Position numbers and translations under genes: made by a program
Notes under the pieces: model-generated
What the model was told of the DNA's origin: nothing
Database searches by the model: none
Seen by the model: the letters and a program-made list of their open reading frames with translations, nothing else
NCBI GenBank assembly: GCA_964602245.1
Contig: CAZRPY010000001.1
Span: forward strand, 88,246-152,245
DNA length: 64,000 nucleotides
Direction: 5' to 3'
DNA from: an uncultured Methanosarcinales archaeon
GTDB taxonomy: Archaea > Nanobdellota > Nanobdellia > Woesearchaeales > JACPIF01
Part shown: positions 1 through 64,000 of the stretch, one piece after another
How positions within the stretch are numbered: the first letter of the stretch is position 1
Layout: every line of letters starts with the position of its first letter

Positions 1-281
1 GAGATTCTGGAGCAGGTATTCCTTACAGAAAAACTTTGTTTAGCTATGGCTTTCATGCCTTAGAAGAATCTCAAGAGTTTTTTTATGGTTATAGAGATAT
101 TTGTGCATTTGATTACTATGTTTTTGATAAGATTGGAAGCCAGCAGTCTGTGCCTATTATACAGTTTAACAATATCATTAAGAATATTTATCTCAGGAAT
201 GGGATGAAAGAGGTTTTTAGCAATGAAATTACATCAGTAGTTAAGAATGAAAGGCCAGGAGAAAATTGTCTGGCTGCTTGA
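1..281 (+). CDS. hypothetical protein, C-terminal fragment running off the 5' window edge
   Basis: Open frame from nt 3 with no upstream stop. The track ORF begins at a TTG at 36, which is unlikely to be the real start. Confidence 0.3.
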   Translation, partial: DSGAGIPYRKTLFSYGFHALEESQEFFYGYRDICAFDYYVFDKIGSQQSVPIIQFNNIIKNIYLRNGMKEVFSNEITSVVKNERPGENCLAA

Positions 282-284
282 AAA

Positions 285-647
285 ATGGATGAAGAAATAA
301 TCAAGAAGATGAAAAATGAAAGCTTATGGTTATTGATTTTAATAGTATTGTCTATATTAGTTTTTAAGGTATTATTTTATAAGGAATCTATTCTAGTAGT
401 TATTAGAACTGTGCTAGCTATTACTTGGTTGTTTGTTTTGCCGGGATTCTTAGCATTGTATTATTGGCATGATAAGCTGGAGTTTACAGAAAGATTAATT
501 GCAGGAGCGGCTTTAAGCACTGCCTTAGTTGCTATACCTAGCTATTATCTTGGATTACTAGGATTGAATATAAAGTATCACGGCATAATATTGCCTTTGG
601 CTATAATTGTTGTGGGAGTTTTAATATTAATGAGGAAGAAAAGTTAG
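285..647 (+). CDS. small polytopic membrane protein, hypothetical
   Basis: 120 aa, ATG start, 3-4 hydrophobic helices. Confidence 0.4.
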   Translation: MDEEIIKKMKNESLWLLILIVLSILVFKVLFYKESILVVIRTVLAITWLFVLPGFLALYYWHDKLEFTERLIAGAALSTALVAIPSYYLGLLGLNIKYHGIILPLAIIVVGVLILMRKKS

Positions 648-807
648 AAAGATTGGTTAATAGTAATTATACTCAACCACAAAGATTATTAGGGATAGTT
701 GTGGTTTCGTAATAGTCAACAACAAACAATACATAAACCATAATTACTTTGTTGGTTGACTATAATAGAATATAACTAGTATCTTTGTGAGCAGGTTAGG
801 ATATCTG

Positions 808-881
808 TGCCGTTCTTAATGCAATCATAAAATTGCCGGACATAGCCTGGAATAGTAAGGTTATTAATAACTATGGCATAG
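808..881. repeat. degenerate copy of the 3' end of gene 1756..2241 (matches 1783..1858)
   Basis: About 58 bp nearly identical (3 mismatches), with weaker similarity extending leftward. The copy lies in an intergenic region just downstream of the methyltransferase gene. Confidence 0.6.
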
Positions 882-933
882 TGCTACCTCTAATTATATT
901 TATAGGATCCTTTATGGCTATATGCAAAAAATA

Positions 934-1716
934 TTATACTTTTCTGGCTATTACAATAATGTCATCTGCCAATGGTACTGCAAACTGTCTTCTGTCTATG
1001 AATAAAAACTTGTCATAGAGCTTGAGCAACATGTTCAATTTTTTTGAAGATTTTTTTGACAGTTTTTTGACTACTTCAATATTTGTATTCTGAAATATTT
1101 TTCTAAGCAGCTTTGATGCATAAATCATCGGGAAACCGAAATAATAACGCTTAATCTCTTGCAAATTACTCTGCTCCAATAAATTATTTATACGCTTTAC
1201 TGTGTACCTGCGATAATGACCGCAGAGTTCGTCTGCTTTACTATACAAATGTGGATGTAAGGGGACATCAATGATAATAATGCCATTTCTCTTAAGCAGT
1301 GACACTAGATGCCTGAGGGCTTTATAATCATCTTTAATGTGCTCAAGCACTTCATAGCAAATAATTATGTCATATTGCTTTCCTGGATTGAATGTTTGCA
1401 GAGGAGTAGTGTAGAACTTAATTTTTCCCCAAAAAGAATTCTTAAATTTCTTTTTTAGAATGTTGATTGCTTTGAAAGATGGATCAACAGCGTCTACTAT
1501 AAATCCTTGCTTTAACAGAACTGTGGTGATATGGCCCGTGCCGCAGCCAATGTCTAGAGCATATTTTCCTGTGCCACTGAACTGAGCAATAATATCTGAT
1601 TGAAATTTTTTTCTTATTCGGAAAGTTGGCTCATAGATATGAGTATGCTCATCCTCAAGACGCTCATGAAATTTGTCATAGTAGTTTTTAATATTGATAT
1701 TCTTTTTATTAAACAT
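934..1716 (-). CDS. class I SAM-dependent methyltransferase
   Basis: DIGCGTGHIT glycine-rich SAM motif; 260 aa Methyltransf_11/23-like. Confidence 0.8.
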   Translation of the reverse strand: MFNKKNINIKNYYDKFHERLEDEHTHIYEPTFRIRKKFQSDIIAQFSGTGKYALDIGCGTGHITTVLLKQGFIVDAVDPSFKAINILKKKFKNSFWGKIKFYTTPLQTFNPGKQYDIIICYEVLEHIKDDYKALRHLVSLLKRNGIIIIDVPLHPHLYSKADELCGHYRRYTVKRINNLLEQSNLQEIKRYYFGFPMIYASKLLRKIFQNTNIEVVKKLSKKSSKKLNMLLKLYDKFLFIDRRQFAVPLADDIIVIARKV

Positions 1717-1755
1717 GAGATGGAGTATTCTTAAATGTTATTTAAATCTTTTGAG

Positions 1756-2241
1756 TTAATATTTTTGCCCACAACTTAGAGTATCAGTTCCATTCTTTAC
1801 ACATTCATAAAATTGCTGGACATAAGCTGGAATAGTAAGGTTATTAATAACTATGGCATAAGCTAAAAACCAGAGAATTAGACCAATTGCTACAAGAGTT
1901 AGGATAATGTATAATTGCTTTCTTGTAGCTTGATAGAAATGGAATGCTATTGTTATGCAAATGATTAATGCTAGAGATATCGCCATTCCTATTCTTATGG
2001 AGCCTATAAGCAAAGAGAGCCAATATGTATAAGTAGAAAATATGCCAATGCTAAATATTGCTGAGAAGATAAGTTTCTCTACTGTTTCTAGATCAAAATT
2101 GTGTAGTAGCATGTAAAATGCAAATGATACTAGAGTAAACCAAAGCAGCATTATAACAGATGAGAAGCCAAAGTAGATGAAAAGCAGAACTGCTAGAAAG
2201 ATTGCTATTACTGGTAGTAATATCTTAGTTTCTAGTTTCAA
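1756..2241 (-). CDS. polytopic membrane protein, hypothetical
   Basis: 161 aa, 4 TM helices. Overlaps the upstream 526-aa membrane protein by 17 nt and may be functionally linked to it. Confidence 0.45.
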   Translation of the reverse strand: MKLETKILLPVIAIFLAVLLFIYFGFSSVIMLLWFTLVSFAFYMLLHNFDLETVEKLIFSAIFSIGIFSTYTYWLSLLIGSIRIGMAISLALIICITIAFHFYQATRKQLYIILTLVAIGLILWFLAYAIVINNLTIPAYVQQFYECVKNGTDTLSCGQKY

Positions 2242-3805
2242 GTTTATACACCCTTACAAGATCTTTATCATAGACAAGTGTTGCATTCTTTAAGTTATCT
2301 TGCTCCCATCTCTGTAGTGCATCTATTTCTGCCTTAAACCTTGAATCTTGCTGGCTTAATATTACGAAATCTGAGTAATCCAGCAAGACATAATCATGAT
2401 TACTTGTTATATCGTTTCTGACCCAGTCAATATGTCTTAAGCTTAAAGCTTGTATCCATTTCTTTTTAGTATAAACTACTGTCCCTTTTATCAGTATATC
2501 TGAATCTTCTGGAACATTCTTGTTCAGCCATTCCACTACTTGATATTCAAAAGGGGTTAGCCTTAGAATTCCTGTGTAAGCATTATTTAATGTGGAGTAA
2601 GAATTCTTTGCATTAATGGAGACAGCAATTAATAGGAAAACAGCTACAAGGAAATATTTCGCATATTTTTTAAAGTCTTGATTAAAATTGAATAAAGATG
2701 TTATTCCTAACAAGCCTAGAACTGCAACTGGGTAAAGGATATGTGCTTCTGTTTCAATAAACCTTTCTGCCCTAAACAGGCCAAAAACAAAGTCATGGCT
2801 CATAATGTAGAATGCTATTAGCCAACTAATTAGCAATAAATCTTCAGTTTTCCTTCTAAGTATAAGGAAAAGAATTCCTATTAGAAATAAAGGCAGAAGC
2901 CATGGAAACTTAAAATTTCCTAGGCTAATGAAGCCATGCATTTCATTAAAAGAGTAATAAGAATAAGGAACGCCAACTGGTTTAAGAACACCATACCAAT
3001 GAGGGAGGCTGTTTAAATGCTCAGGGTGGAAGCCAAAACCTGAACTGACAGCTCCAGTATAAATAGTACCTGTGCCAAAAGGAAATACATAAAATGGTAA
3101 AATTAACAGGAATGCAAGTGCTATGAAAATACTTATATCTTTGAGCTTAAGTGGAAGCTTCTTTTTCTTTAGATAAAATAAGACTGTAAAGATTGCTGTG
3201 ATTAAGAATGCTAGAATAATTGATTGAGGATGGATATAGAACTGGGTGGCAAGAAATATTGCTGCTAAATAAAGATAATGGGTTTTTTCATTATCAGTTA
3301 GGTATCTATAGAAGCAGTAAACAGTTAAAGGAACTATTGCAAATGATAATACTTGAGGATATTGGCCCCAGATATACCAAAGAATGTCTCTTATTGAGAA
3401 AATTAACAGGAAACTTGAGAGAAAGGCTGCTAGAGTGCCATATAAGTGCCTTATTAGCAGGAAGCTGGTAAAAACAATGACAAAATTGGAGAGTGCATGG
3501 AATAATAATATTCCTATAGTTCTGTTGGCTGAGAGAATTTGGTAGATGGCTGAGGTTAAATGAAACTGTGGAGGATACCATAGCTTGCCAGCTCCTTCAT
3601 CAACATAGCCGCCTGCAGCAATATAATAAGGCAGATAATAAGTAGCCTTATCTTTCTGGCCCATGTAATCTGCCAGAGTGAAATGTGTGCTGGAATCTAC
3701 ATCACCATATGGAACTAAATTGGTTTTGAAAGGCAGAGTCCAGAAGTAAAATGAAATAAGAAATAATACTACTAGAAGCAATAATTCAATGTTTTTCTTT
3801 TCCAT
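2225..3805 (-). CDS. large polytopic membrane protein, putative GT-C fold glycosyltransferase or polymerase
   Basis: 526 aa, more than 10 TM segments, acidic residues in the first loop (YGDVDSS). No WWDYG AglB motif. Confidence 0.45.
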   Translation of the reverse strand: MEKKNIELLLLVVLFLISFYFWTLPFKTNLVPYGDVDSSTHFTLADYMGQKDKATYYLPYYIAAGGYVDEGAGKLWYPPQFHLTSAIYQILSANRTIGILLFHALSNFVIVFTSFLLIRHLYGTLAAFLSSFLLIFSIRDILWYIWGQYPQVLSFAIVPLTVYCFYRYLTDNEKTHYLYLAAIFLATQFYIHPQSIILAFLITAIFTVLFYLKKKKLPLKLKDISIFIALAFLLILPFYVFPFGTGTIYTGAVSSGFGFHPEHLNSLPHWYGVLKPVGVPYSYYSFNEMHGFISLGNFKFPWLLPLFLIGILFLILRRKTEDLLLISWLIAFYIMSHDFVFGLFRAERFIETEAHILYPVAVLGLLGITSLFNFNQDFKKYAKYFLVAVFLLIAVSINAKNSYSTLNNAYTGILRLTPFEYQVVEWLNKNVPEDSDILIKGTVVYTKKKWIQALSLRHIDWVRNDITSNHDYVLLDYSDFVILSQQDSRFKAEIDALQRWEQDNLKNATLVYDKDLVRVYKLETRN

Positions 3806-4563
3806 TACTCACCTAAATGTATGTATTCACCATGAGTGAAAAAGCCTGCTAATTGTTTGATTCTTGCTATTTTTGGGAATAAATCCCTTTCTAAAGAGAT
3901 AATATTATTATCTATAAATTCAAAGATTTCTGGCTTAAGGATATAGATGCCTGCATTAACCACATGTGTTTCTTTTTTCTCACTTTTTTCTCTAAAGTCT
4001 ATAACCAAATCTCCATCTAGGATGGCTGAGCCGTATTCCGAGGGCTTTTCCCTAGTCATTAGGCCCATTGTCATTATTTTATTGTTTTCATTATGCTTCT
4101 TTATCATCTGTTTAATGTTGAAGTTATTATAAATATCTCCTGACATTGCAATAAAGGCTTTGCCTTTAAGTTTATCTGCAAGTGCTTTTAAAGCCTGTGC
4201 ATTGCCCTTTGCCTCTTTTTCTATAACTCTAAAGTTAACTTTTTCCTTGCCTGCTTCCTGTTCAATCTTTTCAACTAAATTACTGTGCTGTGTTACAAGG
4301 AAGATATTGGTTATGTTATTTGCTGCAAAGAAAGATAATTGATGCCTGATTAATGATTGGCCTTTAAATTCTTTTAATGCTATACTATGGTGTCTTCTGC
4401 TAAGCAATAGAACTGCAGTGTCAACTGCAAACTCACCAATGCCTTTAGATAAGAAATATTCAATAGCCTGAGATCTAGATCTTATTGTGCTGTTATCTAT
4501 TCTTGAATCTACTAAGTCTAATAGCTCTTTATCAATTGAAATTGCTATCTTTAGCTTTTTCAT
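3805..4563 (-). CDS. ribbon-helix-helix DNA-binding domain fused to a sugar-phosphate nucleotidyltransferase-like domain
   Basis: N-terminal RSRSQAIEYFL CopG/RHH signature, then an NTP_transferase-like fold. The Gly-rich loop is degenerate (AVLLLSRR instead of LAGGxGxRL). Confidence 0.6.
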   Translation of the reverse strand: MKKLKIAISIDKELLDLVDSRIDNSTIRSRSQAIEYFLSKGIGEFAVDTAVLLLSRRHHSIALKEFKGQSLIRHQLSFFAANNITNIFLVTQHSNLVEKIEQEAGKEKVNFRVIEKEAKGNAQALKALADKLKGKAFIAMSGDIYNNFNIKQMIKKHNENNKIMTMGLMTREKPSEYGSAILDGDLVIDFREKSEKKETHVVNAGIYILKPEIFEFIDNNIISLERDLFPKIARIKQLAGFFTHGEYIHLGE

Positions 4564-4574
4564 ACCTTTGCATA

Positions 4575-4590
4575 CCCCTATTAGTAGGGG
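4575..4590. promoter_or_regulatory. palindrome cccctattagtagggg immediately upstream of the RHH-NTase start
   Basis: 6-bp arms, 4-nt spacer, 12-27 nt upstream of the start codon at 4563. Confidence 0.3.
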
Positions 4591-4734
4591 ATAGAAGAGG
4601 GTATATAAAGGTTATTCTAAATAAATTCAATAGATTGTACAGAGGATAAAGTTACCTTGATTAATCTATCACTTGAATCATAGTAGTAGTTCTTCTTAAA
4701 GAATCGTACCTAAATCGAAAGATTTATATATCAA

Positions 4735-5031
4735 TTGATATATTATACTATTATGCAAAAGCTAATAAGAAAGAATCCATTTGTAAGATCGCCAACTTTA
4801 GAAACAGTGATTATGGTAGAGAAAGCTATTGATAAATATAGTGGTGAATTTAATAGAACTGAGTTATGGAAAAAACTTCCTAGAAAAGTAATGTGGCAGA
4901 CTTACCTTGTTATTCTTGATTATCTGCAGGATATAAATAAAATCGCAATTGATAGAGAGGGAAAGGTAGGCTATATATGGAATCCAGCACTTGCAAGGAA
5001 GCTTGCCAAAAGAAAGGAGATTAAGGTATGA
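4735..5031 (+). CDS. hypothetical protein, candidate antitoxin partner
   Basis: 4-nt ATGA overlap with the downstream RelE-like ORF. The track start is a TTG; the ATG at 4753 is preceded by a TATA-like box (tttatata, 4723-4730) and is the more likely start. Confidence 0.35.
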   Translation: MIYYTIMQKLIRKNPFVRSPTLETVIMVEKAIDKYSGEFNRTELWKKLPRKVMWQTYLVILDYLQDINKIAIDREGKVGYIWNPALARKLAKRKEIKV

Positions 5032-5354
5032 TTAAGCCTTCTAAAGTGATATTTATCTCTCAGAAATTGGAGAATAGTTTTAATGCTCTACCAAGTAATG
5101 ACTTTCTTAAGAAGTCCATGATCCGGGCAATTAAGGACCTAAAACAAAATGCTTTTGCAGGCGTACATGTTCCAAAAAGGTTAATCCCAAAAGAATACAT
5201 ACAGAAATATGGCATTAATAACCTTTGGAAGTATGATTTGCCTAAAGGATGGCGTCTTTTATATACAGTAACCAGTGAAAATGAAGTTGAACTAATTTCT
5301 GCAATACTTGATTGGTTTGACCATAAGGAATATGAACGGAAATTTAAATATTAA
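5028..5354 (+). CDS. RelE/ParE-family toxin-like protein
   Basis: C-terminal LWKYDLPKGWRLLYTVTSENEVELISAIL...HKEY matches the RelE/YoeB pattern LWKLR..YRvvYrv.de..l.v..v.hRkdvY. Confidence 0.5.
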   Translation: MIKPSKVIFISQKLENSFNALPSNDFLKKSMIRAIKDLKQNAFAGVHVPKRLIPKEYIQKYGINNLWKYDLPKGWRLLYTVTSENEVELISAILDWFDHKEYERKFKY

Positions 5355-5548
5355 AAATATGGTATGTCGTGCTGCTAGGCGACAGTGACCTATTAAAAAA
5401 GTGTTCTGGTTATTAGTCATTGGGCTTGTTATGCCAGCAGCTTGCTACATCTGATGTTATCTCCAAAAGATGCCATTTAATCTTATTATAATTTCTATCT
5501 TAATTAAATTTTTCCTAATACTTCCGATACATAACTTTTAAATAATAT

Positions 5549-6793
5549 ATGGCAATCTTTCTGGGTATGGATATTGATACTATGAGGAAGATAGATTATT
5601 GGGTAGGGATACCTGTATGCTTCTTTCTATCAATTATACATAATATTGGCAAGCTATTTAGAGGTAAAACTCGGGTAAAGAGTCCTAGGAAGTTCTTGTT
5701 TATGGAGATATCTGAGATGGGTAGCACTATTATTGCTTATTCTGCAATGTATTATATCAAAAAGAAGTATCTTGGAGCACAGCTTTACTTTCTTCTATTT
5801 AAAAGGAATAAAGAAAGCATAGATATCCTGAAAATAGTGCCTCAGGAGAATGTTATAACAATAAGAGATAGTTCTTTTCCAGCGTTAACTATTGATACGT
5901 TAGCAGCTATCTGGAAGCTTAGGAGAGAGAGGATTGATGTTTCATTCGACTTAGAGCTTTTTTCCAGATATTCTGCAATAATAAATTATTTAATAGGAGC
6001 TAAAGCTAGAGTTGGATTTCATAACTTTACAGCAGAAGGGCTTTACCGAGGAAATTTACAAACGCATGATGTAATGTACAATGCTTATTATCACATGAGC
6101 CAGAATTTTATGGCATTAGCTAAGGCATTAGAAGGGCCTGATGAAATACCTTTTCTAAAACAAGCAATAGATAAGAAAGAGGTTAAAGTGCCCAAGATAA
6201 TTAGCGAGAAAAGGGATAGAGAAGCTATAATCAAAAAAATACAGACATTAAATCCTGCAATCAATGAGAAAAAGAGAATAATATTGTTAAATCCCGGGGC
6301 TAGCAAATTGTTGCCATTAAGAGAATGGCCTCTGCAATACTATAAAGAATTGACAAAAAATCTGCTTGAGGATAAGAATAATTTTGTTGTTATAACTGGG
6401 CTTATAGGTGATAAGGCTTATGCACAGGAGATTTGTAAGTTTGCTGGAGATAAATGCCTTGATTTTACAGGAATGACTAAGACATTAAGAGAGTTAATTG
6501 ATTTGTATAATACTGCTGATGTATTAGTAACAAATGATTCAGGGCCTGCACATTTCTCTGCATTATCTGATATTAGAACAATTGTGTTTTATGGTCCTGA
6601 GACTCCTGTGCTATATGCACCTTTAGGAAGTAATTATACTGCTTTGTACTCAGGATTTGCCTGCTCGCCTTGTGTTTCTGCATATAATCATAGAAAAAGT
6701 CCATGCACTAACAACTTATGTTTGCAAGTGATAAAGCCTGAGGTTGTTCTTAAACTTATAAAGGATCATTTTAATGCAAGAGGAGATAAGTAA
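5549..6793 (+). CDS. glycosyltransferase family 9 (heptosyltransferase-like)
   Basis: LNPGASKLLPLREWP and VTNDSGPAHFSAL motifs typical of GT9. Confidence 0.8.
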   Translation: MAIFLGMDIDTMRKIDYWVGIPVCFFLSIIHNIGKLFRGKTRVKSPRKFLFMEISEMGSTIIAYSAMYYIKKKYLGAQLYFLLFKRNKESIDILKIVPQENVITIRDSSFPALTIDTLAAIWKLRRERIDVSFDLELFSRYSAIINYLIGAKARVGFHNFTAEGLYRGNLQTHDVMYNAYYHMSQNFMALAKALEGPDEIPFLKQAIDKKEVKVPKIISEKRDREAIIKKIQTLNPAINEKKRIILLNPGASKLLPLREWPLQYYKELTKNLLEDKNNFVVITGLIGDKAYAQEICKFAGDKCLDFTGMTKTLRELIDLYNTADVLVTNDSGPAHFSALSDIRTIVFYGPETPVLYAPLGSNYTALYSGFACSPCVSAYNHRKSPCTNNLCLQVIKPEVVLKLIKDHFNARGDK

Positions 6794-7892
6794 GATGCTG
6801 GTAAAGATTCTAGGCAGGATAATTAAGCCTAAAAATAAAAAGATTCCTGGAACAGTAAGGAACATACTTATTATTAGATCTGGTGCTTTAGGAGATGTGT
6901 TAATGACAACTCCGTTAATAGCTGCTATAAGAAAGAAGTACAAAAATGCTAAGATAAGTTATCTTGTAGGAGAGTGGTCTTCTATTGCTTTAAAAAATAA
7001 TCCTAATATTAATGAGATAATTGAATTTGATGATAGAATAATATTTCAAAGAAATATGGGAGAGATAATTAAACTAATTAGAAAAATTAGGGCTTTAATA
7101 TTTGATATTTGTTTTATATTAGATAAATCATATCATTGGAATCTTTTTGCATATCTTGCAAAAATACCATTTAGAATTGGGTTTGAGAGGAATGGAGAGG
7201 GGTTAGCTAATAACTTGGATGTTAAGTTTGATGCTAGTAAGCATGAGATTGAATATTATATGGATATTGCAAGGCTAATTGGAGTAAAAAATGCTAGCAA
7301 CGAGATGAAAATATTTACAACAGCGAAAGATAGGAAAAAGGTAAATAAATTCTTTAGGAAAAATAAGTTAATAAATAAGATTGTAATAGGTATTGCTGCT
7401 GGAGGGGCTGAAAATCCTGGACAGGCTATGTATGAAAAGAGATGGACGGTTGAAAAGTATATTGGGTTAACAAATATCTTGACTGAGAATCATAAAATAA
7501 TTGTGTTGCTGTTTGGGGGCAGGAATGATGCTAGTGTTAATAAGCTGATTAAGGAACAATGCTTGCATAAAAATCAAGTGTTAGATATTTCTAACTATAA
7601 CTTACATGAAGCTTTTGAAATGATGAAAAAATGCAGTTTATTTGTAACGCATGATTCTGGAGCAATGCATATTGCAGGAGCTTCCAAGGCTAAGCTAATT
7701 GCTTTATTTGGGCCAACTCAGGCAGAAAGGTTTGCTCCCAAGAATGCTATTATTATTAAGAGTCCTGCTGAAGGATGCCCTTGCTATGATATGTATGGCG
7801 ATTATAATAGGAAAGTTGCTGAGAAGTGTATGAGGGCTATCAGCGTTGATACTGTTTACCAGGAGATTAAGAAAATTATTAAGAATATTTAG
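6774..7892 (+). CDS. glycosyltransferase family 9
   Basis: IRSGALGDVLMTTPLIAAIRKKYKNAKISYLV and VTHDSGAMHIAGA. Overlaps the upstream gene by 20 nt; an alternative ATG sits at 6795. Confidence 0.8.
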   Translation: MQEEISKMLVKILGRIIKPKNKKIPGTVRNILIIRSGALGDVLMTTPLIAAIRKKYKNAKISYLVGEWSSIALKNNPNINEIIEFDDRIIFQRNMGEIIKLIRKIRALIFDICFILDKSYHWNLFAYLAKIPFRIGFERNGEGLANNLDVKFDASKHEIEYYMDIARLIGVKNASNEMKIFTTAKDRKKVNKFFRKNKLINKIVIGIAAGGAENPGQAMYEKRWTVEKYIGLTNILTENHKIIVLLFGGRNDASVNKLIKEQCLHKNQVLDISNYNLHEAFEMMKKCSLFVTHDSGAMHIAGASKAKLIALFGPTQAERFAPKNAIIIKSPAEGCPCYDMYGDYNRKVAEKCMRAISVDTVYQEIKKIIKNI

Positions 7893-9000
7893 AGGGATTA
7901 AATTGTATCAAGTTAACTGGAAGTATAAACCAATTTTGTTTATTATTGATATTATTGGATATGTAATTTTCTTCCCATATAGGATATTTAAAAGTAAAAT
8001 AAATGAAAATGAGATTAAGAAAATTCTAGTTATAAGGATTGATGAGATTGGGGATGTTTTATTGACAACACCTGTGTTCAGGGCTTTAAGGAGGAGGTTT
8101 CCTAAAGCTGAGATAAATGTGCTAATTAAGAAGGAGACTAAAGAACTATTGGAAAATAATCCAAATGTCGATAGCTTACTTATATGTGAACAGCCATGGC
8201 TTAAAAAGCCTATAAACTTGTTTTACTATTTCTCATTAATTAAGCAGTTAAGGAAAGAGAAATTTGATTTGGCAATAGAGCTGCATCCAGATGCTAGGAA
8301 TATTTTTCTAGGGTTTATTTCTGCAAGATGTGTTATAGGGCATACGTTTAGAGGCTTAGGTGTTTTGTTAGATAAAGTTACAAAGAGTAATCCTAATAAT
8401 GAACATATCATACAGCTTAATCTTGATGTTGCAAGATTAGTTAGAGCTAATGCTAGTGATGAATTAGAGGTGTATTATAGCAAAGAGAATGCGCAAAATG
8501 CTAAGAAGTTAGTTAGAAAATTAGGGAAGAAAATTGTTTGCATTAACCCTGGAACAGGAAGAGAGAGTAAGTTATGGCTGAATGAAAGATGGGCAAGATT
8601 AGCTGATGTCTTAATTGAGAAATATAATGTTCAGGTAATATTTACAGGAAGTAAGGAAGAGGAAGGTTTAATAAAAGACATCCAATTGCAAATGAGAAAT
8701 AAAAAGCAGACAATTAATTTAGCTGGAAAAACTAGTTTGTTGGATTTAGCTGCTTTGCTTAAGAAATGTAGATTGTTGATAGCAAGTGATTCAGGAACTT
8801 TACATATTGCAAAAGCTTTAGAAGTTCCATTAATAGGATTATATGGGGCTGTTAATCCTATGATATGGGGATATAATGATAAAAATGCCAGAAGTGTTTG
8901 CAAGGCTAAAGAGTTTAAAGAAAATAAAGGCAGGGCTATGATGGAGCTAATACAAATAGAGGATGTTTTGAAAGAGGTAAATGAATTATGGGAAAGGTAA
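7846..9000 (+). CDS. glycosyltransferase family 9
   Basis: IRIDEIGDVLLTTPVFRALRRRFPKAEINVLI and IASDSGTLHIAKA. No in-frame ATG before the conserved core; TTG candidates at 7846 and 7903. Confidence 0.75.
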   Translation: MILFTRRLRKLLRIFRGIKLYQVNWKYKPILFIIDIIGYVIFFPYRIFKSKINENEIKKILVIRIDEIGDVLLTTPVFRALRRRFPKAEINVLIKKETKELLENNPNVDSLLICEQPWLKKPINLFYYFSLIKQLRKEKFDLAIELHPDARNIFLGFISARCVIGHTFRGLGVLLDKVTKSNPNNEHIIQLNLDVARLVRANASDELEVYYSKENAQNAKKLVRKLGKKIVCINPGTGRESKLWLNERWARLADVLIEKYNVQVIFTGSKEEEGLIKDIQLQMRNKKQTINLAGKTSLLDLAALLKKCRLLIASDSGTLHIAKALEVPLIGLYGAVNPMIWGYNDKNARSVCKAKEFKENKGRAMMELIQIEDVLKEVNELWER

Positions 9001-9692
9001 AACTTAGCATTATAATGCCTGTATATAATGAAAGGCATACACTAAAACAAATAATAAAAGAAGTTATGCAACTTAATATTAAGGATGTAGAAAAAGAGGT
9101 AATAATAATTGATGATGGCTCAACTGACGGGTCAAGAGAAATATTAAAGAGCTTAGAGAGATTTGGCAAAGGAGATTGTAAAATATTCTACCATAGAAAG
9201 AATCTTGGCAAAGGAACTGCAGTTAATACTGGAATACAGAGATCTTCAGGCGATATAATAATAATACAGGATGCTGACTTAGAATATGATCCAAAAGAAA
9301 TACCTAAACTGCTTCAGCCAATAATAAATAATGAAGTAGAAGTAGTTTATGGCTCTAGATTCTTAAGACATCATAAGCCTCAATACCCTGTCTATTACTT
9401 TGGTAATATAGTCCTAAGCTGGGTAACAACTTTAATCTTTTTTACAAAAATCACAGATATGGAGACTTGCTATAAAGTTTTTAAAAGGGAGGTTATTAAA
9501 GATATTAAATTAAAGGCTAGAGGATTTGATTTAGAACCTGAGATAACAGCAAAAATTCTTAAGAACGGATATAAGATAAAAGAGTTATCTATTTCTTTTA
9601 GACCAAGGAAATTTGAAGAGGGTAAGAAGATAACATGGAAAGATGGACTTATGGCAATATTCTATCTACTAAAATATAGATTCTTTGATTAA
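8988..9692 (+). CDS. GT2 polyprenyl-phosphate sugar synthase (DPM1/GtrB-like)
   Basis: IIMPVYNE...IIIDDGSTDGS...DADLEYDP GT-A DXD architecture; 234 aa soluble form. Confidence 0.85.
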   Translation: MGKVKLSIIMPVYNERHTLKQIIKEVMQLNIKDVEKEVIIIDDGSTDGSREILKSLERFGKGDCKIFYHRKNLGKGTAVNTGIQRSSGDIIIIQDADLEYDPKEIPKLLQPIINNEVEVVYGSRFLRHHKPQYPVYYFGNIVLSWVTTLIFFTKITDMETCYKVFKREVIKDIKLKARGFDLEPEITAKILKNGYKIKELSISFRPRKFEEGKKITWKDGLMAIFYLLKYRFFD

Positions 9693-9780
9693 ATTATTTA
9701 AAAGATATAATTTATTTACCTATAATTTACTTATAGAATACAATATCTTTATATACTAAATATTAGTTTCTCGAATAAAG

Positions 9781-10920
9781 ATGGTTAAGAATAGTTTGAC
9801 TAAAAAAACTAAAGTATCAGTTATTATTCCTTTTCTGAATGAAGAAAAGTCAATAGGCAGATGTATTAGAAAAGTACAGGCTGTATTCAAGAGAAATAAT
9901 ATAAAAGGGGAAATAGTTACCATTGACTCAGATTCAACTGATAATTCTGCAAAGATTGCTAAATCATTAGGAGCTATTGTTGTAAATCAGCCATTAAGAG
10001 GTTATGGAAATGCTCTTAGGAAAGGGTTTGAAGTTGCTACAGGAGATATTATTGTTATGGGGGATGCGGATGATACATATAATTTTGATGAAATGCCAAA
10101 ACTATTAAGTCCTATAATTAATGAAGGTTATGATATTGTCAATGGCAACAGATTTGAAGGAAAATTAATGCCTGGGGCTATGAGCATATCTCATATTATA
10201 GGCAACAAGATGCTAACAATGTTTGTAACATTATTCTTTGGAAAGTTTAGCTCAGACCCTTATTCTGGGTACAAAGCAATAACAAAAGAGGCCTTAAATA
10301 AGATGGATTTAAAATCTAATAACTGGGAACTGAACTCAGAAATGATTTTGAAAGGCAAGAAAGCAAGACTAAAGACAAGAGAGGTTCCAATACATTATTA
10401 TCCAAGAGAGGGGGAATCAAAATTAAGTAGTATTGATGCTGCTTGGAAAAATATTAAGTTCATGTTACTCAACAGCCCTAATCATGTTTTCATTGTACCA
10501 GGAGCCATTATTATGTTTATTGGTTTTATTGCATTCTTACTTTTATATTTTAAAGGGATAACTATAGGTGCAATTAAGCTAAGTTATCTGTCATTGCTTC
10601 TTTCTGGAATTGTTATAATAATTGGTTTCCAAATACTATCTTTAGGATTTGTAGGAAAGATTTTTTTTGAAAGGAAAGAAAGTAATAATTATGTCAAAAG
10701 AATACTAACACTAGAGCAAGGACTTTTGCTAGGTTTTGCATTGCTTCTATCTAGTATAATTTTTGGTTTAGCTATATTATATAACTGGTATGTTGCAGGA
10801 TTTGCCGTTCTTGGTTTTAATAATATTGGGCTTGGAATAATATCGTTTGTGCTGACATCAATGGGTGTTCAAATAATTTTTACATCATTCCTCATGACTA
10901 TGATAAGGATTGATAAATAA
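9781..10920 (+). CDS. GT2 polyprenyl-phosphate sugar synthase with C-terminal TM helices
   Basis: VIIPFLNEE...TIDSDSTDNS...GDADDTY, followed by a hydrophobic C-terminal anchor. Confidence 0.8.
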   Translation: MVKNSLTKKTKVSVIIPFLNEEKSIGRCIRKVQAVFKRNNIKGEIVTIDSDSTDNSAKIAKSLGAIVVNQPLRGYGNALRKGFEVATGDIIVMGDADDTYNFDEMPKLLSPIINEGYDIVNGNRFEGKLMPGAMSISHIIGNKMLTMFVTLFFGKFSSDPYSGYKAITKEALNKMDLKSNNWELNSEMILKGKKARLKTREVPIHYYPREGESKLSSIDAAWKNIKFMLLNSPNHVFIVPGAIIMFIGFIAFLLLYFKGITIGAIKLSYLSLLLSGIVIIIGFQILSLGFVGKIFFERKESNNYVKRILTLEQGLLLGFALLLSSIIFGLAILYNWYVAGFAVLGFNNIGLGIISFVLTSMGVQIIFTSFLMTMIRIDK

Positions 10921-10959
10921 TCAATAAATTATATATATTACATCTGTAAATCCGTTCAT

Positions 10960-12525
10960 ATGAAGTTATATACAGAGAAATTTGATAAACTAGTAGTTGC
11001 TGTAATTGCTTTTTCTTTTATTCTTAGAATATATTTATCTCTAATTTCTGTACCACTGAATGGAGTTGAAACTATACACCCAAATATTATTAGGTATATG
11101 GCTGAGACCAAAACAATACCTCTCCTTGCACCTTTACCTCCAACAGCTGACTTGTTTCATTATACTCCCTTATTTCATATTATTGCCTCATTGTTGTATT
11201 TGATTTTTATCCATGTGAGTTACACTGCTGCTGAATTTTCTATCAAGATGTTATCTCCTATTTTTGCTTTATTTTCAATGATTTTGATATACCTCATTTC
11301 TATAAAATTATTTGGTAGCAAAAAAATAGGGTTTTATGCAGTATTGTTTTTTGCGTTTCTGCCATTAAGCATAAGCATGAGTAGCTATATGACCCTTGAT
11401 AATGAATTTGCTTTTTTAATCTTACTGAGCTTTTACTTTTTCATTACTAATCACTTTTTATTATCTGCGCTGTCATTAGGTCTTTCCTACAATGTGAAAG
11501 CAATTGCACTCTTTTACTTTCCATTTTTTGCATACTGCGTGTATGTTAAGTATAAATCTAGCAATTATGTTAGAAAAATGCTATTATATTTTGTGTTGAC
11601 ATTGCTTCTGGTTGCGCCTTGGATGATTAGAAATGCTATTATGCTGGATAATCCTGTTTACCCTTTGCTTAATAACTTTTTTAATGGGTGCAAGTACGAG
11701 ATACTTGATGATACATTTAACAAAGGCGGAAATACCTATAATTTCTTTTCTAAGAATTTTCTAGCAAAATTCTTTTTTGGGATATTCGGATTCCCAGAGG
11801 AGAATAAAGACATTAAATTTACTTACTATGGAATTTCACAAGATAGTGTAAGGAGTCTTATTAAGTTAGACTCTCAGTTTGCAGTAATATTGCTGAACTT
11901 ATGGGCTCTTGCAATTGTTATTTTTTCTATCCCAATAATCTTAGGGCTTTATTATTTATTTAAGAATAAAGAAAAATTCTCCATTTATGTTATTGTAATC
12001 ATTGTGTCAGGTATGATAATACATATGCTGTATATTTATCTGGCAGGCGATACAGCTACTAGATATTTTAGCCCAGTAATACCTTTCCTTGCCATTCTGT
12101 GGGCATATGGGTTAGTTATGACTATACAAAAATCTTTTTTCCGAGCATCATTTGTAAAAATAAGTGGAAAGATGTTTATTGTTGCTATGCTGCTTGGATT
12201 TATGGCAACTGAAGCATATAAAACCCAGCTCCTAGCATTTGGTGTTCATAAATATGACTCTTTATTTCTCTGGATAAATACCTATATTCCAGATGACGCA
12301 TATATTTATGAAGTCAGTGGAATAATTACTTATTACACTAATAATTATTATACTGATTCAGTTGAAAAACTGAAAGAAACTAAAGGATATATAATCATAC
12401 AAGATCCTAAGCAAATATATGGACCACCGTTATATATTCCATCAAAGATTCCAGATGAAATTGAATACTATAAAGAATTGTACTATGATACAAAATCAGG
12501 AGTTAAAATATATAAAGTCAGCTGA
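10960..12525 (+). CDS. large polytopic membrane protein, putative GT-C-like glycosyltransferase
   Basis: 521 aa, about 11 TM segments, aromatic-rich C-terminal soluble domain. Confidence 0.45.
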   Translation: MKLYTEKFDKLVVAVIAFSFILRIYLSLISVPLNGVETIHPNIIRYMAETKTIPLLAPLPPTADLFHYTPLFHIIASLLYLIFIHVSYTAAEFSIKMLSPIFALFSMILIYLISIKLFGSKKIGFYAVLFFAFLPLSISMSSYMTLDNEFAFLILLSFYFFITNHFLLSALSLGLSYNVKAIALFYFPFFAYCVYVKYKSSNYVRKMLLYFVLTLLLVAPWMIRNAIMLDNPVYPLLNNFFNGCKYEILDDTFNKGGNTYNFFSKNFLAKFFFGIFGFPEENKDIKFTYYGISQDSVRSLIKLDSQFAVILLNLWALAIVIFSIPIILGLYYLFKNKEKFSIYVIVIIVSGMIIHMLYIYLAGDTATRYFSPVIPFLAILWAYGLVMTIQKSFFRASFVKISGKMFIVAMLLGFMATEAYKTQLLAFGVHKYDSLFLWINTYIPDDAYIYEVSGIITYYTNNYYTDSVEKLKETKGYIIIQDPKQIYGPPLYIPSKIPDEIEYYKELYYDTKSGVKIYKVS

Positions 12526-12531
12526 TGAACA

Positions 12532-13440
12532 TTATTTTTTAATAGCATACACAAGCATATGGGTCTCTGTTCTTGTTAGCTTAGTTAAAGCTAGAATAGT
12601 GTATCCTGATAATTTTAACAATGGATTTCGAGCCCATTTCTGCTTTTCGAATAGCAGGAAAAATTGCTTGTTAATATCTAAGCTAACCGGTTGGATTTCT
12701 TTAATTACGAAGCCCTCCTTTCTTAATATGTCCGATAAAGTTTTCTTGGTAAAATAAAAGGTATGCCTTGGATAGTAAATTTTCTTTATGGCAAAATAAC
12801 TACTTGTTAATTTATAGTAGATATGAGCTAGCTTATGGAATAAGCTGTTTGCATTTGGAGTGAAAATAACTAAAACTCCACCTTTTTTTAGGATTCTATT
12901 GCTCTCTTTTAAAAGTTTTCTTGGGTTGCCTACATGCTCTATAACTCCTAGTTGAGTAATAGAAGTAAAATAAGCTTTTTTGAAATGCGATTTTTCTAAA
13001 CTTGCATTTTTAACTTTAAGACCTAAATTCTTAGCATGTTGTGCTGCATTCTTAGCAATTTCTACACCTTTAACTTCCCAATCTCTATCCTGAGCGAATT
13101 TTAGAAAGTAACCTGTGCCACAGCCAACATCAAGTAATCTGCCATAGCCACCATACTTCTTAATTTTATTAAGAACTTCATCAAAATTACGAATGGTTCT
13201 GCTTTCGCCTTCTTCATGAAGATGCGTTTCTTTAAAGAAAATCTCGTCTAACTTATTCTTCTCTTCTTTTGGTTGATGAACTTTGGCATAAATAAGACTG
13301 CAGTTCCTGCATTGATAGACTCTCATCAATCTCTTTTTTTTGTCATAAAAAGAATCAATTTCATCAAAAAACTCGTAAAGAAGCTTTTGGTTACTAAAAT
13401 GACAGTTAGTACATTTCAAAGCAGTATTTTCCATAGACAA
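12532..13440 (-). CDS. SAM-dependent methyltransferase with N-terminal zinc ribbon
   Basis: CTNC...CRNC pair, then LDVGCGTGYF SAM motif. The architecture recalls sugar C-/O-methyltransferases. Confidence 0.75.
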   Translation of the reverse strand: MSMENTALKCTNCHFSNQKLLYEFFDEIDSFYDKKKRLMRVYQCRNCSLIYAKVHQPKEEKNKLDEIFFKETHLHEEGESRTIRNFDEVLNKIKKYGGYGRLLDVGCGTGYFLKFAQDRDWEVKGVEIAKNAAQHAKNLGLKVKNASLEKSHFKKAYFTSITQLGVIEHVGNPRKLLKESNRILKKGGVLVIFTPNANSLFHKLAHIYYKLTSSYFAIKKIYYPRHTFYFTKKTLSDILRKEGFVIKEIQPVSLDINKQFFLLFEKQKWARNPLLKLSGYTILALTKLTRTETHMLVYAIKK

Positions 13441-13600
13441 TGAAGGATTTATATAGCTTTTTAAGCCTTACTATAAGGCTCAAAGATATAATTTTTAAAA
13501 TTTAATACAATAGGGTTTTAGACTGTAATATTATATATGAGGCTTAAATTTCATAATATTTAAATAGAGTATGGTATAAGCTATTAACTATGGTTAACTC

Positions 13601-15007
13601 TTGCTTGAAGGTGGTGCAATGAAGAGAGTAATATTAGTTAATCCCAATACAACTGAAGTATACGAATCTTCTAAAGTCAAGTACTCTGTACCACAGTATG
13701 CTCCTTTAAATCTACTTATAATAGCTGGAGCATTGAAACAGGAAGGGCATAAGGTTAAGCTAGTGGATCTTGACCTAATTGAAAAGAATATATTTGAGAC
13801 TTTAGAAAAAGAAGTCAGTGAGTTTCAGCCTGAGATTGTGGGTATTACCTTTACCTCTGCGTTATATAGCCAATGCATGAAAACAATTGAGATAATAAGA
13901 AAAAATGTTCCTAATGCACTAATAGTTGCGGGAGGTGCACATGCCTCTTCTGAGCCTAGGTCAGTATTGAAAAGGGATATAGATATTGCAATAATGGGGG
14001 AAGGGGATTATGCTATTAACGATATAATTAAATTTGACTTAAAAGACATCAGAGGAATTGCATATAAAAATGAGAAAAAAGATATTATAATAAATCTTCC
14101 GAGACCATTTGAAAAAGATTTGGATAAGACTCCTATGCCTGATTATGACTTGGTTGATATTTATACCTATAAAGTACCTTATACCCTCAGAAGAAGATTG
14201 CCGGTTGCACCTTTAGAAACTTCTCGAGGATGTCTGTTTGGATGCGTATACTGCACAAAATCAGTTCAAGGAAAAACATTTAGAGTGAAAAGTTCTCAGA
14301 GAGTATTTGAAGAGATTAAGGCATTAAAAGAAAGAGGATATAGAGAATTCCATATAGTTGATGACATGTTTACTACATTCCCTTCTAGGACTAAAGATAT
14401 CTGTAAATTAATGATTGAAAATAAAATAGATATGAAATGGATGTGCTCTAATGGAATTAGAGTGAATTCTGTTGATGAGGAATTACTAAGAATAATGAAA
14501 AAAGCTGGCTGCTACTCTGTATCATTTGGAGTGGAATCTGGAAATGATAAAATATTAAAAAGGATTGATAAAGCTGCTACAACTGATGATGCAAGAAAAG
14601 CAGTCAAGTTATGCAAAAAAGTTGGCATACAGACTATATGCTTCTTTATGTTTGGTTTGCCAGATGAAACTGAAGAGAATTTAAGGGAGACATTAGACTT
14701 TGCCAAAGAGCTTAATCCTGATATTGCTAAATTTGATATAATGATACCATTGCCTTCTACCATTATCTATGAGGAATGGAAAGGAAAGTACATTGAAAGC
14801 TATAACTGGGATGATTATGCTTTTCATAAGAGAAAGCCAGTGTACAATCATCCTAACTTAAGCTGGGAAACTCTTAATAAATACTATCATCAGGCTTATA
14901 GAGAGTTCTATCTTAGACCTTCTTATATATTTAGAAGACTCGTTAAAAGCACACTACAGGGAACTATCTTTAAAGATATAGGGATGCTTATGAGGGTGAG
15001 GTTCTAG
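13601..15007 (+). CDS. cobalamin-binding (class B) radical SAM enzyme
   Basis: N-terminal Rossmann-like B12-binding region, then CLFGCVYC (CxxxCxxC) radical SAM motif. Confidence 0.85.
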   Translation: MLEGGAMKRVILVNPNTTEVYESSKVKYSVPQYAPLNLLIIAGALKQEGHKVKLVDLDLIEKNIFETLEKEVSEFQPEIVGITFTSALYSQCMKTIEIIRKNVPNALIVAGGAHASSEPRSVLKRDIDIAIMGEGDYAINDIIKFDLKDIRGIAYKNEKKDIIINLPRPFEKDLDKTPMPDYDLVDIYTYKVPYTLRRRLPVAPLETSRGCLFGCVYCTKSVQGKTFRVKSSQRVFEEIKALKERGYREFHIVDDMFTTFPSRTKDICKLMIENKIDMKWMCSNGIRVNSVDEELLRIMKKAGCYSVSFGVESGNDKILKRIDKAATTDDARKAVKLCKKVGIQTICFFMFGLPDETEENLRETLDFAKELNPDIAKFDIMIPLPSTIIYEEWKGKYIESYNWDDYAFHKRKPVYNHPNLSWETLNKYYHQAYREFYLRPSYIFRRLVKSTLQGTIFKDIGMLMRVRF

Positions 15008-15024
15008 TTACCTCTAAAAAATAA

Positions 15025-16431
15025 TTAGAGATACTTCAAGCGGTCTTTTTCCTTCCATAAGCCTAGATCTTCATGTGAGCTAGTAAATAGAGAGACATTA
15101 TTGTTCCATAATTTTTCAAGAATATTAATAGTCTTCTTTGCAACATCCTTACCATATATCTTTTTTGCCTTACTCATTTTATGCCTTAAATTTGGCTCAT
15201 TGTAAACTTTTGATATATTATCTGAAACAAAATTGCTACTAAAAGGTGGAATTAATAGATTACTCTTTGCTTCGAAGACTGTTTCTGGCCTGTCTGTATT
15301 AAATCTGGCTGTCAGGCAAGGCTTGCCAAGCTCGTTCATTTCTTCCTGCATACTACCTGAATCTGTATAAATAGCCCAACAATTACTGCTTTCAAGAAAT
15401 TCTATTACTTGTGAATACTCTCTCCATAATTGAGTAAAAAGGAAGTTTTCGTTTGTATTGCTTAAATCTATCAATTTATTTCTTATTTTATAACGCTCTA
15501 ATGCTAACTTAGAAGCGGTTAATTCAACAAAAACAACTTTTATTTTTTTCCTAACCAGATCCAATAAACCATTAATTATTGCTTTAAACCTGCGATCTGT
15601 TAGATTATCCCTTCTATGGATATCAACTCTTAGCCATTCACCTTTCTCAAGCTTAGAATACTCAGCAAAAATACTATTCGCAGATTTCTCCCTTTTTTTA
15701 AGATTTACAGCGTCAACTACAGTGTTTCCTGTTACAAATATTCTTTCTTCTTTATAGCCTTCTTTTACTAAATTTTTTTTATTTAATGCGACTGGGGCAA
15801 AATGGTACTGGCAGCCTGCTGATGCGACAAAAGTATCCCATTGCTCAGGAAATGGCTCGCTTCTGTCAATAAACCATGCCCCATTAAATTGTTGCTCAAC
15901 AAGTTGCTCAAATTTGAGCTTTTCTTTTAATTTCTTAAAAGACTCGGGAGACATTCCACGCAAGCCAGCTTCGCCTTGCAAAGATTTATTATTGGTTGCA
16001 AAGAGCCATGCAGATGGTATAATTGCAGATGAAATAGTATCGCCATTGACATATATCCAGCTCTCTACTTCTGGATATTTCTTCTTTAATTCTGCTGCAA
16101 GCCATCTTGTTTTAACAAACATTTCTGATGATTTCTGGCTTAAATCGCCTCTAATCTGGAAGTCTATTGCAAGATGCTCTTCAAATTTGAATTCTTTAAT
16201 GCCATAACCTAAAAGATTATCAAAATGCTGGCCTGTGTTTAGCACTATAAATGGGATATTTCTTTTATTGCATTCGTACATTAGACTCCATTCCTTATAA
16301 AAGCAAGGTTTAGTGGCTATCACTAGAACAAGAACCTTTTTACTTGCCTTTACTGCATTACTATATGCTTTATTCAGAATCTGTTCATTAATTTTTATTG
16401 GCAGCCAATTAACATTAATTTTTGCTTCCAT
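15025..16431 (-). CDS. UDP-N-acetylglucosamine 2-epimerase (WecB/NeuC family) with N- and C-terminal extensions
   Basis: VNGDTISS, QGEAGLRG, IFVTGNTVVDA, DSGSMQEE and NTDRPE align to WecB motifs. 468 aa versus about 370 typical. Confidence 0.75.
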   Translation of the reverse strand: MEAKINVNWLPIKINEQILNKAYSNAVKASKKVLVLVIATKPCFYKEWSLMYECNKRNIPFIVLNTGQHFDNLLGYGIKEFKFEEHLAIDFQIRGDLSQKSSEMFVKTRWLAAELKKKYPEVESWIYVNGDTISSAIIPSAWLFATNNKSLQGEAGLRGMSPESFKKLKEKLKFEQLVEQQFNGAWFIDRSEPFPEQWDTFVASAGCQYHFAPVALNKKNLVKEGYKEERIFVTGNTVVDAVNLKKREKSANSIFAEYSKLEKGEWLRVDIHRRDNLTDRRFKAIINGLLDLVRKKIKVVFVELTASKLALERYKIRNKLIDLSNTNENFLFTQLWREYSQVIEFLESSNCWAIYTDSGSMQEEMNELGKPCLTARFNTDRPETVFEAKSNLLIPPFSSNFVSDNISKVYNEPNLRHKMSKAKKIYGKDVAKKTINILEKLWNNNVSLFTSSHEDLGLWKEKDRLKYL

Positions 16432-16458
16432 TATAGTCCCTTTGTTCTAATTATTTCT

Positions 16459-16666
16459 AAAACCATTTATCTTAGATAAATGGAATTTTGTTCTGTCAAA
16501 AACCACCCATCAGAAATGGGTGGCATGATTGTATCACTATTACATTCAGGTGGTTTTTGATGCTCAAAATTCTACGTGTTATGGGTAGTTTTTGAACACA
16601 CAAAATTCCATCTGCATTTATTGCTAACATCCAAAACCACTTATCCTAGGTAAGTGGAATTTTGTT
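16459..16666. repeat. cluster of short hairpin repeats with conserved flanks (AAAACCA-stem-loop-TGGAATTTTGTT)
   Basis: Units at 16459-16492, 16498-16523 and 16633-16666. Stems differ but each is self-complementary. Inverted partial copies (ggtggttttt at 16549, caaaattcca at 16601). Confidence 0.55.
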
Positions 16667-16668
16667 GT

Positions 16669-17730
16669 TTAAAACTCTTTTAATACTTCGTCAACTGTCT
16701 TAATAACTGTATCTGGTTTTAAAGTTTCCATACACCATATATTTTCAGTACACTCGCTCTTAAAAAAGCATTTGCATTCCTGTTTTGGCTGTATTAGTTT
16801 ACCTAGGCCATACAGCTCAAACTCATGCTTATTAAATATATTATTGTACACTACTATTTTCTTCTCAAGTGCTATAGCAATATGCATTGCCATAGTAACA
16901 GCTGTAATTACTAACGTGCACTGATCCACAATATTTACAAAATCATGAAATGGATGACAGCCAAAGTAATAGGCATGAGTTTTTTTTGACATTTCTTTAT
17001 TTCTAATATCTTCTAATTCACCGCCTAGAAATACTACATCATAGCCTTTTGCCATTAATTTATTAGCTAGTTCTATCCAATACTTGTCAGGCCACATCCT
17101 AGTCTTCCATCTTGGATTACAGCCTGTATTAAGACCAATTACTATTTTTTTGAATTTTGGAAATTTTAATTTAGTAGGTTGCTTCTGTAGCATGTAACGC
17201 TGCATCTCATATTTGAAACCGCAAAGCTCAAATATTTCTTCATAATAACTTTTTGTATTCTCTCTATTATAATCGTCGTCAACACCAGAGAAGAATTTAT
17301 GTTCCGCATTCTTGTTTATTGGCTCACATCTTCCATTTAATAATTTATAGCCATGTTTTTCATCTGCCTTTACCATGTTGATTATTGCGCATGCTTCTCT
17401 GTCTTTATCTAAATTATATATTATATCAAACTTATCTGCCTGCAAATAGGCTAGATTTCCTGCGTTAAGTTCAAGAGGTACTTCTACTATTCCTTTTATT
17501 ATTTCTGGAAAGTATGTTACCCATGTAATTTCACAATTAGGATAAACTTCCTTCAGTTTTCTAATTAAAGGGGTTGTTCTAATTACATCGCCCATTGCAC
17601 CTAATTTAACAATAAGAATTCTCCTACCTCTTTTAATGTAGTGCTCACACTGACATTTTGAGCCTTCTTTCTTGTGCCAGATACATGGCCTATCGCCTAA
17701 AAAATATAAACAGTCCTTGCTTAGATACAT
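16669..17730 (-). CDS. glycosyltransferase family 9 with Cys-rich N- and C-terminal extensions
   Basis: VKLGAMGDVIRTTPLIRKL GT9 motif; N-terminal C-x8-C-x9-CxC plus His; C-terminal CKC...C...WC. Confidence 0.7.
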   Translation of the reverse strand: MYLSKDCLYFLGDRPCIWHKKEGSKCQCEHYIKRGRRILIVKLGAMGDVIRTTPLIRKLKEVYPNCEITWVTYFPEIIKGIVEVPLELNAGNLAYLQADKFDIIYNLDKDREACAIINMVKADEKHGYKLLNGRCEPINKNAEHKFFSGVDDDYNRENTKSYYEEIFELCGFKYEMQRYMLQKQPTKLKFPKFKKIVIGLNTGCNPRWKTRMWPDKYWIELANKLMAKGYDVVFLGGELEDIRNKEMSKKTHAYYFGCHPFHDFVNIVDQCTLVITAVTMAMHIAIALEKKIVVYNNIFNKHEFELYGLGKLIQPKQECKCFFKSECTENIWCMETLKPDTVIKTVDEVLKEF

Positions 17731-17747
17731 GGTGCCTCTGCTAATTG

Positions 17748-18683
17748 TTAGTAGCCTGCTAATAGGTCTTGAACAGATTTTCTAACTGCCTCATTTGAAC
17801 TTAATTTTGCTTTCCATCCTAATTTGTTTATCTTTGAAACATCGAGTGACATTAAAGGAACATCTCCTTTCCATCCTCTTTTTCCTCCAGTGTACTTAAA
17901 CTTAACACCCTTTAACCCCATTTCTTCTACTACAATATTTGCAATTGCATCAACCTGAGTGCTGGAATTACATCCAAGATTAAAAACATTAATAGCCTCT
18001 TTTGCGTTTTCTAAGCCAAATAGCATTCCATCAACACATTCTCTAACCTCTAAATAAGATTTTTTCTGCTTTCCATCACCAAGTATTTCAAGCTCATTTG
18101 GATTATTTCTTAGTTTTTTAATAAAATCGACTAAAACCCCATGGGTGCCTCTCTTCCCTATAATATTGGCAAACCTAAAAATCCAGATTTGAAAATCAAA
18201 GTTATGGGAAAAGGCTGTCATCAAACCTTCACAGGCTAATTTGCTTGCGCCGTATAGTGATATAGGTTGTAATGGCCCATAGTCTTCTTGAGTTGGCATT
18301 ATTCTTGGTTCTCCATATATAGCAGATGTAGATGAATAGACTATTTTCTTGATGTCATTTAGCCTCATTGCTTCCAATACATTATAAGTTACTAAAGTAC
18401 CTTGCTTAAGGTCTATATCTGTTACATTATTATTGCTAATATCTGAATTAGCTGATAGATGAAAGACTATATCATGACCTTTTATTGAGTTTAAAAGTTT
18501 ATTAAAATCGAGTAAATCTGCTTTAATAAATATAAAATTTTTGTTAGAGAAATGATACTTTACCCTATCTTCAGTGCCAAGGCTAAGATTATCGTAAACT
18601 GTTACCTTATACCCTTTTTCAAGAAGTGCATCTACTAAATTACTTCCAATAAAGCCTGCACCGCCTGTAACAAACGCTTTCAT
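17748..18683 (-). CDS. NAD-dependent epimerase/dehydratase (UDP-hexose 4-epimerase-like)
   Basis: [17 protein letters not shown] Rossmann motif, YxxxK region, 311 aa extended SDR. Confidence 0.85.
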   Translation of the reverse strand: MKAFVTGGAGFIGSNLVDALLEKGYKVTVYDNLSLGTEDRVKYHFSNKNFIFIKADLLDFNKLLNSIKGHDIVFHLSANSDISNNNVTDIDLKQGTLVTYNVLEAMRLNDIKKIVYSSTSAIYGEPRIMPTQEDYGPLQPISLYGASKLACEGLMTAFSHNFDFQIWIFRFANIIGKRGTHGVLVDFIKKLRNNPNELEILGDGKQKKSYLEVRECVDGMLFGLENAKEAINVFNLGCNSSTQVDAIANIVVEEMGLKGVKFKYTGGKRGWKGDVPLMSLDVSKINKLGWKAKLSSNEAVRKSVQDLLAGY

Positions 18684-18921
18684 ATTTCAATTGTGTGGTT
18701 TTATTATAACTTTTATATTATAAATAATATAGGGTTATGACCTACTGGTATTATTATGTCATCAGAGGGGTTTTATACAGCTTATTTAAAATTTGCGTAT
18801 CTTAGGAATAGCTGGAAAAGTTATTAATCAATAATGTTTAGAAAACGACATTAATATATAGCAACTAATCATCGCTGACTTTCTCAATATGAGAAAGTAT
18901 GGACAACATATGTAGTTTTCT

Positions 18922-18972
18922 AACTAGTGAAAGACATTTATATTGCCCTAAATCTTGTGTCTTTCACTAGTT
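18922..18972. promoter_or_regulatory. 15-bp perfect inverted repeat aactagtgaaagaca / tgtctttcactagtt with 21-nt spacer
   Basis: Read directly from the sequence. Lies 42-92 bp upstream of the GMC oxidoreductase start, in a divergent promoter region. A second palindrome, ctttctcaatatgagaaag, sits at about 18880-18899. Confidence 0.5.
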
Positions 18973-19013
18973 TAACGTTACCTTTATAATGGGACAATTA
19001 TTTTACAAAGAAT

Positions 19014-20642
19014 ATGATATATGTTGTAGGATCTGGACCAGCTGGCGTGGCCTGCGCTTATGCCCTTATAAGGAAAGGGCTGAAAGTTACTATGCTAGAT
19101 GCTGGAATAGAATTAGAGCAAGTGAAGAGTAAAATTCTGGAGAAATTGCAAAGGTCAAAGAAGTGGGATCCTAAATTGCTAGAAAAGATAAAAGGTAATA
19201 CAAAAGTGACTGTTAAGGGTGTGTCAAGGAAATTAATATATGGTTCTGATTATCCGTATAAAGAAGCTGATACTAACATAAAGTTAACTGCTGAGGGAAT
19301 TACAGCTAATCCTTCTTTTGCATATGGTGGATTGAGTAATGTGTGGGGGGCAGCAGTAATGCCCTATAGAGCTGAAGATATAAAAGACTGGCCTATAACT
19401 TTAGAGCAAATAGCTCCATACTACACAGCTGTGTTGGAATTCATGCACATTGCAGTTGCAAACATAGGAAATCCTAAGGATTTCCTAGCTGTAAAGGAAT
19501 CTAAGATTCCTTTAAGAGATTATCTGCAAGAATTGTTTCCTATTTACGCTAGGTATTGCCAAGATTTTAATTATAGCAGACAGGCTTTTTTGATGATAAA
19601 AGATTTAGAAGTTAATAAAAAGAAATTGAATGATGCTGGAATATTCTTTGGGAGCTCACGATTGGTTGTGCAATTTGAGGCTGGAGAAAAGAAACCTGGA
19701 TGTGTGTATTGTGGACTATGCCTGCATGGTTGCCCTTATAAGTTAATTTATAGCAGCGCTTTTACTGTTGACAAACTTAGAAAAAATAAGAATTTTAGAT
19801 ATCAGAAGGATGTGATTGTAGAAAAGATAAATGAAAAAGAAGATAATGTTATTATTTTGGCGCATGAAAGAAATAATAAAAAAAGGATAATATTTAAAGG
19901 CTCGAGAGTTTTTTTAGCGTGTGGTGCATTAACAACAACTAGAATAATGCTGGAATCTATGAGAGCTTATAATGAAGAGGTGATCTTAAAAGATTCTCAA
20001 TATTATCTGTTTCATCTGCTAAGATATAAAAGTGCTGGTAATGTTACAAAAGAGCCTTTGCATACTTTAGCTCAGATGTATATTGAAATATTTGATAATG
20101 AAATTGATAATAATTCTGTTCATTTGCAGCTATATACTTACAGCGATTTATATGATAGTGCATTAAAGAGTATTTTTAGAGTTGGTTATAGTCTTCTAAA
20201 AAGACCTTTAGTACAAATTATGAGCAGGCTCATAATAGGACAGGGCTATCTTCATTCAAATAGCTCGTCAACAATTTCTGTCAAATTAGAAAAGGGCTAT
20301 AAGAAACTTTATTTAAGAAACAATGAAAATAAGAGTTCTAATAGAAAAATTAAGGATATTATGTGGAAGTTATTTAAGAATAGGAGGTATATTAAGGCTA
20401 TGCCTTTGATACCCTTACTTAAGATAGGCAAGCCAGGAGAGAGCAATCATCTTGGAGGGAGCTTTCCAATGAGAAAGAATCCTAAAAGATTTCAGACAGA
20501 TGTTTTAGGCAGACCTTTTGGATACAAGAAGGTTCATCTTGTGGACTCAAGCGTATTTCCAAGCATACCTGCACAGACTATAACTCTAACTGTCATGGCA
20601 AATGCTTATAGAATTGCAGACCAGTATGATAAACTAAAATGA
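19014..20642 (+). CDS. FAD-dependent GMC-family oxidoreductase with embedded 4Fe-4S-type cysteine motif
   Basis: N-terminal VVGSGPAGVACA FAD motif; C-terminal VHLVDSSVFPSIP...MANAYRIADQ GMC_oxred_C-like; internal CVYCGLCLHGCP (CxxCxxCxxxCP). Confidence 0.65.
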   Translation: MIYVVGSGPAGVACAYALIRKGLKVTMLDAGIELEQVKSKILEKLQRSKKWDPKLLEKIKGNTKVTVKGVSRKLIYGSDYPYKEADTNIKLTAEGITANPSFAYGGLSNVWGAAVMPYRAEDIKDWPITLEQIAPYYTAVLEFMHIAVANIGNPKDFLAVKESKIPLRDYLQELFPIYARYCQDFNYSRQAFLMIKDLEVNKKKLNDAGIFFGSSRLVVQFEAGEKKPGCVYCGLCLHGCPYKLIYSSAFTVDKLRKNKNFRYQKDVIVEKINEKEDNVIILAHERNNKKRIIFKGSRVFLACGALTTTRIMLESMRAYNEEVILKDSQYYLFHLLRYKSAGNVTKEPLHTLAQMYIEIFDNEIDNNSVHLQLYTYSDLYDSALKSIFRVGYSLLKRPLVQIMSRLIIGQGYLHSNSSSTISVKLEKGYKKLYLRNNENKSSNRKIKDIMWKLFKNRRYIKAMPLIPLLKIGKPGESNHLGGSFPMRKNPKRFQTDVLGRPFGYKKVHLVDSSVFPSIPAQTITLTVMANAYRIADQYDKLK

Positions 20643-21493
20643 AAAAGGCTTTAATATGTGCTATCACGGGGGCAAATGGGTATGTTGGATCATGTATTGC
20701 AGATTATCTTAGAAAGCGTAATTTTGTTGTATATGAGATGGGCCGCTCTTTAAAAGGCGATAAAGACTATTTCATTCCTTTCTCTTTGGAAAAAGAAATC
20801 CCTAAAAATAGTTTAAAGAATGTTGATGTGCTTGTGCACTGTGCATGGGATTTTAAACAAATCATATGGAAAGATATAATTAGAATTAATGTTAACGGCT
20901 CTTTAAGATTGTTTAAGGCTGCTAAAAAAGATGGTGTTAAAAAGATTATTTTTATATCTACTATGTCTGCATTTGATGGCTGTAAATCCTTATATGGAAA
21001 AGCTAAGCTTAAAGTTGAAAGAGAGGCTAAGAAATTAGATGTGATAATTATAAGGCCTGGTTTGGTTTATGGCAGTAAATCTTCTGGAATGGTGGGAGCT
21101 ATAGGAAGGTTAATGGCAATCTCTCCTTTAGTTCCAGTTGTTGCTGCTAATCAAGTATTGTATCTTTGCCATAGCAAAGATTTGTCAAAACTAATTTTTA
21201 GATTATGTACTTCAAAGAGCAAGATTACAAAACCAATAATTGCTGCGAGTGAGGGAGGTCTAAGATTTAAAGAAATACTTAGGAGATTAGCTTTAAGGAG
21301 AGGGAAGAAAATAATGCTAGTTCCAATCCCTTCCTGGGCAGTTTTATTCGGATTAAAAACCTTAGAGAAAATAGGTCTAAAAGCTAGGGTTAAGAGCGAT
21401 AGTTTAATAGGTTTGTTGAATGCTGATCCAAAGCCTGATTTTACAGAAACCAGAAAGACTAAAGTAAGGTTTAGAGAATTTTTAATCGAATGA
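20639..21493 (+). CDS. NAD(P)-dependent epimerase/dehydratase family protein (SDR)
   Basis: ICAITGANGYVGSCIADYL glycine-rich motif; 284 aa; 4-nt overlap with the upstream gene. Confidence 0.7.
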   Translation: MKKALICAITGANGYVGSCIADYLRKRNFVVYEMGRSLKGDKDYFIPFSLEKEIPKNSLKNVDVLVHCAWDFKQIIWKDIIRINVNGSLRLFKAAKKDGVKKIIFISTMSAFDGCKSLYGKAKLKVEREAKKLDVIIIRPGLVYGSKSSGMVGAIGRLMAISPLVPVVAANQVLYLCHSKDLSKLIFRLCTSKSKITKPIIAASEGGLRFKEILRRLALRRGKKIMLVPIPSWAVLFGLKTLEKIGLKARVKSDSLIGLLNADPKPDFTETRKTKVRFREFLIE

Positions 21494-21550
21494 TTAGCTG
21501 GTTACTTCTTTCACTAACTTTATATAGTCTCTTTTACTTTCTCGTCTATA

Positions 21551-22150
21551 ATGAGGAAACTTAAGGTTGAGTATAATCATGACAGATGTATAGGGACTAA
21601 GGCTTGTATAGCTGCTGCTCCTAGGTATTTTGAGTTAAAGGGAGGCAAAGCTCATTTAATAGGCAACTACAAGCATGAGGGGATACAGACTTCTGAATAT
21701 TCATGTGATGATATCACTTATAATGAAATTGTGGAAGCAGGAAAGTCTTGCCCTGTTAATGCAATTAAGGTAATGGACATGAATTTAAACAAGGTTTTAG
21801 TTGGGACTGAGATTACTACAGATCCAGACTATAAAGAGGTTATAGCTGAATATGACGACAGCAAAGAATTTGAGTTAGATCATAACGGATATTTTCTTAT
21901 TAGAGTAAATCATGAGACTAAGGATATTGAGGTTGGTTTTTGCAATGAAAAAAATATTGTTTTAGTAAAGGTAACAGGTAAAAAGCCAATTGATATTTAC
22001 CAGACAATTATAAATAAGCTAAAGCTAGTTAGCAGGACTGATCATGGGGCTTATATTGGTAGAGAATTGCAGAAGGCTTATACTGCTTTGCAATTAGGTT
22101 TAGAATATGTGCAAGATGATGAATTAGAATTTAATAAGAAAGCTAAATAA
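21551..22150 (+). CDS. ferredoxin-like mono-cluster domain protein with unknown C-terminal domain
   Basis: N-terminal HDRCIGTKACIAAAP...SCPVNAIKV resembles single-cluster ferredoxins. Confidence 0.5.
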   Translation: MRKLKVEYNHDRCIGTKACIAAAPRYFELKGGKAHLIGNYKHEGIQTSEYSCDDITYNEIVEAGKSCPVNAIKVMDMNLNKVLVGTEITTDPDYKEVIAEYDDSKEFELDHNGYFLIRVNHETKDIEVGFCNEKNIVLVKVTGKKPIDIYQTIINKLKLVSRTDHGAYIGRELQKAYTALQLGLEYVQDDELEFNKKAK

Positions 22151-22188
22151 CAAAGATTAAATAAAAATAAAGCTATATATCCAGTAAA

Positions 22189-23757
22189 ATGACATCAAAG
22201 ATAGTTTTAGTTTATCCATCTTCTTCACCAGATATTGAAGGTGGAGAGGTTGACTTTGAACGCTACAAGAGTGTTCCTATTGGGATTCTTAATATTGCTA
22301 CTTGGCTAGATCATAATGGTTATGATGTTAAAGTTATTGATGGAAGGGCTTATACTAAGAAAGAGACTTTAGAAAGGCTAAAGAAAGAGTTGCATGGGGC
22401 ATTATGTGTTGCATTTGGCATTACAACTGTGCAAATCAAGCATGGATTGTATCTTTCTGAATTTATTAAGAAAACAGATAAAGATATTCCTGTAATATGG
22501 GGTGGCATTCATCCTACAATGTACCCTGTGCAGACTATACAAGATAAGGTTGTTGATTATGTTCTTTATGGAGAAGTAGAGTATCCTTTACTAGATTTGA
22601 TTAGATTTCTTGAAGGAAAGAAAAGGAAAATTAGTGATGTAAAAGGATTAGTGTATAAAAGAAATGGTGAGGTTATAATTAATCCAATGCATCAAGGAAT
22701 TAATCCAAATGAATTGCCAATTCCAAAATATGAGTTATTAGATATTAACAAGTATATTGAAAGAGAGTTCTTAACTAACTTAGGCAAGATTAGGAAGATG
22801 AGAGCTTTAGATATTAACACTAGCAGAGGATGTCCTTATAGATGTAATTTCTGTCCAAATACTATGGATGTGTTTAAGAGGTATAGAGTTCAGGCATTAG
22901 ACAGGGTTTTCCAGCTTATAGATCATTTGGTTGAAACTTATAAGCTTGATCATATATGGTTTTGTGATGAGCTTTTCTTTGTTGAGAAGAATAAGGTTAG
23001 AGCTATTGCTGAGCATTTGATTGAGAAAAATTATAATATAACATGGGAGTCTAATGCTAGAGTTGACCAGTTTAATGACAGACTATTGGATGATGAACTA
23101 CTTGCGTTGATAAAGAAGTCTGGATGTTTTGCGTTAAGAATGGGGATGGAGTCTGGCAGCAACAGAATTCTAAAGCTTATGAAGAAAGATTGTGTAGTTG
23201 ATGATGTAATAAGATCAGTAAAACAATGTGAAAAATATGGAATAATACCTATAGGCAATTTTATCATTGGTTTTCCAACTGAAACTAGAGAGGAAATGAT
23301 GGCTACTGCCAAGCTGATATTAAAGCTTAAGGATATATCGCCAAATGGATTGTTTTATAGCCCTGGATTGTTAAGGCCTTATCCTGGAACAGAGATTTAT
23401 GAGTATGCAAAACAGTATGGTGGCTTTGATGAACCTAAGACTTTAAGGGAGTGGGCTGAGAAAGAGATTGATGTTGGCTTGTTTGTTAATCCTAAAGACT
23501 TAAGATGGATTAGGGATCCTGAATGGCTGCTTAATTTCCAAGTATATTTCTATGTTTTAACTGTAATGAAAACTCATGAATTGACTAAGAAGCATTTATC
23601 ACCTGCATGGAAGTTAGCTGGCAAGATTTCTGAGTTCAGGCTTAAGCATAATTTCTGGAAGTTTGGCTGGGAGCCAAGGATGATGATAGAGATAAAGAAA
23701 TTCCTAGACAGAGATTCATCTTTAGCAAGGGTTATTAAAAGTACTTTGAGTCTGTAA
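22189..23757 (+). CDS. cobalamin-binding (class B) radical SAM enzyme
   Basis: B12-binding-like N-terminal domain, CPYRCNFC radical SAM motif, 522 aa. Confidence 0.85.
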   Translation: MTSKIVLVYPSSSPDIEGGEVDFERYKSVPIGILNIATWLDHNGYDVKVIDGRAYTKKETLERLKKELHGALCVAFGITTVQIKHGLYLSEFIKKTDKDIPVIWGGIHPTMYPVQTIQDKVVDYVLYGEVEYPLLDLIRFLEGKKRKISDVKGLVYKRNGEVIINPMHQGINPNELPIPKYELLDINKYIEREFLTNLGKIRKMRALDINTSRGCPYRCNFCPNTMDVFKRYRVQALDRVFQLIDHLVETYKLDHIWFCDELFFVEKNKVRAIAEHLIEKNYNITWESNARVDQFNDRLLDDELLALIKKSGCFALRMGMESGSNRILKLMKKDCVVDDVIRSVKQCEKYGIIPIGNFIIGFPTETREEMMATAKLILKLKDISPNGLFYSPGLLRPYPGTEIYEYAKQYGGFDEPKTLREWAEKEIDVGLFVNPKDLRWIRDPEWLLNFQVYFYVLTVMKTHELTKKHLSPAWKLAGKISEFRLKHNFWKFGWEPRMMIEIKKFLDRDSSLARVIKSTLSL

Positions 23758-23819
23758 ATTTAAGTTGTAATTAAAACTACAATGAGACTATTTTTATGCT
23801 TTTACTTGCATCTTATATA

Positions 23820-24527
23820 TTATTTACTTGCTTCAAGAATTATATAATGTCTATAAATATGGAAAATCCTACTCATAAAGAAATTAATAATATCTGCTAT
23901 AGGCCTTACTGAAATTATCAAGTTAAACCATCTAACTGGAGGAAAATTCCAATATTTAACTAAAATCGGAGGGTAAAACATATAGACTTTATATTTCTTT
24001 ATACCTATTCCAACTGCTAAATTCTCCATAGTCCTTATTGTAAATGGTTTAATATGAGTCCAATCATCGTAAAATAAAGTGTAGTCTATATCAGGCACTA
24101 GAATTATTAATAAACCTCTTGGCTTTAGTATCCTATAAAGCTCGTAAATCGCAAAATCTGGGTCTTCAGTATGCTCTATTACATTTGTGCAATAAATTCC
24201 ATCAAAAGTAGAATCTTTGTAAGGCAGTTTCTCTGATAAACTTGCATATCTAGCTTCTATACCTCTTTTTTTGCAGTAGGAAACTAAATCAAAATTAGAA
24301 TCAAAGCCATATGGCTCCATGCCTGCTTTTTTTGCCTCAAGCAAAAATCTACCATCGCCGCAGCCTGCTTCCAAGATTCTCTTAACATTATTTTTTCTGA
24401 ACTTGTCTAGAATTTTATTATTAACTATTTTGAAAGTTGTATTTTGAGCATATCCTTCTTGATTTAAAACACTAATATGAAATTTACTATAAATAGAGTT
24501 CTTGACTTTTTTCTTGTAATCGTCCAT
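23820..24527 (-). CDS. class I SAM-dependent methyltransferase
   Basis: ILEAGCGDGRF motif, 235 aa. Confidence 0.8.
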   Translation of the reverse strand: MDDYKKKVKNSIYSKFHISVLNQEGYAQNTTFKIVNNKILDKFRKNNVKRILEAGCGDGRFLLEAKKAGMEPYGFDSNFDLVSYCKKRGIEARYASLSEKLPYKDSTFDGIYCTNVIEHTEDPDFAIYELYRILKPRGLLIILVPDIDYTLFYDDWTHIKPFTIRTMENLAVGIGIKKYKVYMFYPPILVKYWNFPPVRWFNLIISVRPIADIINFFMSRIFHIYRHYIILEASK

Positions 24528-24585
24528 TATATATAGAAATTAGAAGAAGTTATTTAAAAGTTGTGGTTTGATATTATTAAAATAA

Positions 24586-25698
24586 TTATTTTATCTTAGC
24601 ATATTTCTCTAAAATACTCTCAAACTGCCTTGATTGTTTATCAAGATTATATTTATCTATGATTCTTTTTCGTGCTAATTTACCTAGGTTTTCTCTTAGT
24701 TTTGGGTTATCGGCTAACTTTATGATTGCATTAATAATATCATCTTGTTTGTAATCTATTAAAATACCACACTTGCCATTATCTAGATCTGTTATGTTTT
24801 CTCCAATTCTTAAGCTTATAGCTGATTTTGCCATTGCCATATATTCTTTAAGTTTCATTGAACTTCTATTTTGCATATTATGTTTTGATGGATCCCAAAT
24901 AACATCAATGCATATGTTAGCAATAGAGATATATTTTGGTATATCTTTATTATTTATAAAACCTGTAAACTTAAAATATAGTTCTAATGAATTTTTTATA
25001 ACATAATCTTGCAATAATCTAAGACCTTTACCATAACCAACTATTAAGAACTTTATATTCTTATTTTTGATGATAATCTCTTTTGCTGCGTCTACTAATT
25101 CTTTTCCAACAAATTTGCCAGCAACAGAACCAATATGAGCTATAAATAATACTATTATATCATTAGGGAAGTAATCAAATTCTTTCCTCAATTTTATTTG
25201 GTCAAATCTTACAGGATTAAATTTTTGAACATCGACTCCATTTGGAAGATAGTAGATATCTTTCTTACTGTCTCGAATGTAAGCGGCTGTATCTGCCAGA
25301 TTTTTTGATACAACAATGACTGCATTTGCTTTTTTCACAGCAGTATATTCCCAATAGGCAAATTTCCATGGCTCTGGCTTGAATGCTTTAAAATTATAGA
25401 ATGAATCGTCCCAGTCAAGAATCAATGGTTTCTGCTTGATTCGTTGTGCATACAATCCTGGCAATGCGCCTGAGATTAATGGAGCTGCTGTAAAGATGCT
25501 GTCTGGATTAAAAGTGCTACTTTTGATCCGTCTGAGTAGCTGAGCAATATAGTAAAGTTTCAGCAGCCTATTTTCATACCAAGGTTCAACAACAATCTCC
25601 TGCACTTTGATCCGCTTCAGCCGTGAGAGCAGACGTTGCAGGCGGATACTCACTCCGTATTGCTTTGGCATGGGATAGATAGCGCCTAGTGTAATCAT
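24586..25698 (-). CDS. GT-B fold glycosyltransferase (GT4-like)
   Basis: 370 aa, two Rossmann-like halves, C-terminal KLKEYMAMAKSAI region resembling the GT4 E-x7-E area. The N-terminal roughly 85 codons are visibly GC-richer than the surroundings. Confidence 0.6.
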   Translation of the reverse strand: MITLGAIYPMPKQYGVSIRLQRLLSRLKRIKVQEIVVEPWYENRLLKLYYIAQLLRRIKSSTFNPDSIFTAAPLISGALPGLYAQRIKQKPLILDWDDSFYNFKAFKPEPWKFAYWEYTAVKKANAVIVVSKNLADTAAYIRDSKKDIYYLPNGVDVQKFNPVRFDQIKLRKEFDYFPNDIIVLFIAHIGSVAGKFVGKELVDAAKEIIIKNKNIKFLIVGYGKGLRLLQDYVIKNSLELYFKFTGFINNKDIPKYISIANICIDVIWDPSKHNMQNRSSMKLKEYMAMAKSAISLRIGENITDLDNGKCGILIDYKQDDIINAIIKLADNPKLRENLGKLARKRIIDKYNLDKQSRQFESILEKYAKIK

Positions 25699-25784
25699 GT
25701 ATATATGCTACATCGTTTGCTTTAAAAAGCTTTCACTATGCTAAATAGGTAAAATATAAATAATGATAACCAGCACTTTAGTAT

Positions 25785-27236
25785 ATGTCTGACTCTGCAA
25801 TTATCGCAAAGAATACTCTTGCTATATTTTCTGGAGAGATTGTAGCACATGCTTTAGGATTTTTCATAACCATTATTCTTGCGAGATATTTGGGAGATGC
25901 AGGATTTGGTGTATATTCATTTGCTTTTGCGTTTGCAAGTATAATGATTATCTTTTCAGATTTAGGTGTTTCAACGTTAATGGTGCGAGAGGTTTCTAGG
26001 AAACCCAAGCTGTTGAATAACTATGCATCAAATATTTTTTTAATAAAATTTATACTTACTATAGCAATTGCTCTGATACTTTTTATTATTGTAACCCAAA
26101 TAGAAAGTCTAAGCGAAGTGGGATACGCTATTTATTGGGCTTCTTTTGCAATGCTTTTCTTAGAATTTAGCTTTTTCTTTAGGAAGTTTTTACATATAAA
26201 ACAGATTATGGAATATGAAGCAATTATTAAAATTTTTGAAAAAGTAATTACTTTACTTTTTCTGCTTCTTATGTTTTATTTATTTAAGAAAATAACTGTT
26301 TTTGTTGCTGTCGTTACTTTTTTTGTTGGCTATGCTTCGACATTTTTGCTATCGTTTTATTATGCTAAAGTTAAAGTAAATCCTTCTATTAGGATGGCTT
26401 ATGTCAACTTAGATATAAGTAAACATCTATTAAAAAATTCGTGGCAGTTTTGGCTTACTACTGTTTTTATTATTATCTATTTCAAAGTCGACACACTTAT
26501 GCTTTCTTTTATGACGAGCTATGAATCTGTTGGCTGGTATAATGCTGCTTATAAGTTAATTGAGGGTCTAAATTTTATGCCAACGTTATTTATTGTAGCT
26601 ATATTTCCAGCAATGTCAGTCTTGTATGTAAAAAATAAACAGTATTTGCAAACTGTATTTGAGAAGACTATATATTATCTGTTACTATTGTCCATACCCA
26701 TCGGTGTAGGAGTTTCATTGCTAGCTTCACGCTTTATCCTGTTGTTTTATACCTCGGAATATGGTGCTGCTATCGGAGTGCTACAAATTCTTATATGGGC
26801 TGAGGTGTTTGTATTTGTAAACTATTTTATGGGGTTTCTGCTCAACTCCATTGATAAACAAGGGCTCTTTACGAGAACTATATTCATAGGCCTCATCATT
26901 AATGTAGTTTTAAACACAGTTCTTATACCCTCATATGGTATTTATGGTGCGGCGTTTGCAACACTTGCTACTGAAATCATTAACTTCTTCCAGCTCTTTA
27001 GATATACCCAAAATAGTGGATATACATTTAACATTTTAAAAACGATATATAAGCCGTTACTAGCAGCGCTCGTAATGGGTATAGTGATATATTTCAGTTT
27101 ATCATTACACTTGGTGCTAATTCTGTCATTAGCAATTCTTACTTATTTCTTAGTATTGTTCTTGACTAAAAGTATAGGAAAGAACGAGTTTAATCTTTTT
27201 CTTAGAGCTATTAAGAAGTTAAGGCAGAGAAATTAG
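25785..27236 (+). CDS. polysaccharide biosynthesis flippase (MOP superfamily, Wzx-like)
   Basis: 483 aa, 12-14 TM helices, typical Wzx N-terminal region. Confidence 0.8.
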   Translation: MSDSAIIAKNTLAIFSGEIVAHALGFFITIILARYLGDAGFGVYSFAFAFASIMIIFSDLGVSTLMVREVSRKPKLLNNYASNIFLIKFILTIAIALILFIIVTQIESLSEVGYAIYWASFAMLFLEFSFFFRKFLHIKQIMEYEAIIKIFEKVITLLFLLLMFYLFKKITVFVAVVTFFVGYASTFLLSFYYAKVKVNPSIRMAYVNLDISKHLLKNSWQFWLTTVFIIIYFKVDTLMLSFMTSYESVGWYNAAYKLIEGLNFMPTLFIVAIFPAMSVLYVKNKQYLQTVFEKTIYYLLLLSIPIGVGVSLLASRFILLFYTSEYGAAIGVLQILIWAEVFVFVNYFMGFLLNSIDKQGLFTRTIFIGLIINVVLNTVLIPSYGIYGAAFATLATEIINFFQLFRYTQNSGYTFNILKTIYKPLLAALVMGIVIYFSLSLHLVLILSLAILTYFLVLFLTKSIGKNEFNLFLRAIKKLRQRN

Positions 27237-27238
27237 GT

Positions 27239-29113
27239 CTAAGAGATTGCTAGAATAATAGCCCCTTGGTTTTGGAAGATTGGCTTAAATCTGCCAGATT
27301 CCACTAACTCTTTTATCTTTTGGTTTGTGGCATTTCCTAAATGTTGAGGTTTGACACAATCTCCATCAATAACTAGGTAATCGTAGCCTTTTGATTTGAT
27401 ATAATTCGCTGCTTCTGCTGCAGGCAGAGTTGCTGCTTTGTCTAAGGTTTTATATTCCCAAGCTCCTTCATCTCGCCATGAGAATGCTAGTTTATCAAAT
27501 CCAATTAATTTCTTATCACCTGAACCGCAGATTGGATAGACTTTTGTATCAATTGGAAGATTATCCTTGAGCCAATTATAGGCTTGTATTTCTTCAAAGG
27601 AATTCCAGATAAAGCCAGGAGGCCAGCCTGGAGTTGTATTGAGCTGGTATTTCTGTAAGCCAGAGGTAAACAAGATACCAGTAAAGATAACAATAATAGG
27701 GATGAAGAATGGCATGTTATATTTCTTTAGCTGCATTGCAATTACGTATATTGCTTCAGCAGCTATAATAGCAACAGTAAAGGCAAGAAGCATCCAGCTT
27801 CGATGGAAATCCATACGGATTGGAAGATAACTGCCAAGCACTGAAAGTAGGTTAAAGATGAGCCAGGCAAACACTATGGGGATATAGCTGAATTTACTTG
27901 CTTGTTCCTTATTTCTTATTGAAAATAGGGCAATGGTTAGATATGCAATACCAATAAAGCATAATATGGTAACAATAACACCTATACCGATTGGACTATT
28001 GATCATATTTTGACTTCGTGCAAAGAAGAAATCGGAAAATGTGTAGAAGATTTTTGCAGCAGGATTAAAAACTGCACCAACGCCTGATTGACCGAGGCCA
28101 CGCATTACATGAGATATATCATTATATTTGAAGAACATTGGAATCCACCAGAAAATAAAAGCTAGTAATGCTCCTATGGGTGCTGAAAGGAATAAAGGCC
28201 AGAGGAATTTTCTTTCAGTTAATGCTTTAATTAGCCAGTAAATGCCAAAGAAAATGGCAAATTTAAAGCCTGTTGTTGTTTGTGTTAAGAGTATTCCTGC
28301 AATAACAAAAGATGTTGCATAAAGCCAACTCTTATCGTATTTAGTGCGTTCCATGCAATAAAATGCAACAAAGTAGAGTGCCATTGACAAGGATAATGAC
28401 CAGATAAAATGGCTCATATAAGCTGGAATAGCTGCAAGTACTAACGTAGCTAATAATGCTTTCTGAGAGTTATTTGTAAATTCCTTAGCGAAATAGTAAG
28501 AGAAGATTATTGACAAAGAAATAATTAGTGAGTTAAAAAATTTTAGAGTCCAGTTTAATGATGGAGAGATTTGATGGAGCATGCCAAGCAAGATGCCATA
28601 GCTAGGTGGGTATGGATCTAGGTAGTGGAATAAGCCATGACCTGGCAAGGATAAGGCTTCCTTTGGCTCAAATGCTGTTTTTTCAATTGAAATATACTTA
28701 ATGCTTCTTGCATGCTCCCATGAATCATCATCTTCTAAGTAAGGATAGGCAAAAGAACCTTTAACGTACATGTATAAGGTGAAAGAGAAAATTATTAAAA
28801 CAAGTAATAGGTAGAGATTTGATTTTGTAAGTCTAAAATGATTTTTCAGTTCAAGCAGAGTTTGGTAATTTCTGAATAAATCATAAAGAGGAAGTATTAA
28901 GGCTAGTATTAAGAATAGCCACCAGTTTAAAGGAATTCTAAACAAGTTTAATATAACAGACAATATGCTAAAAATGCCTATGCCTATGCCTATGTTCATT
29001 AAATTTCTTTCAAAAAATTTTTCTGAGTTCTTTAGGAATCTAGTTACAGAATAGCCAAAGCACCATGTGTATAGGAAAAATAATAATATTGCAAGATAGC
29101 TCATTTTAGGCAT
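27239..29113 (-). CDS. large polytopic membrane protein, putative GT-C-like glycosyltransferase or polymerase
   Basis: 624 aa; acidic first-loop motif YLEDDDSWEH; many TM segments; C-terminal soluble domain. Confidence 0.45.
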   Translation of the reverse strand: MPKMSYLAILLFFLYTWCFGYSVTRFLKNSEKFFERNLMNIGIGIGIFSILSVILNLFRIPLNWWLFLILALILPLYDLFRNYQTLLELKNHFRLTKSNLYLLLVLIIFSFTLYMYVKGSFAYPYLEDDDSWEHARSIKYISIEKTAFEPKEALSLPGHGLFHYLDPYPPSYGILLGMLHQISPSLNWTLKFFNSLIISLSIIFSYYFAKEFTNNSQKALLATLVLAAIPAYMSHFIWSLSLSMALYFVAFYCMERTKYDKSWLYATSFVIAGILLTQTTTGFKFAIFFGIYWLIKALTERKFLWPLFLSAPIGALLAFIFWWIPMFFKYNDISHVMRGLGQSGVGAVFNPAAKIFYTFSDFFFARSQNMINSPIGIGVIVTILCFIGIAYLTIALFSIRNKEQASKFSYIPIVFAWLIFNLLSVLGSYLPIRMDFHRSWMLLAFTVAIIAAEAIYVIAMQLKKYNMPFFIPIIVIFTGILFTSGLQKYQLNTTPGWPPGFIWNSFEEIQAYNWLKDNLPIDTKVYPICGSGDKKLIGFDKLAFSWRDEGAWEYKTLDKAATLPAAEAANYIKSKGYDYLVIDGDCVKPQHLGNATNQKIKELVESGRFKPIFQNQGAIILAIS

Positions 29114-29232
29114 AGAAATCCTGATGTAATATAAAGTTTTGGTTTTGGTATAATTTAGTATTTTTGCTGACTATACTCTGTACATTGATACATAAGTTTT
29201 AAATAAGGTTGTAAAATCTGACTAACACTGCT

Positions 29233-30933
29233 ATGAAGATTTTAGGGGTTCATAATTCTCACGACGCTGGGGCAGCTATAATTGAAGATGGAAAAATACT
29301 TGCAGCTGTGAATGAGGAAAGGCTGAATAGAATTAAGTTATATTGGGGTGTGCCTGAGCTTGCAATCAAAGAGGTTTTTAGAATTGCTAAAATTGAGCCT
29401 GAGGATATTGATTATGTAGCTTTTTCTAATATTACTCCAGGAGGTGGTATGCATGCTAATTTTAGTAAGCTTACTGCAAGAATTGAGATAATGAATGTTG
29501 CTGCCAAACTTTTCCCTTGGCTTGTAGGCAGTAAATTATTTGCTGATACCTATAGAGCAATTTATTCTGGGCTGAGGAAAGGTAAAACTGTTTTAGAGTA
29601 TCTCAAGAAATTAGGAGTAGAATCTCCTGTTAGATATGTTGAGCATCATCAATGTCATGCGGCATCTGCATTTTATACTTCTAATTTTGATAATGATACA
29701 TTACTTGTTACAACTGATGGAACAGGTGATGGTTATTGCTCCAGTGTAAATATAATTAATGATTATGAGATAAAAAGGATTACTGCTACACCTTTCTTTC
29801 ACTCCCCTGCTGCAATCTATGCTTATATAACATTTAACCTAGGTTTTGAGCCTAATAAGCATGAGGGTAAAATCACTGGGCTAGCTGCATATGGAAAGCC
29901 TGAAAGGACTTATAATGTTTTTAGTAAAATAATGCAAGTAAAGGGCTTGAATTATAGAACAATTGGATTGACAACAGGGCATCAGGGTTGCAGGAAGTTG
30001 CATGAGTTAATGTTGAACAAAAAATGGGAGGATATTGCTGCTGGGCTGCAGAAAAGATTTGAAGAGGTAATGGTAGAGCTTGTTGAGAATTCCTTGAAGA
30101 AATATCCTAGGAAGTTTGTTGCAGTTGCTGGAGGGGCTTATGCTAATGTTAAGGCTAACCAAAAAATTTCTGAAATTAAGGGAGTGAAAAAATTATCTGT
30201 GCATCCTAATATGGGAGATGGTGGATTAGCTGTTGGAGCTGCACTGCAAGTATGGGCTGATGAAGTGATTAAGCAAGGAAAAAAGCCTAGACCAGTTGCA
30301 ATAGAGCATGTTTATTTTGGTTCTGAGTATAGTGAAGAAGAGATTGAAAATCAATTGAGGAGAGGTAAATTGAAATTTAAGTATTATAATAATATTGAGA
30401 CAGAGGTTGCAAATTTATTAAAGAAAAAGAAAGTTGTTGGCAGGTTTAATGGAAGGATGGAATATGGGCCAAGAGCGTTAGGAAATAGAAGCATATTAGC
30501 AGATCCAACTGACAAAACTATAAATGATTGGCTTAATAAAAGGCTGAAGAGGACGGATTTTATGCCTTTCGCTCCCTCCATCATGAGAGAATATGCTGAA
30601 AGTTATTATGAGAATTTTGCTCCAGGAGAGATTGCTGCTAAGTTTATGACAATTACATTTAATGTTAAACCAGAAGGTGCTAAAAAAGCACCTGCAGTTA
30701 ATCATGTGGATAATACAGCTAGACCGCAGACAGTCACTAGAAAGCAGAATAAGAGTTATTATGAAATACTTAAAGCGTATAAAGATGTAACTGGATTGCC
30801 AATTTTTGTTAACACGTCATTTAATATGCATGAAGAGCCAATTGTTTGTAGCCCTCAAGATGCTGTAAGAGCTTTTAAGCAAGGTGCTATTGATGTGTTA
30901 GCAATAGGCAATTATCTTGCGTATAATGGATAA
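29233..30933 (+). CDS. carbamoyltransferase (NodU/CmcH family)
   Basis: MKILGVHNSHDAGAAIIEDGKILAAVNEERLNRIK ASKHA-type N-terminal domain plus C-terminal carbamoyltransferase domain, 566 aa. Confidence 0.85.
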   Translation: MKILGVHNSHDAGAAIIEDGKILAAVNEERLNRIKLYWGVPELAIKEVFRIAKIEPEDIDYVAFSNITPGGGMHANFSKLTARIEIMNVAAKLFPWLVGSKLFADTYRAIYSGLRKGKTVLEYLKKLGVESPVRYVEHHQCHAASAFYTSNFDNDTLLVTTDGTGDGYCSSVNIINDYEIKRITATPFFHSPAAIYAYITFNLGFEPNKHEGKITGLAAYGKPERTYNVFSKIMQVKGLNYRTIGLTTGHQGCRKLHELMLNKKWEDIAAGLQKRFEEVMVELVENSLKKYPRKFVAVAGGAYANVKANQKISEIKGVKKLSVHPNMGDGGLAVGAALQVWADEVIKQGKKPRPVAIEHVYFGSEYSEEEIENQLRRGKLKFKYYNNIETEVANLLKKKKVVGRFNGRMEYGPRALGNRSILADPTDKTINDWLNKRLKRTDFMPFAPSIMREYAESYYENFAPGEIAAKFMTITFNVKPEGAKKAPAVNHVDNTARPQTVTRKQNKSYYEILKAYKDVTGLPIFVNTSFNMHEEPIVCSPQDAVRAFKQGAIDVLAIGNYLAYNG

Positions 30934-30936
30934 AAA

Positions 30937-31374
30937 ATGAAAAAGTTTTATATTGCTTATGGTTTATCTGTGGTTATTCTATTTGCTTTAATGTTTTACT
31001 CTTATGAGAATTATCATAAATATTATCCCTCTTTAGCAACATTTCAAGATAATCCTGAGTTTCTTGAGGGTGTTAGAGCTGAGAATTGTGGGATTGCTGA
31101 GCAGGTAAATGAGCAAGGATTAATTATTAGAGGTGGCTCTGAGAGAATAAAAGTAAAAGCTGAGAATGCAAGATATCCAAAATATGGCACAATATGTGTT
31201 GTTGGGACTTATAAAAAAGACGGATTTATTGAAGCTGAATATGTGAGGTATAATGACTATATCTTTGTAAAATATTTCCTTTCTGTTCTATCAATTATTT
31301 ATGTTATTTATATCTTCTTTATGGAATGGAAAATAACTAGAAAGTGTTTTATTGCTAGAGGTAAAAATGCCTGA
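30937..31374 (+). CDS. hypothetical membrane protein
   Basis: 145 aa with N- and C-terminal TM helices. Confidence 0.35.
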   Translation: MKKFYIAYGLSVVILFALMFYSYENYHKYYPSLATFQDNPEFLEGVRAENCGIAEQVNEQGLIIRGGSERIKVKAENARYPKYGTICVVGTYKKDGFIEAEYVRYNDYIFVKYFLSVLSIIYVIYIFFMEWKITRKCFIARGKNA

Positions 31375-31864
31375 CTGGATTACACATATATTAATTGGTT
31401 TAATAATTGCTGAGATTTTCAATATTAAGAGGAAGAGTTTAATTGTTATTGGAGCGATATTGCCGGATATTTTAGTTAAACTTGAGTTATTGAGTGTGTT
31501 TTTTCCAGTTGATAAGTATGCAATTACATGGCTATTTAATCCATTGCATACTCCACTAGGGATGGCACTGTTTTCATTGCTTTTAGTTCCTTTGTTTAAT
31601 TTTGATAAATATAAGACTTATTTTCTGTTATTTATAGGCTGGTGTTCTCATTTATTATCTGATTTGATCAATAAACATATTTTGCTAGGCCAAAATTTAT
31701 TGCTCTTTCCTTTTTCATGGCAGAACTTTGAGCTAGGTTTAGTATGGCCTGATCAATATTATTTAATTCTGGTTCCAGTTGCAGCAATATATGCAATAAT
31801 ACTAATTCATAAGTATTATAAAAACAGTAAAAATACGAGGAAAGGTAAAAGGCTGAAAATATGA
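31352..31864 (+). CDS. membrane-bound metal-dependent hydrolase-like protein (YdjM/DUF457-like)
   Basis: MPDWITHILIGLII start and His-containing TM helices. Confidence 0.45.
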   Translation: MLEVKMPDWITHILIGLIIAEIFNIKRKSLIVIGAILPDILVKLELLSVFFPVDKYAITWLFNPLHTPLGMALFSLLLVPLFNFDKYKTYFLLFIGWCSHLLSDLINKHILLGQNLLLFPFSWQNFELGLVWPDQYYLILVPVAAIYAIILIHKYYKNSKNTRKGKRLKI

Positions 31865-32745
31865 ACATTATAGTTACAATACCTGCCTATAACGAAGAGT
31901 TTACAATTGGTAAGGTTATACAGGATATAAAGAAAATAATGTCTGCAAATAGATATAGCTACAAAATATTAGTTGTGGATGATGGCAGCACAGATAAAAC
32001 TGTAGAGATTGCTAGAAAAGCTGGAGCAATAGTTTACTCTCATCCTAAGAACTATGGACTTGCAGAGACTTTTAAGACAGAGGTTGAGCAATGCTTGAAA
32101 CTTAATGCTGACATTATAGTGCATACTGACGCAGATGGGCAATATCTGGCAGAGGATATACCTAAGCTGATAAAAGATGTGGAGAAGGGTAATGATTTAG
32201 TTTTAGGCTCAAGATTTCTAGGAAAGATAGAAGAGATGCCTTGGCTTAAAAGATTTGGGAATAGATTTTTTAGCAGGATTATTTCAGGTGTTGCTAGGCT
32301 AAAGATTAATGATGCACAGACAGGGTTTAGAGCTTTTACCAGGAAAGTTGCTGAGAAATTGCCAATTACTTCAAATTTTACTTATACACAAGAGCAGATA
32401 ATCAGGGCTGTGAGGGCTAAGTTTAGGATTAAGGAAGTTCCTGTTTACTTTGCAAAAAGGAGGAATGGCCAGAGTAGATTAGTAAAAAGTCCATTTGATT
32501 ATGCTTTAAGATCAACAATAAGCATTCTGAGGATTTACAGGGATTATGAGCCTTTGAAATTTTTCTGGAGTGTTGGCGGAACATTTTTTTTGCTTGGCTT
32601 AGGAGTTGGTAGCTGGTTGCTTTATCTTTTTGTTAGATATGGAAGTATTGGGCATGTTCCATTAACTATTTTAAGTGCTTTGTTAATGCTGATTGGTGTG
32701 CAGATAATGCTGTTTGGATTCCTTGCTGATATTTTAAGGAGATAA
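31861..32745 (+). CDS. GT2 polyprenyl-phosphate sugar synthase with C-terminal TM helices
   Basis: VTIPAYNEE...VVDDGSTDKT...TDADGQY; C-terminal hydrophobic segment. Confidence 0.85.
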   Translation: MNIIVTIPAYNEEFTIGKVIQDIKKIMSANRYSYKILVVDDGSTDKTVEIARKAGAIVYSHPKNYGLAETFKTEVEQCLKLNADIIVHTDADGQYLAEDIPKLIKDVEKGNDLVLGSRFLGKIEEMPWLKRFGNRFFSRIISGVARLKINDAQTGFRAFTRKVAEKLPITSNFTYTQEQIIRAVRAKFRIKEVPVYFAKRRNGQSRLVKSPFDYALRSTISILRIYRDYEPLKFFWSVGGTFFLLGLGVGSWLLYLFVRYGSIGHVPLTILSALLMLIGVQIMLFGFLADILRR

Positions 32746-32755
32746 ATATTTCAAA

Positions 32756-33709
32756 ATGAAAAAGGTAGTTGAGGTTCTTGTAAAAATCATAGTCGGGGTT
32801 GCACTTATCTCTTATTTATTTTATAAGATAGGGGTTCAGCAAATAATAGAGATATTGCCAAAAATGAATATTTTTTATTTTTCTTTGTTTCTGGTTTCTT
32901 TCTTTGCCTCACTTGCATTAGGGATATTTAATATAAAAATATTATTAGATGGCTTAGGATATGATTTGACTTTTAAGAGAGTTGCAAAATATTATACTGC
33001 AAGCTGGGCAATTGGTTTATATGCTCCAGGAAAGCTTGGAGAGTTTTCTTTGGTTTACTTATTGAAAAGAGAGAAGATTGGGATGGGACAGAGCATGGCT
33101 ATAGCTGTGCTTGATAAGATGATAACTTTTATTGTGTTTAGCTTGTTTTCTGTGATAGGATTTATAGTTTTTCTGACATTGACTGAATCGTTATGGCTGT
33201 TGATGGTTATTTTAAGTTTGTTAATTATTGCACTATTTTTTATGTTATCTGAGTTTGGAAGAAACTTAGTTAGGAAATATCTGCTAAGGAGATTTTCAGG
33301 AAAATTTAGTGGATTTTATGTAACTGTTAAGATGTTTATTAAGGAGAAAAAAATATTATTAGTTTATAATTTATTATTAACTGTGGTAAAACTTTTACTT
33401 ATGGCGTTATCAATTTTCTTATTATTTTTGTCATTTGATACGTTAGTGCCATTTATTTATACTATGCTTATAATAGCAATAGGAACGATTATTTCTTTAG
33501 TACCAATAACATTTTCTGGATTTGGTGTTAGAGAGGCTGCTTCTGTTTACCTGTTTTCAAAGCTTGGAATTAGTGCTGCTGTAACATTGACTGTTTTTCT
33601 GATAGCCTTAATAACAAATTTCATAATATCTGCAATTGTTTTGTTCATTGTGATAAAGAAGATGAGGTTGTATGAGGAGTTAAAGGAGGCGAGGGAGATT
33701 TTTAGGTGA
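32756..33709 (+). CDS. flippase-like integral membrane protein (lysylphosphatidylglycerol synthase TM-region family)
   Basis: 317 aa, 8 TM helices. Pairing with a DPM-like GT2 is typical of PF03706-type proteins. Confidence 0.55.
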   Translation: MKKVVEVLVKIIVGVALISYLFYKIGVQQIIEILPKMNIFYFSLFLVSFFASLALGIFNIKILLDGLGYDLTFKRVAKYYTASWAIGLYAPGKLGEFSLVYLLKREKIGMGQSMAIAVLDKMITFIVFSLFSVIGFIVFLTLTESLWLLMVILSLLIIALFFMLSEFGRNLVRKYLLRRFSGKFSGFYVTVKMFIKEKKILLVYNLLLTVVKLLLMALSIFLLFLSFDTLVPFIYTMLIIAIGTIISLVPITFSGFGVREAASVYLFSKLGISAAVTLTVFLIALITNFIISAIVLFIVIKKMRLYEELKEAREIFR

Positions 33710-33711
33710 TA

Positions 33712-35415
33712 TCACTTAGTCACCAAATAATTACCTATTGCAAGATAGTCCATTCCTGAGCCGAAGAAGTCTTTTATTGCCTCTTCTGGCTTGTTGACAA
33801 TTGGTTCTCCTGCTAAGTTGTAGGAGGTATTTAATAAAACTGGAGTTCCTGTTAACTTGCCAAATTTCTTTATTAAATCATAGTATAAAGGATTATGTTT
33901 TCTTTCTAATGTCTGAGGTCTAGTTGTTCCATCAACATGAATACCTGCTGTTACCTCTTTCCTTCTATCTTCAGGAACATCGTCAATCATTATCATGAAA
34001 GGTGATTTAAAACCATGTGCCAAGTATTTGTCTTTATCTTCATGCAACATTGAGAGTGCAAATGGGCGCCATAATTCACGGTTCTTTACATAGTAATTGA
34101 CTTTGAATATCATATCTTTATCTGAAGGATCAACTAAAATGCTGCGGGAGCCTAAGGCTCTTGGACCAACTTCCATCCTGCCCTGGAACCAACCAATTAT
34201 CTTGTTTTTAGCAAGCAGCTCTGATGTAACTCCTGCTATATCTTTGTAGAATTTGTATTTGGTTTTGCATTTATCGAGAATTTTCTTTATCTCTTCATTA
34301 CTGTACTCAGTGCCTAAGAAGACATGCTCTATTGGCTCTGGACGTTTTCCAGTTAATTGGTTATAGACAACCATTGCTGCACCCATTGCTGCTCCTGAGT
34401 CTGTTGCAGCTGGTTGAATGTAAATATTATCAACATAATCTTGCTGACCAATCAAGCCATTCATCTTTGCATTTAAAGCTACACCACCTGCAAGGCAAAT
34501 GTTTTTGCAACCAGTTCTTTCATACAGCATTTTTGACATATGCAAGCCAATGTCTTCAGTTTTTTTCTGCAAAGATGCTGCGATATGCTCATAATGATTG
34601 TTAATTGCTGGCTCATTAGTCCTTGGCTTTCCTAGAAGCTTAATTGTATCCTGAGTAAACCATCTTGCTTTTGCCCTGCCCCATTCTTCAATATGACCCC
34701 AGATATATTTTGGATTAGTCTTAAAACCATTTTTTGTTGGCCAGATTATTTTGTCAAATTCTTTTCTGAATTTATCCTTGCCATATGGAGCTAAGCCCAT
34801 TACTTTGCCTTCACCATCATTTGGGCTGAAGTTAAGGAAATCTGTTATTGCAGTATAAGTAACACCAACTGAATGTGGAAGTGGAACTTCACCAAATTTT
34901 TCTATCTCAGAATTATTGCCAATGCCATATAAGCTAGATACAAGCTCACCTCTACCATCTAATGTCAGGATGTTAGCTTTCTTGAAGTCAGAGCCGTAAA
35001 AGGCTGAGGCTGCATGTGTAAGATGGTGATTAATAAAATGTACTTTTGCATTAGCTTCCTTTCCTAGCTTTAAAACTTCTCTGTCATTCATCTTAAATAA
35101 GTATAAAGCTCCAAAGAATTTCCAGGGCTTCCAGATAAGTTTGTTGAAATATGGCTGGAATTTCCAGGGCTTTCTAATAAAGAGATTTTGGTTAATATAG
35201 TAAGCAATATGGTCAACATATTGAAGCTTAATACCTGTTTGCTTTAAACAGAATTCAATTGCCTTGTAAGGAAATGAATGTGGGGAATGCTTAATTCTAG
35301 TAAATCTTTCCTCCTCAGCCAAGGCTAGAACTTTACCATCTTTCATTATGCAAGCTGAGGTGTCATGATAAAAAGCGTTAATGCCTAGGATGTACATTGA
35401 ATCACCTAAAGCCAA
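33712..35415 (-). CDS. carbamoyltransferase (NodU/CmcH family), second paralog
   Basis: MYILGINAFYHDTSACIMKDGKVLALAEEERFTRIK; 567 aa. Confidence 0.85.
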   Translation of the reverse strand: MALGDSMYILGINAFYHDTSACIMKDGKVLALAEEERFTRIKHSPHSFPYKAIEFCLKQTGIKLQYVDHIAYYINQNLFIRKPWKFQPYFNKLIWKPWKFFGALYLFKMNDREVLKLGKEANAKVHFINHHLTHAASAFYGSDFKKANILTLDGRGELVSSLYGIGNNSEIEKFGEVPLPHSVGVTYTAITDFLNFSPNDGEGKVMGLAPYGKDKFRKEFDKIIWPTKNGFKTNPKYIWGHIEEWGRAKARWFTQDTIKLLGKPRTNEPAINNHYEHIAASLQKKTEDIGLHMSKMLYERTGCKNICLAGGVALNAKMNGLIGQQDYVDNIYIQPAATDSGAAMGAAMVVYNQLTGKRPEPIEHVFLGTEYSNEEIKKILDKCKTKYKFYKDIAGVTSELLAKNKIIGWFQGRMEVGPRALGSRSILVDPSDKDMIFKVNYYVKNRELWRPFALSMLHEDKDKYLAHGFKSPFMIMIDDVPEDRRKEVTAGIHVDGTTRPQTLERKHNPLYYDLIKKFGKLTGTPVLLNTSYNLAGEPIVNKPEEAIKDFFGSGMDYLAIGNYLVTK

Positions 35416-35580
35416 AATTAATGGCTTGTTTATTAAAATCTTATTGATTTATGGCTTATATCTAAGGAATAATAGCGTGATAGAGCCTATTAAGAGGTTA
35501 TTTAAAGGTTATGAACATTACAGTAGAAAGGTTTATAAAGCAAATTAAGTCTTTTAATCACTATAGTTAATTGGCTTAAA

Positions 35581-37014
35581 ATGAAGGTCTTGCTTGTTAA
35601 TCCAATAATAAGGGCATCTGAATTTCCACCTAGCAGGTTTCCATTAGGCTTAGCCTATATTGCTTCTGCATTACTTGATAAAGGGCATGAGATTGAAGTT
35701 CTAGACCTTAATATGAATAGATTACCAGAAGAAGAGATTAAAAGAAGAATTAAGGCAAGTAGATTTGATGCTGTTGGCTTAACTGGAATGATAACTGAGT
35801 ATCAGCAGATTAAGTATCTTTCTGCTTTAATTAAAGAAATAAGGCCTGATGCTAAGATTATTCTTGGAGGAAGTGGTGGAACTTCAGTGCCTGAATTAGT
35901 GCTTAGGAAAACTAAAGTAGACATTATTGTTATTAGTGAAGGTATAGACACAACAGTTGAGCTTGCTGATTTTCTTGAGAGAGGTAAAGATATTAAAGAT
36001 ATAAGAGGGATTTATTATAAGGATGAAGAAGGAAAGATACATATAACATTGCCAAGAGCGCCAATTAAAGAGGTTGATAAGATATTATTTCCAGCAAGAG
36101 AAGAGTTTGATTTTGAGAAATACATACAACCTTCTAATTTAAGGATATTTAACAGTAAGATAAGAACTACTAATGTAATTGGAAGCTATGGATGTCCTTA
36201 CAGATGTACTTACTGTTATCACCAATTGTTTGGATATGATTTTAGAGGAAGAAGCCCTGCTAATTTAGTTGAGGAGCTAAGAATGCTTTATGATGACTAT
36301 AAAGTTAATGGGATTATTTTTAATGATGATGAGTTTGTCATGGATAAAGGCAGGGTGCATGAGATTTGTGATGAGATTAAGAAAGAGAAGCTGGATGTTT
36401 TATGGGGGCAGAATGGAAGAGTGAATTTAATGGATGATGAATTGCTAGCTAATATGTATTCAGCTGGATGCAGGTTTTCTTGTTATGGTATTGAATCTGG
36501 TAGCCAGTTAATTTTGAATGAGATTAAGAAGGGTGTTAGAGTTGAGCAGGCTAAAGAGGCTGTATTGAAGACATGGGAATCTGGGATGCTGCCTCATGGT
36601 TATTTGATAATTGGCTCGTTTTCTGAAACTCCTGAAACAGTTATGGATACTATTAAGTTTTGTCATGAGACTTCACTGATTGGACAATTTTCATTTATGA
36701 CTCCTTTGCCTAATACACATCTATATCAGCAAGCAAGGCAGATGGGAAGATTAAAGCAGAGTGATGAATGGCTGCTTGAGAGATGGGGAGAGTGGAATGA
36801 GAAGTTAATAACTAATCTTTCTTTAATACCTGATAAAGAGCTTATTAGATTGAAAAGATGGGCTGAGAGAAAAATATTATTTGGAAATTTAACAGGAAAT
36901 GTCTGGCAGCACATGAAAATAATAAAGATGAGAAATATTATGAAAGAAGGTCTTACACTTGCAAAGAGATGGTACTTCAGAGAATATGAGCCTGCTGCGA
37001 GTGTGCCTGCTTAG
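35581..37014 (+). CDS. cobalamin-binding (class B) radical SAM enzyme
   Basis: B12-binding-like N-terminal domain; CPYRCTYC motif; 477 aa. Confidence 0.85.
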   Translation: MKVLLVNPIIRASEFPPSRFPLGLAYIASALLDKGHEIEVLDLNMNRLPEEEIKRRIKASRFDAVGLTGMITEYQQIKYLSALIKEIRPDAKIILGGSGGTSVPELVLRKTKVDIIVISEGIDTTVELADFLERGKDIKDIRGIYYKDEEGKIHITLPRAPIKEVDKILFPAREEFDFEKYIQPSNLRIFNSKIRTTNVIGSYGCPYRCTYCYHQLFGYDFRGRSPANLVEELRMLYDDYKVNGIIFNDDEFVMDKGRVHEICDEIKKEKLDVLWGQNGRVNLMDDELLANMYSAGCRFSCYGIESGSQLILNEIKKGVRVEQAKEAVLKTWESGMLPHGYLIIGSFSETPETVMDTIKFCHETSLIGQFSFMTPLPNTHLYQQARQMGRLKQSDEWLLERWGEWNEKLITNLSLIPDKELIRLKRWAERKILFGNLTGNVWQHMKIIKMRNIMKEGLTLAKRWYFREYEPAASVPA

Positions 37015-37071
37015 TTCTGTTTCAATTTTTGGCACAAAATTTAAAAAGCATATGTTATTTTTACTATATTT

Positions 37072-37524
37072 ATGGAAAAACCTAATCCACCGAATGGCTG
37101 GAATGTTATAGATTTCCTATATAAAGGTGCATCTGCTGCACATTATGAAGATGATGATAGCGTATTTACTCTAGAGAAAATTGCAGGGAAGAATCCTCAA
37201 TGTCCAGATCTTGTATTTTTAGAAGTTAGGGGAGGAATTGATACGGCTACTGCTGAGAGGCTTAAGACAAGACCAGTAGAAAATTGCTTTAATGTCTATA
37301 GGAGAGTTGATGGTAATGTTGAAGCTATAGACCCATTAATTCCGACGGCTCAAAGAGGGATTGAATACTGTATCATGGTTGCTGACAAATATATGGACGC
37401 GCAATTAGATGATATACCAGGGGCTCGCGAAAAGTTCTATGAGACTATGAAAGAAATAATTAGACTTGCTAAAGAAAGAGGTACTGAAATACGAGACATA
37501 AGAACAGGAGAAAGGCTTATTTGA
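37072..37524 (+). CDS. hypothetical soluble protein
   Basis: 150 aa, acidic; local GC visibly higher than flanking genes; no family recognised. Confidence 0.4.
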   Translation: MEKPNPPNGWNVIDFLYKGASAAHYEDDDSVFTLEKIAGKNPQCPDLVFLEVRGGIDTATAERLKTRPVENCFNVYRRVDGNVEAIDPLIPTAQRGIEYCIMVADKYMDAQLDDIPGAREKFYETMKEIIRLAKERGTEIRDIRTGERLI

Positions 37525-38577
37525 TCACAAATACTTCTCCACCTCTTCCATCACATCCTCATCCGTAATCTTCTCTAGGCTTTCTTTGTAGTTGCCTTTG
37601 GGGTTTGGGTTTGTAGAGTAGAAAGGATATTTAATTAATATTGGGCTTTTCTGGATAACAGAGACTTTCTTGCCATAGGGTTTTGTTCTATTAGGGTTGG
37701 CTGGGCCAAATAAGGCAATTACTGGAACTTGTTTGGCTGCTGCAATATGGCCTAGCCCTGAATCTGTGGAAATAAATAACTTACAATGCCAGATTAAAGC
37801 TGCATTTTGTTTTAAGGTATTGTCTTTAACTATAGTTACTTTATCTCTTGCACTGACATTTTTTAGTATTTCTAATGCTAAGCCTTTCTCATCAGGACCT
37901 TCAAATAATAATATTCTGGATTTGTCATATTTTTCTAAGATTTGATTAATTAGTTCGTTAAATCTTTCTTTGGGCCATCTTCTATAAAGTGCAGTTTTGC
38001 TTGTGCCAGGATGGATGCCTATTAATGCAAATTTGTTTAATGCATTTTTCTTAATAAAATCTAAAGCATATTTCTCATCTTCTTTTGAGGTTTCAAATAT
38101 TAGCTCTCTTTTTTCCTTATCTGTATTAATACCTAAATGTTCTATTAGATTGATGTTATTTTCAACGTCGTGCAATTTCTCTTCTGCAATTATAAGATCG
38201 TTTTGCAAAAAGCTTAGTCTGTTTCCTACTTTATACTTGTGAGTCAATCTTCTTTTAGCTCCTACTAGAAATGCAAATAAATTAAATTCATATCTGTTAG
38301 AGGGCATTGCTGTTATTGAAATATCATATTTTTCTTTTCTTAGCCTCCAAAGTAGCTTTATCCTGTTAAATATGCTGCCATTAAAAACTATTATTTTATC
38401 TATAAATTTACTATTGCTCATACATTCTGCGAAGCTTTTTTCTCTAACTAATAATGTAATTTCTGCTTTTGATAAATTCTTTCTTAATATTCTTAAAGCA
38501 GGTGTAAAAAGGATAGTATTGCCTATGCCTGACAAGCAGAAGATAATTATTTTTAGCTTTAGGTTCTTAAGTTCCAT
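37525..38577 (-). CDS. glycosyltransferase family 9
   Basis: GIGNTILFTPALRILRKNL and STDSGLGHIAAAKQVPVIALFGP motifs. Confidence 0.75.
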   Translation of the reverse strand: MELKNLKLKIIIFCLSGIGNTILFTPALRILRKNLSKAEITLLVREKSFAECMSNSKFIDKIIVFNGSIFNRIKLLWRLRKEKYDISITAMPSNRYEFNLFAFLVGAKRRLTHKYKVGNRLSFLQNDLIIAEEKLHDVENNINLIEHLGINTDKEKRELIFETSKEDEKYALDFIKKNALNKFALIGIHPGTSKTALYRRWPKERFNELINQILEKYDKSRILLFEGPDEKGLALEILKNVSARDKVTIVKDNTLKQNAALIWHCKLFISTDSGLGHIAAAKQVPVIALFGPANPNRTKPYGKKVSVIQKSPILIKYPFYSTNPNPKGNYKESLEKITDEDVMEEVEKYL

Positions 38578-38602
38578 ATAAGAAAAGAACTTTAAAGCAT
38601 TA

Positions 38603-39544
38603 TTAAGCTTTACTCATCTCTTGTCTAAAATATTCTATTGTTTTAGCTAAACCTTCTGTAAGCCCTACTTTTGGCTGCCAGTCTAGCCCTTTACTAGATT
38701 TAGCAATGTCTGGACATCTGACATGAGGATCATCTACAGGCAATGGCTTAAATACTATCTTGCTTTTGCTTTTTGTTAATTTAATTATCTCCTGAGAAAA
38801 TTCTAGAACTGTCATTTCATCTGGATTGCCTAAATTTACAGGATCATTTATCTTGGAATTCATTAATTTATAGATTCCATCAATTAAATCTGAGACATAG
38901 CAGAAGCTTCTTGTCTGCTTTCCATCTCCAAAAACTGTTATGTCTTGGTTTCTTAGAGCTTGGTTGATAAAAGCTGGGACTACTCTGCCATCATCTGCTC
39001 GCATTTTTTCTCCGTAAGTATTAAATATTCTAGCGATTTTTGTATCTATCTTATGAATTCTATGATATGCCATTGTAAGTGCTTCTGCAAATCTCTTGGA
39101 TTCATCGTAGCATCCTCTTAACCCAATAGGATTAACATTACCCCAGTAAGTTTCTGACTGTGGGTTTACTAACGGATCACCATAGACTTCTGAGGTTGAT
39201 GCTAGCATGAAAACTGCTTTCTTATCTTTAGCTAAGCCTAATAAGTTGTGAGTGCCTAGAGCTCCTGCTTTTAAAGTTTGGATTGGAATTTTCTGATAAT
39301 CAATAGGAGAGGCTGGAGAGGCGAAATGCAGAACAAAGTTTAACTTGCCTTCAACTGAGACATGCTTGGAAACATCATGGTCGACATAAGAGAATCTCTT
39401 ATGGCCCATTAAATGCTGTATATTTTTTAGGTTACCTGTTATTAAATTGTCCATGCAGATTACTTCATGTCCTGTAGCGAGCAGGAACTCGCATAAATGA
39501 CTGCCAATAAAACCTGCTCCTCCAGTAATAAGTATCCTTGTCAT
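38603..39544 (-). CDS. UDP-glucuronate decarboxylase (UDP-xylose synthase)
   Basis: [22 protein letters not shown]...[10 protein letters not shown], 313 aa, UXS-type extended SDR. Confidence 0.85.
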
Positions 39545-40290
39545 TTGAAACCTTTGAATTCGTTCTTTGCTGTCTCCAAAGCCTCTTTCCAGCCTACATC
39601 AAACCATTTTTCATTAAAGATTTTACCATATACAGGCTCTCTTCCTATAAGCCATATCATGAAATAGCCCATTTTATCAGCATTATTTCCATCATTGAGG
39701 TATTTTTCAATTAAATTAATTTTTTCTTTTGGAAAGAAGTAAGCGCCTTGAGAAATTAAAGTGGTTTTTGGCGTTGGAGATTTTTCCATAAACTCAATAA
39801 ATTTTCCGTCTTCATCAATAACTACAGTGCCTTGCTCCTGAGCAACCTTAATTGATTTTGAATCGTGTAAGGGATTGACAATAGCCTTTCGTTTCTTGAA
39901 TTCTTCAAACGCTGTCTTAAGTGAAAAATTAAAAAGATTATCCCCTGCAACGATTAAAAGGTCATCATTAATTTCTGCCTTTTCTAGAACGAAACTGATG
40001 TCGCCAATCTGGCCGAGTCTATTTTCATTTGAAGTTGTTTCATCATTATAAAGAGTTACTGGAACCTTACATTTGAAGGATTTGAGCCATTCCTGGAAGA
40101 TGCTGTGGAATTTCTGATTAGTTACTATATAAATATGGTTGACTTCTTCAATTGTAAGAATATTATTAATGATATGTTCAATTATTGGCTTATCATTAAC
40201 TGGAATCAATGGCTTGGGAGTTTCTTGAGTAAGTGGCCAAAGCCTGGTTGCATATCCAGCTGCTGGGATTATTGCTTTCATAAGAATCAC
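39541..40290 (-). CDS. sugar-1-phosphate nucleotidyltransferase (likely UTP--glucose-1-phosphate uridylyltransferase)
   Basis: [28 protein letters not shown] canonical GxGxR motif; 249 aa. Confidence 0.8.
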
Positions 40291-41576
40291 CTACCAACTG
40301 AGATGTACTTAAATCCTAGTTGTTTCATTTTTAGAGGGTCAAATATATTTCTTCCATCTATAATTATTTTTGTTCTCATTAGATCTCTTATTTTTTCAAA
40401 ATTTAGCTCAGAGAATTCTTTCCATTCTGTAAGGATAAGCAAGGCATCTGAATTTTCTGCGACTTGATAAGGATTATCATAATATTCTACGCCTTGCAAG
40501 ACTTCTTTTGCCTTTTCCTCTGCCTTTGGGTCATAAGCTTTTATTATAGCACCTTCATGCTTTAAAGTGTTAATGATCTCTATTGAAGGAGCACTTCTCA
40601 TATCATCTGTATTAGGCTTGAAAGCCAAGCCAAGAACTCCTATGTTTTTGCCTTTAACAATCCATAGTGCTTTTTCCACTTTTCTTATGAAATCAAATTT
40701 CTGTAGTTCATTGATTTCTTCAACTGCTTTTAGCAACTTAAAGTTATAGCCGTATTTATCAGCGATTTTAATGAAAGCTGCAACATCTTTTGGAAAGCAA
40801 CTTCCACCGTAGCCAATACCTGCATTAAGGAATTGTCTGCCTATTCTTTTATCATAGCCCATGCCATCTGCAACTTTTGTAACATCTGCTCCCGTAAGTT
40901 CACAAATATCAGCTATTGCATTAATGAAAGATATTTTAGTTGCTAAGAAAGAATTTGAGGCATGTTTAATTATTTCTGCACTTCTTATATCTGTTATAAC
41001 TATTGGAGTGTTTAAAGGCTCATAGAGCTTTTTCATTAACTCTGCAGCCTTTTCAGATGATGTGCCTATGACAATCCTGTCTGGATGAAAAGTGTCATAA
41101 ACAGCGCTGCCTTCTCTTAAGAATTCTGGATTAGAGACAACATCAAAGGGAACATTATTTATATTATACATTTGTATGGTTTCAGCAACCTTCTCGCCAG
41201 TTTCTACTGGAACAGTACTTTTTTCTACTATAATCTTATAGCTATCTAAATGCTCTGCAATGCTTCTGGCAACATTTTCAACATAAGAAAGGTCTGATTC
41301 ACCACTTTCTTTTGAAGGAGTACCTACACAGATAAAAATAATATCGCTTTTCTTAATAGCCTCTTCCATATTTGTAATGAAGATAAGTCTTTTGGCTTTC
41401 ATGTTTTTATGAACTAATTCATCTAAGCCTGGCTCGTAAATAGGGATAATGCCTTTATTCAAGTTTGCAATCTTGTGCTCGTCTATATCAACGCCTACTA
41501 CGTCATGGCCGAGCTCCGAGAGCATGGCAGCAGTGGTGAGCCCTACGTATCCAATTCCTACGATTCCAATCTTCAT
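40287..41576 (-). CDS. ugd: UDP-glucose 6-dehydrogenase
   Basis: MKIGIVGIGYVGLTTAAMLS NAD motif, GGSCFPKD catalytic Cys, 429 aa. Confidence 0.9.
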   Translation of the reverse strand: MKIGIVGIGYVGLTTAAMLSELGHDVVGVDIDEHKIANLNKGIIPIYEPGLDELVHKNMKAKRLIFITNMEEAIKKSDIIFICVGTPSKESGESDLSYVENVARSIAEHLDSYKIIVEKSTVPVETGEKVAETIQMYNINNVPFDVVSNPEFLREGSAVYDTFHPDRIVIGTSSEKAAELMKKLYEPLNTPIVITDIRSAEIIKHASNSFLATKISFINAIADICELTGADVTKVADGMGYDKRIGRQFLNAGIGYGGSCFPKDVAAFIKIADKYGYNFKLLKAVEEINELQKFDFIRKVEKALWIVKGKNIGVLGLAFKPNTDDMRSAPSIEIINTLKHEGAIIKAYDPKAEEKAKEVLQGVEYYDNPYQVAENSDALLILTEWKEFSELNFEKIRDLMRTKIIIDGRNIFDPLKMKQLGFKYISVGR

Positions 41577-41577
41577 T

Positions 41578-42780
41578 TTATTTACCTCTCACAGAATATT
41601 TTCCTAGAACAATTTGTTGCAGTTCATTTCTCTTTTTCATAGTACGTATAAGTTGTCTTAACCTAAAAGAGACATTAGAGTTCGAAGTGAAACAAGTTTG
41701 AATTTGATATAGAGTAATTGTTTTATTCGAGAAATTGGTTAATATGTGTTTTCTAATGGCTGTAGCTTCATCCTTCAAACGAGCTTTTCGTAGTGTGGTT
41801 TTAGCCATCTTTACTTTTCTTTGAAAAACTTCTTCTCTATGTAATAAACTTAGGTCATATTTTTTAAGAAGACTGAACAAACGAGAAAGTTGAATAACTC
41901 CTTCTGAGCTGATTCTTATGACCCACTTATCTCCTTTTTTATTTTTTGACCAAGATATACCGAATCTTGTTAATAATTTACCAAATTTTTCAAGAAGTAG
42001 TAAATTTCCCTCTTGATGTAATGTTATCTCAGAGTTTGACTTTGCTTTAGACATTCCAGCTTCATCCATAAAAAATGCGCACAAGAGAGCTAGCTCATAT
42101 TCTTTTCCTAGTGATTCAGATGCCTTAATTATATTACTTCTTATGGCCTTTCCAGAATCCAGTTTTGTCATAAATGATCCCGCCTTTCTGATTAACTGCG
42201 GGATAGTTAGACCATGTTTGGTGCTCTGTGGAAGTCTATCATAAATAAAACCCATCTTATTTAAGAGCTCTATTATTTTTAATTGCCCTTCTGGTTTTTG
42301 ATACCAAACAAATTTGTTTTTATCCTTTCGAATATGACCATCACCAACAGAGAGACAAAAAATAAAATGCCAAAGCGGGCTATATATGATGGGGAATTTA
42401 CCGGCGAAGGTGATTGAGCTACTTCCACAGTCATCGTTAAATTGTACTATTTCATTAAGAAGAGTCTTTTCTGCAGACAAATCTACAATCTTTTTAAAGG
42501 TTTGAGTGTCAATTTTTTCATTTTTAGTAAAGTTATGAAACCAATAATCAGGGACATTTAGAGTCTTAGCGATGTGAAATTTAAATCTATGGCTACTTGT
42601 TAAAAGATTTATTATGTCATCTTTTGCTTTATCGGTAAGTTTTACATACCCCAAAATATCCCAAGGAAATACTAAATTTTGATTTTGATTTTCCATAATT
42701 TGTCCAGATTTGGGAAAGTCAAATAAAAATGTATTGGATTTGGAATTTGGAAGTAAAACTCTCTTTAGCATCGTTCCCAT
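41578..42780 (-). CDS. double-motif LAGLIDADG-like protein (homing-endonuclease fold candidate)
   Basis: Two candidate motifs, FIFCLSVGDGHI and LLCAFFMDEAGMS, about 100 aa apart. 400 aa basic protein. Confidence 0.35.
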   Translation of the reverse strand: MGTMLKRVLLPNSKSNTFLFDFPKSGQIMENQNQNLVFPWDILGYVKLTDKAKDDIINLLTSSHRFKFHIAKTLNVPDYWFHNFTKNEKIDTQTFKKIVDLSAEKTLLNEIVQFNDDCGSSSITFAGKFPIIYSPLWHFIFCLSVGDGHIRKDKNKFVWYQKPEGQLKIIELLNKMGFIYDRLPQSTKHGLTIPQLIRKAGSFMTKLDSGKAIRSNIIKASESLGKEYELALLCAFFMDEAGMSKAKSNSEITLHQEGNLLLLEKFGKLLTRFGISWSKNKKGDKWVIRISSEGVIQLSRLFSLLKKYDLSLLHREEVFQRKVKMAKTTLRKARLKDEATAIRKHILTNFSNKTITLYQIQTCFTSNSNVSFRLRQLIRTMKKRNELQQIVLGKYSVRGK

Positions 42781-42850
42781 ATGGCTTTAGAATGCTGGCA
42801 TATTTAAATATCTTACCTTTATCCTACTTTATGCGATAGATTTAAATAGA

Positions 42851-43675
42851 GTGTTATATTTCTTGCAAATATCAAATATGAAAGAGAAGATTAGCATTAC
42901 AATTGAAAAGAACGTAATTGATGAGATAGATTCAATTATTGATAATATTTATATAAGGAACAGAAGCCAGGCAATAGAGCATTTGGTTAAGACTGCCCTT
43001 GGGGAGAATAAGATTGCTGTGATATTAGCTGGGGGACCAGAAGAACAGTTAAGAACAAGAACAAAAAAGTTTTGTTTTGAGCTTGAGGTTAAAGGACTTA
43101 GCTTAATAGAGAATGTTATTAAAAAGTTAAGAGACAGCAAATTTAAGACTATTTATATTATAGGGAGGCATGCTATTATTACTAAGATATTTGAGATAGT
43201 TAAAGATGGAAATGATTATGGTGTAAAAGTTAATTATTTTGAAGAAAAGATTTCTAAAGGAACTGCTGATTCCTTAAGAATCCTAAAAGGAAAGATAAAT
43301 ACTACATTTCTAGTGGTTTATTGTGATATATATTTTGGCAGAATAAATTTAGATGAGATTTGGAAGGATCATTTGAAACAAGGAGCTTTGTGCACTTTAA
43401 TGCTTACAACCTCTCCTAAGCCTAGTGAGAAAGGTACTGTTGTGGTTGAAGGAACTAAGATACTGCAGTTTATACAGAAGCCTAGGCAATCAGATATATA
43501 CCTAGTGTTTTCTCCTATATTTGCTGCTGAGCCTGAGATATTTGATTATGAGGGCAGTAGCTTGGAAAAAGATGTATTTTCAGCATTGGCTGAGAAAGGT
43601 TTGTTGAATGGGCATATGAGTTCAGAGAAAGAGATACATGTGAGGAGCAGGGAAGAGGCTGATAGGATAAGGTAA
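42851..43675 (+). CDS. ribbon-helix-helix domain fused to nucleotidyltransferase-like domain (paralog of 3805..4563)
   Basis: NRSQAIEHLV RHH signature, then AVILAGGPEEQLRTRTKK (degenerate G-loop) and an NTP_transferase-like fold. Confidence 0.6.
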   Translation: MLYFLQISNMKEKISITIEKNVIDEIDSIIDNIYIRNRSQAIEHLVKTALGENKIAVILAGGPEEQLRTRTKKFCFELEVKGLSLIENVIKKLRDSKFKTIYIIGRHAIITKIFEIVKDGNDYGVKVNYFEEKISKGTADSLRILKGKINTTFLVVYCDIYFGRINLDEIWKDHLKQGALCTLMLTTSPKPSEKGTVVVEGTKILQFIQKPRQSDIYLVFSPIFAAEPEIFDYEGSSLEKDVFSALAEKGLLNGHMSSEKEIHVRSREEADRIR

Positions 43676-43676
43676 A

Positions 43677-44699
43677 ATGCAAATTTCTAAGAAAGAATTA
43701 AATAAGCTAAAGAAGATTAGAGAAGAAATTAGAAAAAGTTCTTTTAAACCAATAGGTTGGATAAAAAATCCACATCTGCAAACTATAATAGGTGTTTCTT
43801 CTAAGTTTAAGGGAGAATTTGAGAGTAAAAGATTAATAATTCCTGTTGAGAAAGGAAAGGTTGCTGTAGATTGCTCATGGAAATTTAATAGAGAGAATAA
43901 GCCTACATTAATTATAATGCATGGAATTGTTGGATCTAGCTCTGCATCTTATGTTAAGAGAATTGCTTATAAAGCTTTTAAGAATGGGTTCAATGTTGCT
44001 AGAATAAATTTAAGAGGTTTTGGTAATACAGAGCATTTATCTGAGAAAATATATCATGCTGGACAGAGTAATGATATGAAGCGAGTAATAAATTATATGA
44101 ATAAGAAATATAAGCTCAGTAAATTTTATCTTTTAGGATTTTCTTTAGGAGGGAATTTGTGCTTGAAATTTGCTGGAGAATCAAAAGATAATAAGGTTAG
44201 AGGTGTTGCTTGCATATCGCCATTAGTTGATTTAGAAGTGAGCTGGAAGCCAATAGAAAATCCAGAGAACATACTTTATAGAGTAATATTTATCAAAGGT
44301 TTAAAAAATCTTATAAGAAGAAAGGCAAAACTATTTCCTAATATCTATTACCTTAAAAAATTAAAAGGTCTAAATACAATTAAAGATTTTGATGAGAGAT
44401 ACCAGGCATCTTTAAATGGCTTTAAGGATGCTATTGATTACTATAAGAAAACAAGTGCAATCAGGGTTATTAATAAAATTAGGATTCCTACTTTAATTAT
44501 TCATTCTCATGATGATACACTTACACCTTATGAGCCATTAACTAGAAAAGATGTTAGGGATAATCCTTATATTATTATTCTTATATCGCATTACGGTGGG
44601 CATGTGGGATTTCTTGGGAAAGATGAAAATGAGGATAGACATTGGGCAGAGAATAGAGTTATGGAGTTTTTTAAGATTCTAGAATCGCAAGGCTTTTAA
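43677..44699 (+). CDS. alpha/beta hydrolase (YheT-like)
   Basis: GFSLGGN nucleophile elbow; HG oxyanion region; 340 aa. Confidence 0.75.
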   Translation: MQISKKELNKLKKIREEIRKSSFKPIGWIKNPHLQTIIGVSSKFKGEFESKRLIIPVEKGKVAVDCSWKFNRENKPTLIIMHGIVGSSSASYVKRIAYKAFKNGFNVARINLRGFGNTEHLSEKIYHAGQSNDMKRVINYMNKKYKLSKFYLLGFSLGGNLCLKFAGESKDNKVRGVACISPLVDLEVSWKPIENPENILYRVIFIKGLKNLIRRKAKLFPNIYYLKKLKGLNTIKDFDERYQASLNGFKDAIDYYKKTSAIRVINKIRIPTLIIHSHDDTLTPYEPLTRKDVRDNPYIIILISHYGGHVGFLGKDENEDRHWAENRVMEFFKILESQGF

Positions 44700-44721
44700 A
44701 TATCTCTTTATTACCTAGCTT

Positions 44722-44841
44722 TCGTGGACGGTCATAGTGGCATGGTTCCACCTGATCCCATTCCGAACTCAGAAGTTAAACATGCCAACGTCTTGGATTG
44801 TACTGTACTTTAGTACGGGAAGTCCAAGAAGCTGTCCCACT
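44722..44841 (+). rRNA. 5S ribosomal RNA (archaeal type)
   Basis: ggtcatagtggc...ccgaactcagaagttaaac...ggattgtactgtactttagtacgggaag aligns to archaeal 5S. The terminal helix GUGGACGG pairs with CUGUCCCAC. Followed by T-runs. Confidence 0.85.
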
Positions 44842-44941
44842 TTATATTATAATAGATTAGATTTTTCTTTGTTTTTTGATTCTATTTGCACTCTTCGGCA
44901 TATTGCTATACCTAGAGTCCGCTTCTCATATATTTTAATGT

Positions 44942-45026
44942 GCACTAGCGGACCAATGGCATAGCCTCGTGTTCGAGGCTCGTAATGCTAATTATTATTC
45001 TTTCAATACTTTTTGCTTAATGCAAA
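44942..45026 (+). repeat. conserved structured element, copy A (gcact..gcggacc, hairpin gcatagcctcg-loop-cgaggctcgtaatgc, T-rich tract, ttgcttaatgcaa)
   Basis: Near-identical to 60431..60524 over about 90 nt in the same orientation; extended 11-bp bulged hairpin. Confidence 0.6.
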
Positions 45027-45050
45027 TTCGATTTCTATAAATACTATCTT

Positions 45051-46151
45051 TCATAAATCTATCTCTACTTTGCCTTCTTTCTCATTGACATCCTTTATAA
45101 TCTTATGCCCTTTCAATTTCTCTTTAATCTCTTTCCAAGAATACTTTTGTCTGGCTTTTTTGAGTTCTGTAAGGATTTCTTGGATAAGTTGATAGTTGTT
45201 ATAGATAGCTTCTGCCCGGCTTCTTTCTAGCATTTCTTGTTCTTCAAGCTCTAATATTTTAGCTTGCTCTTGCTCAATTATTTTCCTTAGCTTATTGATT
45301 TCTTTTTCATACTTGCTAGATTTTTTAGAAACAGTTTGATAATATGTATCTATTGCTTCATTAAAACTGGGAAATTCTTTTTTAGGATAATCTTGATAGA
45401 GCTTTAAGTCTATAGGAACTACATCAATTGCTTCTTGATTATCTTTTGAGTAAATTATAAATGCCTTTATTTTTGAGTCTAGTAAGTTGCTTAGATTTTC
45501 AAAAAGCCTTTTAATTTCCTGGCCCGAAAGAGCTTTCTTGGTTTTATCTAGCCCACTTAAAAGACAGAGTTCTTCTGCATAAATGCCACTAAGACCAATT
45601 TCAATTGCCAAAGTCTTAACAATAGAATCTCTAGAGCTTTCTTTTACTATTTTATTGAATTGATTAAAATCCTCTGAAAATAGATTATAACTAGATTTTG
45701 GATAAATGTATTTAATTCCTTGTATTATTTGTCTGTCTTTAAAAGACTGATTTTCAAGGGCTTTAAGTATTATGCTGTCTTTATCGCATAAAATAACATT
45801 ACCTTTGCCAAACATTTCAAATATCAGATAATAGGTTTCCTTAGCTAGCTCGAGTTTTATTATTCTTTCAGAATCTATTTGAGAAATGCTCTTTAATCTT
45901 GCATTAGTCAGATATTTTCTTAGATATTGAGAGAAATTGCTGCCAGTAGCTTCTATTTTTTGTTTAGTAAAGCAGAAGTATTTTCCTAAGGATATTTTTA
46001 AAAGTTTCTTACCTTTAGAAGTAACATAAAATTCTAATAGCCATGTAGAATCTTGTTTGGATATCTTGTCTAATCTTGCGTTTACTAAAAGGGATAATTC
46101 TGAAAGCAAGAATTTGTAATCAAGAGAAGATAATTTGTCTTTCATTTTCAA
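45051..46151 (-). CDS. NFACT-N domain protein (Rqc2/FbpA homolog, apparently lacking NFACT-R)
   Basis: MKMKDKLSSLDYKFLLSELSLLVNARLDKI resembles the NFACT-N start; coiled-coil C-terminal region; 366 aa versus roughly 650 in typical archaeal homologs. Confidence 0.5.
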   Translation of the reverse strand: MKMKDKLSSLDYKFLLSELSLLVNARLDKISKQDSTWLLEFYVTSKGKKLLKISLGKYFCFTKQKIEATGSNFSQYLRKYLTNARLKSISQIDSERIIKLELAKETYYLIFEMFGKGNVILCDKDSIILKALENQSFKDRQIIQGIKYIYPKSSYNLFSEDFNQFNKIVKESSRDSIVKTLAIEIGLSGIYAEELCLLSGLDKTKKALSGQEIKRLFENLSNLLDSKIKAFIIYSKDNQEAIDVVPIDLKLYQDYPKKEFPSFNEAIDTYYQTVSKKSSKYEKEINKLRKIIEQEQAKILELEEQEMLERSRAEAIYNNYQLIQEILTELKKARQKYSWKEIKEKLKGHKIIKDVNEKEGKVEIDL

Positions 46152-46175
46152 ATATTTGTTAATAGTATTTTAATA

Positions 46176-47936
46176 TTATTTTACTGTTACACTTTTGGCA
46201 AGATTTCTTGGTTTGTCTGGATCTAGACCTTTTTCAACAGCTAGATAATAGGCGAGTATCTGTATGGGTATTATGCTTAAGATTGGATTAGCCATACCAT
46301 ATTCAGGAACTTTTATGAAATAATCGTATACCTCATTATTATTGCTATTAATTCCAATTATATAGCCACCTCTGGCTTTGACTTCCATTGCATTTGACAG
46401 GATTTCTTTTTTTGTATGTTCTGTTGATAAAACAATGACAGGAATTCCTTCTTCTATTAATGCTATTGTGCCATGTTTAAGCTCTCCTCCGGCAAAGCCT
46501 TCAGCATGAATATAGCTTACCTCTTTTATTTTTAATGCTCCTTCTAATGCACTTGGATAAGCCAGATCTCTGCCTATTAAGAATATGCTATGATGATTTT
46601 TAAGATTGTTTGCTAAATTCTTTAATTTCTGTTCATTTTCTTTTATAATTTTATTAACCTCCATAGAAGATTTTATGACTAACTTTTTTCCATCATTTAA
46701 CTTATTTACACAGCCATAAGCAAGCATAGTAAGTATTGCTAACTGAGCTGTATAACTTTTAGTGCTTAATACACATATCTCTGGACCACAGTTCATCATT
46801 ATATTCTCATCAGAGAGAAGAGTTAGAGTAGAGCCTACAACGTTTGTAATAGAAATGATTTTAACGCCTTTTGATTTTGCTGTTTGAACTGCTTCAAGCA
46901 GGTCTGCTGTTTCTCCTGACTGGGATACTGCTATCATTAGAGTTTTATTTGTAAGGAATTCCTCATAATTCTTGAACTCGGATGCTAAAACCACATTTAC
47001 ATGCTTTTTTGCAATATGAGAAAAGACATAAGATGCTGAGACACAAGCATGATAGCTTGTTCCACAGCCTACTAAAAATACTCCAAAAGCCTTTTTTATA
47101 GCATTAATAACTTTTTTAATAAGCTTAGGATCCTGCTGGACTGATTTTTTAATAGTAGAGCTTTGCTCTTCAATCTCTTTCATCATAAAATGCTTATAAT
47201 CACCTTTCTTTGACTGCTCAAAATCCCAGTGCATAAGGAATATCTTTTTCTTGACTGGCTTGCCCGTCTTGAAATTCAGGATTTCTATTTTTTCATTAAT
47301 AGATACCATTTCATTATCAGCAAGAAGCAATGATTTTTTAGTAGATTCTATAAAAGGGCTGAAATCAGATGTAATATAAATACCATCTTTGGCTAAGCCT
47401 AATACTAATGGTGAATTTAGCCTTGCCCCAAGGATAGTATCTGAGGTTTCTTCAACAGCAACTATTGAAAAGCTGCCCTTTAATTTTTTTAAAGTTTCAA
47501 GGAAGGCTGCCCTGACATTTTTTCCATTTTTCATGAAATATTCTATTAAGTTGGGGATAACTTCTGTGTCTGTTTCGCTAATAAATTTAAAGCCTTTTGA
47601 TTGCAGAAAATTTTTAAGCTCCTGATAATTCTCTATTATACCATTGTGCACAACTGCTATCCTGAAATTATTTGAAAAGTGCGGATGCGCATTTGCTTCA
47701 GTAACTTTGCCATGAGTTGCCCATCTTGTGTGACCTATTGCTAAATTTGATCTGCTGAGGTTAAGGTCTTTAATAGTAATATCCTCAATTTTGCCAACTT
47801 TCTTTATGTAGGTGAATTTACTGTTTTTAGAACAGATACCCCAGGAATCGTAGCCACGGTATTCTAATTTTTTAAGTCCTTCTAATACAATTTCTACAGC
47901 ATTTCTTTTTCCTTTATAGCCAATTATTCCACACAT
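46176..47936 (-). CDS. glmS: glutamine--fructose-6-phosphate aminotransferase
   Basis: MCGIIGY N-terminal nucleophile; two SIS domains; ends KPRNLAKSVTVK; 586 aa. Confidence 0.95.
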   Translation of the reverse strand: MCGIIGYKGKRNAVEIVLEGLKKLEYRGYDSWGICSKNSKFTYIKKVGKIEDITIKDLNLSRSNLAIGHTRWATHGKVTEANAHPHFSNNFRIAVVHNGIIENYQELKNFLQSKGFKFISETDTEVIPNLIEYFMKNGKNVRAAFLETLKKLKGSFSIVAVEETSDTILGARLNSPLVLGLAKDGIYITSDFSPFIESTKKSLLLADNEMVSINEKIEILNFKTGKPVKKKIFLMHWDFEQSKKGDYKHFMMKEIEEQSSTIKKSVQQDPKLIKKVINAIKKAFGVFLVGCGTSYHACVSASYVFSHIAKKHVNVVLASEFKNYEEFLTNKTLMIAVSQSGETADLLEAVQTAKSKGVKIISITNVVGSTLTLLSDENIMMNCGPEICVLSTKSYTAQLAILTMLAYGCVNKLNDGKKLVIKSSMEVNKIIKENEQKLKNLANNLKNHHSIFLIGRDLAYPSALEGALKIKEVSYIHAEGFAGGELKHGTIALIEEGIPVIVLSTEHTKKEILSNAMEVKARGGYIIGINSNNNEVYDYFIKVPEYGMANPILSIIPIQILAYYLAVEKGLDPDKPRNLAKSVTVK

Positions 47937-47973
47937 GTTGTTGCTTTTGATATATAGTTGATATATAGATTAA

Positions 47974-49158
47974 TCATAATATATCTGATTTAACAACTTC
48001 TCCAGGAGTTGTAATTTTATCTGGCCAGATTTTTCTGCCTGGATTTATAGAAGTATTAATGCCTAGCTTAACATTATCAGCTATAACAGCTCCAAATTTC
48101 TTTCTATTAGTATCAATTAATTCATCTTCATATAAGCTTTTAACATTTTCATTATCATGCCTTAAATCTGCAATAACTGTTCCTGCGCCTATGTTTACAT
48201 TTTCTCCAATTATACTTTCACCAATATAGGCAAAATGTTTCGAAGTAACATTATCCATAATAATAGAATTTTTAACTTCTGACAAGCCAATTCTGCAGTT
48301 ATTGCCTATAAATGTATAAGGTCTTATAAAACAGTTTGGACCTATTGTACAGTTATCTCCTATAACTACTGGACCTTCGATATAGCTTCCTGACTTGACA
48401 ATTGTGTTTCTTCCTATTATTACATTGCTTTTTATTGTGACATTTTTTTCTACCTTGCCATCAATATTTTCTCTTATGCTTTCCAGCAAGTTTTTATTTG
48501 CCTCTAAGAGGTGCCATGGATATCCTATAGGAATCCATTTATCTGCTCTAATTGCTTTTACTTGCTCTCTTTCTGCTAGAACATTAATAGCATCTGTTAT
48601 CTCATACTCACCTCTAGTAGATTGCTCAATATTTTCTAGGATAAGAAAGATTGAATCTGAGAGTAAATACATGCCAGTATTAACTTGATGTGATATAAAT
48701 TGTTCTGGCTTTTCCACAATTCTTTTTAGGACGCCTTTTTCCTCAACAATAACACCAAAATTTTCAGGCCATTCCATGTCATGGCACATTACTGCAGAAG
48801 CTTTATTTTTCATTAAGTCTTTGACATCCTGCTTAAAAAATAAATCATCTCCACCAAAAACAATAAAATTTCCTTTCAAATGCTCTTTTGCCTGCAATAA
48901 TGCATGGCCTGTGCCAAGCTGCTCTAATTGCTCTACATACCTTATTTTAACACCTGAGTGTTTCAGGCCTATAAGTTTTTGAATCATATCACCCTTATAG
49001 CCAATAATAATAATCATTTCGTCAAATAAATTACCAATTTGCTCAAGATTATGCTCAATAATTGTTTTATTTGCAACCTTAAGTAGAGGCTTAGGCCTTG
49101 TTAATGTTAAAGGATAACATCTCTTGCCTATTCCTGCTGCTAACATGACTGCTTTCAT
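47974..49158 (-). CDS. glmU: bifunctional sugar-1-phosphate nucleotidyltransferase / acetyltransferase (archaeal GlmU-like)
   Basis: MKAVMLAAGIGKRCYPLTLTRPKPL NTase motif plus C-terminal left-handed beta-helix hexapeptide repeats; 394 aa. Confidence 0.85.
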   Translation of the reverse strand: MKAVMLAAGIGKRCYPLTLTRPKPLLKVANKTIIEHNLEQIGNLFDEMIIIIGYKGDMIQKLIGLKHSGVKIRYVEQLEQLGTGHALLQAKEHLKGNFIVFGGDDLFFKQDVKDLMKNKASAVMCHDMEWPENFGVIVEEKGVLKRIVEKPEQFISHQVNTGMYLLSDSIFLILENIEQSTRGEYEITDAINVLAEREQVKAIRADKWIPIGYPWHLLEANKNLLESIRENIDGKVEKNVTIKSNVIIGRNTIVKSGSYIEGPVVIGDNCTIGPNCFIRPYTFIGNNCRIGLSEVKNSIIMDNVTSKHFAYIGESIIGENVNIGAGTVIADLRHDNENVKSLYEDELIDTNRKKFGAVIADNVKLGINTSINPGRKIWPDKITTPGEVVKSDIL

Positions 49159-49304
49159 TTTTTCTCCGCTTGCAAGGAAGAAGTTGGAACCGCATGCAAA
49201 GACTTACACACTGTGCATTGTATTAGTGTATCTTTATGAAAAATGTCATTTGTCTTAGTAAAGGTAGTTACTTTTTTGCATTGCTCGCAATATAGTTCCA
49301 ACAT
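49155..49304 (-). CDS. unannotated small zinc-ribbon protein (49 aa): MLELYCEQCKKVTTFTKTNDIFHKDTLIQCTVCKSLHAVPTSSLQAEKK
   Basis: ATG lies 2 nt after the glmM stop. Its TGA overlaps the glmU-like ATG (ATGA). CxxC-x20-CxxC. Below the ORF-track length cutoff. Confidence 0.45.
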   Translation of the reverse strand: MLELYCEQCKKVTTFTKTNDIFHKDTLIQCTVCKSLHAVPTSSLQAEKK

Positions 49305-49306
49305 AA

Positions 49307-50668
49307 TCACCCTAATACTGCTTTAATTTCTGTTGCAATAATATTTGCAATTTCTGCTATTTCCTTTTGGTGTTTGCCTTCAACCATAACTCTTGCTAGA
49401 TCTTCTGTTCCAGAGTACCTAACAAATACTCTCCCATTATTGTTAAGCCTTTTCTCTGCATTTTTAATCATTTTATAAACTTTTGGCATTTTTTCAAAAT
49501 CTCTTTTTTCTCTGACTTTAACATTTACTAAGACTTGTGGATACTTCTTAAAACTATATAATTCTGATAGCTTTTTGTTGGTCTTTTTCATGATACTTAA
49601 TACTTGCAGGCTAGCAATTATACCATCTCCTGTTGGATTATAATCTGCAAAAATTATATGTCCTGCTTGCTCACCACCAAGGTTAAGGGATTTCTCAAGA
49701 ATAGTGTCTATTACATACCTGTCACCTACTTTTGTCCTGATAAGCTTAATGCCATGCATTTTTAGTTCTTCTTCAATGCCTAAGTTACTCATAACTGTTG
49801 CAACTATAGTGTTTTCTTTTAGTTTTCCATTATTTTTCATGTCTATTGCACAAATTGCTAGTATATCATCGCCATCTATGAGCTTACCATTTTCATCGCA
49901 CATGACAACTCTGTCAGCATCTCCATCTAAGCCTATGCCTAAGTCTGCTTTATGCTTCTTAACAGCTGTAGAGAGATTATTGGCATATAAGGCACCACAG
50001 TTAAGGTTTATGTTAAGTCCATTAGGTTTATCATTTAAGACTATCGCATCTGCTCCCAGCTCTTTAAAGATGGTAGGAGCAACTGCATAGGCTGAGCCAT
50101 TTGCACAGTCTAACACTATTTTTAAGCCATACAGTTTGTTGCTAATAGAGCCTTTTGCAAGTTTAATATACCTGGCCCTTGCATCATCTATCCTATAGGC
50201 TTTTCCAAGCTCTTTTGCACTTACACCCTCTAAGTCATCAGAAAAGAGAAGCCTCTCAATTTCTAGCTCAATCTTATCCTTTATCTTAATACCCTCTTCT
50301 GAGAAAAACTTAATACCATTGTCTTCTGCTGGATTATGGGAGGCTGATATAACAATACCTGCATTAGCCTTAAGCTCTCTTGTCAAATAAGATATGGCTG
50401 GAGTAGGGATAGGGCCTACTAATAGCACATCAACACCCATAGAGCATATCCCAGAGGTTAAGGCTGTTTCTAGGATATAACCAGAGATTCTAGTATCTTT
50501 ACCTATAAGGATTTTAGCCCTATTATTAGCCTTATTAGGCTTTTTTTGCTTTGCTTTGGAAAATACCATAGCTACTGCTTTTCCAAGCTTTAAAGCCATT
50601 TCAGGGGTTATAGGATATTTATTAGCAACCCCCCTAATGCCATCTGTTCCAAATAACCTTTTCTCCAT
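49307..50668 (-). CDS. glmM: phosphoglucosamine mutase / phosphohexomutase
   Basis: GIVISASHNPAEDNGIKFF active-site Ser loop; 453 aa. Confidence 0.9.
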   Translation of the reverse strand: MEKRLFGTDGIRGVANKYPITPEMALKLGKAVAMVFSKAKQKKPNKANNRAKILIGKDTRISGYILETALTSGICSMGVDVLLVGPIPTPAISYLTRELKANAGIVISASHNPAEDNGIKFFSEEGIKIKDKIELEIERLLFSDDLEGVSAKELGKAYRIDDARARYIKLAKGSISNKLYGLKIVLDCANGSAYAVAPTIFKELGADAIVLNDKPNGLNINLNCGALYANNLSTAVKKHKADLGIGLDGDADRVVMCDENGKLIDGDDILAICAIDMKNNGKLKENTIVATVMSNLGIEEELKMHGIKLIRTKVGDRYVIDTILEKSLNLGGEQAGHIIFADYNPTGDGIIASLQVLSIMKKTNKKLSELYSFKKYPQVLVNVKVREKRDFEKMPKVYKMIKNAEKRLNNNGRVFVRYSGTEDLARVMVEGKHQKEIAEIANIIATEIKAVLG

Positions 50669-50757
50669 GCATTGAAAATCAGAAAGAGTTATATATAAGT
50701 ATTACTAAAGTATTTATAATACTATTAAAATTAATTTTTTAGTAGTTTGAGGTATTT

Positions 50758-51681
50758 ATGTATATAGTTACTAAAACAAAGGACAAAGTAGAGTCTCTAG
50801 CTGCTAAAGAGCTTAACCATAGGCAAATAAAGGCTTTAACATCTGAGTTAGCTAATAAAATCCTTATTGAGCTAGCTAAAGAGCCATCATATCCAATGGC
50901 TTTGGCAAATAAGCTTAGTATGAATGAACAGAAGATTTATTATCATATTAGGAAGCTGGAAAGAGAAAGGATAATACAGGTTGTTAAGACAGATAGTGTT
51001 CATGGGGCTGTGGCTAATTTCTATGGTCTTGTTGAGCCTGCTTTTGTGGTGAAATATGCTGAGTTTCAAGAGGCGCAGAAAATAGGCATAGAGGAACAAA
51101 CATCATATACTATACTAGATCCGTTTATTGAGAATGGACAGTTGAATGCTGTTATAATAGTAGGAAGTCCTGATCCTCATGGGCCTGAAAAGGCAAGAAG
51201 CAGAGATGGTTATTATGGCATTGATTTTGCCCTTTTCTTAGGCTCTTTTCTTAATGGAGTAAGTAACCTTAATGTTAAGCTGGACACAGAAGCAAGAACT
51301 GAAGATTTACAGAAGAATATTATCCTTATTGGAGGACCAGTAGTTAATAGCATTACTGCTGCAGTCAATTTAAAGATGCCTATAAGGTTTAACAAGGAAG
51401 GTAACTGGGCAATATTTTCAACTATTTCTAATAAAGAATATCACTCTGATGAGGCTGGGGTTATAGTGAAGATGAAAAATCCCTTTAATAAAAAGAAATT
51501 TGTATTAATAATAGCTGGAAAGAGATATGCTGGAACTAAGGCTGTAATGATTGCTTTTATCAAGCATTTTAAGGAGATTGCAAAGGGTAATAAGTTTAAC
51601 GATAAAGTGTTTGCAAAGGTTATTGAAGGGATTGACCTTGACTCTGATGGGATTGTGGATGAGATTGAGGTATTAGAGTAG
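50758..51681 (+). CDS. winged helix-turn-helix domain protein with uncharacterised C-terminal domain
   Basis: N-terminal ArsR/MarR-like wHTH (KILIELAKEPSYPMALANKLSMNEQKIYYHIRKLERERII); 307 aa. Confidence 0.45.
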   Translation: MYIVTKTKDKVESLAAKELNHRQIKALTSELANKILIELAKEPSYPMALANKLSMNEQKIYYHIRKLERERIIQVVKTDSVHGAVANFYGLVEPAFVVKYAEFQEAQKIGIEEQTSYTILDPFIENGQLNAVIIVGSPDPHGPEKARSRDGYYGIDFALFLGSFLNGVSNLNVKLDTEARTEDLQKNIILIGGPVVNSITAAVNLKMPIRFNKEGNWAIFSTISNKEYHSDEAGVIVKMKNPFNKKKFVLIIAGKRYAGTKAVMIAFIKHFKEIAKGNKFNDKVFAKVIEGIDLDSDGIVDEIEVLE

Positions 51682-51693
51682 AATGGAATTACC

Positions 51694-52194
51694 TTAAAAA
51701 ACTGCTTTTAGGACTTTATTTACTATCTTACTTAAAGATTTCTTATTAAGTGTTGTTGTATCTATTTTAAGTACCTTATGTCCTTTTTCTATAGCTTCAT
51801 TATAGCATATTTCAAAGATCTCTGCATCAAGGTTTTCTCTAATCTTCTTGCTAGTATAGCCTCTCTTCTCTAGAATTCTTTTTAGTTTTTTAATATCACA
51901 AATAAGTACAATGCATAACTCTACTAATTTTCTTGGCAGATAGTGAGATAGGTGAGAGTCAAATATAATACCCTTGTAATTCTGATTCTTAGCATGATTG
52001 TATAACCTTTTAAATGCGATGACCATTTTATTGGTATCAACTATCTTAACCCTTCTTGATTTGTCATAGCCTGCATAGATGCTATTTCCTAGTTTAGGTA
52101 TATCAACATAATAAAAGCCAAGTTTTTTTGCAAGAATTTTGCTAAGGTATGTTTTACCAGTTCCTGGAGTGCCTGTTATAGCTACTACTTTCAT
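51694..52194 (-). CDS. putative adenylate kinase (AK6/Fap7 family)
   Basis: MKVVAITGTPGTGKTYLSKILAKKLG P-loop; 166 aa; pattern matches archaeal AK6. Confidence 0.8.
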   Translation of the reverse strand: MKVVAITGTPGTGKTYLSKILAKKLGFYYVDIPKLGNSIYAGYDKSRRVKIVDTNKMVIAFKRLYNHAKNQNYKGIIFDSHLSHYLPRKLVELCIVLICDIKKLKRILEKRGYTSKKIRENLDAEIFEICYNEAIEKGHKVLKIDTTTLNKKSLSKIVNKVLKAVF

Positions 52195-52269
52195 TTAATT
52201 GTGATGTAATACTTTGTATATAAAATTTCTTCCATAAAGCATATATATTCTTAATAATTACCTTAGCAA

Positions 52270-52725
52270 ATGCAATGTGATGTCTGTGGCCAGAGAGAGC
52301 AGCAATATATAGCTATAATTGAGGGAAGCACTTTAAGTGTATGCCAGTATTGTGCAAAATTTGGTAAGGTTTTAAGAAAAATTAACTTAAATAAAGAAAA
52401 ACTAAGTTCTAAAAATCTAAATAGCAAGATAGAAGTGGAAATAATAGAGACAATTGTACCAGATTTTTCTACATTAATTAAAAAGAAAAGAGAATCAATG
52501 AAGTTGAATCATGAGGAATTCGCAGCTAAATTAGGAATAAAGGCTTCGATTCTTCATAAAATTGAAACAGGACATTACAATCCAGATATAAGCACTATTA
52601 AAAAAATAGAGAGCATATTAAATTTAAGATTAACAGAGAAAAATGAGTATAAGGAAGAAGTAAAAGGTAGTAAAGAAATAAAAGGAATGACGATAGGAGA
52701 TTTTATTAAAATAAATAGAAAATAA
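52270..52725 (+). CDS. archaeal multiprotein-bridging factor 1 (aMBF1): Zn ribbon plus Cro/C1-type HTH
   Basis: CDVCGQ...CQYCAKFG zinc ribbon and EEFAAKLGIKASILHKIETG HTH. Confidence 0.7.
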   Translation: MQCDVCGQREQQYIAIIEGSTLSVCQYCAKFGKVLRKINLNKEKLSSKNLNSKIEVEIIETIVPDFSTLIKKKRESMKLNHEEFAAKLGIKASILHKIETGHYNPDISTIKKIESILNLRLTEKNEYKEEVKGSKEIKGMTIGDFIKINRK

Positions 52726-52726
52726 T

Positions 52727-53368
52727 TTAAATTGATTCTATTGTTTGTTCTATAACATTACTATCCATAAAACCAATATATTTACTATCATTCACTATTA
52801 TTGAAGGTGCTTGATCAATATTATAAAGAGTTTTTATAGTGTTTACAGCGCTGTTATTAATATTTATATCAAACGAATAAACTCTAGCATTTGGATGCTT
52901 TTTTCTTATATAGTTAAGGACAAAACCTTGTTCTTGACATTTTGGACAATCTCCTTTATTAGAGTAGAAATATAGTATTGGTATTAAGGAATTCTGGCAT
53001 TCTTTGTTTGTTTTCTTAATAAATAGCCAATGCCTTATCTCTAGCAAAGAATAATATTCTTTTAATGCTCTAACTCTTTCGTCTTTCTCTCCAAGGCTGT
53101 TTTCCATAAAATCGAGTTTTATACCAACATTATAAAGCTCATCAGTTAATGAGCTTGTGTTTGCTGCATTGCAAGGGTTTTCTGATACTAATAGGTATTC
53201 AATTTCTAGCGCTAATGTATCTACCCTGAGGTCTTGTTCAAGTCTTTCCAATTTCTCTAATTTGATATTTGTTATATAAGAACCTATTAGCAAGCCTATA
53301 ATAAAGATAAGAGTGGTTGTGGCAAAAATAGCCAAGTATTTTGTTTTTGATATTACTTTCCTGTCCAT
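52727..53368 (-). CDS. membrane-anchored thioredoxin-fold protein (CPKC motif)
   Basis: N-terminal TM helix; YFYSNKGDCPKCQEQ...APSIIVND resembles Trx/DsbA-type CxxC folds. Confidence 0.4.
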   Translation of the reverse strand: MDRKVISKTKYLAIFATTTLIFIIGLLIGSYITNIKLEKLERLEQDLRVDTLALEIEYLLVSENPCNAANTSSLTDELYNVGIKLDFMENSLGEKDERVRALKEYYSLLEIRHWLFIKKTNKECQNSLIPILYFYSNKGDCPKCQEQGFVLNYIRKKHPNARVYSFDININNSAVNTIKTLYNIDQAPSIIVNDSKYIGFMDSNVIEQTIESI

Positions 53369-53420
53369 TTTAAGCTTAAAAATAGGGTATTTTATAAATC
53401 TTTAGAGATTAATATATTAG

Positions 53421-54659
53421 TTAAAGCCTTTTGTTACCCCATTTAATCTTTCTGCCTGTAGCTTTGTAAAAAATTGCTGCTATCCACCAAAAGCCGAAAA
53501 GTATCCAATAAGCTATAATATAAAGGACATAATGCCATTTAATACTTAATTTTTCCTTTGAAATATTCTTTGCAAAATATACTATCATAATTCCTAGCAC
53601 TAATGCTAATAAGGAGAGGAACATGAGTGAATTGGTATTTATTAAGTATGTGTCAAAATTGAAATCTATTAAAGTTTTAAAGTCAAAGCCTATAGAATAG
53701 AAGTTAATTATGTTTTGTATTGCACTATCAATGAATTTATAGCTAAAGTAAATTAACGATATAATTACCAGAAATACAGAAAAAAAGGAGGCTGGCAGAA
53801 TAAATAAGCCTAGATTGCCATATTTTCTGCTAAACAGTTCTCTGTATTTCCAAGTATTTTCAAAAAAGCCAATATACCATCTTAATCTTTGCTTATAAAG
53901 CGTACCAAATTTATTTGGGGAAATAGTAAATACCTCTGCGTTAACTGAATTTTCAATATAGTAATTGTGTTTTTGGATTCTTAGAGCAACTTCTATGTCT
54001 TCTGTTAGATTGTTTTCGTCATAGTAGCCATATTTTTCAAAGAATGATTTACGGTATATAGTAAAAGGGCCAGGTGTAACATGTATGCTGCCTAAAAATG
54101 CGAACATTTTTCTAAGAAAAACTCCTATTAAATACTCAATTCTTTGAATTTTTTGCAGGAAATTAGTTGGCTTATGAACTTTTAAGGAGGGAGTTACAGC
54201 CATTATTTTGGGACTTAACTCGAAGTAACTTATGATTTTCCTTAACGCATCTCTTTTTACATACGAATCTGCGTCAAGAGCACCTACAAACTCTGAAGTG
54301 CATCTTTTAAGAGCATAATTGAGAGCTGAAGCTTTTCCTCCATTCTTTTTTCTATATACTCTGCAGTTTTCGTTTTCAAAGTTTTTTGCAATTTTATAGG
54401 TGTTGTCTGTGCTTCCATCATCAACAACTATAATCTTTAATTTATCTTTTGGATAGTCTAGATTTATTAAGGAATTTAAAGTTATTTCTATATTAGATTC
54501 TTCATTAAAGGCTGGAACTATTATTGTTACTTCGGGGTATTTTTCTGGATTTTTGGTTCTTATTGTGCCTTTATTTTCAATAAGTGTTAATATAAAGAAT
54601 ATTGATGTAAATAAACTAAAGTACGCTACTATGTAAACTATTAAATCGCCTGTATTCAT
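53421..54659 (-). CDS. processive family-2 glycosyltransferase (cellulose/chitin/hyaluronan-synthase-like)
   Basis: VTIIVPAFNEE, VDDGSTDNT, LDADSY and QRLRWYIGF (QxxRW) motifs; N- and C-terminal TM helices. Confidence 0.8.
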   Translation of the reverse strand: MNTGDLIVYIVAYFSLFTSIFFILTLIENKGTIRTKNPEKYPEVTIIVPAFNEESNIEITLNSLINLDYPKDKLKIIVVDDGSTDNTYKIAKNFENENCRVYRKKNGGKASALNYALKRCTSEFVGALDADSYVKRDALRKIISYFELSPKIMAVTPSLKVHKPTNFLQKIQRIEYLIGVFLRKMFAFLGSIHVTPGPFTIYRKSFFEKYGYYDENNLTEDIEVALRIQKHNYYIENSVNAEVFTISPNKFGTLYKQRLRWYIGFFENTWKYRELFSRKYGNLGLFILPASFFSVFLVIISLIYFSYKFIDSAIQNIINFYSIGFDFKTLIDFNFDTYLINTNSLMFLSLLALVLGIMIVYFAKNISKEKLSIKWHYVLYIIAYWILFGFWWIAAIFYKATGRKIKWGNKRL

Positions 54660-54665
54660 ACATAT

Positions 54666-56108
54666 CTACCCTATGTATTTCCATATACTAATATCACGTT
54701 CTTGATAAATATTTCTAAAAGTTTGATTATTCCTTAGCATATATAATAATCCTTCGTCAGGCTTATTCCATACTAGACCCTCTTTCATATCTTTATCAAT
54801 CCAGATATAAGTAACATTATAAAGCTCTAATAATCTTTTTGTCTCTCTTAGATTCCTTCCATAGAAGATTTTATTAGCGTTCTCAAATCTTTCTAGGGCA
54901 TCTGGGATATAGCTAAAATCGTTATCAAGAATAACTTTTCTATCTGCAAGAAACTCTATCCAATAACCTTTTGAAAAATGAGATAAGACTATTTCATTCC
55001 TTTTAGAATTAACATTTAACCAAACTAAGCTATCTACGACATTTTTGCTAGGATTAGTTGTGGCTAGTCTGCTTAAATATGATATTGAAGAGAATAGTAA
55101 TCCACAAAATATTGCCAAGATAGTTAGTTCCTTAATTAAATACATTGTCCATTTTCTTTTAATGAGGTAGTAAACTCCTATTCCTGAGAAAACTGAGATA
55201 AAAAAATTGAGATAAATATTGGGCAGATCGTTAAATATTGTTAAGACGAATAAAGCGAAAATTGTTAAATATATAATATACAGTTTTCTTTTTTGTCCCC
55301 ATGTAAATACTAGTCCTAAACCTGAGAGAATTAAAGAGAAAACGGAAAAACCTAAATTGTCTCCCATATCAGAAAAAAATCTTTGGAAGAAATTTTTTGG
55401 AAGAAAGTTAACATTATTTGGTAGACCGTATTTCCAATAGAGGACTGAAGAATAAAATATAATGAAAAATGTTAATATGCAGAAAAGCAAGAGATAAAGC
55501 CTTAGCATATGTTTTTTATAAAATGAATATGATAGTAAAACGGCTAATGCGATAAAAGGAGCAATAAAACTGAAAAATGCAGAGATTATTAAGAAGAATA
55601 TTGATAAACTAAAAGAGAGCATATCTTCTTTAAGGAAAAAATAAATTCCCAACAAAGTGAAGAGAATGGCTAATGCCCCTGGACTCGAATAGCTAAAAAT
55701 TCCTAGAAAATGTGGAGAAAGGATTAATATAATTAATATATAAAAGATGCTCTCATTATTAAATTTTAGGTTAGCTAAAAGAGAATGAAAAATAATTAAA
55801 GAAATAAGTCCACTTAATAATGGTAGTAATTGTGACGAGAATTCAGTTCCTAAAAGATAACCAACTCTTGATAAGACTAAATGATAAGGCTCTATAATAT
55901 AAGGTCTTATTCCTGTCACTAACTCATCTTTTTCAGGAATACCATGCTCAATAAGATATCTTGCCATTCTAGCGTGATAATATGATTCTTCTCCTACCAT
56001 TAGAGAATTGAAATTAAAAAACCTGATAAATGGGGTAAGCAATAGAGTAATTATTCCTATAAATATCATTAAAAGGAAGACATTTCTAGTAGTAAAGTAA
56101 GTTTTCAT
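54666..56108 (-). CDS. polytopic membrane protein, hypothetical (GT-C or polymerase-like)
   Basis: 480 aa, at least 12 TM segments, C-terminal soluble domain. Confidence 0.4.
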   Translation of the reverse strand: MKTYFTTRNVFLLMIFIGIITLLLTPFIRFFNFNSLMVGEESYYHARMARYLIEHGIPEKDELVTGIRPYIIEPYHLVLSRVGYLLGTEFSSQLLPLLSGLISLIIFHSLLANLKFNNESIFYILIILILSPHFLGIFSYSSPGALAILFTLLGIYFFLKEDMLSFSLSIFFLIISAFFSFIAPFIALAVLLSYSFYKKHMLRLYLLLFCILTFFIIFYSSVLYWKYGLPNNVNFLPKNFFQRFFSDMGDNLGFSVFSLILSGLGLVFTWGQKRKLYIIYLTIFALFVLTIFNDLPNIYLNFFISVFSGIGVYYLIKRKWTMYLIKELTILAIFCGLLFSSISYLSRLATTNPSKNVVDSLVWLNVNSKRNEIVLSHFSKGYWIEFLADRKVILDNDFSYIPDALERFENANKIFYGRNLRETKRLLELYNVTYIWIDKDMKEGLVWNKPDEGLLYMLRNNQTFRNIYQERDISIWKYIG

Positions 56109-56109
56109 T

Positions 56110-57609
56110 TTATATCCCTAAAGTACATAAAGATTTGTATAATTGAATATCATCCTTATTGTAAATTTCTTTGAAACATTCTTTATTGCTGACAAAAGAT
56201 AATAATTGAATATTATAAAGTTCTTTTGTTCTTTGTGAAAAATAAATATAACCAATGCCATACTTGTCAATTATCCTTATTGCCTCTGTCTCTAGAGGCG
56301 TACGATAAAATATATTTATATCTTGAAATCTTTGATCTATATTATCAATCAAAAGAAAATTTGTGTCAATAACGTTTCCTCTTTTTCCAATAGTGTTGAT
56401 AAGGTGTCCCTCATATAGATTTCCTAATATTATAGCTTTATCTTCAGTATTTCTGGAGATCCATTCTAGAGCTTTAATTTCTGAATTTGTTACGGTACCT
56501 TGCAAAGCTTTATCTGCTGAATAAAGCGAAGGAATTACTGAAAAGATAAGGAATATCATGGTAAAGAATAAAACAAAGAGATATTGCTTTTTTTGGAACC
56601 TAGTCTTTGATAAATATTGTAAAAATTCTTTATAATAAACTGAAAATAGAATAACTAGTATGGGGCTAAGGAAAAGCATACCTATAACTAGACTAATTAA
56701 TTTTAACCATAATGAAATTGAAATTGAAATTGAAAAAGATATTATAAGATATAATTTTCTATTCTTTTCCTTAAAAAGATATTTATAGATAGTATATACG
56801 CCAAAGATTAATGGAATAAGACCAATTGAGTATATAGATTCAATAATACTTATATCTTTAAAATAATTGATTAGAATCTCAGAAGGTATGTTTTGCCAAA
56901 TGACAAAAATTCCATGAGTGAGAAAAGGTTTTTTAAATGTTATAAAAATTGACCATAATATGAGGAATGTTGAAAATAAGATTATTTCTATTTCTTCTTT
57001 TAATTGAGGCAAACCCTCAAACTTAATCATTATTAAGTAAATCAATAGAGAAAATATGAGTAGAAGAACAGAAGGATGGATAACTCTTAAAAAAAGTATT
57101 AAGATTATTATAATGAACACGTATTTTCTGCTTTCATAAAGTCTTAGCATACAATAAATAAAAAGTAAGATTATAGGGGTTACAAGAGAGTAGACTGAAA
57201 TGTCATTTATTGTTCTGAGATAAAATACTGGGATAAAGCCTGAGACATATGCTGAGAATAATGAAGTGTTTTTATTTTGCGTTAAATATAATGAGAGGTA
57301 ATAGATAATAATTATAATTGAGGTAACTAGTAAATTAGGAATAATCTTATAAACTACAAATTCTGGCAAGAAAAGCCTAAAAAAGGCTAAAACATAAAAG
57401 TAAAGAAATCCTTGGAATAAAGTTCTGCCACCATAACTTAAATTATCCTTAAAGACTGGTAATCCGGTATCAAGAATGTGATCAACTTGTCTTATAGTAT
57501 AGTAAGCATCCAATAAATAATTGTCTGATTGGAAGGCAAAATATAGCCTAACACTAAAGATAATTATAAATAGAATGGCAAGGATTAAATATTCGCTTTT
57601 AATTCTCAT
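56110..57609 (-). CDS. polytopic membrane protein, hypothetical (GT-C or polymerase-like)
   Basis: 499 aa, highly hydrophobic; 1-nt gap to the downstream gene. Confidence 0.4.
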   Translation of the reverse strand: MRIKSEYLILAILFIIIFSVRLYFAFQSDNYLLDAYYTIRQVDHILDTGLPVFKDNLSYGGRTLFQGFLYFYVLAFFRLFLPEFVVYKIIPNLLVTSIIIIIYYLSLYLTQNKNTSLFSAYVSGFIPVFYLRTINDISVYSLVTPIILLFIYCMLRLYESRKYVFIIIILILFLRVIHPSVLLLIFSLLIYLIMIKFEGLPQLKEEIEIILFSTFLILWSIFITFKKPFLTHGIFVIWQNIPSEILINYFKDISIIESIYSIGLIPLIFGVYTIYKYLFKEKNRKLYLIISFSISISISLWLKLISLVIGMLFLSPILVILFSVYYKEFLQYLSKTRFQKKQYLFVLFFTMIFLIFSVIPSLYSADKALQGTVTNSEIKALEWISRNTEDKAIILGNLYEGHLINTIGKRGNVIDTNFLLIDNIDQRFQDINIFYRTPLETEAIRIIDKYGIGYIYFSQRTKELYNIQLLSFVSNKECFKEIYNKDDIQLYKSLCTLGI

Positions 57610-57662
57610 ATTAAAGGCTTTTTGGCATTAGATTTATTAATTTTGTTGAAATTCTTAGTTAA

Positions 57663-58313
57663 ATGGCTATAAAAATTGAGAAGATTCTGAAAGAAGTCTA
57701 TTCAAAGCCTGGAGTAAAGCTTATTTATGGACCAGCCGGGAGCGGAAAGAGCTTATTTTGCTTACTTGCTATTAAACTGAGGAAAGATAAAGAAGGCAAG
57801 ATAATTTACATTGATTGCCAATCAAGCGTTTTTCCTTATTCAAGATTAAAACAAATATTAAATAGCCAGGACTTAGACTATATAAAAGAAAGTATATTTT
57901 TTATACACCCGAAGAGTTTTTATGAACAGTCTAGAATTATAGATAATGTTTCTAAATTAAAAGATATCAGTATAATTATAATTGATAATATAACTTACCT
58001 CTATAGGTTAGAAAAGGGAGGGTATGGGAAAGCATATAATATTAGTAAAAGTTTAATGAAACAAATTGATACATTAGCTTATATTTCTAATAATCTAAAA
58101 ATACCGATTGTGATTTCCGGTCATATTTATTCTGTACCAAATGAAAGGTCTATGAAAAAGTTTGAGATAGTGGGTGGACAGATATTAAGAAAGAAGGCTG
58201 TGTGGCAGATAGAGCTAATAGAAAGTAGTAGTGAAAGGAAGGTTATTATAGTGCAAGATGGGAAAAAGAATGAGTTTTTATTTAGAATCACTGAAAATGG
58301 AATTGAAGACTAG
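57663..58313 (+). CDS. radB: DNA repair and recombination protein RadB
   Basis: IYGPAGSGKSLFCL Walker A; 216 aa; C-terminal FLFRITENGIED matches the RadB terminus FRITERGIEDVE. Confidence 0.8.
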   Translation: MAIKIEKILKEVYSKPGVKLIYGPAGSGKSLFCLLAIKLRKDKEGKIIYIDCQSSVFPYSRLKQILNSQDLDYIKESIFFIHPKSFYEQSRIIDNVSKLKDISIIIIDNITYLYRLEKGGYGKAYNISKSLMKQIDTLAYISNNLKIPIVISGHIYSVPNERSMKKFEIVGGQILRKKAVWQIELIESSSERKVIIVQDGKKNEFLFRITENGIED

Positions 58314-59653
58314 GTATTTTTAAGAAGCCTAAATGAGAGAGAACTTGGATATTTTTTGTATCCTTTTTTAATGTAAAATATATCTTTTATCTGATCATTG
58401 CAAAGAATTAATAAGGCTACTAGTAATAGTATATTAAAGATTAATACTATGATAATTACTTGCTGTATGCTTTGATGGAAGAGAAAAATTAACAACATTT
58501 CTATGAATAATGCAGGAAATAAAACATATAGAATATTCCATTTTTTAATTGCTAGATTATAGACAACAATAACATTGGTTAATGCTAAAAGGCTCATTGC
58601 AATTGAGTAGATACCAATATAAGAAGAGATATTGTACTTATTGCCAACTGCTATATTTACGATAAATGATGGAAACAGAAAATAAGATATTATGACAATA
58701 GAGCAGCCTAAAGTTGTCCAAAATAAGCCAAATCTTAAATATTCTGAGGTATCTTCCCCATTACTATATAATTCTGAAACTTTTGGAAAGATTATAGTGT
58801 TTAATGCACTGGAAATGAAAAAGACAATACTACCGACAAGAGATGTAGCTCCATAAAAACCACTTTCTGTTTCATCAAAAAAAGATTTTACCATCATTAC
58901 ATCGATATTAAGCATAATTCCTATTAGTGATGAGATAAGAGTTGCTAGGATAATATACTCCATTAAGCCAATCTTACCAAGAGGAGTCTTTTTTATCATT
59001 ATTATATTTTTGAGAGCTCCTAGACAGAAAGGTATTGTTGCAACTGCTCCCAGAAACATTGCCAGCACTGCACCATTAACATTGAGTCTTAATAAATAAA
59101 CAAATAATATTCCTAAAATTAGCGTGGCTATGGCTTCAAATATTCTATTAAGCCCTAGAGTAAAATATCTTTGAAGGCCATTAAGAGCGCTTAGCAAAGA
59201 TGTGATAAATAGGAATGACCATATAAATAGACCTAATAGAACTACTGCAAATCTTGAGTTTAAATTGAATAAATCTGAAATATCCTGGGAGAAGATGCTA
59301 AGAAGCAGAAAGACAAGAAAGCCAGAGGCAAACAAGTATTTTATAGAAAGATTAAGGAGCATACTGATTTTATCGTATTGGCTCTTTGCCTTAAAGTAAG
59401 AGATATATTTAATGATGACGATACTAACTACACCTGCTGTGACTGAAGCTATTTGGAATATGGCAAGAAGGACTGCAAAAGCAGAGTAAGATTCTGGGCC
59501 TAACTTTCTACTCATTATAAAGTAAAAGGCTACTGTAAAAATGTTAGCTATGCTGGAGAGCATGAAAGTAGTAAGAAGATGCTTTAAAGCACCTCTATTT
59601 TGGTTTAGGGTACTGGAGATATAAGATTTAGCTTTATCTATAATTTTTGTCAT
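58310..59653 (-). CDS. MOP-superfamily flippase (Wzx-like), second copy
   Basis: 447 aa, 12-14 TM helices. Confidence 0.7.
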   Translation of the reverse strand: MTKIIDKAKSYISSTLNQNRGALKHLLTTFMLSSIANIFTVAFYFIMSRKLGPESYSAFAVLLAIFQIASVTAGVVSIVIIKYISYFKAKSQYDKISMLLNLSIKYLFASGFLVFLLLSIFSQDISDLFNLNSRFAVVLLGLFIWSFLFITSLLSALNGLQRYFTLGLNRIFEAIATLILGILFVYLLRLNVNGAVLAMFLGAVATIPFCLGALKNIIMIKKTPLGKIGLMEYIILATLISSLIGIMLNIDVMMVKSFFDETESGFYGATSLVGSIVFFISSALNTIIFPKVSELYSNGEDTSEYLRFGLFWTTLGCSIVIISYFLFPSFIVNIAVGNKYNISSYIGIYSIAMSLLALTNVIVVYNLAIKKWNILYVLFPALFIEMLLIFLFHQSIQQVIIIVLIFNILLLVALLILCNDQIKDIFYIKKGYKKYPSSLSFRLLKNT

Positions 59654-59689
59654 TTGAAGATTTTTAATATAGCTAAGATTTAAATGTTA

Positions 59690-60289
59690 TTATTCATCTG
59701 AGAAATCTTCTAGCTTAAGATTAATCTCCTCATTTTCTTTAATTAAGCCTCTTTTCTTCATATACTCATTAGCAAGTATCCAGAACAATACCCCTAGGCT
59801 TTTCTTACCTTTATTATTACAAGGCACAACTAAATCGATATTATTTGACTGATTATTAGTATGGCATAGGGCTATAACAGGAATCCCTATCTTTAAGGCG
59901 TCATTAACTGCGTTTCTATCAGGCCAAGCATCTGTAACTAGAATAATTTTAGGCTCAAAATATGTTTCAAGCTTGGGATTTGTTAGAATGCCTGGAGGGT
60001 ATCTTCCTGCAAATACTCTAGAGCCTGTAACCTTGCCAAAGGCTTTAACTGGTTTCCAACCATTTTCTCTCCTGCTAACAATGAGAATTTCTTCTGGCTT
60101 ATAGTTTGCCAGTAGGTTTGCTGCCTGCTTAATTCTTTCATCTATCTTTTGCAAGTTAAGAACTGACAAGCCATCTGGTCTAGTCTTGTAAATAAACTGT
60201 TCCATATGCCTAGTCTTGAATTTAGTGCCAATATAGATTCCCGATTTTAAGTAGATATCCTGTGGAACTAGTAATGCTTCTTCTGCCAT
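59690..60289 (-). CDS. rps2: 30S ribosomal protein uS2 (archaeal type)
   Basis: MAEEALLVPQDIYLKSGIYIGTK...PDRNAVNDALKIGIPVIALCHTNN. Confidence 0.9.
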   Translation of the reverse strand: MAEEALLVPQDIYLKSGIYIGTKFKTRHMEQFIYKTRPDGLSVLNLQKIDERIKQAANLLANYKPEEILIVSRRENGWKPVKAFGKVTGSRVFAGRYPPGILTNPKLETYFEPKIILVTDAWPDRNAVNDALKIGIPVIALCHTNNQSNNIDLVVPCNNKGKKSLGVLFWILANEYMKKRGLIKENEEINLKLEDFSDE

Positions 60290-60430
60290 TTTAGCCTTAT
60301 ATTTTTAATTTGTACTTTTTTATTGTAATTCTTTTATTTTTTAAATTGTATTTTTGTTTATTTTTTATTTACTTAATTTGCAATACGGTTACGAACTACG
60401 CAACATACCTGTCAGCTAGTACACTTTACA

Positions 60431-60524
60431 GCACTGATAAGCGGACCTAGTGCATAGCCTCGTATTTCGAGGCTCGTTAATGCTAATTATTATTTTATTA
60501 ATATTTTTTATTTGCTTAATGCAA
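60431..60524 (+). repeat. conserved structured element, copy B (paralog of 44942..45026)
   Basis: gcactgataagcggacctagtgcatagcctcgtatttcgaggctcgttaatgctaattattatttt...ttgcttaatgcaa; the same hairpin stems with different loop and bulge. Confidence 0.6.
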
Positions 60525-60669
60525 GTTACTATTAATTATTTTAAATAGTACTTTCTGCCATTTTTATTGCCTTATGCAGTTATCGCAAGCACTATAGCCA
60601 GTACTTGCTTTTGGCATTATAATAATGGAAAGAAGATGGAATTTATAAAGGTTGTGGGGTTTTGTATGC

Positions 60670-61206
60670 TTAAGGTTCTAATTTGAATATTTCTAGGTCC
60701 TCATATAAGGCACCCTGTCTAGTAAGAGTGCTTTTCATGAGCCTGAAGTCTTTAACATTCGCTTCTAAGTTTTTAATTTTAAGCTTAGAAACATTTTGAA
60801 CAAATTCTTCTTTGTTTTTCAAGAATTTTACTCTAGCTAGAGTTATATGAGGCTTAAACTTCTTTTCTTTAGGGGAATATTCTAACATAGATTGGTCTAT
60901 TAATGATTGAAGTTCTAATGCGTCATTTTCTGGATTAATTCCTAGCCACACAACTCTTATCATCTTATTGCTAGGGAAAAAGCCTATTCTATCAAGGCTA
61001 AAGGTAAAGCTTTTAAATTTTATAGCAGAAAGCTTCTCCTTTACTTTTTCTAATAACTCATTCTCAATATAGCCTAAGAATTTTAGAGTTAAATGATAGT
61101 CTTTTACTAAAGAAATACCTTTGAGGTCTTTTATGAACTCTTTTTGCAGTTCTGCTAGATAAGATTTAATTTGCTCAGGAAGAGCTACTGCTATGAAAGT
61201 CCTCAT
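60670..61206 (-). CDS. RNA 2',3'-cyclic phosphodiesterase / 2'-5' RNA ligase (LigT/ThpR)
   Basis: Two H-x-T/S-x motifs (HLTLKFLG and HITLARVK); 178 aa. Confidence 0.8.
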   Translation of the reverse strand: MRTFIAVALPEQIKSYLAELQKEFIKDLKGISLVKDYHLTLKFLGYIENELLEKVKEKLSAIKFKSFTFSLDRIGFFPSNKMIRVVWLGINPENDALELQSLIDQSMLEYSPKEKKFKPHITLARVKFLKNKEEFVQNVSKLKIKNLEANVKDFRLMKSTLTRQGALYEDLEIFKLEP

Positions 61207-61245
61207 ATTACCTCATTGGGGAATAAGAAAGATTAGAAAAATAAT

Positions 61246-61578
61246 TTATTGCTCTTCTTCTCCAAAATCTTCTGTGTCTTCATAACTTTCTGGCTCAGAA
61301 GCAGATTCTTGGCTTTCTTCTGTGTAGTCTTGTTTTGGTTCTTGTGCCTCTTTTTCACTTTTACCAATAACCTCCCCAAAGCCAACTTTGCTAAGAACCT
61401 TTTTAACTCTGATTCTTACCTCATCACCTTGGCTGGTGTTAGGCACAAATAGCACAAAGCCGTCTTTTTTAGCTATGCCATCGCCTTTCTCGCCAACTGC
61501 TTCTATCTTCACATCTAACTCATCTCCAACATTAACTGGAGCTGATCTAGGCCTAAAACCTCTATCTTCTCTTCTCAT
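61246..61578 (-). CDS. TRAM domain protein with acidic C-terminal tail
   Basis: VGDELDVKIEAVGEKGDGIAKKDGFVLFVPNTSQGDEVRIRVKKV matches the TRAM beta-barrel. Confidence 0.7.
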   Translation of the reverse strand: MRREDRGFRPRSAPVNVGDELDVKIEAVGEKGDGIAKKDGFVLFVPNTSQGDEVRIRVKKVLSKVGFGEVIGKSEKEAQEPKQDYTEESQESASEPESYEDTEDFGEEEQ

Positions 61579-61686
61579 TATTTACTTCACCTTTGAATTT
61601 AGGTATTTAACTACCCTATTAACCTATTATGAATTTTATTGTATTTATAAATATATGCCTTTTTAGAATGAAAAATAAAAAAGAAA

Positions 61687-62745
61687 TTAGAGATCTTTCA
61701 AGCCCGCTATGTCGAGATAGAAGGTAGCTTCTCCTTCAGGCAGGTTTGGACTGTCAACAAGCTTTGCAACTCTGCTGCCTTTCTTACCTTTCCTTAGATA
61801 AATTCTAAAGGTAGAGGTATGGGCTACAATATGGCCACCAATTGCTTGTGTTGGGTCACCAAAGAAGATATCTGGTCTGGCCATTACTTGATTAGTAACA
61901 TAGACACACAAGTTATAGGTGTCTGCAAGCTTAAGCAATGTGTGCATGTGCTTGTTAATTCTTTGCTGCCTATCTGCTAGAGTACCTCTGCCTATAAACT
62001 CTGCCCTGAAATGAGCAGTTAATGAGTCAACTACAACAAGTTTGACTTTTAGACCTTGTTTTTTTATAAGGTCTTCTATCTTTTCGGCTAGAAGCGTTTG
62101 ATGATCTGAGTTATAGGCTCGAGCAACCTTTATGTTTCTCAAGACTTGCTCTGGATCCATGCCAAAGCCTTCTGCAATCTGCTGAATTCTCTCTGGCCTG
62201 AATGTGTTCTCAGTATCAATGAATACTGCTATTGCTTCTGGATCATTTTTCTGGCACTGGACTGCTAAAGAATGTGCAATCTGGGTTTTTCCACTGCCAA
62301 ATTCTCCAAATGCTTCTATTATACAGTCAGTTTCAAAGCCACCACCAAGTAAGTTGTCTAGAGCTTGACTTCCTGAATGGATTTTTTCTATCATTGCTCT
62401 TTTGGCAAGCAAATCAATGCCAGATTCAAAACCCATCTGTAAAGCGCTTCTTGCTGCATGAATCATTTTTCTAGCTACTAGTTCGCTAACACCTGTAGCA
62501 TCTACTATCTCTCCAGGAGAAGCAACTGCTATACTCATTAAAGTAGAGAAGCCTACTTCTTCAAGCTTTGAAGCTGTAGCTGGACCTACTCCAGGCAGAT
62601 CTGCAACATTAATCTCTCTTTTTATGTGGACTGTTTTTTCAGTCCTTGCTCTTTGCTTTTCTTTTGTTTCAGAAATCGTAGATTTCTGAGACTCGGAACT
62701 TTGTTCCTTTGTTTCCAAGATAACCACTTTTTGCATCATAATCAC
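61687..62745 (-). CDS. radA: DNA repair and recombination protein RadA
   Basis: N-terminal HhH domain (DLPGVGPATASKLEEVGF); GEFGSGKTQ Walker A; 352 aa. Confidence 0.9.
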   Translation of the reverse strand: MIMMQKVVILETKEQSSESQKSTISETKEKQRARTEKTVHIKREINVADLPGVGPATASKLEEVGFSTLMSIAVASPGEIVDATGVSELVARKMIHAARSALQMGFESGIDLLAKRAMIEKIHSGSQALDNLLGGGFETDCIIEAFGEFGSGKTQIAHSLAVQCQKNDPEAIAVFIDTENTFRPERIQQIAEGFGMDPEQVLRNIKVARAYNSDHQTLLAEKIEDLIKKQGLKVKLVVVDSLTAHFRAEFIGRGTLADRQQRINKHMHTLLKLADTYNLCVYVTNQVMARPDIFFGDPTQAIGGHIVAHTSTFRIYLRKGKKGSRVAKLVDSPNLPEGEATFYLDIAGLKDL

Positions 62746-62752
62746 CTCTGAT

Positions 62753-63064
62753 TTATATAATTTCCTCTACAACTTTCTCAGAATCATAGCCAGAGCTGAT
62801 CTCTCTCATTGTGAGATACTCATAGGCTTTCTGAAGAACTAGAGATGCTCTTGGCAGGTCATTAACTCTAAGAGTTGCAGAATTCTGCCATACTCCATTC
62901 TTGTCTTTGTATCTTCTTTGGAAAGATACTGTACGGAAATTTACAACACCATCCTTGCCAGCTGCTTGGTTTAGCCAAACTGTTGCACTAATTGGGCCGC
63001 TAACAAACTTTTTTTCAGGACTATTGCCTGAGTCCTCAACAAAACTACTTTTCATTTTAAACAC
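62753..63064 (-). CDS. hypothetical small protein, possible ssDNA-binding (PC4/YdbC-like) fold
   Basis: 103 aa. Its position between radA and an RPA-like gene suggests a DNA-metabolism role. The fold assignment is tentative. Confidence 0.3.
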   Translation of the reverse strand: MFKMKSSFVEDSGNSPEKKFVSGPISATVWLNQAAGKDGVVNFRTVSFQRRYKDKNGVWQNSATLRVNDLPRASLVLQKAYEYLTMREISSGYDSEKVVEEII

Positions 63065-63280
63065 CCTTATTTGCTGTTCGCATTTTCTTTCAATACTTCC
63101 CTTATTTTGCGTATCATAAAGAACGCCAGGAAGTGGGTAAAGCCAAAATGGCCTTTAGCAATCTTATTTAGCTATTATCTTTATATACCTCACGTGAAGA
63201 TGTCTTGTGACTTGTGGTATGTCTAATAAGATAATAAGGCTTATAAATGAAGAATATTAGGATTATAGGCTGTCCAGTGG

Positions 63281-63916
63281 TTATTCTATGATTTCCTCTG
63301 GAACCTCTTCTATAACATTATTCAGGTTTTCTTTATCTTTATTTTTGCTAAATATTATAGGATTTGGGCTCTGCTGAGGACTAAGGGATAAAATCTCTTT
63401 TTCTGGATCTATATTAGTATGAACATTATTGGAAATAAATTCTAGTCTGTCAAACATCTGATTTTTGGTGCATCTGCCCCTAACCTTGATTGTAGTGCCA
63501 AGAAGAGCAGCTCTTATTTCTTCAAAAATCTCTGGAGAGTCTTTTATTTTTAGTATTTCTATACTATTTTTTGCTAGAAGGGCTTCAAGCTGGTTTCTAA
63601 AAAAGACTGCTCTAATATTATCTGTTCCATCATCAAGGGTTAAATTAAGTACATAGGAATAAGCAGGAGTTATTATGCCATGTTCTTGGCATTTAAAATC
63701 ATCAGCAAACCTGACTCTTCTGCTGCATTTGTCGCAAATCTCAAAGAACTTTATATCAAAAACCTGGACAATTGTTGCTAATAATTCAATATCAGAGTCA
63801 TTTTCAGTAATATCTTTAATATCTTTCCTAGTGGAAGTTTTATAGCTATCTGGATTTATATTTATTGTAACATTTTCTATATCTGTTAGAAGTTGCCCAT
63901 TATCATTTAAATGCAC
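63281..63916 (-). CDS. replication protein A-like OB-fold protein with zinc finger
   Basis: CDKCSRRVRFADDFKCQEH (C-x2-C-x12-C-x2-H) embedded in an OB-fold-like region; 211 aa. Confidence 0.5.
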   Translation of the reverse strand: MHLNDNGQLLTDIENVTININPDSYKTSTRKDIKDITENDSDIELLATIVQVFDIKFFEICDKCSRRVRFADDFKCQEHGIITPAYSYVLNLTLDDGTDNIRAVFFRNQLEALLAKNSIEILKIKDSPEIFEEIRAALLGTTIKVRGRCTKNQMFDRLEFISNNVHTNIDPEKEILSLSPQQSPNPIIFSKNKDKENLNNVIEEVPEEIIE

Positions 63917-64000
63917 CTCTTTTCTTCCATTGTTATCTTTTACATATCCATTTTTTATTTTAACAATAGAATTAACTTTTAATGTTCTTATTTTATCAGC

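Follow-up and report, generated by a model that had tools for sequence, protein, structure and literature searches.

Gene content of the cluster

The DNA analysed here, a window of 64 kb from a tiny, uncultured member of the Woesearchaeota (DPANN), contains a genuine and large gene cluster. The original prediction placed a glycan biosynthesis and decoration island at 3805-44699. Pfam and NCBIfam profile searches, covering every ORF of 100 aa or more, bore out the claimed gene list almost wholly. Related loci are referred to below by number; L002 and L078 are contiguous on JACPIF010000008.1, and L077 is a JGI contig. The five GT9 (PF01075) genes that had been predicted were all matched by Pfam, and the family is, as claimed, a bacterial-type one:

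5549-6793, plus strand: GT9 paralogue a (E 2.1e-25)
6774-7892, plus strand: GT9 paralogue b (E 2e-25)
7846-9000, plus strand: GT9 paralogue c (E 4.5e-39)
16669-17730, minus strand: divergent GT9-like protein (E 4e-12)
37525-38577, minus strand: GT9 paralogue e (E 6.6e-34)

None of the five reaches the NCBIfam equivalog cut-offs for the LPS enzymes HepI, HepII or HepIII; paralogue b scores 132.0 bits against a HepII cut-off of 134.6. Paralogue c, which matches 3tov (E 3e-29) and also WaaF and WaaC in the PDB, retains the equivalents of WaaC Asp13, Lys192, Asp261 and His266 as D70, K242, D315 and H320, and paralogue b retains those of Asp13 and Lys192 together with the DSGxxH motif. Three of the five paralogues depart from residues essential in E. 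coli HepI. Aligned with E. coli WaaC, WaaF, WaaQ and WaaU, paralogue a has Ser in place of the catalytic Asp13, and its orthologues in L002 (75-76% identity) and L006 (78-79%) also read EMGST. Paralogue e has Asn at this position and retains DSGxxH, while the divergent protein, whose termini are Cys-rich, reads AVTMAMH instead of carrying the D-S/T-G donor motif.

The remaining glycosyltransferases and flippases are as follows:

8988-9692, plus strand: soluble DPM1/AglJ-like GT2 of the polyprenyl-phosphate hexosyltransferase type (Pfam Glycos_transf_2, E 1.6e-36; top NCBIfam match AglJ, 108.9 bits, below cut-off)
9781-10920, plus strand: ArnC/DPMS-like GT2 with four C-terminal TM helices (Pfam, E 3.9e-26)
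31861-32745, plus strand: GtrB-like GT2 with two C-terminal TM helices (Pfam)
24586-25698, minus strand: GT4 glycosyltransferase (Pfam; 73% identical in L077)
25785-27236, plus strand: Wzx/AglR-type lipid-linked oligosaccharide flippase, 12 TM (Pfam Polysacc_synt, E 7.7e-35)
30937-33709, plus strand: four-gene module of a 145-aa TM protein, a YdjM-like membrane hydrolase, the GtrB-like GT2 and a PF03706 protein at 32756-33709 (Pfam, TM helices)
2225-3805, minus strand: GT-C-like membrane glycosyltransferase with 9 TM segments and a soluble domain at the C-terminus (TM count, hhalign)
10960-12525, plus strand: GT-C (PMT_2/ArnT-like) membrane glycosyltransferase (Pfam PMT_2, E 4.4e-5, 24.2 bits, cut-off 26.1)
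27239-29113, minus strand: GT-C-fold glycosyltransferase of an uncharacterised family (AF2 model and Foldseek)
53421-54659, minus strand: membrane GT2, outside the interval (Glycos_transf_2, E 1.9e-36)
54666-56108 and 56110-57609, minus strand: two distant GT-C relatives, outside the interval (87% and 90% hhalign probability against the 624-aa GT-C family)

The searches agree with the three polyprenyl-phosphate-type GT2 genes, the single GT4, the Wzx and the PF03706 flippase-like protein that had been read from the interval. The 9781-10920 product has a precomputed GT2_TM_C match and PDB matches to ArnC (9hwj, E 3e-17) and the Pyrococcus DPMS (5mlz, E 1e-16), and the four-gene module keeps its order in L077 and L078 at 57-84% identity. 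Four to five GT-C-like proteins had been predicted: two lie wholly inside the interval, and the rest (2225-3805 and the pair at 54666-57609) fall outside it. Of the two inside, the 10960-12525 gene, with ten TM helices, closes the GT9-GT2 operon, and its L002 orthologue (60% identical) has an unmarked PMT_2 match. The 2225-3805 product is 63% identical to its L002 orthologue and 35% to that of L003, which carries precomputed Pfam PMT_2 (weak) and DUF6541 matches; against the 624-aa GT-C family it aligns over 392 columns (hhalign probability 93.7%, E 1.9e-7). The 27239-29113 protein has no match in a Pfam scan. Its family spans Woese-, Nano- and Pacearchaeota, with at least 498 homologues, those listed being 37-49% identical and mostly near full length, and has a nearly invariant loop motif, YPYLEDDDSWxH. 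The AF2 model (pLDDT 89.6, pTM 0.92) predicts a GT-C fold: the top Foldseek matches are STT3 (E 1e-9, TM 0.50), DPY19, AglB, PglB, AftA and ArnT, with E-values from 1e-9 to 4e-5 for STT3, DPY19, AglB, PglB and ArnT.

A second group of genes encodes tailoring enzymes:

934-1716, minus strand: SAM-dependent methyltransferase, outside the interval (Methyltransf_23, E 1.5e-21)
12532-13440, minus strand: SAM methyltransferase (Methyltransf_23, E 3.7e-22)
23820-24527, minus strand: SAM methyltransferase (Pfam; 80% identical in L077)
13601-15007, plus strand: class B (B12-binding) radical SAM enzyme 1 (Radical_SAM E 3.6e-29, B12-binding E 6e-19; CLFGCVYC at residue 211)
21551-23757, plus strand: ferredoxin-DUF4346 (pterin-binding-like) protein (PterinBD-DUF4346 E 7e-18, and Fer4_15) and, from 22189, B12 radical SAM enzyme 2 (Radical_SAM E 2.9e-23, B12-binding E 9e-13)
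35581-37014, plus strand: class B radical SAM enzyme 3 (Pfam; CPYRCTYC; 91% identical in L077, 86% in L078)
29233-30933, plus strand: O-carbamoyltransferase 1, NodU/TobZ family (Carbam_trans_C E 4e-63, Carbam_trans_N E 5e-45; 85% identical in L077, 81% in L078)
33712-35415, minus strand: O-carbamoyltransferase 2 (Carbam_trans_C E 7e-64, Carbam_trans_N E 2e-59; 89% identical in L077, 85% in L078)
19014-21493, plus strand: GMC-like flavoprotein (19014-20642) translationally coupled to an SDR (20639-21493; 66% conserved in L077)

Two of the three methyltransferases claimed lie in the interval; the third is probably the gene at 934-1716, outside it. The three class B radical SAM enzymes all carry CxxxCxxC, as had been read from the sequence. 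Their best NCBIfam matches, HpnJ and BchE, have scores that do not reach half of the cut-offs; those of enzyme 1 likewise fall far short. The ferredoxin-DUF4346 protein and enzyme 2 are adjacent in L002 and L077 as well (80% and 86-88% identical). Both NodU-type carbamoyltransferases were recovered by Pfam, and the first also in the PDB (7xb6 3.7e-62, TobZ 1.7e-59; TobZ, NovN and GdmN range from 1e-55 to 1e-62). The predicted GMC flavoprotein was matched, but weakly, with GMC_oxred_C (28.3 bits) and GMC_oxred_N (23.4 bits) just over their cut-offs; it has a FAD Rossmann motif and a PDB match to the C-terminus of FAD-glucose dehydrogenase (E 1.6e-4). No GMC-like gene was found in L077, though the neighbouring SDR is present.

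Nucleotide-sugar supply is encoded by a third group:

38603-39544, minus strand: UXS (human UXS1 match, E 1.6e-105)
39541-40290, minus strand: AglF-like sugar-1-P nucleotidyltransferase (NTP_transferase E 7.7e-32; top NCBIfam match AglF)
40287-41576, minus strand: UDP-glucose 6-dehydrogenase, UGDH (three domains, E 2e-73, 1.5e-37 and 6e-40)
15025-16431, minus strand: WecB-like UDP-sugar 2-epimerase homologue whose N-terminal domain is enlarged (Epimerase_2 E 4e-37; NCBIfam wecB 160 bits against a cut-off of 210; PDB 4neq E 5.5e-24)
17748-18683, minus strand: GalE-like NDP-sugar epimerase/dehydratase, SDR (Epimerase E 1.2e-45; NCBIfam galE 137 bits against a cut-off of 262)
46176-50668, minus strand: UDP-GlcNAc supply by GlmS, archaeal GlmU-like and GlmM-like phosphogluco/mannomutase genes, just outside the interval (SIS and GATase; NTP_transferase and Hexapep; PGM_PMM I-IV)

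The first three form the UDP-xylose cassette that had been predicted, joined by 4-nt stop/start overlaps and covering the route UDP-Glc to UDP-GlcA to UDP-Xyl. The WecB-like and GalE-like epimerases are present as claimed.

The other genes are less easily assigned:

285-647, plus strand: small protein with four TM segments that travels with the cluster in relatives
3805-4563, minus strand: ribbon-helix-helix-like N-terminus fused to an NTP_transferase fold (E 8.9e-22 from residue 62)
4735-5354, plus strand: toxin-antitoxin-like insertion made up of two small ORFs, of 98 and 108 aa, that overlap (weak ParE/YoeB Pfam matches, E 0.03-0.05)
41578-42780, minus strand: 400-aa soluble protein with two LAGLIDADG-like motifs (LAGLIDADG_3 at E 0.024 only)
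42851-43675, plus strand: second RHH-NTP_transferase-like protein (Pfam; weak NikR-like N-terminus)
43677-44699, plus strand: alpha/beta hydrolase (Pfam)
44724-44840, plus strand: 5S rRNA gene (Rfam RF00001, 79.4 bits, E 3.3e-15), which bounds the predicted interval

The 285-647 protein has no Pfam match; by tblastn it is 61% identical in L002, 48% in L003/L008 and 41-42% in L009/L018, where the homologue sits just upstream of the AglJ-like GT2. The 3805-4563 product, with a degenerate GGxGxR signature, could be a regulator or an atypical sugar-1-P nucleotidyltransferase; an L002 counterpart adjoining the GT9 triplet shares 76% identity with it, and its paralogue at 42851-43675 shares 31%. Where the two small ORFs lie, L002 has a gap of 284 bp only. 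The 400-aa protein found no match in a PDB sequence search, is absent from the relatives' loci and gave an unusable single-sequence AF2 model (pLDDT 41.7); it is probably outside the pathway.

Setting and conservation

The prediction had called the locus an island. Taken to mean accessory or foreign DNA, that term is not supported, and the locus is neither compositionally foreign nor mobile: GC is 0.332 inside the interval against 0.327 outside, GC3 is 0.274 against 0.270, and Pfam and tRNA searches found neither an integrase nor a tRNA. Because the flanks carry RadA, ribosomal protein S2, NFACT and 5S rRNA and share this composition, we regard the cluster as chromosomal and non-foreign. Moreover, two other Woesearchaeota, represented by L002 with L078 and by L077, between them have counterparts of about 28 kb of the cluster (285-12525 and 20639-37014), mostly at 50-91% protein identity, with 20639-37014 colinear. 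The variable-looking parts are limited to 12.5-20.6 kb and 37-44.7 kb, and the best-conserved genes are tailoring enzymes (radical SAM 91%/86%, carbamoyltransferases 81-89%). The left boundary of the predicted interval cuts a conserved module; the cluster reaches at least as far left as 285 and, on the right, probably to about 57.6 kb.

The unusual enzyme mix is present, but this genome is not alone in having it. Genes for GT9, GT2, methyltransferase, B12 radical SAM, GT4 and Wzx recur together near GT9 in 12 archaeal loci (GT9 18, GT2 14, methyltransferase 14, GT4 10, radical SAM 10, Wzx 6, DUF6541 5), and the closest bacterial kin of the GT9 genes lie in Omnitrophota and Planctomycetota polysaccharide/LPS loci of similar make-up.

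Origin and donor of the GT9 enzymes

A quick neighbour-joining tree, built without support values, places four of the five paralogues with Omnitrophota, Planctomycetota or FCPU426 genes that differ from one paralogue to the next. The divergent protein is an orphan long branch, and the nearest neighbours of paralogue e are Omnitrophota and Planctomycetota genes with Glu at the Asp13 position. Paralogue c belongs to an archaeal clade with 37-71% identity; beyond it, identity drops to no more than 35%, with Omnitrophota the first to appear. Bacterial homologues of the AglJ-like GT2 (43-48%) lie upstream of GT9 in 16 loci, mostly adjoining it, and those of O-carbamoyltransferase 2 (38-42%) occur in 15 bacterial GT9 loci, several next to GT9. 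Such loci also carry WecB-like, carbamoyltransferase, radical SAM, Bac_transf, PMT_2 and Wzy_C genes; in one Omnitrophica locus LpxK and a lipid-A acyltransferase adjoin GT9. Since the nearest bacterial GT9 relatives sit in loci with a similar enzyme mix, this sharing suggests an old inter-domain transfer.

The heptose pathway is missing from the window, as predicted: searches for GmhA, GmhB, HldE and WaaA homologues found none there, and GmhA, GmhB and HldE were not found in the clusters of the two closest relatives either (about 62 kb examined). Relatives give part of the answer to the question of the donor, which the prediction left open: in three other archaeal genomes an orthologous GT9 lies beside NDP-heptose genes of the GmhA/HldE or the HddA/HddC-GmhB type. 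L009 has GmhA/HldE-type genes (GmhA 210.0 bits, cut-off 209.45; HldE kinase domain 344, cut-off 345; adenylyltransferase domain 179.5, cut-off 181.5) directly upstream of the paralogue b orthologue, and L018 is arranged alike, both orthologues being 37% identical to paralogue b. L013 has an HddA-like kinase, a GmhA-like gene, an HddC-GmhB fusion and a transaldolase. GT9 most likely transfers heptose in genomes that have an NDP-heptose pathway; here, either that pathway is encoded beyond the window or the enzymes have switched to another donor.

As to the acceptor, profile searches of the window found neither AglB nor an initiating phosphoglycosyltransferase. In L003/L008 the gene directly upstream of the paralogue c orthologue encodes a 1153-aa STT3 (AglB) that carries a WWDFG motif, an adjacency seen in one species only.

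Proposed pathway

Judged by its genes, the cluster most likely builds and decorates a cell-surface sugar chain on lipid carriers. It combines soluble or peripheral glycosyltransferases (five GT9, one GT4, the AglJ-like GT2) with at least two membrane-anchored ArnC/GtrB-type GT2 enzymes that adjoin GT-C enzymes and the PF03706 protein. For tailoring it encodes two to three SAM methyltransferases, two O-carbamoyltransferases, the GMC-like flavoprotein with its SDR, and three B12 radical SAM enzymes, of which enzyme 2 has a ferredoxin-DUF4346 partner of its own. The predicted glycan assembly and decoration via lipid carriers is supported, and capacity for xylose/uronate supply, methylation and carbamoylation is in each case encoded.

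A dolichyl-phosphate-type carrier would be primed by the AglJ-like GT2 or by an initiating enzyme encoded elsewhere, extended at the cytoplasmic face by GT9 and GT4, and flipped by Wzx. Lipid-phosphate-monosaccharides would be made separately, possibly carbamoylated or otherwise modified while lipid-linked, and then flipped; the GT-C enzymes could attach them outside the membrane, a step like that of the Arn/Gtr and AglD/AglS modules. The finished glycan may pass to surface proteins through an AglB encoded elsewhere, or to lipid.

Our best explanation, which we hold as a whole to be probable, is that 3805-44699 forms the main part of a chromosomal, lineage-conserved cluster for the assembly and tailoring of a dolichol-linked, possibly heptose-containing glycan, whose archaeal GT9 genes would descend from bacterial polysaccharide/LPS-core genes of the Omnitrophota/Planctomycetota type. 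An archaeal surface-glycan cluster would here use enzymes of a family that is elsewhere associated with bacterial lipopolysaccharide.

Gene content and extent of the cluster

The window has a GC content of 33% and is densely coded. All ORFs of at least 100 aa were scanned against Pfam, and selected ORFs also against NCBIfam and PDB sequences. These profile and sequence scans left the gene list of the original prediction almost entirely standing; the cluster is real, and its reading as one for glycan synthesis and decoration is largely right. The five GT9 genes encode PF01075 proteins, and the three lipid-phosphate-sugar GT2 enzymes are all of the polyprenyl-phosphate type. One GT4, one Wzx and one PF03706 protein are present, as are a WecB-like protein and a GalE-like SDR. 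For the UDP-Xyl cassette, the three UGDH domains match Pfam with E-values of 2e-73, 1.5e-37 and 6e-40, and adjacent to the UGDH set is encoded a UXS whose match to human UXS1 (356 bits) covers residues 3-310.

The tailoring enzymes were also named correctly. The three class B radical SAM enzymes each have the B12-binding and radical SAM core Pfam domains and a CxxxCxxC motif (at residues 211, 215 and 205), and none reaches a functional-subfamily cut-off in NCBIfam. The two NodU-family carbamoyltransferases both carry Carbam_trans_N and Carbam_trans_C (E-values of 1e-45 to 1e-64), and the product of 29233-30933 has full-length matches to TobZ (and PDB entry 7xb6), NovN and GdmN; neither reaches the NodU equivalog, with 141 and 133 bits against a cut-off of 1000. 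Three items need amending. The GMC flavoprotein does match Pfam, but with scores just above the cut-offs only. Two of the three SAM methyltransferases claimed for the interval 3805-44699 lie inside it, but the third is at 934-1716, outside. Four to five GT-C proteins were claimed, and five are found in the whole window but only two wholly inside that interval.

Polyprenyl-phosphate-type GT2 enzymes of the cluster
8988-9692: soluble; best NCBIfam match AglJ
9781-10920: four C-terminal TM helices; matches ArnC and the Pyrococcus dolichol-phosphate mannose synthase
31861-32745: two C-terminal TM helices

Translationally coupled runs of genes cover 5549-12525, 19014-23757, 29233-33709 and 37525-42780. 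The cluster reaches past 3805-44699, to the left as far as at least 285 and to the right probably through the UDP-GlcNAc genes (46176-50668) and the GT2 and GT-C genes at 53421-57609. Its flanks hold archaeal housekeeping genes for RadA, a RadB-like ATPase, ribosomal protein S2, NFACT and an RPA-like OB-fold protein, and a 5S rRNA gene. The latter (44724-44840, +; 79.4 bits) stands alone directly after an alpha/beta-hydrolase gene, with no 16S or 23S rRNA gene within the 64-kb window. The sole compositional dip in the window is at 52000-58000, where GC falls to 0.27-0.30 over the GT2 gene 53421-54659 and the GT-C-like genes 54666-57609.

Conservation of the cluster in related genomes

The block had been called an island; in the sense of a foreign or accessory segment, this description does not hold. 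Its composition is that of the flanks (GC 0.332 inside 3805-44699 and 0.327 outside; GC3 0.274 and 0.270), no tRNA was found in the window and no integrase among the ORFs scanned against Pfam, and there is no evidence of flanking repeats. In addition, two relatives hold the same cluster and share segments of it at mostly 50-91% protein identity: GCA_016188215.1 on contig JACPIF010000008.1, where our loci L002 and L078 are contiguous, and a JGI metagenome contig (L077). Equal composition, the absence of integrase or tRNA borders and this recurrence together indicate a cluster that is conserved in the lineage and variable in parts, rather than an island that is foreign or specific to one strain.

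The conserved and variable parts become apparent when the segments are taken in turn. Over 285-12525 the genes matched in L002 have 49-76% protein identity and encode a 4-TM protein, a small TM protein, a GT-C, a ribbon-helix-helix (RHH)-nucleotidyltransferase-like protein, three tandem GT9 proteins, the AglJ-like GT2 and the GT-C at 10960. The gene at 934-1716 and an ORF pair at 4735-5354 have no counterpart there, being inserted or unmatched, and 9781-10920 has only a paralogue-level match of 32%. The segment 20639-37014 is colinear with L077 (57-91% identity); its orthologues found in L078 have 52-88% identity, and part of the segment runs on into L002. For 12.5-20.6 kb and 37-44.7 kb no counterparts were found in the fetched regions of those relatives, and these two segments look variable. 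Small insertions further distinguish the relatives, namely toxin-antitoxin (TA) modules at differing places and a third carbamoyltransferase that lies between Wzx and GT4 in both L077 and L078 and is missing from this genome.

Protein identity of genes in 20639-37014 to their counterparts in relatives
Radical SAM enzyme at 35581: 91% in L077, 86% in L078
Carbamoyltransferase at 33712: 89% in L077, 85% in L078
Carbamoyltransferase at 29233: 85% in L077, 81% in L078
Radical SAM enzyme at 22189: 88%; 86% in L002
Wzx: 57% in L077, 58% in L078

The best-conserved genes of this segment are those for the tailoring enzymes, with radical SAM enzymes and carbamoyltransferases at 81-91% compared to 57-58% for the flippase and 66-67% for the PF03706 protein in L077 and L078. 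We also considered whether the TobZ-like carbamoyltransferases, GenK-like B12 radical SAM enzymes, GMC oxidoreductase and SDRs could form an aminoglycoside-like pathway for a secreted small molecule. The carbamoyltransferase has antibiotic enzymes (TobZ, NovN and GdmN) as its best PDB matches, and aminoglycoside clusters include B12 radical SAM and GMC families. However, the Pfam results for the window contain neither a 2-deoxy-scyllo-inosose synthase nor an aminotransferase, and the tailoring genes are interleaved, in conserved order, with those for Wzx, GT-C, ArnC/GtrB-like GT2 and PF03706 membrane proteins. We rejected this explanation and give it next to no chance of being right.

One tailoring enzyme has a constant companion. 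A ferredoxin-DUF4346 fusion (pterin-binding-like, MtrA C-terminal-like) always lies beside one particular B12 radical SAM gene, at 21551-23757 (+) here, 18202-20391 in L002 and 17079-19462 in L077, with identities of 80% and 86-88% for the two members of the pair. This arrangement suggests that the fusion protein could be a dedicated electron or methyl supply partner for the radical SAM enzyme.

Several smaller ORFs of the block were noted separately. At 4735-5354 (+) two overlapping small ORFs of 98 and 108 aa, the second with weak ParE/YoeB-like matches, sit between the divergent RHH-nucleotidyltransferase-like gene and the GT9 operon, where the equivalent gap in L002 is only 284 bp. Other TA modules in or beside the cluster of relatives are PIN and RHH in L078, MazE in L077 and ParE in the marine Woesearchaeote locus L003. 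Between UGDH and a second RHH-NTP_transferase-like gene, 41578-42780 (-) encodes a soluble 400-aa protein absent from the relatives, with two LAGLIDADG-like motifs (FCLSVGDGHI and LCAFFMDEAGMS) and a marginal Pfam match (E-value of 0.024). It had no PDB sequence match, and single-sequence AF2 gave no usable model (pLDDT 41.7); the ORF may represent an insertion resembling a homing endonuclease, the LAGLIDADG reading being a guess. The two NTP_transferase proteins, 3805-4563 (-) and 42851-43675 (+), both start with a RHH-like segment of ~45 residues (...RSRSQAIEY/HL) and have a degenerate GGxGxR nucleotide-binding signature; in L002 the first is 76% conserved beside the GT9 triplet. Rather than enzymes, the two may be transcription regulators that sense nucleotide sugars.

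The GT9 paralogues and their probable bacterial ancestry

The five GT9 proteins score 89.9, 90.0, 134.7, 46.4 and 117.8 bits against PF01075, well above the gathering score of 22 bits, and are mutually 21-31% identical. In NCBIfam all five stay below the cut-offs for heptosyltransferase I, II and III; the closest is 6774-7892, with 132.0 bits against the HepII cut-off of 134.6, and the others fall far below. Alignment with E. coli WaaC, WaaF, WaaQ and WaaU shows that the DSGxxH donor motif and Lys/Arg192 are retained in four of the five.

Key residues of the GT9 paralogues, in WaaC numbering
5549-6793: Ser at position 13, likewise in the orthologues of L002 and a further archaeal locus (L006)
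6774-7892: Asp13, Lys192 and Asp261-Ser-Gly...His266 all retained
7846-9000: Asp13, Lys192 and the donor motif all retained
16669-17730: D-S/T-G motif lost
37525-38577: Asn at position 13

A C-terminal four-cysteine motif (consensus CSFC-x4-C-x8-C in our alignment A1) was seen in many members of the clades of 5549-6793, 6774-7892 and 16669-17730. The last of these proteins has an N-terminal cysteine cluster as well, and 7846-9000 itself is without the four-cysteine motif. By analogy it may be a metal site, recalling the iron finger of autotransporter heptosyltransferases.

The nearest named relatives of the 7846-9000 product are 'Candidatus Woesearchaeota archaeon' proteins, which places the host among DPANN archaea of the Woesearchaeota type. 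A scan of GTDB species representatives (one genome per species, the window's own genome not among them) gave 65 loci for its clade. Twelve are archaeal, at 37-71% identity, with Woesearchaeota or Nanoarchaeia labels or, for some MAGs, the dubious label 'Methanosarcinales'; every remaining locus is bacterial, at no more than 35%, headed by Omnitrophota and Planctomycetota. One close relative is labelled a groundwater MAG. We do not trust the 'Methanosarcinales' labels on several matching MAGs, one of which is a complete chromosome of 774 kb (L013), a size for which the label looks wrong.

A quick neighbour-joining tree placed the five paralogues in five separate clades. Three of these hold several archaeal genomes, and four neighbour Omnitrophota, Planctomycetota or FCPU426, often from the same bacterial loci. 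The Omnitrophota and Planctomycetota loci (L014, L021, L024, L033 and others) resemble the window in more than their GT9 genes: the same small GT2, 43-48% identical, is upstream of GT9, usually adjacent (16 loci), and there are WecB-like genes in 10, carbamoyltransferases in 15 and B12 radical SAM genes in 4, besides methyltransferase and PMT_2 genes. Unlike the window, they carry Bac_transf initiators, a Wzy_C ligase/polymerase and many GT4 genes, and in one Omnitrophica locus the GT9 genes adjoin LpxK and a lipid-A acyltransferase. In the 12 archaeal loci, GT9 is embedded among GT2, GT4, Wzx, methyltransferase, B12 radical SAM and DUF6541/GT-C genes. The enzyme mix had been called unusual for an archaeon, and the GT9 proteins are indeed of bacterial type, but the mix itself recurs in the bacterial and archaeal GT9 loci, and the shared gene set marks it as a gene neighbourhood that recurs in bacteria. 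Woesearchaeota appear to have acquired it long ago, probably in the form of several linked genes.

The bacterial affinities could also be explained if the block were a genomic island recently acquired from bacteria by horizontal transfer. Outside the archaea, the closest relatives of the GT9, small GT2, carbamoyltransferase and WecB-like genes are those of Omnitrophota and Planctomycetota, and TA-like and LAGLIDADG-like ORFs lie inside the block. Yet its GC and GC3 are indistinguishable from those of the flanking housekeeping genes, and it lacks any sign of an integrase, tRNA or flanking repeats. The bacterial homologues are only 25-48% identical, compared to 50-91% for the archaeal orthologues in the shared segments, which keep the same order over 20639-37014, and several archaeal genomes fall within the paralogue clades of the tree. 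Recent transfer is largely refuted by these observations, and we rejected it as very improbable.

The sugar donor of the GT9 enzymes

The original prediction treated the donor as an open question and saw no ADP-heptose pathway. Within the window this stands, where no homologue of GmhA, GmhB, HldE or WaaA was found; GmhA, GmhB and HldE were likewise not found in ~62 kb of the two closest relatives' clusters. The question looks different when other relatives are considered, in which orthologous GT9 genes adjoin NDP-heptose genes. Heptose genes are present in three other archaeal GT9 loci. In L009, a GmhA (210.0 bits; cut-off 209.45) and HldE-type adenylyltransferase (179.5; cut-off 181.5) and kinase domains (344; cut-off 345) are encoded directly upstream of the 6774-7892 orthologue, and L018 is arranged alike. 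In L013 (OZ246410.1, the 774-kb chromosome), genes for an HddA-like kinase, a GmhA-like isomerase, a fused HddC-like nucleotidyltransferase/GmhB phosphatase and a transaldolase lie at 15021-18697, within the 21-kb locus that also contains its three GT9 genes and ~4 kb downstream of the nearest. The transaldolase scores 318.8 bits against a cut-off of 281.95, and all the other L013 scores are below the equivalog cut-offs. This set resembles the GDP-D-glycero-alpha-D-manno-heptose pathway (GmhA, HddA, GmhB, HddC) of S-layer glycan and capsule producers, whose genes the window lacks. The presence of NDP-heptose genes beside GT9 orthologues in L009, L018 and L013 indicates that the GT9 clade is genuinely linked to NDP-heptose, via two pathway types.

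The likeness to bacterial LPS inner-core heptosylation by WaaC, WaaF and WaaQ, which use ADP-L-glycero-D-manno-heptose, extends from PF01075 membership, GT-B fold relatives and the Asp13, Lys192 and D(S/T)GxxH residues of 6774-7892 and 7846-9000 to the GmhA/HldE genes beside orthologues in relatives. The differences are that the host is archaeal, that all five proteins are below the HepI/II/III cut-offs and three have altered key residues, and that the acceptor would be a polyprenyl-linked glycan, not Kdo2-lipid A. The genomic association of LPS heptosyltransferases with NDP-heptose and Kdo/lipid A genes, WaaA included, is not seen in the window, and WaaA is also absent from L009, L018 and L013.

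Our literature searches turned up no study devoted to GT9 or heptosyltransferases of archaea or DPANN. The gene link fits recent reports of functional NDP-heptose biosynthetic enzymes in archaea that did not settle their use (PMC11461863, PMC11573728), and also the heptose in the N-glycan of Thermoplasma acidophilum (PMC11407970).

It is nevertheless quite possible, though we lean the other way, that the GT9 enzymes of this cluster transfer no heptose and that after capture they switched to UDP-Xyl, UDP-GlcA, UDP-GlcNAc/ManNAc or UDP-Gal, giving a heptose-free glycan. CAZy GT9 also includes a GlcNAc transferase activity, and a full UDP-Xyl cassette and UDP-GlcNAc genes are on hand. The lack of GmhA, GmhB and HldE in the window and the two closest relatives, the failure of all five paralogues to reach a heptosyltransferase equivalog cut-off, and the alterations at HepI catalytic or donor-binding positions in three of them, with the Ser substitution conserved in orthologues, all point the same way. 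Against a switch, the orthologues of 6774-7892 and 7846-9000 in L009, L018 and L013 share loci with complete or near-complete NDP-heptose gene sets, that of 6774-7892 comes directly after the heptose genes in L009 and L018, and four of the five paralogues keep DSGxxH and Lys/Arg192. Moreover, the search for heptose genes covered 64 kb of a contig of ~298 kb. A non-heptose donor would be compatible with the dolichol-linked glycan assembly that we propose below.

Membrane GT-C enzymes and the acceptor

The gene at 27239-29113 (-) encodes an unannotated 624-aa protein without a Pfam family. It has at least 498 homologues, those listed being 37-49% identical and mostly near full length, and all named ones belong to Woese-, Nano- or Pacearchaeota and carry the annotation 'hypothetical'; the protein is conserved at the level of a core enzyme. 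A confident model built with 50 homologues (pLDDT 89.6, pTM 0.92) matched STT3, AglB, PglB, DPY19, AftA and ArnT among solved structures in Foldseek (E-values of 1e-9 to 4e-5, TM ~0.45-0.5), and a YPYLEDDDSWxH loop with an EDDD acidic motif is nearly invariant. These structural matches identify it as a GT-C-fold enzyme. It does not belong to the STT3 family, since it lacks both a PF02516 match and the WWDXG motif and does not match a true AglB.

GT-C candidates compared with the 624-aa protein family
2225-3805: homologous (hhalign 93.7%)
54666-56108: weaker relative (hhalign 87%)
56110-57609: weaker relative (hhalign 90%)
10960-12525: sub-threshold PMT_2; a 60%-identical orthologue has a clear PMT_2 match

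Membership in the GT-C superfamily is thus indicated by model and loop motif for 27239-29113, by hhalign for 2225-3805 and, for 10960-12525, only by its sub-threshold PMT_2 match together with the PMT_2 match of its orthologue. The hhalign comparison gave no link for 10960-12525 (19%) or 58310-59653 (0.1%), and Pfam searches up to an E-value of 5 returned nothing useful for 27239-29113, 2225-3805, 54666-59653, 30937-31374 or 37072-37524.

No window protein has a PF02516 match, a WWD[YWF]G motif or a BLAST or phmmer match to the AglB of L003, and no AglB-like protein was found in the archaeal loci apart from L003/L008. In this marine Woesearchaeote, the gene directly upstream of the 7846-9000 orthologue encodes a 1153-aa AglB that has a WWDFG motif. 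For the acceptor, which had been left open, the most economical reading would be a polyprenyl-linked oligosaccharide.

The end product could instead be a membrane-anchored glycolipid or lipoglycan, LPS-core-like on an archaeal lipid, with the 624-aa or another GT-C as the final ligase or as an AglB-independent O- or C-type protein glycosyltransferase. GT9 ancestry in bacterial LPS and polysaccharide loci with LpxK, Wzy_C ligase and Bac_transf would agree with this, as would the lack of AglB in the window and a lineage-wide core GT-C whose structural matches are both protein-modifying (STT3, DPY19) and lipid-modifying (ArnT, AftA). However, AglB adjoins the GT9 orthologue in L003/L008, WaaA and lipid A genes are missing, and heptose is already known from an archaeal N-glycan, that of Thermoplasma (PMC11407970). 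We consider the lipoglycan explanation rather unlikely.

Proposed pathway and its implications

The cluster encodes nucleotide-sugar supply, glycosyltransferases, a flippase, lipid-phosphate-sugar synthases, GT-C enzymes and tailoring enzymes. In the pathway we envisage, the AglJ-like GT2, or an enzyme encoded elsewhere, would prime the lipid carrier, GT9 and GT4 would extend the chain in the cytoplasm and Wzx would flip the lipid-linked chain. In parallel Arn/Gtr-like side modules, an anchored GT2 would make a lipid-phosphate-sugar, which a flanking carbamoyltransferase may modify, the PF03706 protein would flip it and a neighbouring GT-C would transfer it. The SAM methyltransferases would methylate the glycan, and the B12 radical SAM enzymes would modify it by C-methylation or some other radical rearrangement; an AglB encoded elsewhere, or else a GT-C ligase, could carry out the final transfer.

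Much of this has counterparts in the Agl N-glycosylation of Haloferax volcanii and Methanococcus: an AglF-like nucleotidyltransferase, an AglM-like UGDH, the AglJ-like Dol-P GT2, a Wzx/AglR-like flippase, SAM methyltransferases resembling AglP and GT-C enzymes that could act as AglS, supplied by an AglD-like GT2; in one relative even AglB adjoins a GT9 orthologue. Unlike Agl systems, the window has GT9 instead of, or besides, GT2 and GT4, three B12 radical SAM enzymes, two O-carbamoyltransferases and UXS, and it lacks AglB; no window protein reaches an Agl equivalog model in NCBIfam. The side modules resemble Arn (ArnC-ArnD-ArnE/F-ArnT) and GtrABC modules in having a TM-anchored ArnC/GtrB-like GT2 beside a flippase-like membrane protein and a GT-C, and on each side of this GT2-PF03706 module a carbamoyltransferase is encoded as modifying enzyme. 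They differ in that no ArnD, ArnE/F or GtrA family member was detected and the flippase candidate is PF03706.

The boldest reading of the data goes further than this pathway and is tentative, possible rather than probable. It holds that Woesearchaeota captured bacterial core-oligosaccharide GT9 heptosyltransferases, in some lineages with NDP-heptose genes, and that these now act on dolichol-linked acceptors to give a heptose-containing, C- and O-methylated, carbamoylated surface glycan, with the lineage-wide ~600-aa GT-C as a second, AglB-independent transferase. Archaeal lipid-linked glycan pathways are of an already known kind. What is new is that the cluster is conserved within Woesearchaeota and has a bacterial (Omnitrophota-type) ancestry, that in relatives orthologous GT9 genes are physically linked to NDP-heptose genes and to AglB, and that a lineage-wide GT-C family has been identified from structure.

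Archaeal surface glycans are chemically very diverse and DPANN surfaces mediate host attachment, but we know of no study of the surface glycans of DPANN archaea. The cluster points to an ancient exchange of multiple genes, with ultra-small bacteria (Omnitrophota) on one side and ultra-small archaea on the other, as well as to a widely conserved unannotated GT-C family and a conserved ferredoxin-DUF4346/B12 radical SAM pair. If the boldest reading is true, archaeal NDP-heptose would have its missing consumer, and LPS-core-type chemistry would for the first time be seen in re-use by an archaeal envelope. The main value of these findings is that, with GT9 beside GmhA/HldE- or HddA/HddC-type genes and once beside AglB in relatives, archaeal NDP-heptose has a concrete candidate use and the question of that use becomes directly testable.

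Follow-up and report, generated by a model that had tools for sequence, protein, structure and literature searches.

The gene at 3805-4563 of the window (the whole 64-kb stretch of DNA analysed here) encodes a protein in which a ribbon-helix-helix (RHH) head is joined to a nucleotidyltransferase (NT) fold with a destroyed catalytic loop. We consider it probable that this protein is a DNA-binding regulator whose NT domain is non-catalytic. The reading that best accommodates the data as a whole, and that we judge likely, is an autoregulated one-component pseudoenzyme transcription repressor that would serve as a sugar-nucleotide sensor. Responsiveness to a ligand, taken as a separate claim, is one towards which we lean somewhat. 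An earlier note, made from the sequence alone, had described this ORF as carrying both the RHH-like stretch RSRSQAIEYFL and an altered catalytic loop; the translation of the window protein bears this out, with the two stretches at residues 28-38 and 50-65, respectively. The gene and its parts are as follows.

3805..4563, minus strand: RHH and nucleotidyltransferase-fold fusion ORF (252 aa, ATG start, stop codon at 3805-3807).
4432..4563, minus strand: RHH domain, residues 1-44 (hhalign against E. coli NikR, RHH_1 matches, AF2/Foldseek).
3808..4419, minus strand: nucleotidyltransferase-fold domain, residues 49-252, GDP-mannose/heptose pyrophosphorylase-like (PF00483, PDB matches, AF2, Foldseek).
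4369..4416, minus strand: degenerate catalytic loop A50-E65, AVLLLSRRHHSIALKE (alignments, start of the Pfam match).
3817..3819, minus strand: codon of His249, which takes the place of the second metal-binding Asp in 'W-x-D-x-G' (PDB matches, family alignments).

The RHH-NT proteins form a large and previously undescribed family of DPANN archaea. Its members, of about 250 residues, occur in Woese-, Pace- and Nanoarchaeota, and a full-text literature search on the RHH/nucleotidyltransferase architecture and on heptose in Woesearchaeota/DPANN found nothing relevant. The source of the window is a tiny (DPANN) archaeon, and its gene falls in a subclade associated with GT9 genes and with a membrane protein. 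Because the window has neither the promoter site of the main clade nor heptose biosynthesis genes, the strongest evidence comes from orthologues that are 54-60% identical over their full length.

In 58 of the 62 informative loci, those whose upstream sequence exceeds 3 kb, the regulator gene is divergent from an operon for ADP-L-glycero-beta-D-manno-heptose, as judged by a heptose-7-P kinase on the opposite strand. The operon of one such locus (L003) encodes GmhA, HldD and RfaE domains I and II above the NCBIfam cut-offs, with GmhB just below. Most of the main-clade operons carry the RfaE domain II adenylyltransferase (54 of 81 loci), and some heptose operons, that of L006 for example, have no recognisable adenylyltransferase gene in the fetched stretch. 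Genes for GT9 heptosyltransferases follow downstream in 53 of 69 loci, typically succeeded by DUF2304, GT2 and STT3, so that STT3/AglB ends the cluster. Many DPANN genomes thus carry a complete ADP-heptose pathway, and its linkage to GT9 and to the oligosaccharyltransferase AglB suggests heptose-containing surface glycans. Members of the RHH-NT family probably control the pathway that they adjoin.

The NT domain of the window protein matched Pfam NTP_transferase (PF00483) with an E-value of 8.9e-22 and 78.3 bits (cut-off 21.2). Since this match covers profile positions 24-192 only, it misses the profile's G-rich loop. The best PDB sequence matches were GMPPB, VTC1 and HddC; in the AF2 model most of the domain exceeds a pLDDT of 90, and the model superposes on both VTC1 and GMPPB with a Foldseek TM of 0.73. 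Assignment as an HddC or mannose-1-phosphate guanylyltransferase equivalog was ruled out by scores far under the NCBIfam trusted cut-offs (80.9 bits vs 440 for NF052502, 33.9 vs 300 for NF049965, HddC). The protein shares with GMPP, HddC and RmlA both the fold and the order of motifs (GTA-like, GD, YG, EKP-like, NAGxY, ExDxFP); it differs from them in the missing GGxGxRL...PK loop, the replacement of Asp by His in D-x-G, the missing C-terminal helix and the added N-terminal RHH.

A 43-sequence alignment shows the loop to be nine residues shorter than in intact relatives. It stands in place of GGxGxRLxPLTxxxPKPL; neither the catalytic Arg nor the PK Lys is present, and the position reads SRRHH in the window protein (LLLSRRHHSIA) and KGEHQ in the family. 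Judged by sequence, the GxGxR-L/PK signature of active sugar-1-phosphate nucleotidyltransferases is gone. Only one of the two acidic metal ligands is kept, D143 of the G-D motif; where the D-x-G motif has the second metal Asp, the family has an invariant His249. The domain is also C-terminally short, the chain ending three residues past His249, after the last strand. The family alignment shows that other motifs are kept (G120-N-A, S-G-D143, Y177-G, E192-K193, N203-A-G205 and E225). We predict that the NT domain is a non-catalytic pseudoenzyme. Comparison with the catalytic residues, which the earlier note had proposed as a check, thus finds the loop, the PK Lys and the second metal Asp all lost, and fold searches together with the family alignment uphold its description of an RHH head on an NT fold with a destroyed loop. 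Its core reading, a regulator with a non-catalytic ligand domain, also stands, in that fold, alignment, heptose synteny and conserved promoter repeats agree; DNA binding, ligand binding and the loss of catalysis are the predicted parts of it.

What such a domain would contribute can be read in two ways. It could be an oligomerisation scaffold and nothing more, leaving an RHH repressor that is constitutive or controlled by a protein partner and that responds to no small molecule. The disappearance of the catalytic and phosphate-binding loop fits this proposal, and NT-fold proteins such as RmlA and the GMPP enzymes are commonly dimers and tetramers. However, the GNA, SGD, YG, EK, NAG and E225 positions are invariant or nearly so and have no structural purpose in oligomerisation, and the tight linkage to one sugar-nucleotide pathway suggests metabolite feedback, making a pure scaffold unlikely. 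We favor instead a sensor: the C-terminal pseudoenzyme would descend from an RHH-fused sugar-1-phosphate nucleotidyltransferase; it is now without the phosphate-binding/catalytic loop and without one metal ligand, but retains the motifs of the sugar/nucleotide pocket. The NT domain may then hold two RHH dimers together, with a bound sugar nucleotide tuning their affinity for DNA.

As to the identity of that ligand, the UDP-sugars first suggested found no support, and the genomic association points to heptose. The pathway product, ADP-heptose, would be the foremost candidate and could act as a co-repressor, a tentative proposal drawn from genomic context. The fold is closest to GDP-sugar enzymes, whereas ADP-heptose is made by a cytidylyltransferase-like enzyme, an observation that counts against this choice.

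Promoters of the regulator gene and of the heptose operon in the main clade are marked by the palindrome AGTATGAA-N3-TTCATACT (consensus tAGTATGAAttnTTCATACt), whose conserved element is AGTATGA-N5-TCATACT. Searching 1.04 Mb for GTATGA-N5-TCATAC with at most one mismatch returned 84 occurrences, almost all at those two promoters. The regulator gene has 73 of them in the 300 nt upstream of it; nine of the remaining 11 are at the heptose-operon promoter, 0 to ~145 nt upstream of the first gene start, and for six of these nine the distance to the SIS gene start is 13-32 nt. The same search with altered spacers gave two occurrences for N4 and none for N6. At both divergent promoters the sites occupy the interval from the TATA box to the start, a second site filling the TATA-to-ATG interval of the regulator gene. 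We take AGTATGAAnnnTTCATACT as the candidate operator DNA of the main clade; the proposed operator spans 19 bp, and its consensus is clear. The E. coli nikA (NikR) operator, read directly from the E. coli genome, has exactly the same half-sites. From this association we infer that the palindromes are bound by the RHH-NT protein rather than by another factor. A NikR-like RHH dimer would read AGTATGA-type half-sites between the TATA box and the transcription start, and in most relatives the palindrome would place the divergent ADP-heptose operon under the same protein.

The arrangement of sites also bears on the direction of control. The same regulator could operate with the opposite logic, either as an activator or as a repressor released by an intermediate such as sedoheptulose-7-P or heptose-1-P; the sign of the ligand effect is not fixed by sequence, and the two promoters of a divergent pair can be under opposite control. 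Yet at both promoters the sites take up the stretch from TATA box to start, which is the typical position of a repressor in archaea, and end-product co-repression is the usual logic of biosynthetic operons, as with MetJ and NikR. We accordingly assign the opposite logic a small chance and expect repression.

The window itself holds no AGTATGA-N5-TCATACT site. Allowing two mismatches to GTATGA-N5-TCATAC gave one match, inside a coding region and at chance level (shuffle mean 2.5), and versions with N13-17 spacers gave none in the window. The region upstream of the RHH-NT gene carries other elements.

4602..4609, minus strand: probable archaeal TATA box TTTATATA, putative in function (CCTTTAWATA in all subclade loci).
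4561..4576, minus strand: tandem direct repeat GGTATGcaaaGGTATG, 10-bp period, candidate operator (locus comparison, half-site matrix).
4575..4590, no strand assigned: palindrome CCCCTA-ctaa-TAGGGG, between the TATA box and the ATG; present, not conserved.

The tandem repeat is the sole exact match to GGTATGcaaaGGTATG in the 64-kb window, and its proximal unit, GGTATGAA, equals a family half-site and contains the start codon. GGTATG-N4-GGTATG is conserved in L087, L088, L092, L008 and L100, where the sequence between the tandem and the TATA box is not, and CCTTTATATA-N22-RGGGTATGCAAAGGTATG is conserved in six subclade loci. These patterns suggest that the tandem over the start codon is a probable autoregulatory operator, the candidate binding site in the window; given its position over the protein's own start codon, the protein would autoregulate the operon that it heads. 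Conservation of the GGTATG block, which lies in the probable 5' leader, could come in part from a Shine-Dalgarno-like GRGG, an initiator element or the start codon. The earlier note had assigned autoregulation to the CCCCTA palindrome at 4575-4590. The palindrome is there, but it is probably not the operator: in six related loci whose proteins are 73-93% identical (the five just named among them), the left arm is not conserved, and a perfect inverted repeat with 6-nt arms occurs in 42% of 171-bp segments of this sequence. Repeats with GC-rich arms are rarer (0.037 per 171 bp). We rejected CCCCTA-N4-TAGGGG as lineage-specific and not clearly above chance; the tandem repeat overlaps it by 2 nt only.

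Evidence for the DNA-binding head comes from profiles and models. RHH_1 scored 15.6-17.8 bits against the window protein alone, below its cut-off of 20.5, and was matched by 21 of 24 family N-termini (best E-value 4.2e-5), so that RHH membership is supported by profile at the level of the family. The NikR model TIGR02793 gave an E-value of 0.0014, NikR models matching residues 4-47 only. A profile of the N-terminus against PDB sequences returned insignificant matches only. Two other approaches took its place, hhalign against E. coli NikR and an AF2 model built separately. The former aligned residues 4-44 with 85.7% probability (E 5.4e-6). In the latter, covering residues 1-48 at pLDDT 82.5, the topology is the strand-helix-turn-helix of an RHH protein, with an extended segment at 1-11, helix A at 12-20, a turn carrying R28-S-R-S-Q32 and helix B at 30-40; absence of the fold from structure prediction, which had been named as grounds for abandoning the RHH assignment, is thus not what the model shows. 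The full-length AF2 monomer models this part with low confidence. Foldseek placed apo-NikR and the RHH protein SvtR at the top for the 48-residue model, at weak E-values (0.4-2). Within the predicted beta-strand K5-I-A-I-S-I-D11, residues K5, A7 and S9 are predicted to face DNA and are invariant in the family, as is K3. Dimerisation and sequence-specific DNA binding are predicted for this domain, with indirect support from the conserved NikR-type half-site repeats at promoters.

If the N-terminus were not a DNA-binding RHH, or bound something else, the palindromes would serve another factor and the protein could be a GMPPA-like regulatory subunit in heptose or glycan metabolism. GMPPA is a catalytically dead allosteric subunit; it offers a precedent for a dead NT fold in such a role, with PDB 7d72 among both the sequence and the fold matches, and the sub-threshold RHH_1 score and insignificant PDB profile matches point the same way. 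Against this stand the alignment to NikR over the whole RHH, the RHH_1 matches across the family, NikR and SvtR as best structural neighbours, the invariant strand residues, half-sites equal to those of NikR and the presence of sites, in most loci, at the promoter of the gene itself. We regard this alternative as improbable.

The resemblance to NikR (E. coli b3481) extends from the RHH alignment and the GTATGA/TCATAC half-sites to the proposed plan of an RHH head with a C-terminal ligand-binding and oligomerisation domain and autoregulated repression. The two differ in several respects. The C-terminal part is an NT (Rossmann-like GT-A) fold here and an ACT-like nickel-binding domain in NikR; the half-sites are spaced by N5 (N15 and tandem variants also occur), against N16 in NikR; the strand carries K/A/S where NikR has R/T/T; and the predicted ligand is a sugar nucleotide rather than a metal. 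Identification as NikR proper was set aside, the C-terminus being an NT fold without the ACT-like tetramerisation domain and its His/Cys nickel site. Arrays of 7-10-bp units about one helical turn apart, direct or inverted and overlapping the promoter, are also seen with Omega, Arc, CopG and MetJ. Unlike the window protein these are small; MetJ binds S-adenosylmethionine without a separate ligand domain, and the others bind no ligand.

Reuse of an inactive NT fold to sense or regulate the product nucleotide sugar has parallels in GMPPA (chains of which are among the best Foldseek matches), eIF2B gamma/epsilon and the regulatory subunits of ADP-glucose pyrophosphorylase. Those control an enzyme or translation factor through protein-protein allostery, whereas here the fold is fused to a DNA-binding domain and control of transcription is predicted. 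Fusion of a DNA-binding domain to a metabolic enzyme fold, with regulation of the cognate pathway, also recalls the trigger enzymes PutA (with an RHH), BirA and NadR. An intact-loop RHH-NT paralogue, encoded in an operon with PGM/PMM, looks catalytic, may be of exactly this kind and shows the likely enzymatic ancestor; among remote RHH-NT relatives the loops are mostly degenerate. The enzyme part of the window protein appears dead, making it a dedicated regulator, not a moonlighting enzyme like PutA, BirA or NadR. A bifunctional protein that is both an active sugar-1-phosphate nucleotidyltransferase (for heptose-1-phosphate, for example) and a repressor would find precedent in such paralogues and room in heptose operons like that of L006, but is very improbable for a protein without the GxGxR loop, PK Lys and second metal Asp, truncated after its last strand, in a family where most main-clade operons already encode RfaE domain II.

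To our knowledge, almost nothing has been established about gene regulation in DPANN archaea, and we know of no described regulator of ADP-heptose synthesis in archaea. More speculatively, the family could represent DPANN-wide pseudoenzyme transcription factors, in which a duplicated RHH-NT enzyme lost catalysis and became a feedback repressor of ADP-heptose synthesis and heptosylation (GT9/AglB), using NikR-type half-sites and a nucleotide-sugar co-repressor. If so, heptose metabolism would gain its first predicted archaeal regulator, and the family would give a clear example of a trigger enzyme turned dedicated regulator, documenting the conversion of an enzyme fold into a metabolite sensor within one lineage. 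Should the reading hold, the family adds the NT fold to the sensor domains of RHH regulators. The system is compact and testable, with a 250-residue protein, a 19-bp operator, a defined class of candidate ligand and an intact-enzyme paralogue for comparison.

The neighbours of the gene in the window reflect its subclade.

2225..3805, minus strand: gene for a 526-aa polytopic membrane protein, downstream of RHH-NT and its conserved partner throughout the subclade.
5549..9692, plus strand: divergent operon of three GT9 heptosyltransferase genes and a GT2 gene (profile searches, locus comparison).
4753..5354, plus strand: two small overlapping genes between the regulator and the GT9 operon, inserted in this genome only.

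The operon headed by RHH-NT continues with the 526-aa membrane protein, a small membrane protein and a methyltransferase, and the start of the 526-aa gene overlaps the RHH-NT stop (TAATG). Direct scans of this membrane protein gave no Pfam, NCBIfam or PDB sequence match; a weak PMT_2 match was precomputed. A tblastn search of the window with the L003 proteins turned up GT9, GT2 and generic epimerases only; GmhA, the kinase, the phosphatase and the adenylyltransferase had no match. Comparison of the GT9 promoters in the window, L092 and L008 showed no conserved motif. A metagenome scan for further subclade loci yielded one new close relative only, L100; in L100, L008 and L092 the GT9 operon is directly divergent from the RHH-NT gene. 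The two small genes at 4753-5354 are not part of the system, and the divergent ORF there probably starts at ATG 4753 rather than TTG 4735.

The earlier note had described an open reading frame with a CopG/RHH signature (RSRSQAIEYFL) and an unusual loop in place of the nucleotidyltransferase signature; both are present, at residues 28–38 and, for the replacement loop (AVLLLSRRHHSIALKE), at residues 50–65 of the encoded protein.

3805–4563, minus strand: RHH–nucleotidyltransferase (NT) gene, encoding 252 residues

The proposed N-terminal RHH domain is better supported at the level of the family than by the window protein alone, which scored 15.6–17.8 bits against RHH_1 (Pfam cut-off 20.5) and matched the NikR model TIGR02793 at residues 5–47 (E 0.0014). 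RHH_1 was matched by 21 of 24 family N-termini (best E 4.2e-5), and a profile of residues 1–48 aligned with E. coli NikR residues 2–42 (85.7% probability, E 5.4e-6), placing K5/A7/S9 opposite NikR R3/T5/T7. The whole family keeps K3, K5, A7, S9, and R28-x-R30-S-Q-A unchanged. Modelled alone, residues 1–48 (pLDDT 82.5) are extended from 1 to 11 and form helices at 12–20 and 30–40; among solved structures, apo-NikR and SvtR (an RHH protein from an archaeal virus) are nearest, with the weak E-values expected at 48 residues. The RHH part of the full-length monomer model is of low confidence, as is usual for an obligate intertwined dimer. Overall, profiles and models point to a NikR-like RHH domain at the N-terminus of the window protein.

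Hundreds of assemblies from Woese-, Pace-, and Nanoarchaeota encode full-length relatives (~250 residues, 54–60% identity), annotated just as 'nucleotidyltransferase family protein' or 'hypothetical'. The comparison of genomic context drew on 81 non-redundant loci, with a single locus per GTDB species besides L003, L006, and the window. A heptose-7-phosphate kinase gene lies on the opposite strand within 5 kb in 58 of the 62 loci whose upstream sequence exceeds 3 kb. The divergent operon of L003 encodes GmhA, ADP-glyceromanno-heptose 6-epimerase, and RfaE domains I (kinase) and II (adenylyltransferase), all above NCBIfam trusted cut-offs, with GmhB scoring just under its cut-off; as predicted from these matches, the ADP-L-glycero-beta-D-manno-heptose pathway is complete. 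The heptose operon opens with an SIS-type GmhA gene in 26 of the 81 loci and, in 31, with one for a small cupin-type sugar isomerase. In about half of the DPANN heptose operons, then, the leading gene is not SIS-type GmhA. The cupin-type isomerase is a Cupin_2 protein of 118–138 residues, similar to lyxose isomerase and mannose-6-phosphate isomerase, and may stand in for phosphoheptose isomerase as a non-orthologous replacement.

L021, 7526–7882, minus strand: cupin-type first gene
L015, 7454–7870, minus strand: cupin-type first gene

Downstream of the regulator, a GT9 heptosyltransferase gene is found in 53 of 69 loci, typically followed by DUF2304, GT2, and STT3/AglB genes.

The promoters of this main clade, whose members diverge from the ADP-heptose operon, share a palindrome. 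Searching 1.04 Mb of locus DNA for GTATGA-N5-TCATAC with at most one mismatch returned 84 sites, 73 of them within 300 nt upstream of a regulator gene. Of the remaining 11, nine fall at the heptose-operon promoter in loci with a nearby contig end or with another gene between regulator and operon; these are at the first-gene start or up to ~145 nt upstream, six of them 13–32 nt away from where the SIS gene starts. Changing the spacer to N4 or N6 left two and zero occurrences, respectively, in the same DNA. The consensus is tAGTATGAAttnTTCATACt. Reading toward the heptose operon, the order is BRE/TATA, palindrome, 4 nt, and ATG, so that the palindrome fills the interval from the TATA box to a start that is probably leaderless. 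The regulator's own promoter carries either the same palindrome or TATAAAtAGTAATACTttttACTACTtattCATACC immediately 5' of the ATG, the latter comprising three units with a 10-bp period and reading GTATGA-N15-TCATAC in some loci. An unannotated gene of ~281 codons (cluster 20), co-oriented with the regulator, is inserted upstream of it in L019, L024, L027, L035, and L066. There the palindrome stays in the divergent promoter region common to the insert and the heptose operon.

Upstream of E. coli K-12 nikA (comparison locus L093, 603–630) the sequence reads GTATGA-N16-TCATAC, which is the NikR operator. The AGTATGA/TCATACT half-sites of loci L003–L086 are letter-for-letter those of the E. coli operator; the spacing alone differs (N5/N15 versus N16). 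Because a NikR-like RHH thus adjoins NikR-type half-sites at both divergent promoters, there is strong circumstantial evidence for the predicted binding of the main-clade protein to these half-sites. Judged by site position, the regulator would repress both transcription units. The same regulator acting with the opposite sign is a rival reading, disfavored by the position of the sites. A non-DNA-binding regulatory subunit would suit the sub-threshold RHH_1 score of the window protein, but it is disfavored by the family-level RHH match and by these half-sites.

By sequence, the window gene belongs to a distinct subclade together with L087 (91% identity), L007 and L088 (83%), L008 (76%), L092 (73%), and L100 (93% over the 60 residues available), in which the loop reads S[RK]RHH. 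Downstream, the subclade conserves a partner gene for a polytopic membrane protein of 526 residues, with its start overlapping the regulator stop; the divergent operon consists of three GT9 genes and a GT2 gene in place of the heptose biosynthesis operon. Neither heptose biosynthesis genes nor a family-type palindrome was found in the 64-kb window, which holds four GT9 (heptosyltransferase family) genes, within 5549–9000 (plus strand) and at 37525–38577 (minus strand). Two small genes occupy the regulator/GT9 gap in the window genome only, being absent from L100, L008, and L092.

4753–5031, plus strand: small inserted gene 1, between the regulator and the GT9 operon, overlapping gene 2
5028–5354, plus strand: small inserted gene 2, with weak ParE/YoeB toxin matches (E 0.03–0.05)
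38603–39544: SDR epimerase gene, adjoining the fourth GT9 gene

Given the weak matches of the second gene, the inserted genes may be a toxin–antitoxin pair. In L058 and L074, too, their gene clusters are neighbors. The TATA box of the pair lies partly within a perfect 18-bp palindrome (ATATATCAATTGATATAT, 4726–4743), and the sequence leading into the pair's ATG (TATACTATT-ATG) resembles the proximal end of the main-clade heptose promoter, TCATACTATT-ATG.

Six subclade promoters conserve a TATA box, CCTTTAWATA, followed ~22 nt later by RGGGTATGCAAAGGTATG, whose end is the start codon; the stretch between is variable. The earlier note had proposed CCCCTA-N4-TAGGGG as an autoregulatory operator. 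This palindrome is present at 4575–4590 but absent from all subclade relatives, including those at 91% and 93% identity, since its left arm needs the variable stretch, and it was set aside. The conserved block is a tandem GGTATG-N4-GGTATG with its sole exact occurrence in the window here, and its proximal unit, GGTATGAA, matches a variant that is frequent among family half-sites (G there in 19 of 83 sites). We consider this block the probable autoregulatory site, although its conservation may be due in part to a Shine-Dalgarno-like GRGG and to the start codon. A 14-nt imperfect inverted repeat (86% complementary; 4564–4577 and 4599–4612, arms 21 nt apart) also spans this promoter, with one arm, ACCTTTATATACCC, including the TATA box and the other, GGGTATGCAAAGGT, being the conserved block; a comparable relation between arms is visible in other subclade promoters. 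In L092, a ~50-nt insertion with a 14-codon upstream ORF (2150–2201) separates the block (GGGGGTATGCAAAAGTATG) from the annotated regulator start.

The remainder of the protein is a nucleotidyltransferase fold with a degenerate catalytic loop, as had been claimed. Pfam NTP_transferase matched residues 62–221 (E 8.9e-22) over profile positions 24–192 only, leaving its G-rich-loop section unmatched. The top NCBIfam and PDB sequence matches were the heptose-1-phosphate guanylyltransferase HddC, archaeal GlmU-like enzymes, and mannose-1-phosphate guanylyltransferases (human GMPPB, Arabidopsis VTC1), with scores far under equivalog cut-offs. A full-length AlphaFold2 model built from a 30-sequence alignment has pLDDT >90 across most of residues 50–170 and 200–240, and Foldseek paired it with VTC1, GMPPB, GMPPA, and HddC (TM ~0.73). 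Motifs of the nucleotide-sugar pocket are invariant or nearly so (G120-N-A, S-G-D143, Y177-G178, E192-K193, N203-A-G205-x-Y, and E225-x-D-L-F-P), which argues for a ligand-binding role. A ligand-independent scaffold would accommodate the degenerate loop, and the retained pocket counts against it.

In a 43-sequence alignment including canonical nucleotidyltransferases and motif-intact RHH-fused relatives, the GGxGxRLxPxTxxxPKxL stretch of the other sequences gives way in the window protein to LLLSRRHHSIA (main clade, LLLKGEHQxxA), with nine residues deleted. Near the C-terminus, an invariant His (H249) takes the place of the W-x-D-x-G Asp, and the chain ends three residues later, where intact relatives run on into a helix, E-x-Y-E-K-A-I-K-E-W-K. 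In RmlA, GlmU, and GMPP enzymes, the loop Arg and the PK-motif Lys bind the NTP phosphates and leaving pyrophosphate, and two Asp residues hold the metal ions. Since three of these four residues are lost, nucleotidyl transfer is very unlikely, and with it a still-active trigger enzyme.

Among 50%-identity representatives, exhaustive searching yielded 709 clusters at E≤1e-10, 50 of which pass E≤1e-30. Nearly all of the best 150 carry the RHH; only about a dozen retain an intact GGxGx[RK]L + PK loop, and the remainder show many states of decay. A conserved intact-loop paralogue (~278 residues; GGxGxRL...PKPL and FDTGT) is widespread in the same archaea and, in two unrelated genomes, sits in an operon with a phosphoglucomutase/phosphomannomutase gene.

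L094, 7001–9486: intact-loop paralogue locus
L096, 7001–9177: intact-loop paralogue locus

This paralogue has the look of a genuine RHH-bearing enzyme: it is a candidate 'trigger enzyme', and the degenerate family probably descends from it. CATAC/GTATA repeats occur upstream of it as well.

We propose that RHH dimers would bind each half-site and that the NT domains may join them into a higher oligomer, by analogy with the ACT domain, which joins dimers in NikR. DNA affinity could then shift when the dead active site takes up a nucleotide sugar, the likeliest ligand being the pathway product, ADP-heptose, as a co-repressor. Such a working mode, RHH plus co-repressor domain, would resemble NikR and MetJ, and the predicted reuse of a dead NT fold as a sensor recalls GMPPA. 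The window protein nonetheless falls outside the NikR family because it has no ACT/nickel domain, and it is very unlikely to be an active nucleotidyltransferase, since the signature loop and one metal ligand were looked for and are missing. RHH one-component regulators are already known; what appears new is the sensor fold, and our literature search on RHH with nucleotidyltransferase/pyrophosphorylase and on heptose in Woesearchaeota/DPANN found no description. As read from sequence, the family would document well how an enzyme became a sensor, and would offer a clean, testable regulon in poorly understood archaea.

Two further features were noted. In L006 (1–2641), a gene for a ~2360-residue protein with Hint/intein-splicing domains adjoins the heptose operon. 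No tRNA genes were found anywhere in the 64-kb window, and a 5S rRNA gene lies at 44724–44840 on the plus strand (79.4 bits).

What the first reader, a model, noticed from the sequence alone, without database searches (positions are those of the whole stretch)
13601..37014. Three cobalamin-binding radical SAM enzymes embedded among glycosyltransferases
The ORFs at 13601, 22189 and 35581 each combine an N-terminal B12-binding Rossmann-like domain with a CxxxCxxC motif (CLFGCVYC, CPYRCNFC, CPYRCTYC). Class B rSAM enzymes typically methylate unactivated carbon or phosphorus centres. Three of them in a glycan cluster, alongside three conventional SAM methyltransferases, suggests unusual C-methylated or otherwise radical-modified sugars.
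Basis: partly seen in the sequence, partly recalled or inferred. Interest (0 to 1): 0.6.

Follow-up and report, generated by a model that had tools for sequence, protein, structure and literature searches.

The report
Three B12-radical-SAM enzymes in glycan island
A small archaeon's cell-surface sugar gene cluster holds three uncharacterised B12-type radical enzymes whose relatives sit in sugar-building clusters across many archaea and bacteria, pointing to an unstudied radical modification of surface sugars.

Summary
ORFs 13619-15007, 22189-23757 and 35581-37014 each pass Pfam thresholds for a B12-binding domain plus a radical SAM domain. Each has one CxxxCxxC motif that is invariant in its family. 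Two were modelled, with pLDDT 92 and 90. They are old paralogs, 29-32% identical, in a roughly 50-kb glycan island of a DPANN-like archaeon.

None reaches the cut-off of any curated family. HpnJ, BchE, PhpK, AprD4 and MgmA all score two- to nine-fold too low. The best structural matches are AprD4, TsrM, MgmA, OxsB, CysS and TokK, at 15-23% identity.

The main new evidence is comparative. Relatives of all three, from distant archaea and bacteria, lie in glycan clusters. A recurring set is a polyprenyl-phosphate-sugar GT2, a PMT_2 GT-C transferase, a class-I methyltransferase and further B12-rSAM paralogs. Two gene fusions exist: class-I methyltransferase::rSAM and rSAM::GT9.

I conclude these are radical enzymes that tailor glycan sugar precursors (about 0.75-0.8). 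C-methylation is the likeliest chemistry (about 0.4) but is unproven. Ring contraction and AprD4-like dehydration remain open. Cobalamin binding and cobalamin supply could not be tested.

The parts
13619..15007 (+). rSAM1: B12-binding plus radical SAM enzyme, 462 aa (mechanical ORF starts at TTG 13601)
   Evidence: Pfam hits to both domains. CLFGCVYC at residues 205-212. AF2 pLDDT 91.9. Foldseek matches AprD4, TsrM, MgmA and OxsB. Start codon.
22189..23757 (+). rSAM2: B12-binding plus radical SAM enzyme, 522 aa, with a longer C-terminal tail
   Evidence: Pfam. CPYRCNFC at 215-222 and GGIHPTM. The family includes a class-I MTase::rSAM fusion, P0168.
35581..37014 (+). rSAM3: B12-binding plus radical SAM enzyme, 477 aa
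   Evidence: Pfam. CPYRCTYC at 205-212 and GGSGGTS. AF2 pLDDT 90.2. Foldseek matches TsrM, AprD4 and MgmA. The family includes an rSAM::GT9 fusion, P0276.
8988..9692 (+). Small GT2, predicted polyprenyl-phosphate sugar synthase (rSAM1 module)
   Evidence: Pfam GT2. Best PDB hits are Dol-P-Man synthase 5mlz, ArnC and GtrB. A GT2 lies within 3 kb of 14 of 20 rSAM1 orthologs.
9781..10920 (+). GT2 with C-terminal membrane segment, ArnC/DPMS-like (rSAM1 module)
   Evidence: Pfam GT2. PDB hits are ArnC over residues 10-294 and DPMS.
10960..12525 (+). Polytopic membrane protein, weak PMT_2 (GT-C) match; predicted transferase using the lipid-linked sugar
   Evidence: Pfam PMT_2 at 24.2 bits, just below the 26.1 cut-off. 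Clear PMT_2 genes lie beside orthologs.
12532..13440 (-). Class-I SAM methyltransferase, divergent from rSAM1
   Evidence: Pfam Methyltransf_23/11. A class-I MTase lies within 3 kb of 7 of 20 orthologs, against 2 of 40 distant class-B loci.
19014..20642 (+). GMC-like flavoprotein with a CxxCxxCxxxCP motif; first gene of the rSAM2 operon
   Evidence: Weak Pfam GMC_oxred_N and GMC_oxred_C hits. Weak PDB hit to FAD-glucose dehydrogenase 6a2u_B. The motif is visible in the sequence.
20639..21493 (+). SDR epimerase/reductase whose start overlaps the stop of the flavoprotein gene
   Evidence: Pfam Epimerase and RmlD_sub_bind. Coordinates.
21551..22150 (+). Ferredoxin (Fer4_15) plus PterinBD-DUF4346 fusion, 38 bases upstream of rSAM2; candidate electron donor
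   Evidence: Pfam and NCBIfam. The two-domain form is rare, about 20-25 full-length representatives among 1.84 billion.
23820..24527 (-). Class-I SAM methyltransferase, convergent with rSAM2
   Evidence: Pfam. Class-I MTases lie directly upstream of rSAM2 orthologs or overlap them in L010 and L174, and one is fused in P0168.
24586..25698 (-). GT4 glycosyltransferase
   Evidence: Pfam Glycos_transf_1 and Glyco_transf_4.
25785..27236 (+). Wzx-type flippase
   Evidence: Pfam Polysacc_synt.
27239..29113 (-). 624-aa polytopic membrane protein with no Pfam hit; recurs beside rSAM orthologs
   Evidence: No family found. Homologs occur in L012, L002/L003 and L032 next to rSAM genes.
37525..38577 (-). 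GT9 glycosyltransferase convergent with rSAM3
   Evidence: Pfam GT9. The close ortholog locus L012 has the same arrangement. It is 28% identical over 345 aa to the GT9 half of fusion P0276 and is the best match among the window's five GT9 genes.
38603..41576 (-). SDR dehydratase/epimerase, NTP-transferase and UDP-glucose/GDP-mannose dehydrogenase: sugar-nucleotide supply
   Evidence: Pfam. The same trio follows the rSAM3 ortholog in L012.
5549..9000 (+). Three tandem GT9 genes (5549-6793, 6774-7892, 7846-9000)
   Evidence: Pfam GT9.
15025..18683 (-). WecB-like 2-epimerase, a Cys-rich GT9 and an SDR epimerase
   Evidence: Pfam and NCBIfam.
29233..35415 (.). Two carbamoyltransferases (29233-30933 +, 33712-35415 -), a GT2 with TM tail (31861-32745), LPG_synthase_TM (32756-33709) and small membrane ORFs
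   Evidence: Pfam. The GT2 plus LPG_synthase_TM pair recurs in L012.

Best explanation
The three genes encode paralogous class-B (cobalamin-type) radical SAM enzymes. They work in the cytoplasm on sugar precursors of a cell-surface glycan.

Proposed mechanism, which is inferred and not shown: the [4Fe-4S] cluster held by CxxxCxxC reductively cleaves SAM to a 5'-deoxyadenosyl radical. That radical removes a hydrogen from an unactivated sugar carbon. The sugar radical then takes a methyl group from methylcobalamin held in the N-terminal Rossmann domain. The product is a C-methylated sugar.

Each paralog serves a different branch:
- rSAM1 acts on a polyprenyl-phosphate-linked monosaccharide made by the adjacent DPMS/ArnC-like GT2. 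The sugar is then O-methylated or otherwise methylated by the adjacent class-I methyltransferase, flipped, and transferred by the adjacent GT-C-type protein.
- rSAM2 sits in an operon with a flavoprotein sugar dehydrogenase-like protein, an SDR and a ferredoxin fusion. The ferredoxin fusion could supply electrons.
- rSAM3 works with the neighbouring GT9 and the sugar-nucleotide genes.

My probabilities: sugar or glycan-precursor substrate about 0.75-0.8; cobalamin really used about 0.75; the outcome being C-methylation about 0.4 overall.
For: Domain architecture is above Pfam cut-offs in all three. The cluster cysteines are invariant. The models of rSAM1 and rSAM3 are confident, with a five-strand Rossmann domain followed by a partial barrel. 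They match solved Cbl-dependent rSAM enzymes TsrM, MgmA/QCMT, OxsB, CysS and TokK at probability 1.0.

The family profile aligns into the Cbl-binding domain of those enzymes and of the TM0182 N-domain. It aligns only to the rSAM half of the B12-independent AprD4. The GGxH motif is kept in rSAM1 and rSAM2.

Glycan context is conserved across phyla. rSAM1 orthologs were seen in an unnamed metagenome contig, Methanoperedens and an unclassified bacterium. Twenty GTDB loci at 36-44% identity have 133 neighbouring ORFs dominated by GT2 (21), class-I MTase (12), PMT_2 (11) and further B12-rSAMs (8). These are enriched over more distant class-B loci, with p = 0.011, 0.004 and 0.003.

rSAM2 orthologs lie in Aenigmarchaeota, Actinobacteria and other clusters with GT2, PMT_2, Wzx, Wzy and MTases. 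rSAM3 relatives lie in GT9, O-antigen ABC-transporter and nonulosonic-acid clusters.

Two fusions exist: class-I MTase::rSAM (P0168) and rSAM::GT9 (P0276). The adjacent GT2s match Dol-P-Man synthase, ArnC and GtrB.

Most characterised class-B enzymes are methylases, including the sugar C-methylases GenK and GenD1 (review PMC12931638).
Against: No curated family cut-off is reached, so nothing transfers a function. The two best HMM matches, HpnJ and BchE, are non-methylating enzymes. The top Foldseek hit for rSAM1 is AprD4, a B12-independent diol dehydratase.

The residue under the cobalt, which separates radical methylases from others in solved structures, could not be mapped unambiguously. OxsB N186 and TsrM R69 align to a Thr, while TokK W76 aligns to an Ala/Pro two positions later.

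rSAM3 has GGSGGTS instead of GGxH. GT9 adjacency is absent in 0 of 8 more distant rSAM3-like loci. Dedicated class-I methyltransferases beside the rSAMs could mean that methylation is done by them and the rSAMs do something else.

No cobalamin uptake or salvage gene is present in the 64-kb window. No glycan structure or enzyme assay exists for any member.
Confidence: 0.4

Rival explanations
1. Cobalamin-dependent but non-methylating sugar rearrangement. The enzyme removes a hydrogen from a lipid-linked hexose and contracts or recloses the ring to a carbocyclic (cyclitol-type) unit. This is what is proposed for HpnJ on bacteriohopanetetrol-glucosamine and for calditol synthase on GDGT-glucose. 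Alternatively it does OxsB-like chemistry.
For: HpnJ is the best or second-best NCBIfam hit for all three proteins. HpnJ works after a GT2 (HpnI) on a lipid-linked sugar, which parallels the GT2 plus rSAM adjacency here. Separate class-I methyltransferases are already present for methylation.
Against: HpnJ scores of 209, 141 and 176 bits are far below the 577.6 cut-off. BchE scores about the same, so there is no specific affinity. No deacetylase partner like HpnK was seen. The HpnJ and Cds mechanisms are themselves unproven.
Confidence: 0.2
2. B12-independent AprD4-like radical 1,2-diol dehydratase. The Rossmann domain no longer binds cobalamin. The enzyme dehydrates a sugar diol to a keto-deoxy sugar, which a neighbouring SDR then reduces to give deoxy sugars.
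For: AprD4 is the top sequence hit in the PDB for all three. It is the top Foldseek hit for rSAM1, with TM 0.77, and ranks high for rSAM3. AprD4 acts on a sugar. SDR genes are adjacent at 17748, 20639 and 38603. It would explain how a DPANN cell manages without a visible B12 supply.
Against: Sequence similarity to AprD4 is confined to the rSAM half. The N-terminal domain aligns instead with genuine Cbl-binding domains and passes the Pfam B12-binding cut-off. The NCBIfam AprD4 model scores 107, 77 and 73 bits against a cut-off of 500. TM-score differences among the top hits are small.
Confidence: 0.12
3. The substrate is not a sugar. The enzymes modify the isoprenoid lipid carrier or membrane lipids (like HpnP/HpnR or GDGT-modifying rSAMs), or residues of a surface protein or peptide (like MgmA or RiPP methylases). 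They merely share an envelope gene island with the glycan genes.
For: Many class-B enzymes act on lipids or peptides. NCBIfam hits include ladderane-lipid, HpnR, MgmA, ApyD and RiPP C-methylase models. MgmA is among the best structural matches.
Against: All those scores are well below cut-offs. The families occur in both archaea and bacteria, which have different lipids. Neighbours are sugar-nucleotide enzymes and glycosyltransferases, and no lipid-synthesis genes ranked among the commonest neighbour families. Precursor-peptide genes were not searched for. The rSAM::GT9 fusion and the translational coupling to glycan-cluster genes argue for a glycan pathway.
Confidence: 0.13
4. They are anaerobic Mg-protoporphyrin IX monomethyl ester cyclases (BchE), as automatic JGI names on homologs say.
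For: JGI auto-annotation of many homologs. BchE is a top NCBIfam hit.
Against: BchE scores of 204, 146 and 183 bits fall below the 481 cut-off. There are no tetrapyrrole or photosynthesis genes in the window or in any locus whose genes were listed. The host is a DPANN-like archaeon.
Confidence: 0.01

Closest known systems
HpnJ (hopanoid-associated radical SAM, TIGR03471) and calditol synthase Cds
   Same: HpnJ has the same B12-domain plus rSAM architecture. It acts downstream of a GT2 (HpnI) on a sugar attached to a lipid. It is the best or second-best curated HMM for all three proteins.
   Different: Scores are 2.8- to 4-fold below the family cut-off. There is no hopanoid or GDGT-calditol context. 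The host is a DPANN-like archaeon. The ring-contraction chemistry is itself only proposed.
AprD4 (radical SAM 1,2-diol dehydratase of apramycin biosynthesis, PDB 6FD2)
   Same: It is the best PDB sequence hit for all three and a top fold match, with TM 0.71-0.77. Its substrate is a sugar ring. It works with a partner reductase.
   Different: AprD4 does not bind cobalamin. Its N-terminal domain shows no sequence match to these proteins, which instead match true Cbl domains. The NCBIfam score is 73-107 bits against a cut-off of 500. It belongs to secondary metabolism, not the cell envelope.
GenK and GenD1/GntE (class-B rSAM C-methyltransferases acting on gentamicin sugars) and Fom3
   Same: They are class-B rSAMs that methylate unactivated sp3 carbons, and GenK and GenD1 do so on sugar rings (review PMC12931638).
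   Different: No model or sequence of these was available here, so relatedness is untested. They act on free aminoglycoside intermediates in actinomycete antibiotic pathways, not on envelope glycan precursors.
MgmA/QCMT (MCR glutamine C-methyltransferase, PDB 9CCB), TsrM, OxsB, TokK and CysS: solved class-1 Cbl-dependent rSAM enzymes
   Same: They have the same two-domain fold. Profile alignments reach into the Cbl-binding Rossmann domain. MgmA has a similar minimal size of about 450 aa.
   Different: Identity is only 15-23%. Their substrates are peptides, tryptophan, nucleotides or carbapenem and PKS intermediates. TIGR04014 scores 96-137 bits against a cut-off of 360.
ArnC/ArnD/ArnT, GtrA/B/C and DprE1/E2-type pathways (tailoring of a polyprenyl-phosphate monosaccharide before GT-C transfer)
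   Same: A DPMS/ArnC/GtrB-like GT2 and a GT-C-type membrane protein flank the tailoring genes. That a sugar can be modified while on the lipid carrier is established knowledge for ArnD and DprE1/E2.
   Different: None of those systems uses a radical SAM or B12 enzyme. The acceptor and the sugar here are unknown.

Membership tests
Class-B (cobalamin-dependent) radical SAM enzymes | Radical SAM core with a CxxxCxxC [4Fe-4S] motif | tested here: met
   PF04055 scores 102.5, 83.3 and 55.5 bits against a cut-off of 29.5. Each protein has a single CxxxCxxC, invariant in the rSAM1 and rSAM3 family alignments.
Class-B (cobalamin-dependent) radical SAM enzymes | N-terminal Rossmann-type cobalamin-binding domain | tested here: met
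   PF02310 scores 68.5, 48.5 and 76.1 bits against a cut-off of 32.1. The two models (rSAM1, rSAM3) show five beta-alpha units before the barrel. The profile aligns to the Cbl domains of OxsB, TsrM, TokK, CysS, MgmA and TM0182. The GG motif is kept in all three.
Class-B (cobalamin-dependent) radical SAM enzymes | Actual binding and use of cobalamin | not testable with these tools
   AprD4 shows that the fold alone is not proof. No coordinates or cofactor docking were available. No B12 uptake or salvage gene lies in the window.
Class-B radical methylases (TokK/Mmp10/GenK type) | Hydrophobic residue beneath the cobalt (Trp/Leu), as against polar in non-radical-methylating members | tested here: inconclusive
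   The criterion comes from PMC12931638. The alignments place OxsB N186 and TsrM R69 opposite Thr of G-I-T-F-T, and TokK W76 opposite Ala/Pro two residues later.
HpnJ (TIGR03471) | Score at or above the curated equivalog cut-off of 577.6 bits | tested here: not met
   Scores are 209.3, 141.1 and 176.0 bits.
HpnJ (TIGR03471) | Hopanoid gene context (shc, hpnH, hpnI, hpnK) | tested here: not met
   None is present in the window. The host is archaeal.
BchE (TIGR02026) | Score at or above 481.35 bits and a bacteriochlorophyll gene context | tested here: not met
   Scores are 204.2, 146.2 and 183.5 bits. No tetrapyrrole genes occur in the window or in related loci.
AprD4 family diol dehydratase (NF033070) | Score at or above 500 bits over the full length | tested here: not met
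   Scores are 106.9, 76.7 and 72.9 bits, matching the rSAM half only.
PhpK/Fom3-like P- or C-methyltransferases (TIGR04479, NF038361) | Score at or above the curated cut-off (600 and 575 bits) | tested here: not met
   Scores are 162.9, 125.8 and 118.3 bits for TIGR04479, and 115.9, 126.8 and 120.9 bits for NF038361.
GenK/GenD1 sugar C-methyltransferases | Phylogenetic grouping with GenK or GenD1 | not tested
   No GenK or GenD1 sequence or model exists in the libraries reachable here. They are known only from the review.
MgmA/QCMT (TIGR04014) | Score at or above 360 bits and presence of MCR | tested here: not met
   Scores are 137.0, 98.2 and 95.6 bits. No mcr genes lie in the window.

The most novel reading that the evidence does not exclude
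A widespread, undescribed four-part module builds a radical-modified sugar on a lipid carrier and transfers it to the cell surface. The sugar would be C-methylated or carbocyclic. The parts are a polyprenyl-phosphate-sugar GT2, one or more B12-type radical SAM enzymes, a class-I methyltransferase and a PMT_2/GT-C transferase. The module occurs in DPANN archaea, CPR bacteria, Methanoperedens, Planctomycetota, Elusimicrobia and others. If so, the envelope of ultra-small symbionts that cannot make cobalamin would depend on cobamides obtained from hosts or neighbours. The rare ferredoxin-DUF4346 protein might then be a dedicated reductant for the rSAM or corrinoid.
Probability: 0.3. Interest if true: 0.75.

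Novelty: new variant of a known kind. Interest (0 to 1): 0.55.

Why it matters
Class-B radical SAM enzymes are known mainly from antibiotic, cofactor, lipid and peptide pathways. Their sugar chemistry has been studied only in aminoglycoside biosynthesis.

Here three large, uncharacterised subfamilies, with hundreds to thousands of homologs, are tied by conserved synteny and two gene fusions to primary cell-envelope glycan assembly in many uncultured lineages.

If confirmed, this would add a new type of glycan modification. It would give function to a sizeable block of proteins often auto-named 'BchE-like' or 'YgiQ'. It would also make cobamide dependence of DPANN and CPR envelopes a testable idea.

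The module also occurs in Methanoperedens, for which I understand enrichment cultures exist, so glycan chemistry may be reachable there.

Tried and rejected
- The bacterial-type promoter and terminator scan of the rSAM2 operon gave counts equal to shuffles, so it was uninformative for an archaeon.
- tRNA and Rfam scans found only a lone 5S rRNA and no cobalamin riboswitch.
- Five literature searches for B12-rSAM in DPANN, CPR or polysaccharide clusters, or for DUF4346, found nothing on point.
- Mapping the lower-axial cobalt residue from profile-PDB alignments was ambiguous.
- I expected GT9 to be a general partner of the rSAM3 family. It is adjacent only in the close ortholog L012 and fused in P0276. 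It is absent in 0 of 8 more distant metagenome loci, which instead sit in sugar-nucleotide and nonulosonic-acid clusters.
- The methyltransferase domain fused in P0168 is only marginally similar to the window's methyltransferases. The fusion therefore supports a functional link of the enzyme classes, not orthology.
- ORF 37072-37524, between rSAM3 and GT9, has no detectable relatives in Pfam, NCBIfam, the PDB or the fetched loci.
- The BchE auto-annotation was rejected.
- Single-sequence phmmer undercounts GT-C proteins. The Pfam scan of neighbours corrected this.

Full report
**1. Observation**

The window has about 33% GC.

Each passes Pfam gathering thresholds for both domains:

| Domain | rSAM1 | rSAM2 | rSAM3 | Cut-off |
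|---|---|---|---|---|
| B12-binding (PF02310), bits | 68.5 | 48.5 | 76.1 | 32.1 |
| Radical_SAM (PF04055), bits | 102.5 | 83.3 | 55.5 | 29.5 |

Each has exactly one CxxxCxxC motif: CLFGCVYC, CPYRCNFC and CPYRCTYC. The three cysteines are invariant in alignments of the rSAM1 and rSAM3 families.

The first gene most likely starts at ATG 13619, behind a GGTGGTG element, rather than at TTG 13601. The identical database protein is 462 aa.

The three proteins are 29-32% identical to one another over about 410 residues. They are therefore ancient paralogs, not recent duplicates.

**2. Host and neighbourhood**

The window encodes RadA, a RadB-like ATPase, NFACT, an archaeal-type S2 and a stand-alone 5S rRNA.

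Proteins in the same 90% cluster as rSAM2 are named Candidatus Woesearchaeota. The exact proteins come from one 297,834-bp NCBI contig. One related GTDB record (L014, 90% identity) is titled Methanosarcinales. I therefore treat 'DPANN, Woesearchaeota-like' as likely but not verified.

From about 0.9 kb to 50.7 kb the window is a glycan island. It holds:
- five GT9, four GT2 and one GT4
- GT-C-like polytopic proteins and a Wzx flippase
- two carbamoyltransferases and three class-I methyltransferases
- several SDR epimerases or dehydratases, a WecB-like epimerase and UGDH
- NTP-transferases and GlmS, GlmU-like and PGM genes

No cobalamin transport or salvage gene and no cobalamin riboswitch were found in the 64 kb (and the Pfam calls).

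**3. What the proteins are**

Against NCBIfam, the best models for all three are HpnJ and BchE. PhpK-type, ApyD, the ladderane-lipid rSAM, MgmA, BzaD and AprD4 follow. Every score is two- to nine-fold below the curated cut-off, for example 209 against 578 for HpnJ and 204 against 481 for BchE. They belong to no defined equivalog.

In the PDB, the best sequence hits are AprD4 (rSAM half only) and 9CCB, followed for rSAM1 by OxsB, TsrM, TokK and CysS, with fewer of these for rSAM2 and rSAM3. 9CCB is MgmA/QCMT, a genuine B12-dependent C-methylase.

AF2 models of rSAM1 and rSAM3 are confident, with pLDDT 91.9 and 90.2. Each shows a five-unit Rossmann domain followed by the partial barrel. rSAM2 was not modelled.

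Foldseek returns AprD4, TsrM, MgmA, OxsB, CysS and TokK, all at probability 1.0, TM 0.61-0.77 and 15-23% identity. The order differs between the two models, so the ranking does not discriminate among them.

**4. Is the B12 domain degenerate?**

AprD4 and ArsL are known cases where a Rossmann-like domain no longer binds cobalamin.

The rSAM1 family profile aligns with AprD4 only over the rSAM half (profile positions 164-407). It aligns well into the N-terminal domain of the Cbl-binding enzymes: OxsB from position 32, TsrM from 27, CysS from 62, TokK from 70 and MgmA from 89. It also aligns with the isolated Cbl domain of TM0182.

The GG motif is present in all three proteins. It is followed by His in rSAM1 (GGAHASS) and rSAM2 (GGIHPTM), as in TokK. 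rSAM3 has GGSGGTS. By sequence, the domain is not degenerate.

The residue beneath the cobalt is hydrophobic in radical methylases and polar in TsrM and OxsB. It could not be assigned. OxsB N186 and TsrM R69 align to a Thr, and TokK W76 aligns to Ala/Pro two positions on.

Real cofactor binding cannot be tested with these tools.

**5. Comparative context (the main new evidence)**

*rSAM1 family.* More than 1,200 homologs were found. Orthologs at 43-56% identity were examined in an unnamed metagenome contig, in Methanoperedens and in an unclassified bacterium. All lie beside a small GT2, a PMT_2 GT-C protein, a class-I methyltransferase and one or two further B12-rSAM paralogs.

A scan of GTDB species representatives gave 20 loci at 36-44% identity. 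They come from Pace-, Nano-, Woese- and Altiarchaeota, Planctomycetota, Elusimicrobia and Patescibacteria. Among 133 ORFs within 4 kb, the commonest Pfam families were:
- GT2: 21
- Radical_SAM: 13, of which 8 have a B12 domain
- class-I methyltransferase: 12
- PMT_2: 11
- epimerase: 8
- amine-oxidase-like flavoprotein: 6
- GT1 and Wzx: 5 each

Compared with 40 more distant class-B loci from the same scan, genes within 3 kb were enriched as follows:

| Neighbour within 3 kb | Orthologs | Distant loci | p |
|---|---|---|---|
| GT2 | 14/20 | 14/40 | 0.011 |
| Class-I methyltransferase | 7/20 | 2/40 | 0.004 |
| Extra B12-rSAM | 9/20 | 4/40 | 0.003 |

This is an internal comparison, not a genome-wide background.

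*rSAM2 family.* More than 2,100 homologs were found. Loci from Aenigmarchaeota, an actinobacterium and two other metagenomes again show GT2 plus PMT_2, Wzx, Wzy, GT4, class-I methyltransferases and extra B12-rSAMs. In two loci a methyltransferase gene abuts or overlaps the rSAM start. In P0168 a class-I methyltransferase domain is fused to the N-terminus of the rSAM.

*rSAM3 family.* This family is smaller, with 291 homologs:
- The 58%-identical ortholog has the same convergent GT9 and the same SDR, NTP-transferase and UGDH trio as the window.
- P0276 is an rSAM::GT9 fusion next to Wzm/Wzt. Its GT9 half is most similar to the window's GT9 at 37525-38577.
- An Omnitrophota relative sits in a NeuB/CMP-sugar cluster with two more B12-rSAMs.
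- Eight further loci at 36-44% identity lack GT9. They lie among PseB/CapD-type dehydratases, DegT aminotransferases, GT4s, cytidylyltransferases and NeuB.

So the specific partner varies, but the glycan setting does not.

**6. Anatomy in the window**

*Module 1.* This comprises the GT2 at 8988-9692, the GT2 with a membrane tail at 9781-10920, the GT-C-like protein at 10960-12525, the class-I methyltransferase at 12532-13440 (minus strand) and rSAM1.

Both GT2s match Pyrococcus Dol-P-Man synthase, ArnC and GtrB best in the PDB. Those are enzymes that load a sugar onto a polyprenyl phosphate.

*Module 2.* This is a plus-strand operon with four genes:
- a GMC-like flavoprotein with a CxxCxxCxxxCP motif, weakly similar to Fe-S-containing FAD-glucose dehydrogenase
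- an overlapping SDR
- a ferredoxin plus DUF4346 fusion
- rSAM2

It is followed by a convergent methyltransferase, a GT4, Wzx and a 624-aa membrane protein. That membrane protein recurs beside rSAM orthologs elsewhere.

*Module 3.* This comprises rSAM3, an orphan 150-aa ORF, a convergent GT9 and sugar-nucleotide genes.

**7. Mechanism: shown versus inferred**

Shown:
- the domain architecture and the conserved cluster motif
- fold similarity to solved class-1 Cbl-rSAM enzymes
- conserved synteny with glycan genes, and the two fusions

Inferred:
- The enzymes are soluble and need SAM and a low-potential reductant, so they must act in the cytoplasm. That means on NDP-sugars or on polyprenyl-phosphate-linked sugars before flipping.
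- For rSAM1, the DPMS/ArnC-type GT2 and the GT-C neighbour suggest a lipid-linked monosaccharide. Tailoring at that stage has precedent in ArnD and DprE1/E2 (established knowledge).
- The radical step would be hydrogen abstraction from a sugar carbon, followed by methyl transfer from methylcobalamin. Most characterised class-B enzymes are methylases, including the sugar C-methylases GenK and GenD1.

I put the sugar or glycan-substrate claim at about 0.75-0.8 and C-methylation at about 0.4.

**8. Rivals**

- A Cbl-dependent non-methylating rearrangement, HpnJ/Cds-like ring contraction of a lipid-linked hexose: about 0.2.
- An AprD4-like B12-independent diol dehydratase paired with an SDR: about 0.12.
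- A non-sugar substrate (lipid or peptide): about 0.13.
- BchE, as auto-annotated: about 0.01.

**9. Novelty**

Five text searches found no paper describing B12-rSAM enzymes in DPANN, CPR or polysaccharide clusters, or DUF4346. The library is incomplete, so this is weak negative evidence.

The enzyme superfamily is known. What is new is the setting in primary envelope glycan assembly, the recurring module and the fusions. I therefore rate it a new variant of a known kind, with moderate interest.

**10. Limits**

- No experiment, glycan structure or cofactor test exists.
- GenK, GenD1 and Fom3 were not available for phylogeny.
- The neighbourhood statistics lack a genome-wide control.
- MAG taxonomy labels are uncertain.
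- Only 64 kb of the genome could be checked for B12 acquisition genes.

Noticed in passing
window 21551-22150 (+): A ferredoxin (Fer4_15) fused to PterinBD-DUF4346 lies immediately upstream of rSAM2. DUF4346 otherwise ends archaeal dihydropteroate-synthase-like proteins and a long MtrA form. The two-domain fusion is rare, about 20-25 full-length representatives in 1.84 billion proteins, and most hits are stand-alone DUF4346 of 100-130 aa. It was not seen next to more distant rSAM2 orthologs.
   Followed up: partly
window 19014-20642 (+): A GMC-like flavoprotein carries an internal ferredoxin-type motif, PGCVYCGLCLHGCPY. Its only weak PDB similarity is to the Fe-S-containing FAD-glucose dehydrogenase alpha subunit (6a2u_B, E 1.6e-4). 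Its stop overlaps the start of an SDR. It may be a sugar-oxidising partner in the rSAM2 operon.
   Followed up: partly
window 5549-9000, 16669-17730, 37525-38577: An archaeon carries five GT9 ('heptosyltransferase') paralogs, three of them in tandem. No ADP-heptose pathway genes were seen in the window. The copy at 16669-17730 has Cys-rich N- and C-terminal segments.
   Followed up: partly
window 44724-44840 (+): A stand-alone 5S rRNA gene (79 bits) has no 16S or 23S nearby and there is no tRNA in the whole window.
   Followed up: no
window 29233-30933 (+) and 33712-35415 (-): Two NodU/CmcH-type carbamoyltransferases flank a GT2 plus LPG_synthase_TM pair. This suggests O-carbamoylated sugars. 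The GT2 plus LPG_synthase_TM pair recurs in L012.
   Followed up: no
window 27239-29113 (-): A 624-aa polytopic membrane protein has no Pfam or NCBIfam hit. Its homologs sit beside rSAM orthologs in L012, L002/L003 and L032. A same-sized neighbour in L006 has weak PMT_2 plus DUF8201.
   Followed up: partly
window 15025-16431 (-): A WecB-like UDP-GlcNAc 2-epimerase matches its family only from residue 188. The N-terminal 185 or so residues match nothing.
   Followed up: no
window 41578-42780 (-): A 400-aa ORF with no family hit carries two LAGLIDADG-like motifs (SVGDGHI and FFMDEAGM). It is wedged between UGDH and an NTP-transferase gene and may be a free-standing homing-endonuclease-like protein.
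   Followed up: no
window 52000-58000: A low-GC stretch (27-30% against about 33%) holds a chitin-synthase-like GT2 (53421-54659) and three large ORFs with no family hit (54666-56108, 56110-57609, 58310-59653).
   Followed up: no
window 37072-37524 (+): An orphan 150-aa ORF lies between rSAM3 and GT9. It has no relatives in Pfam, NCBIfam, the PDB or any fetched locus, and it is absent from the orthologous locus L012.
   Followed up: partly
L013 (Omnitrophota), L094-L104: rSAM3-like genes, sometimes with further B12-rSAM genes in the same locus (three in all in L013), sit inside nonulosonic-acid clusters (NeuB, cytidylyltransferase, DegT, PseB-like). This hints at radical modification of sialic-acid-like sugars.
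   Followed up: partly
L015-L034, L008, L009: Amine-oxidase or UDP-galactopyranose-mutase-like flavoproteins recur near rSAM1 and rSAM2 orthologs. They account for 6 of 133 neighbour ORFs, and also appear in L008 and L009.
   Followed up: no
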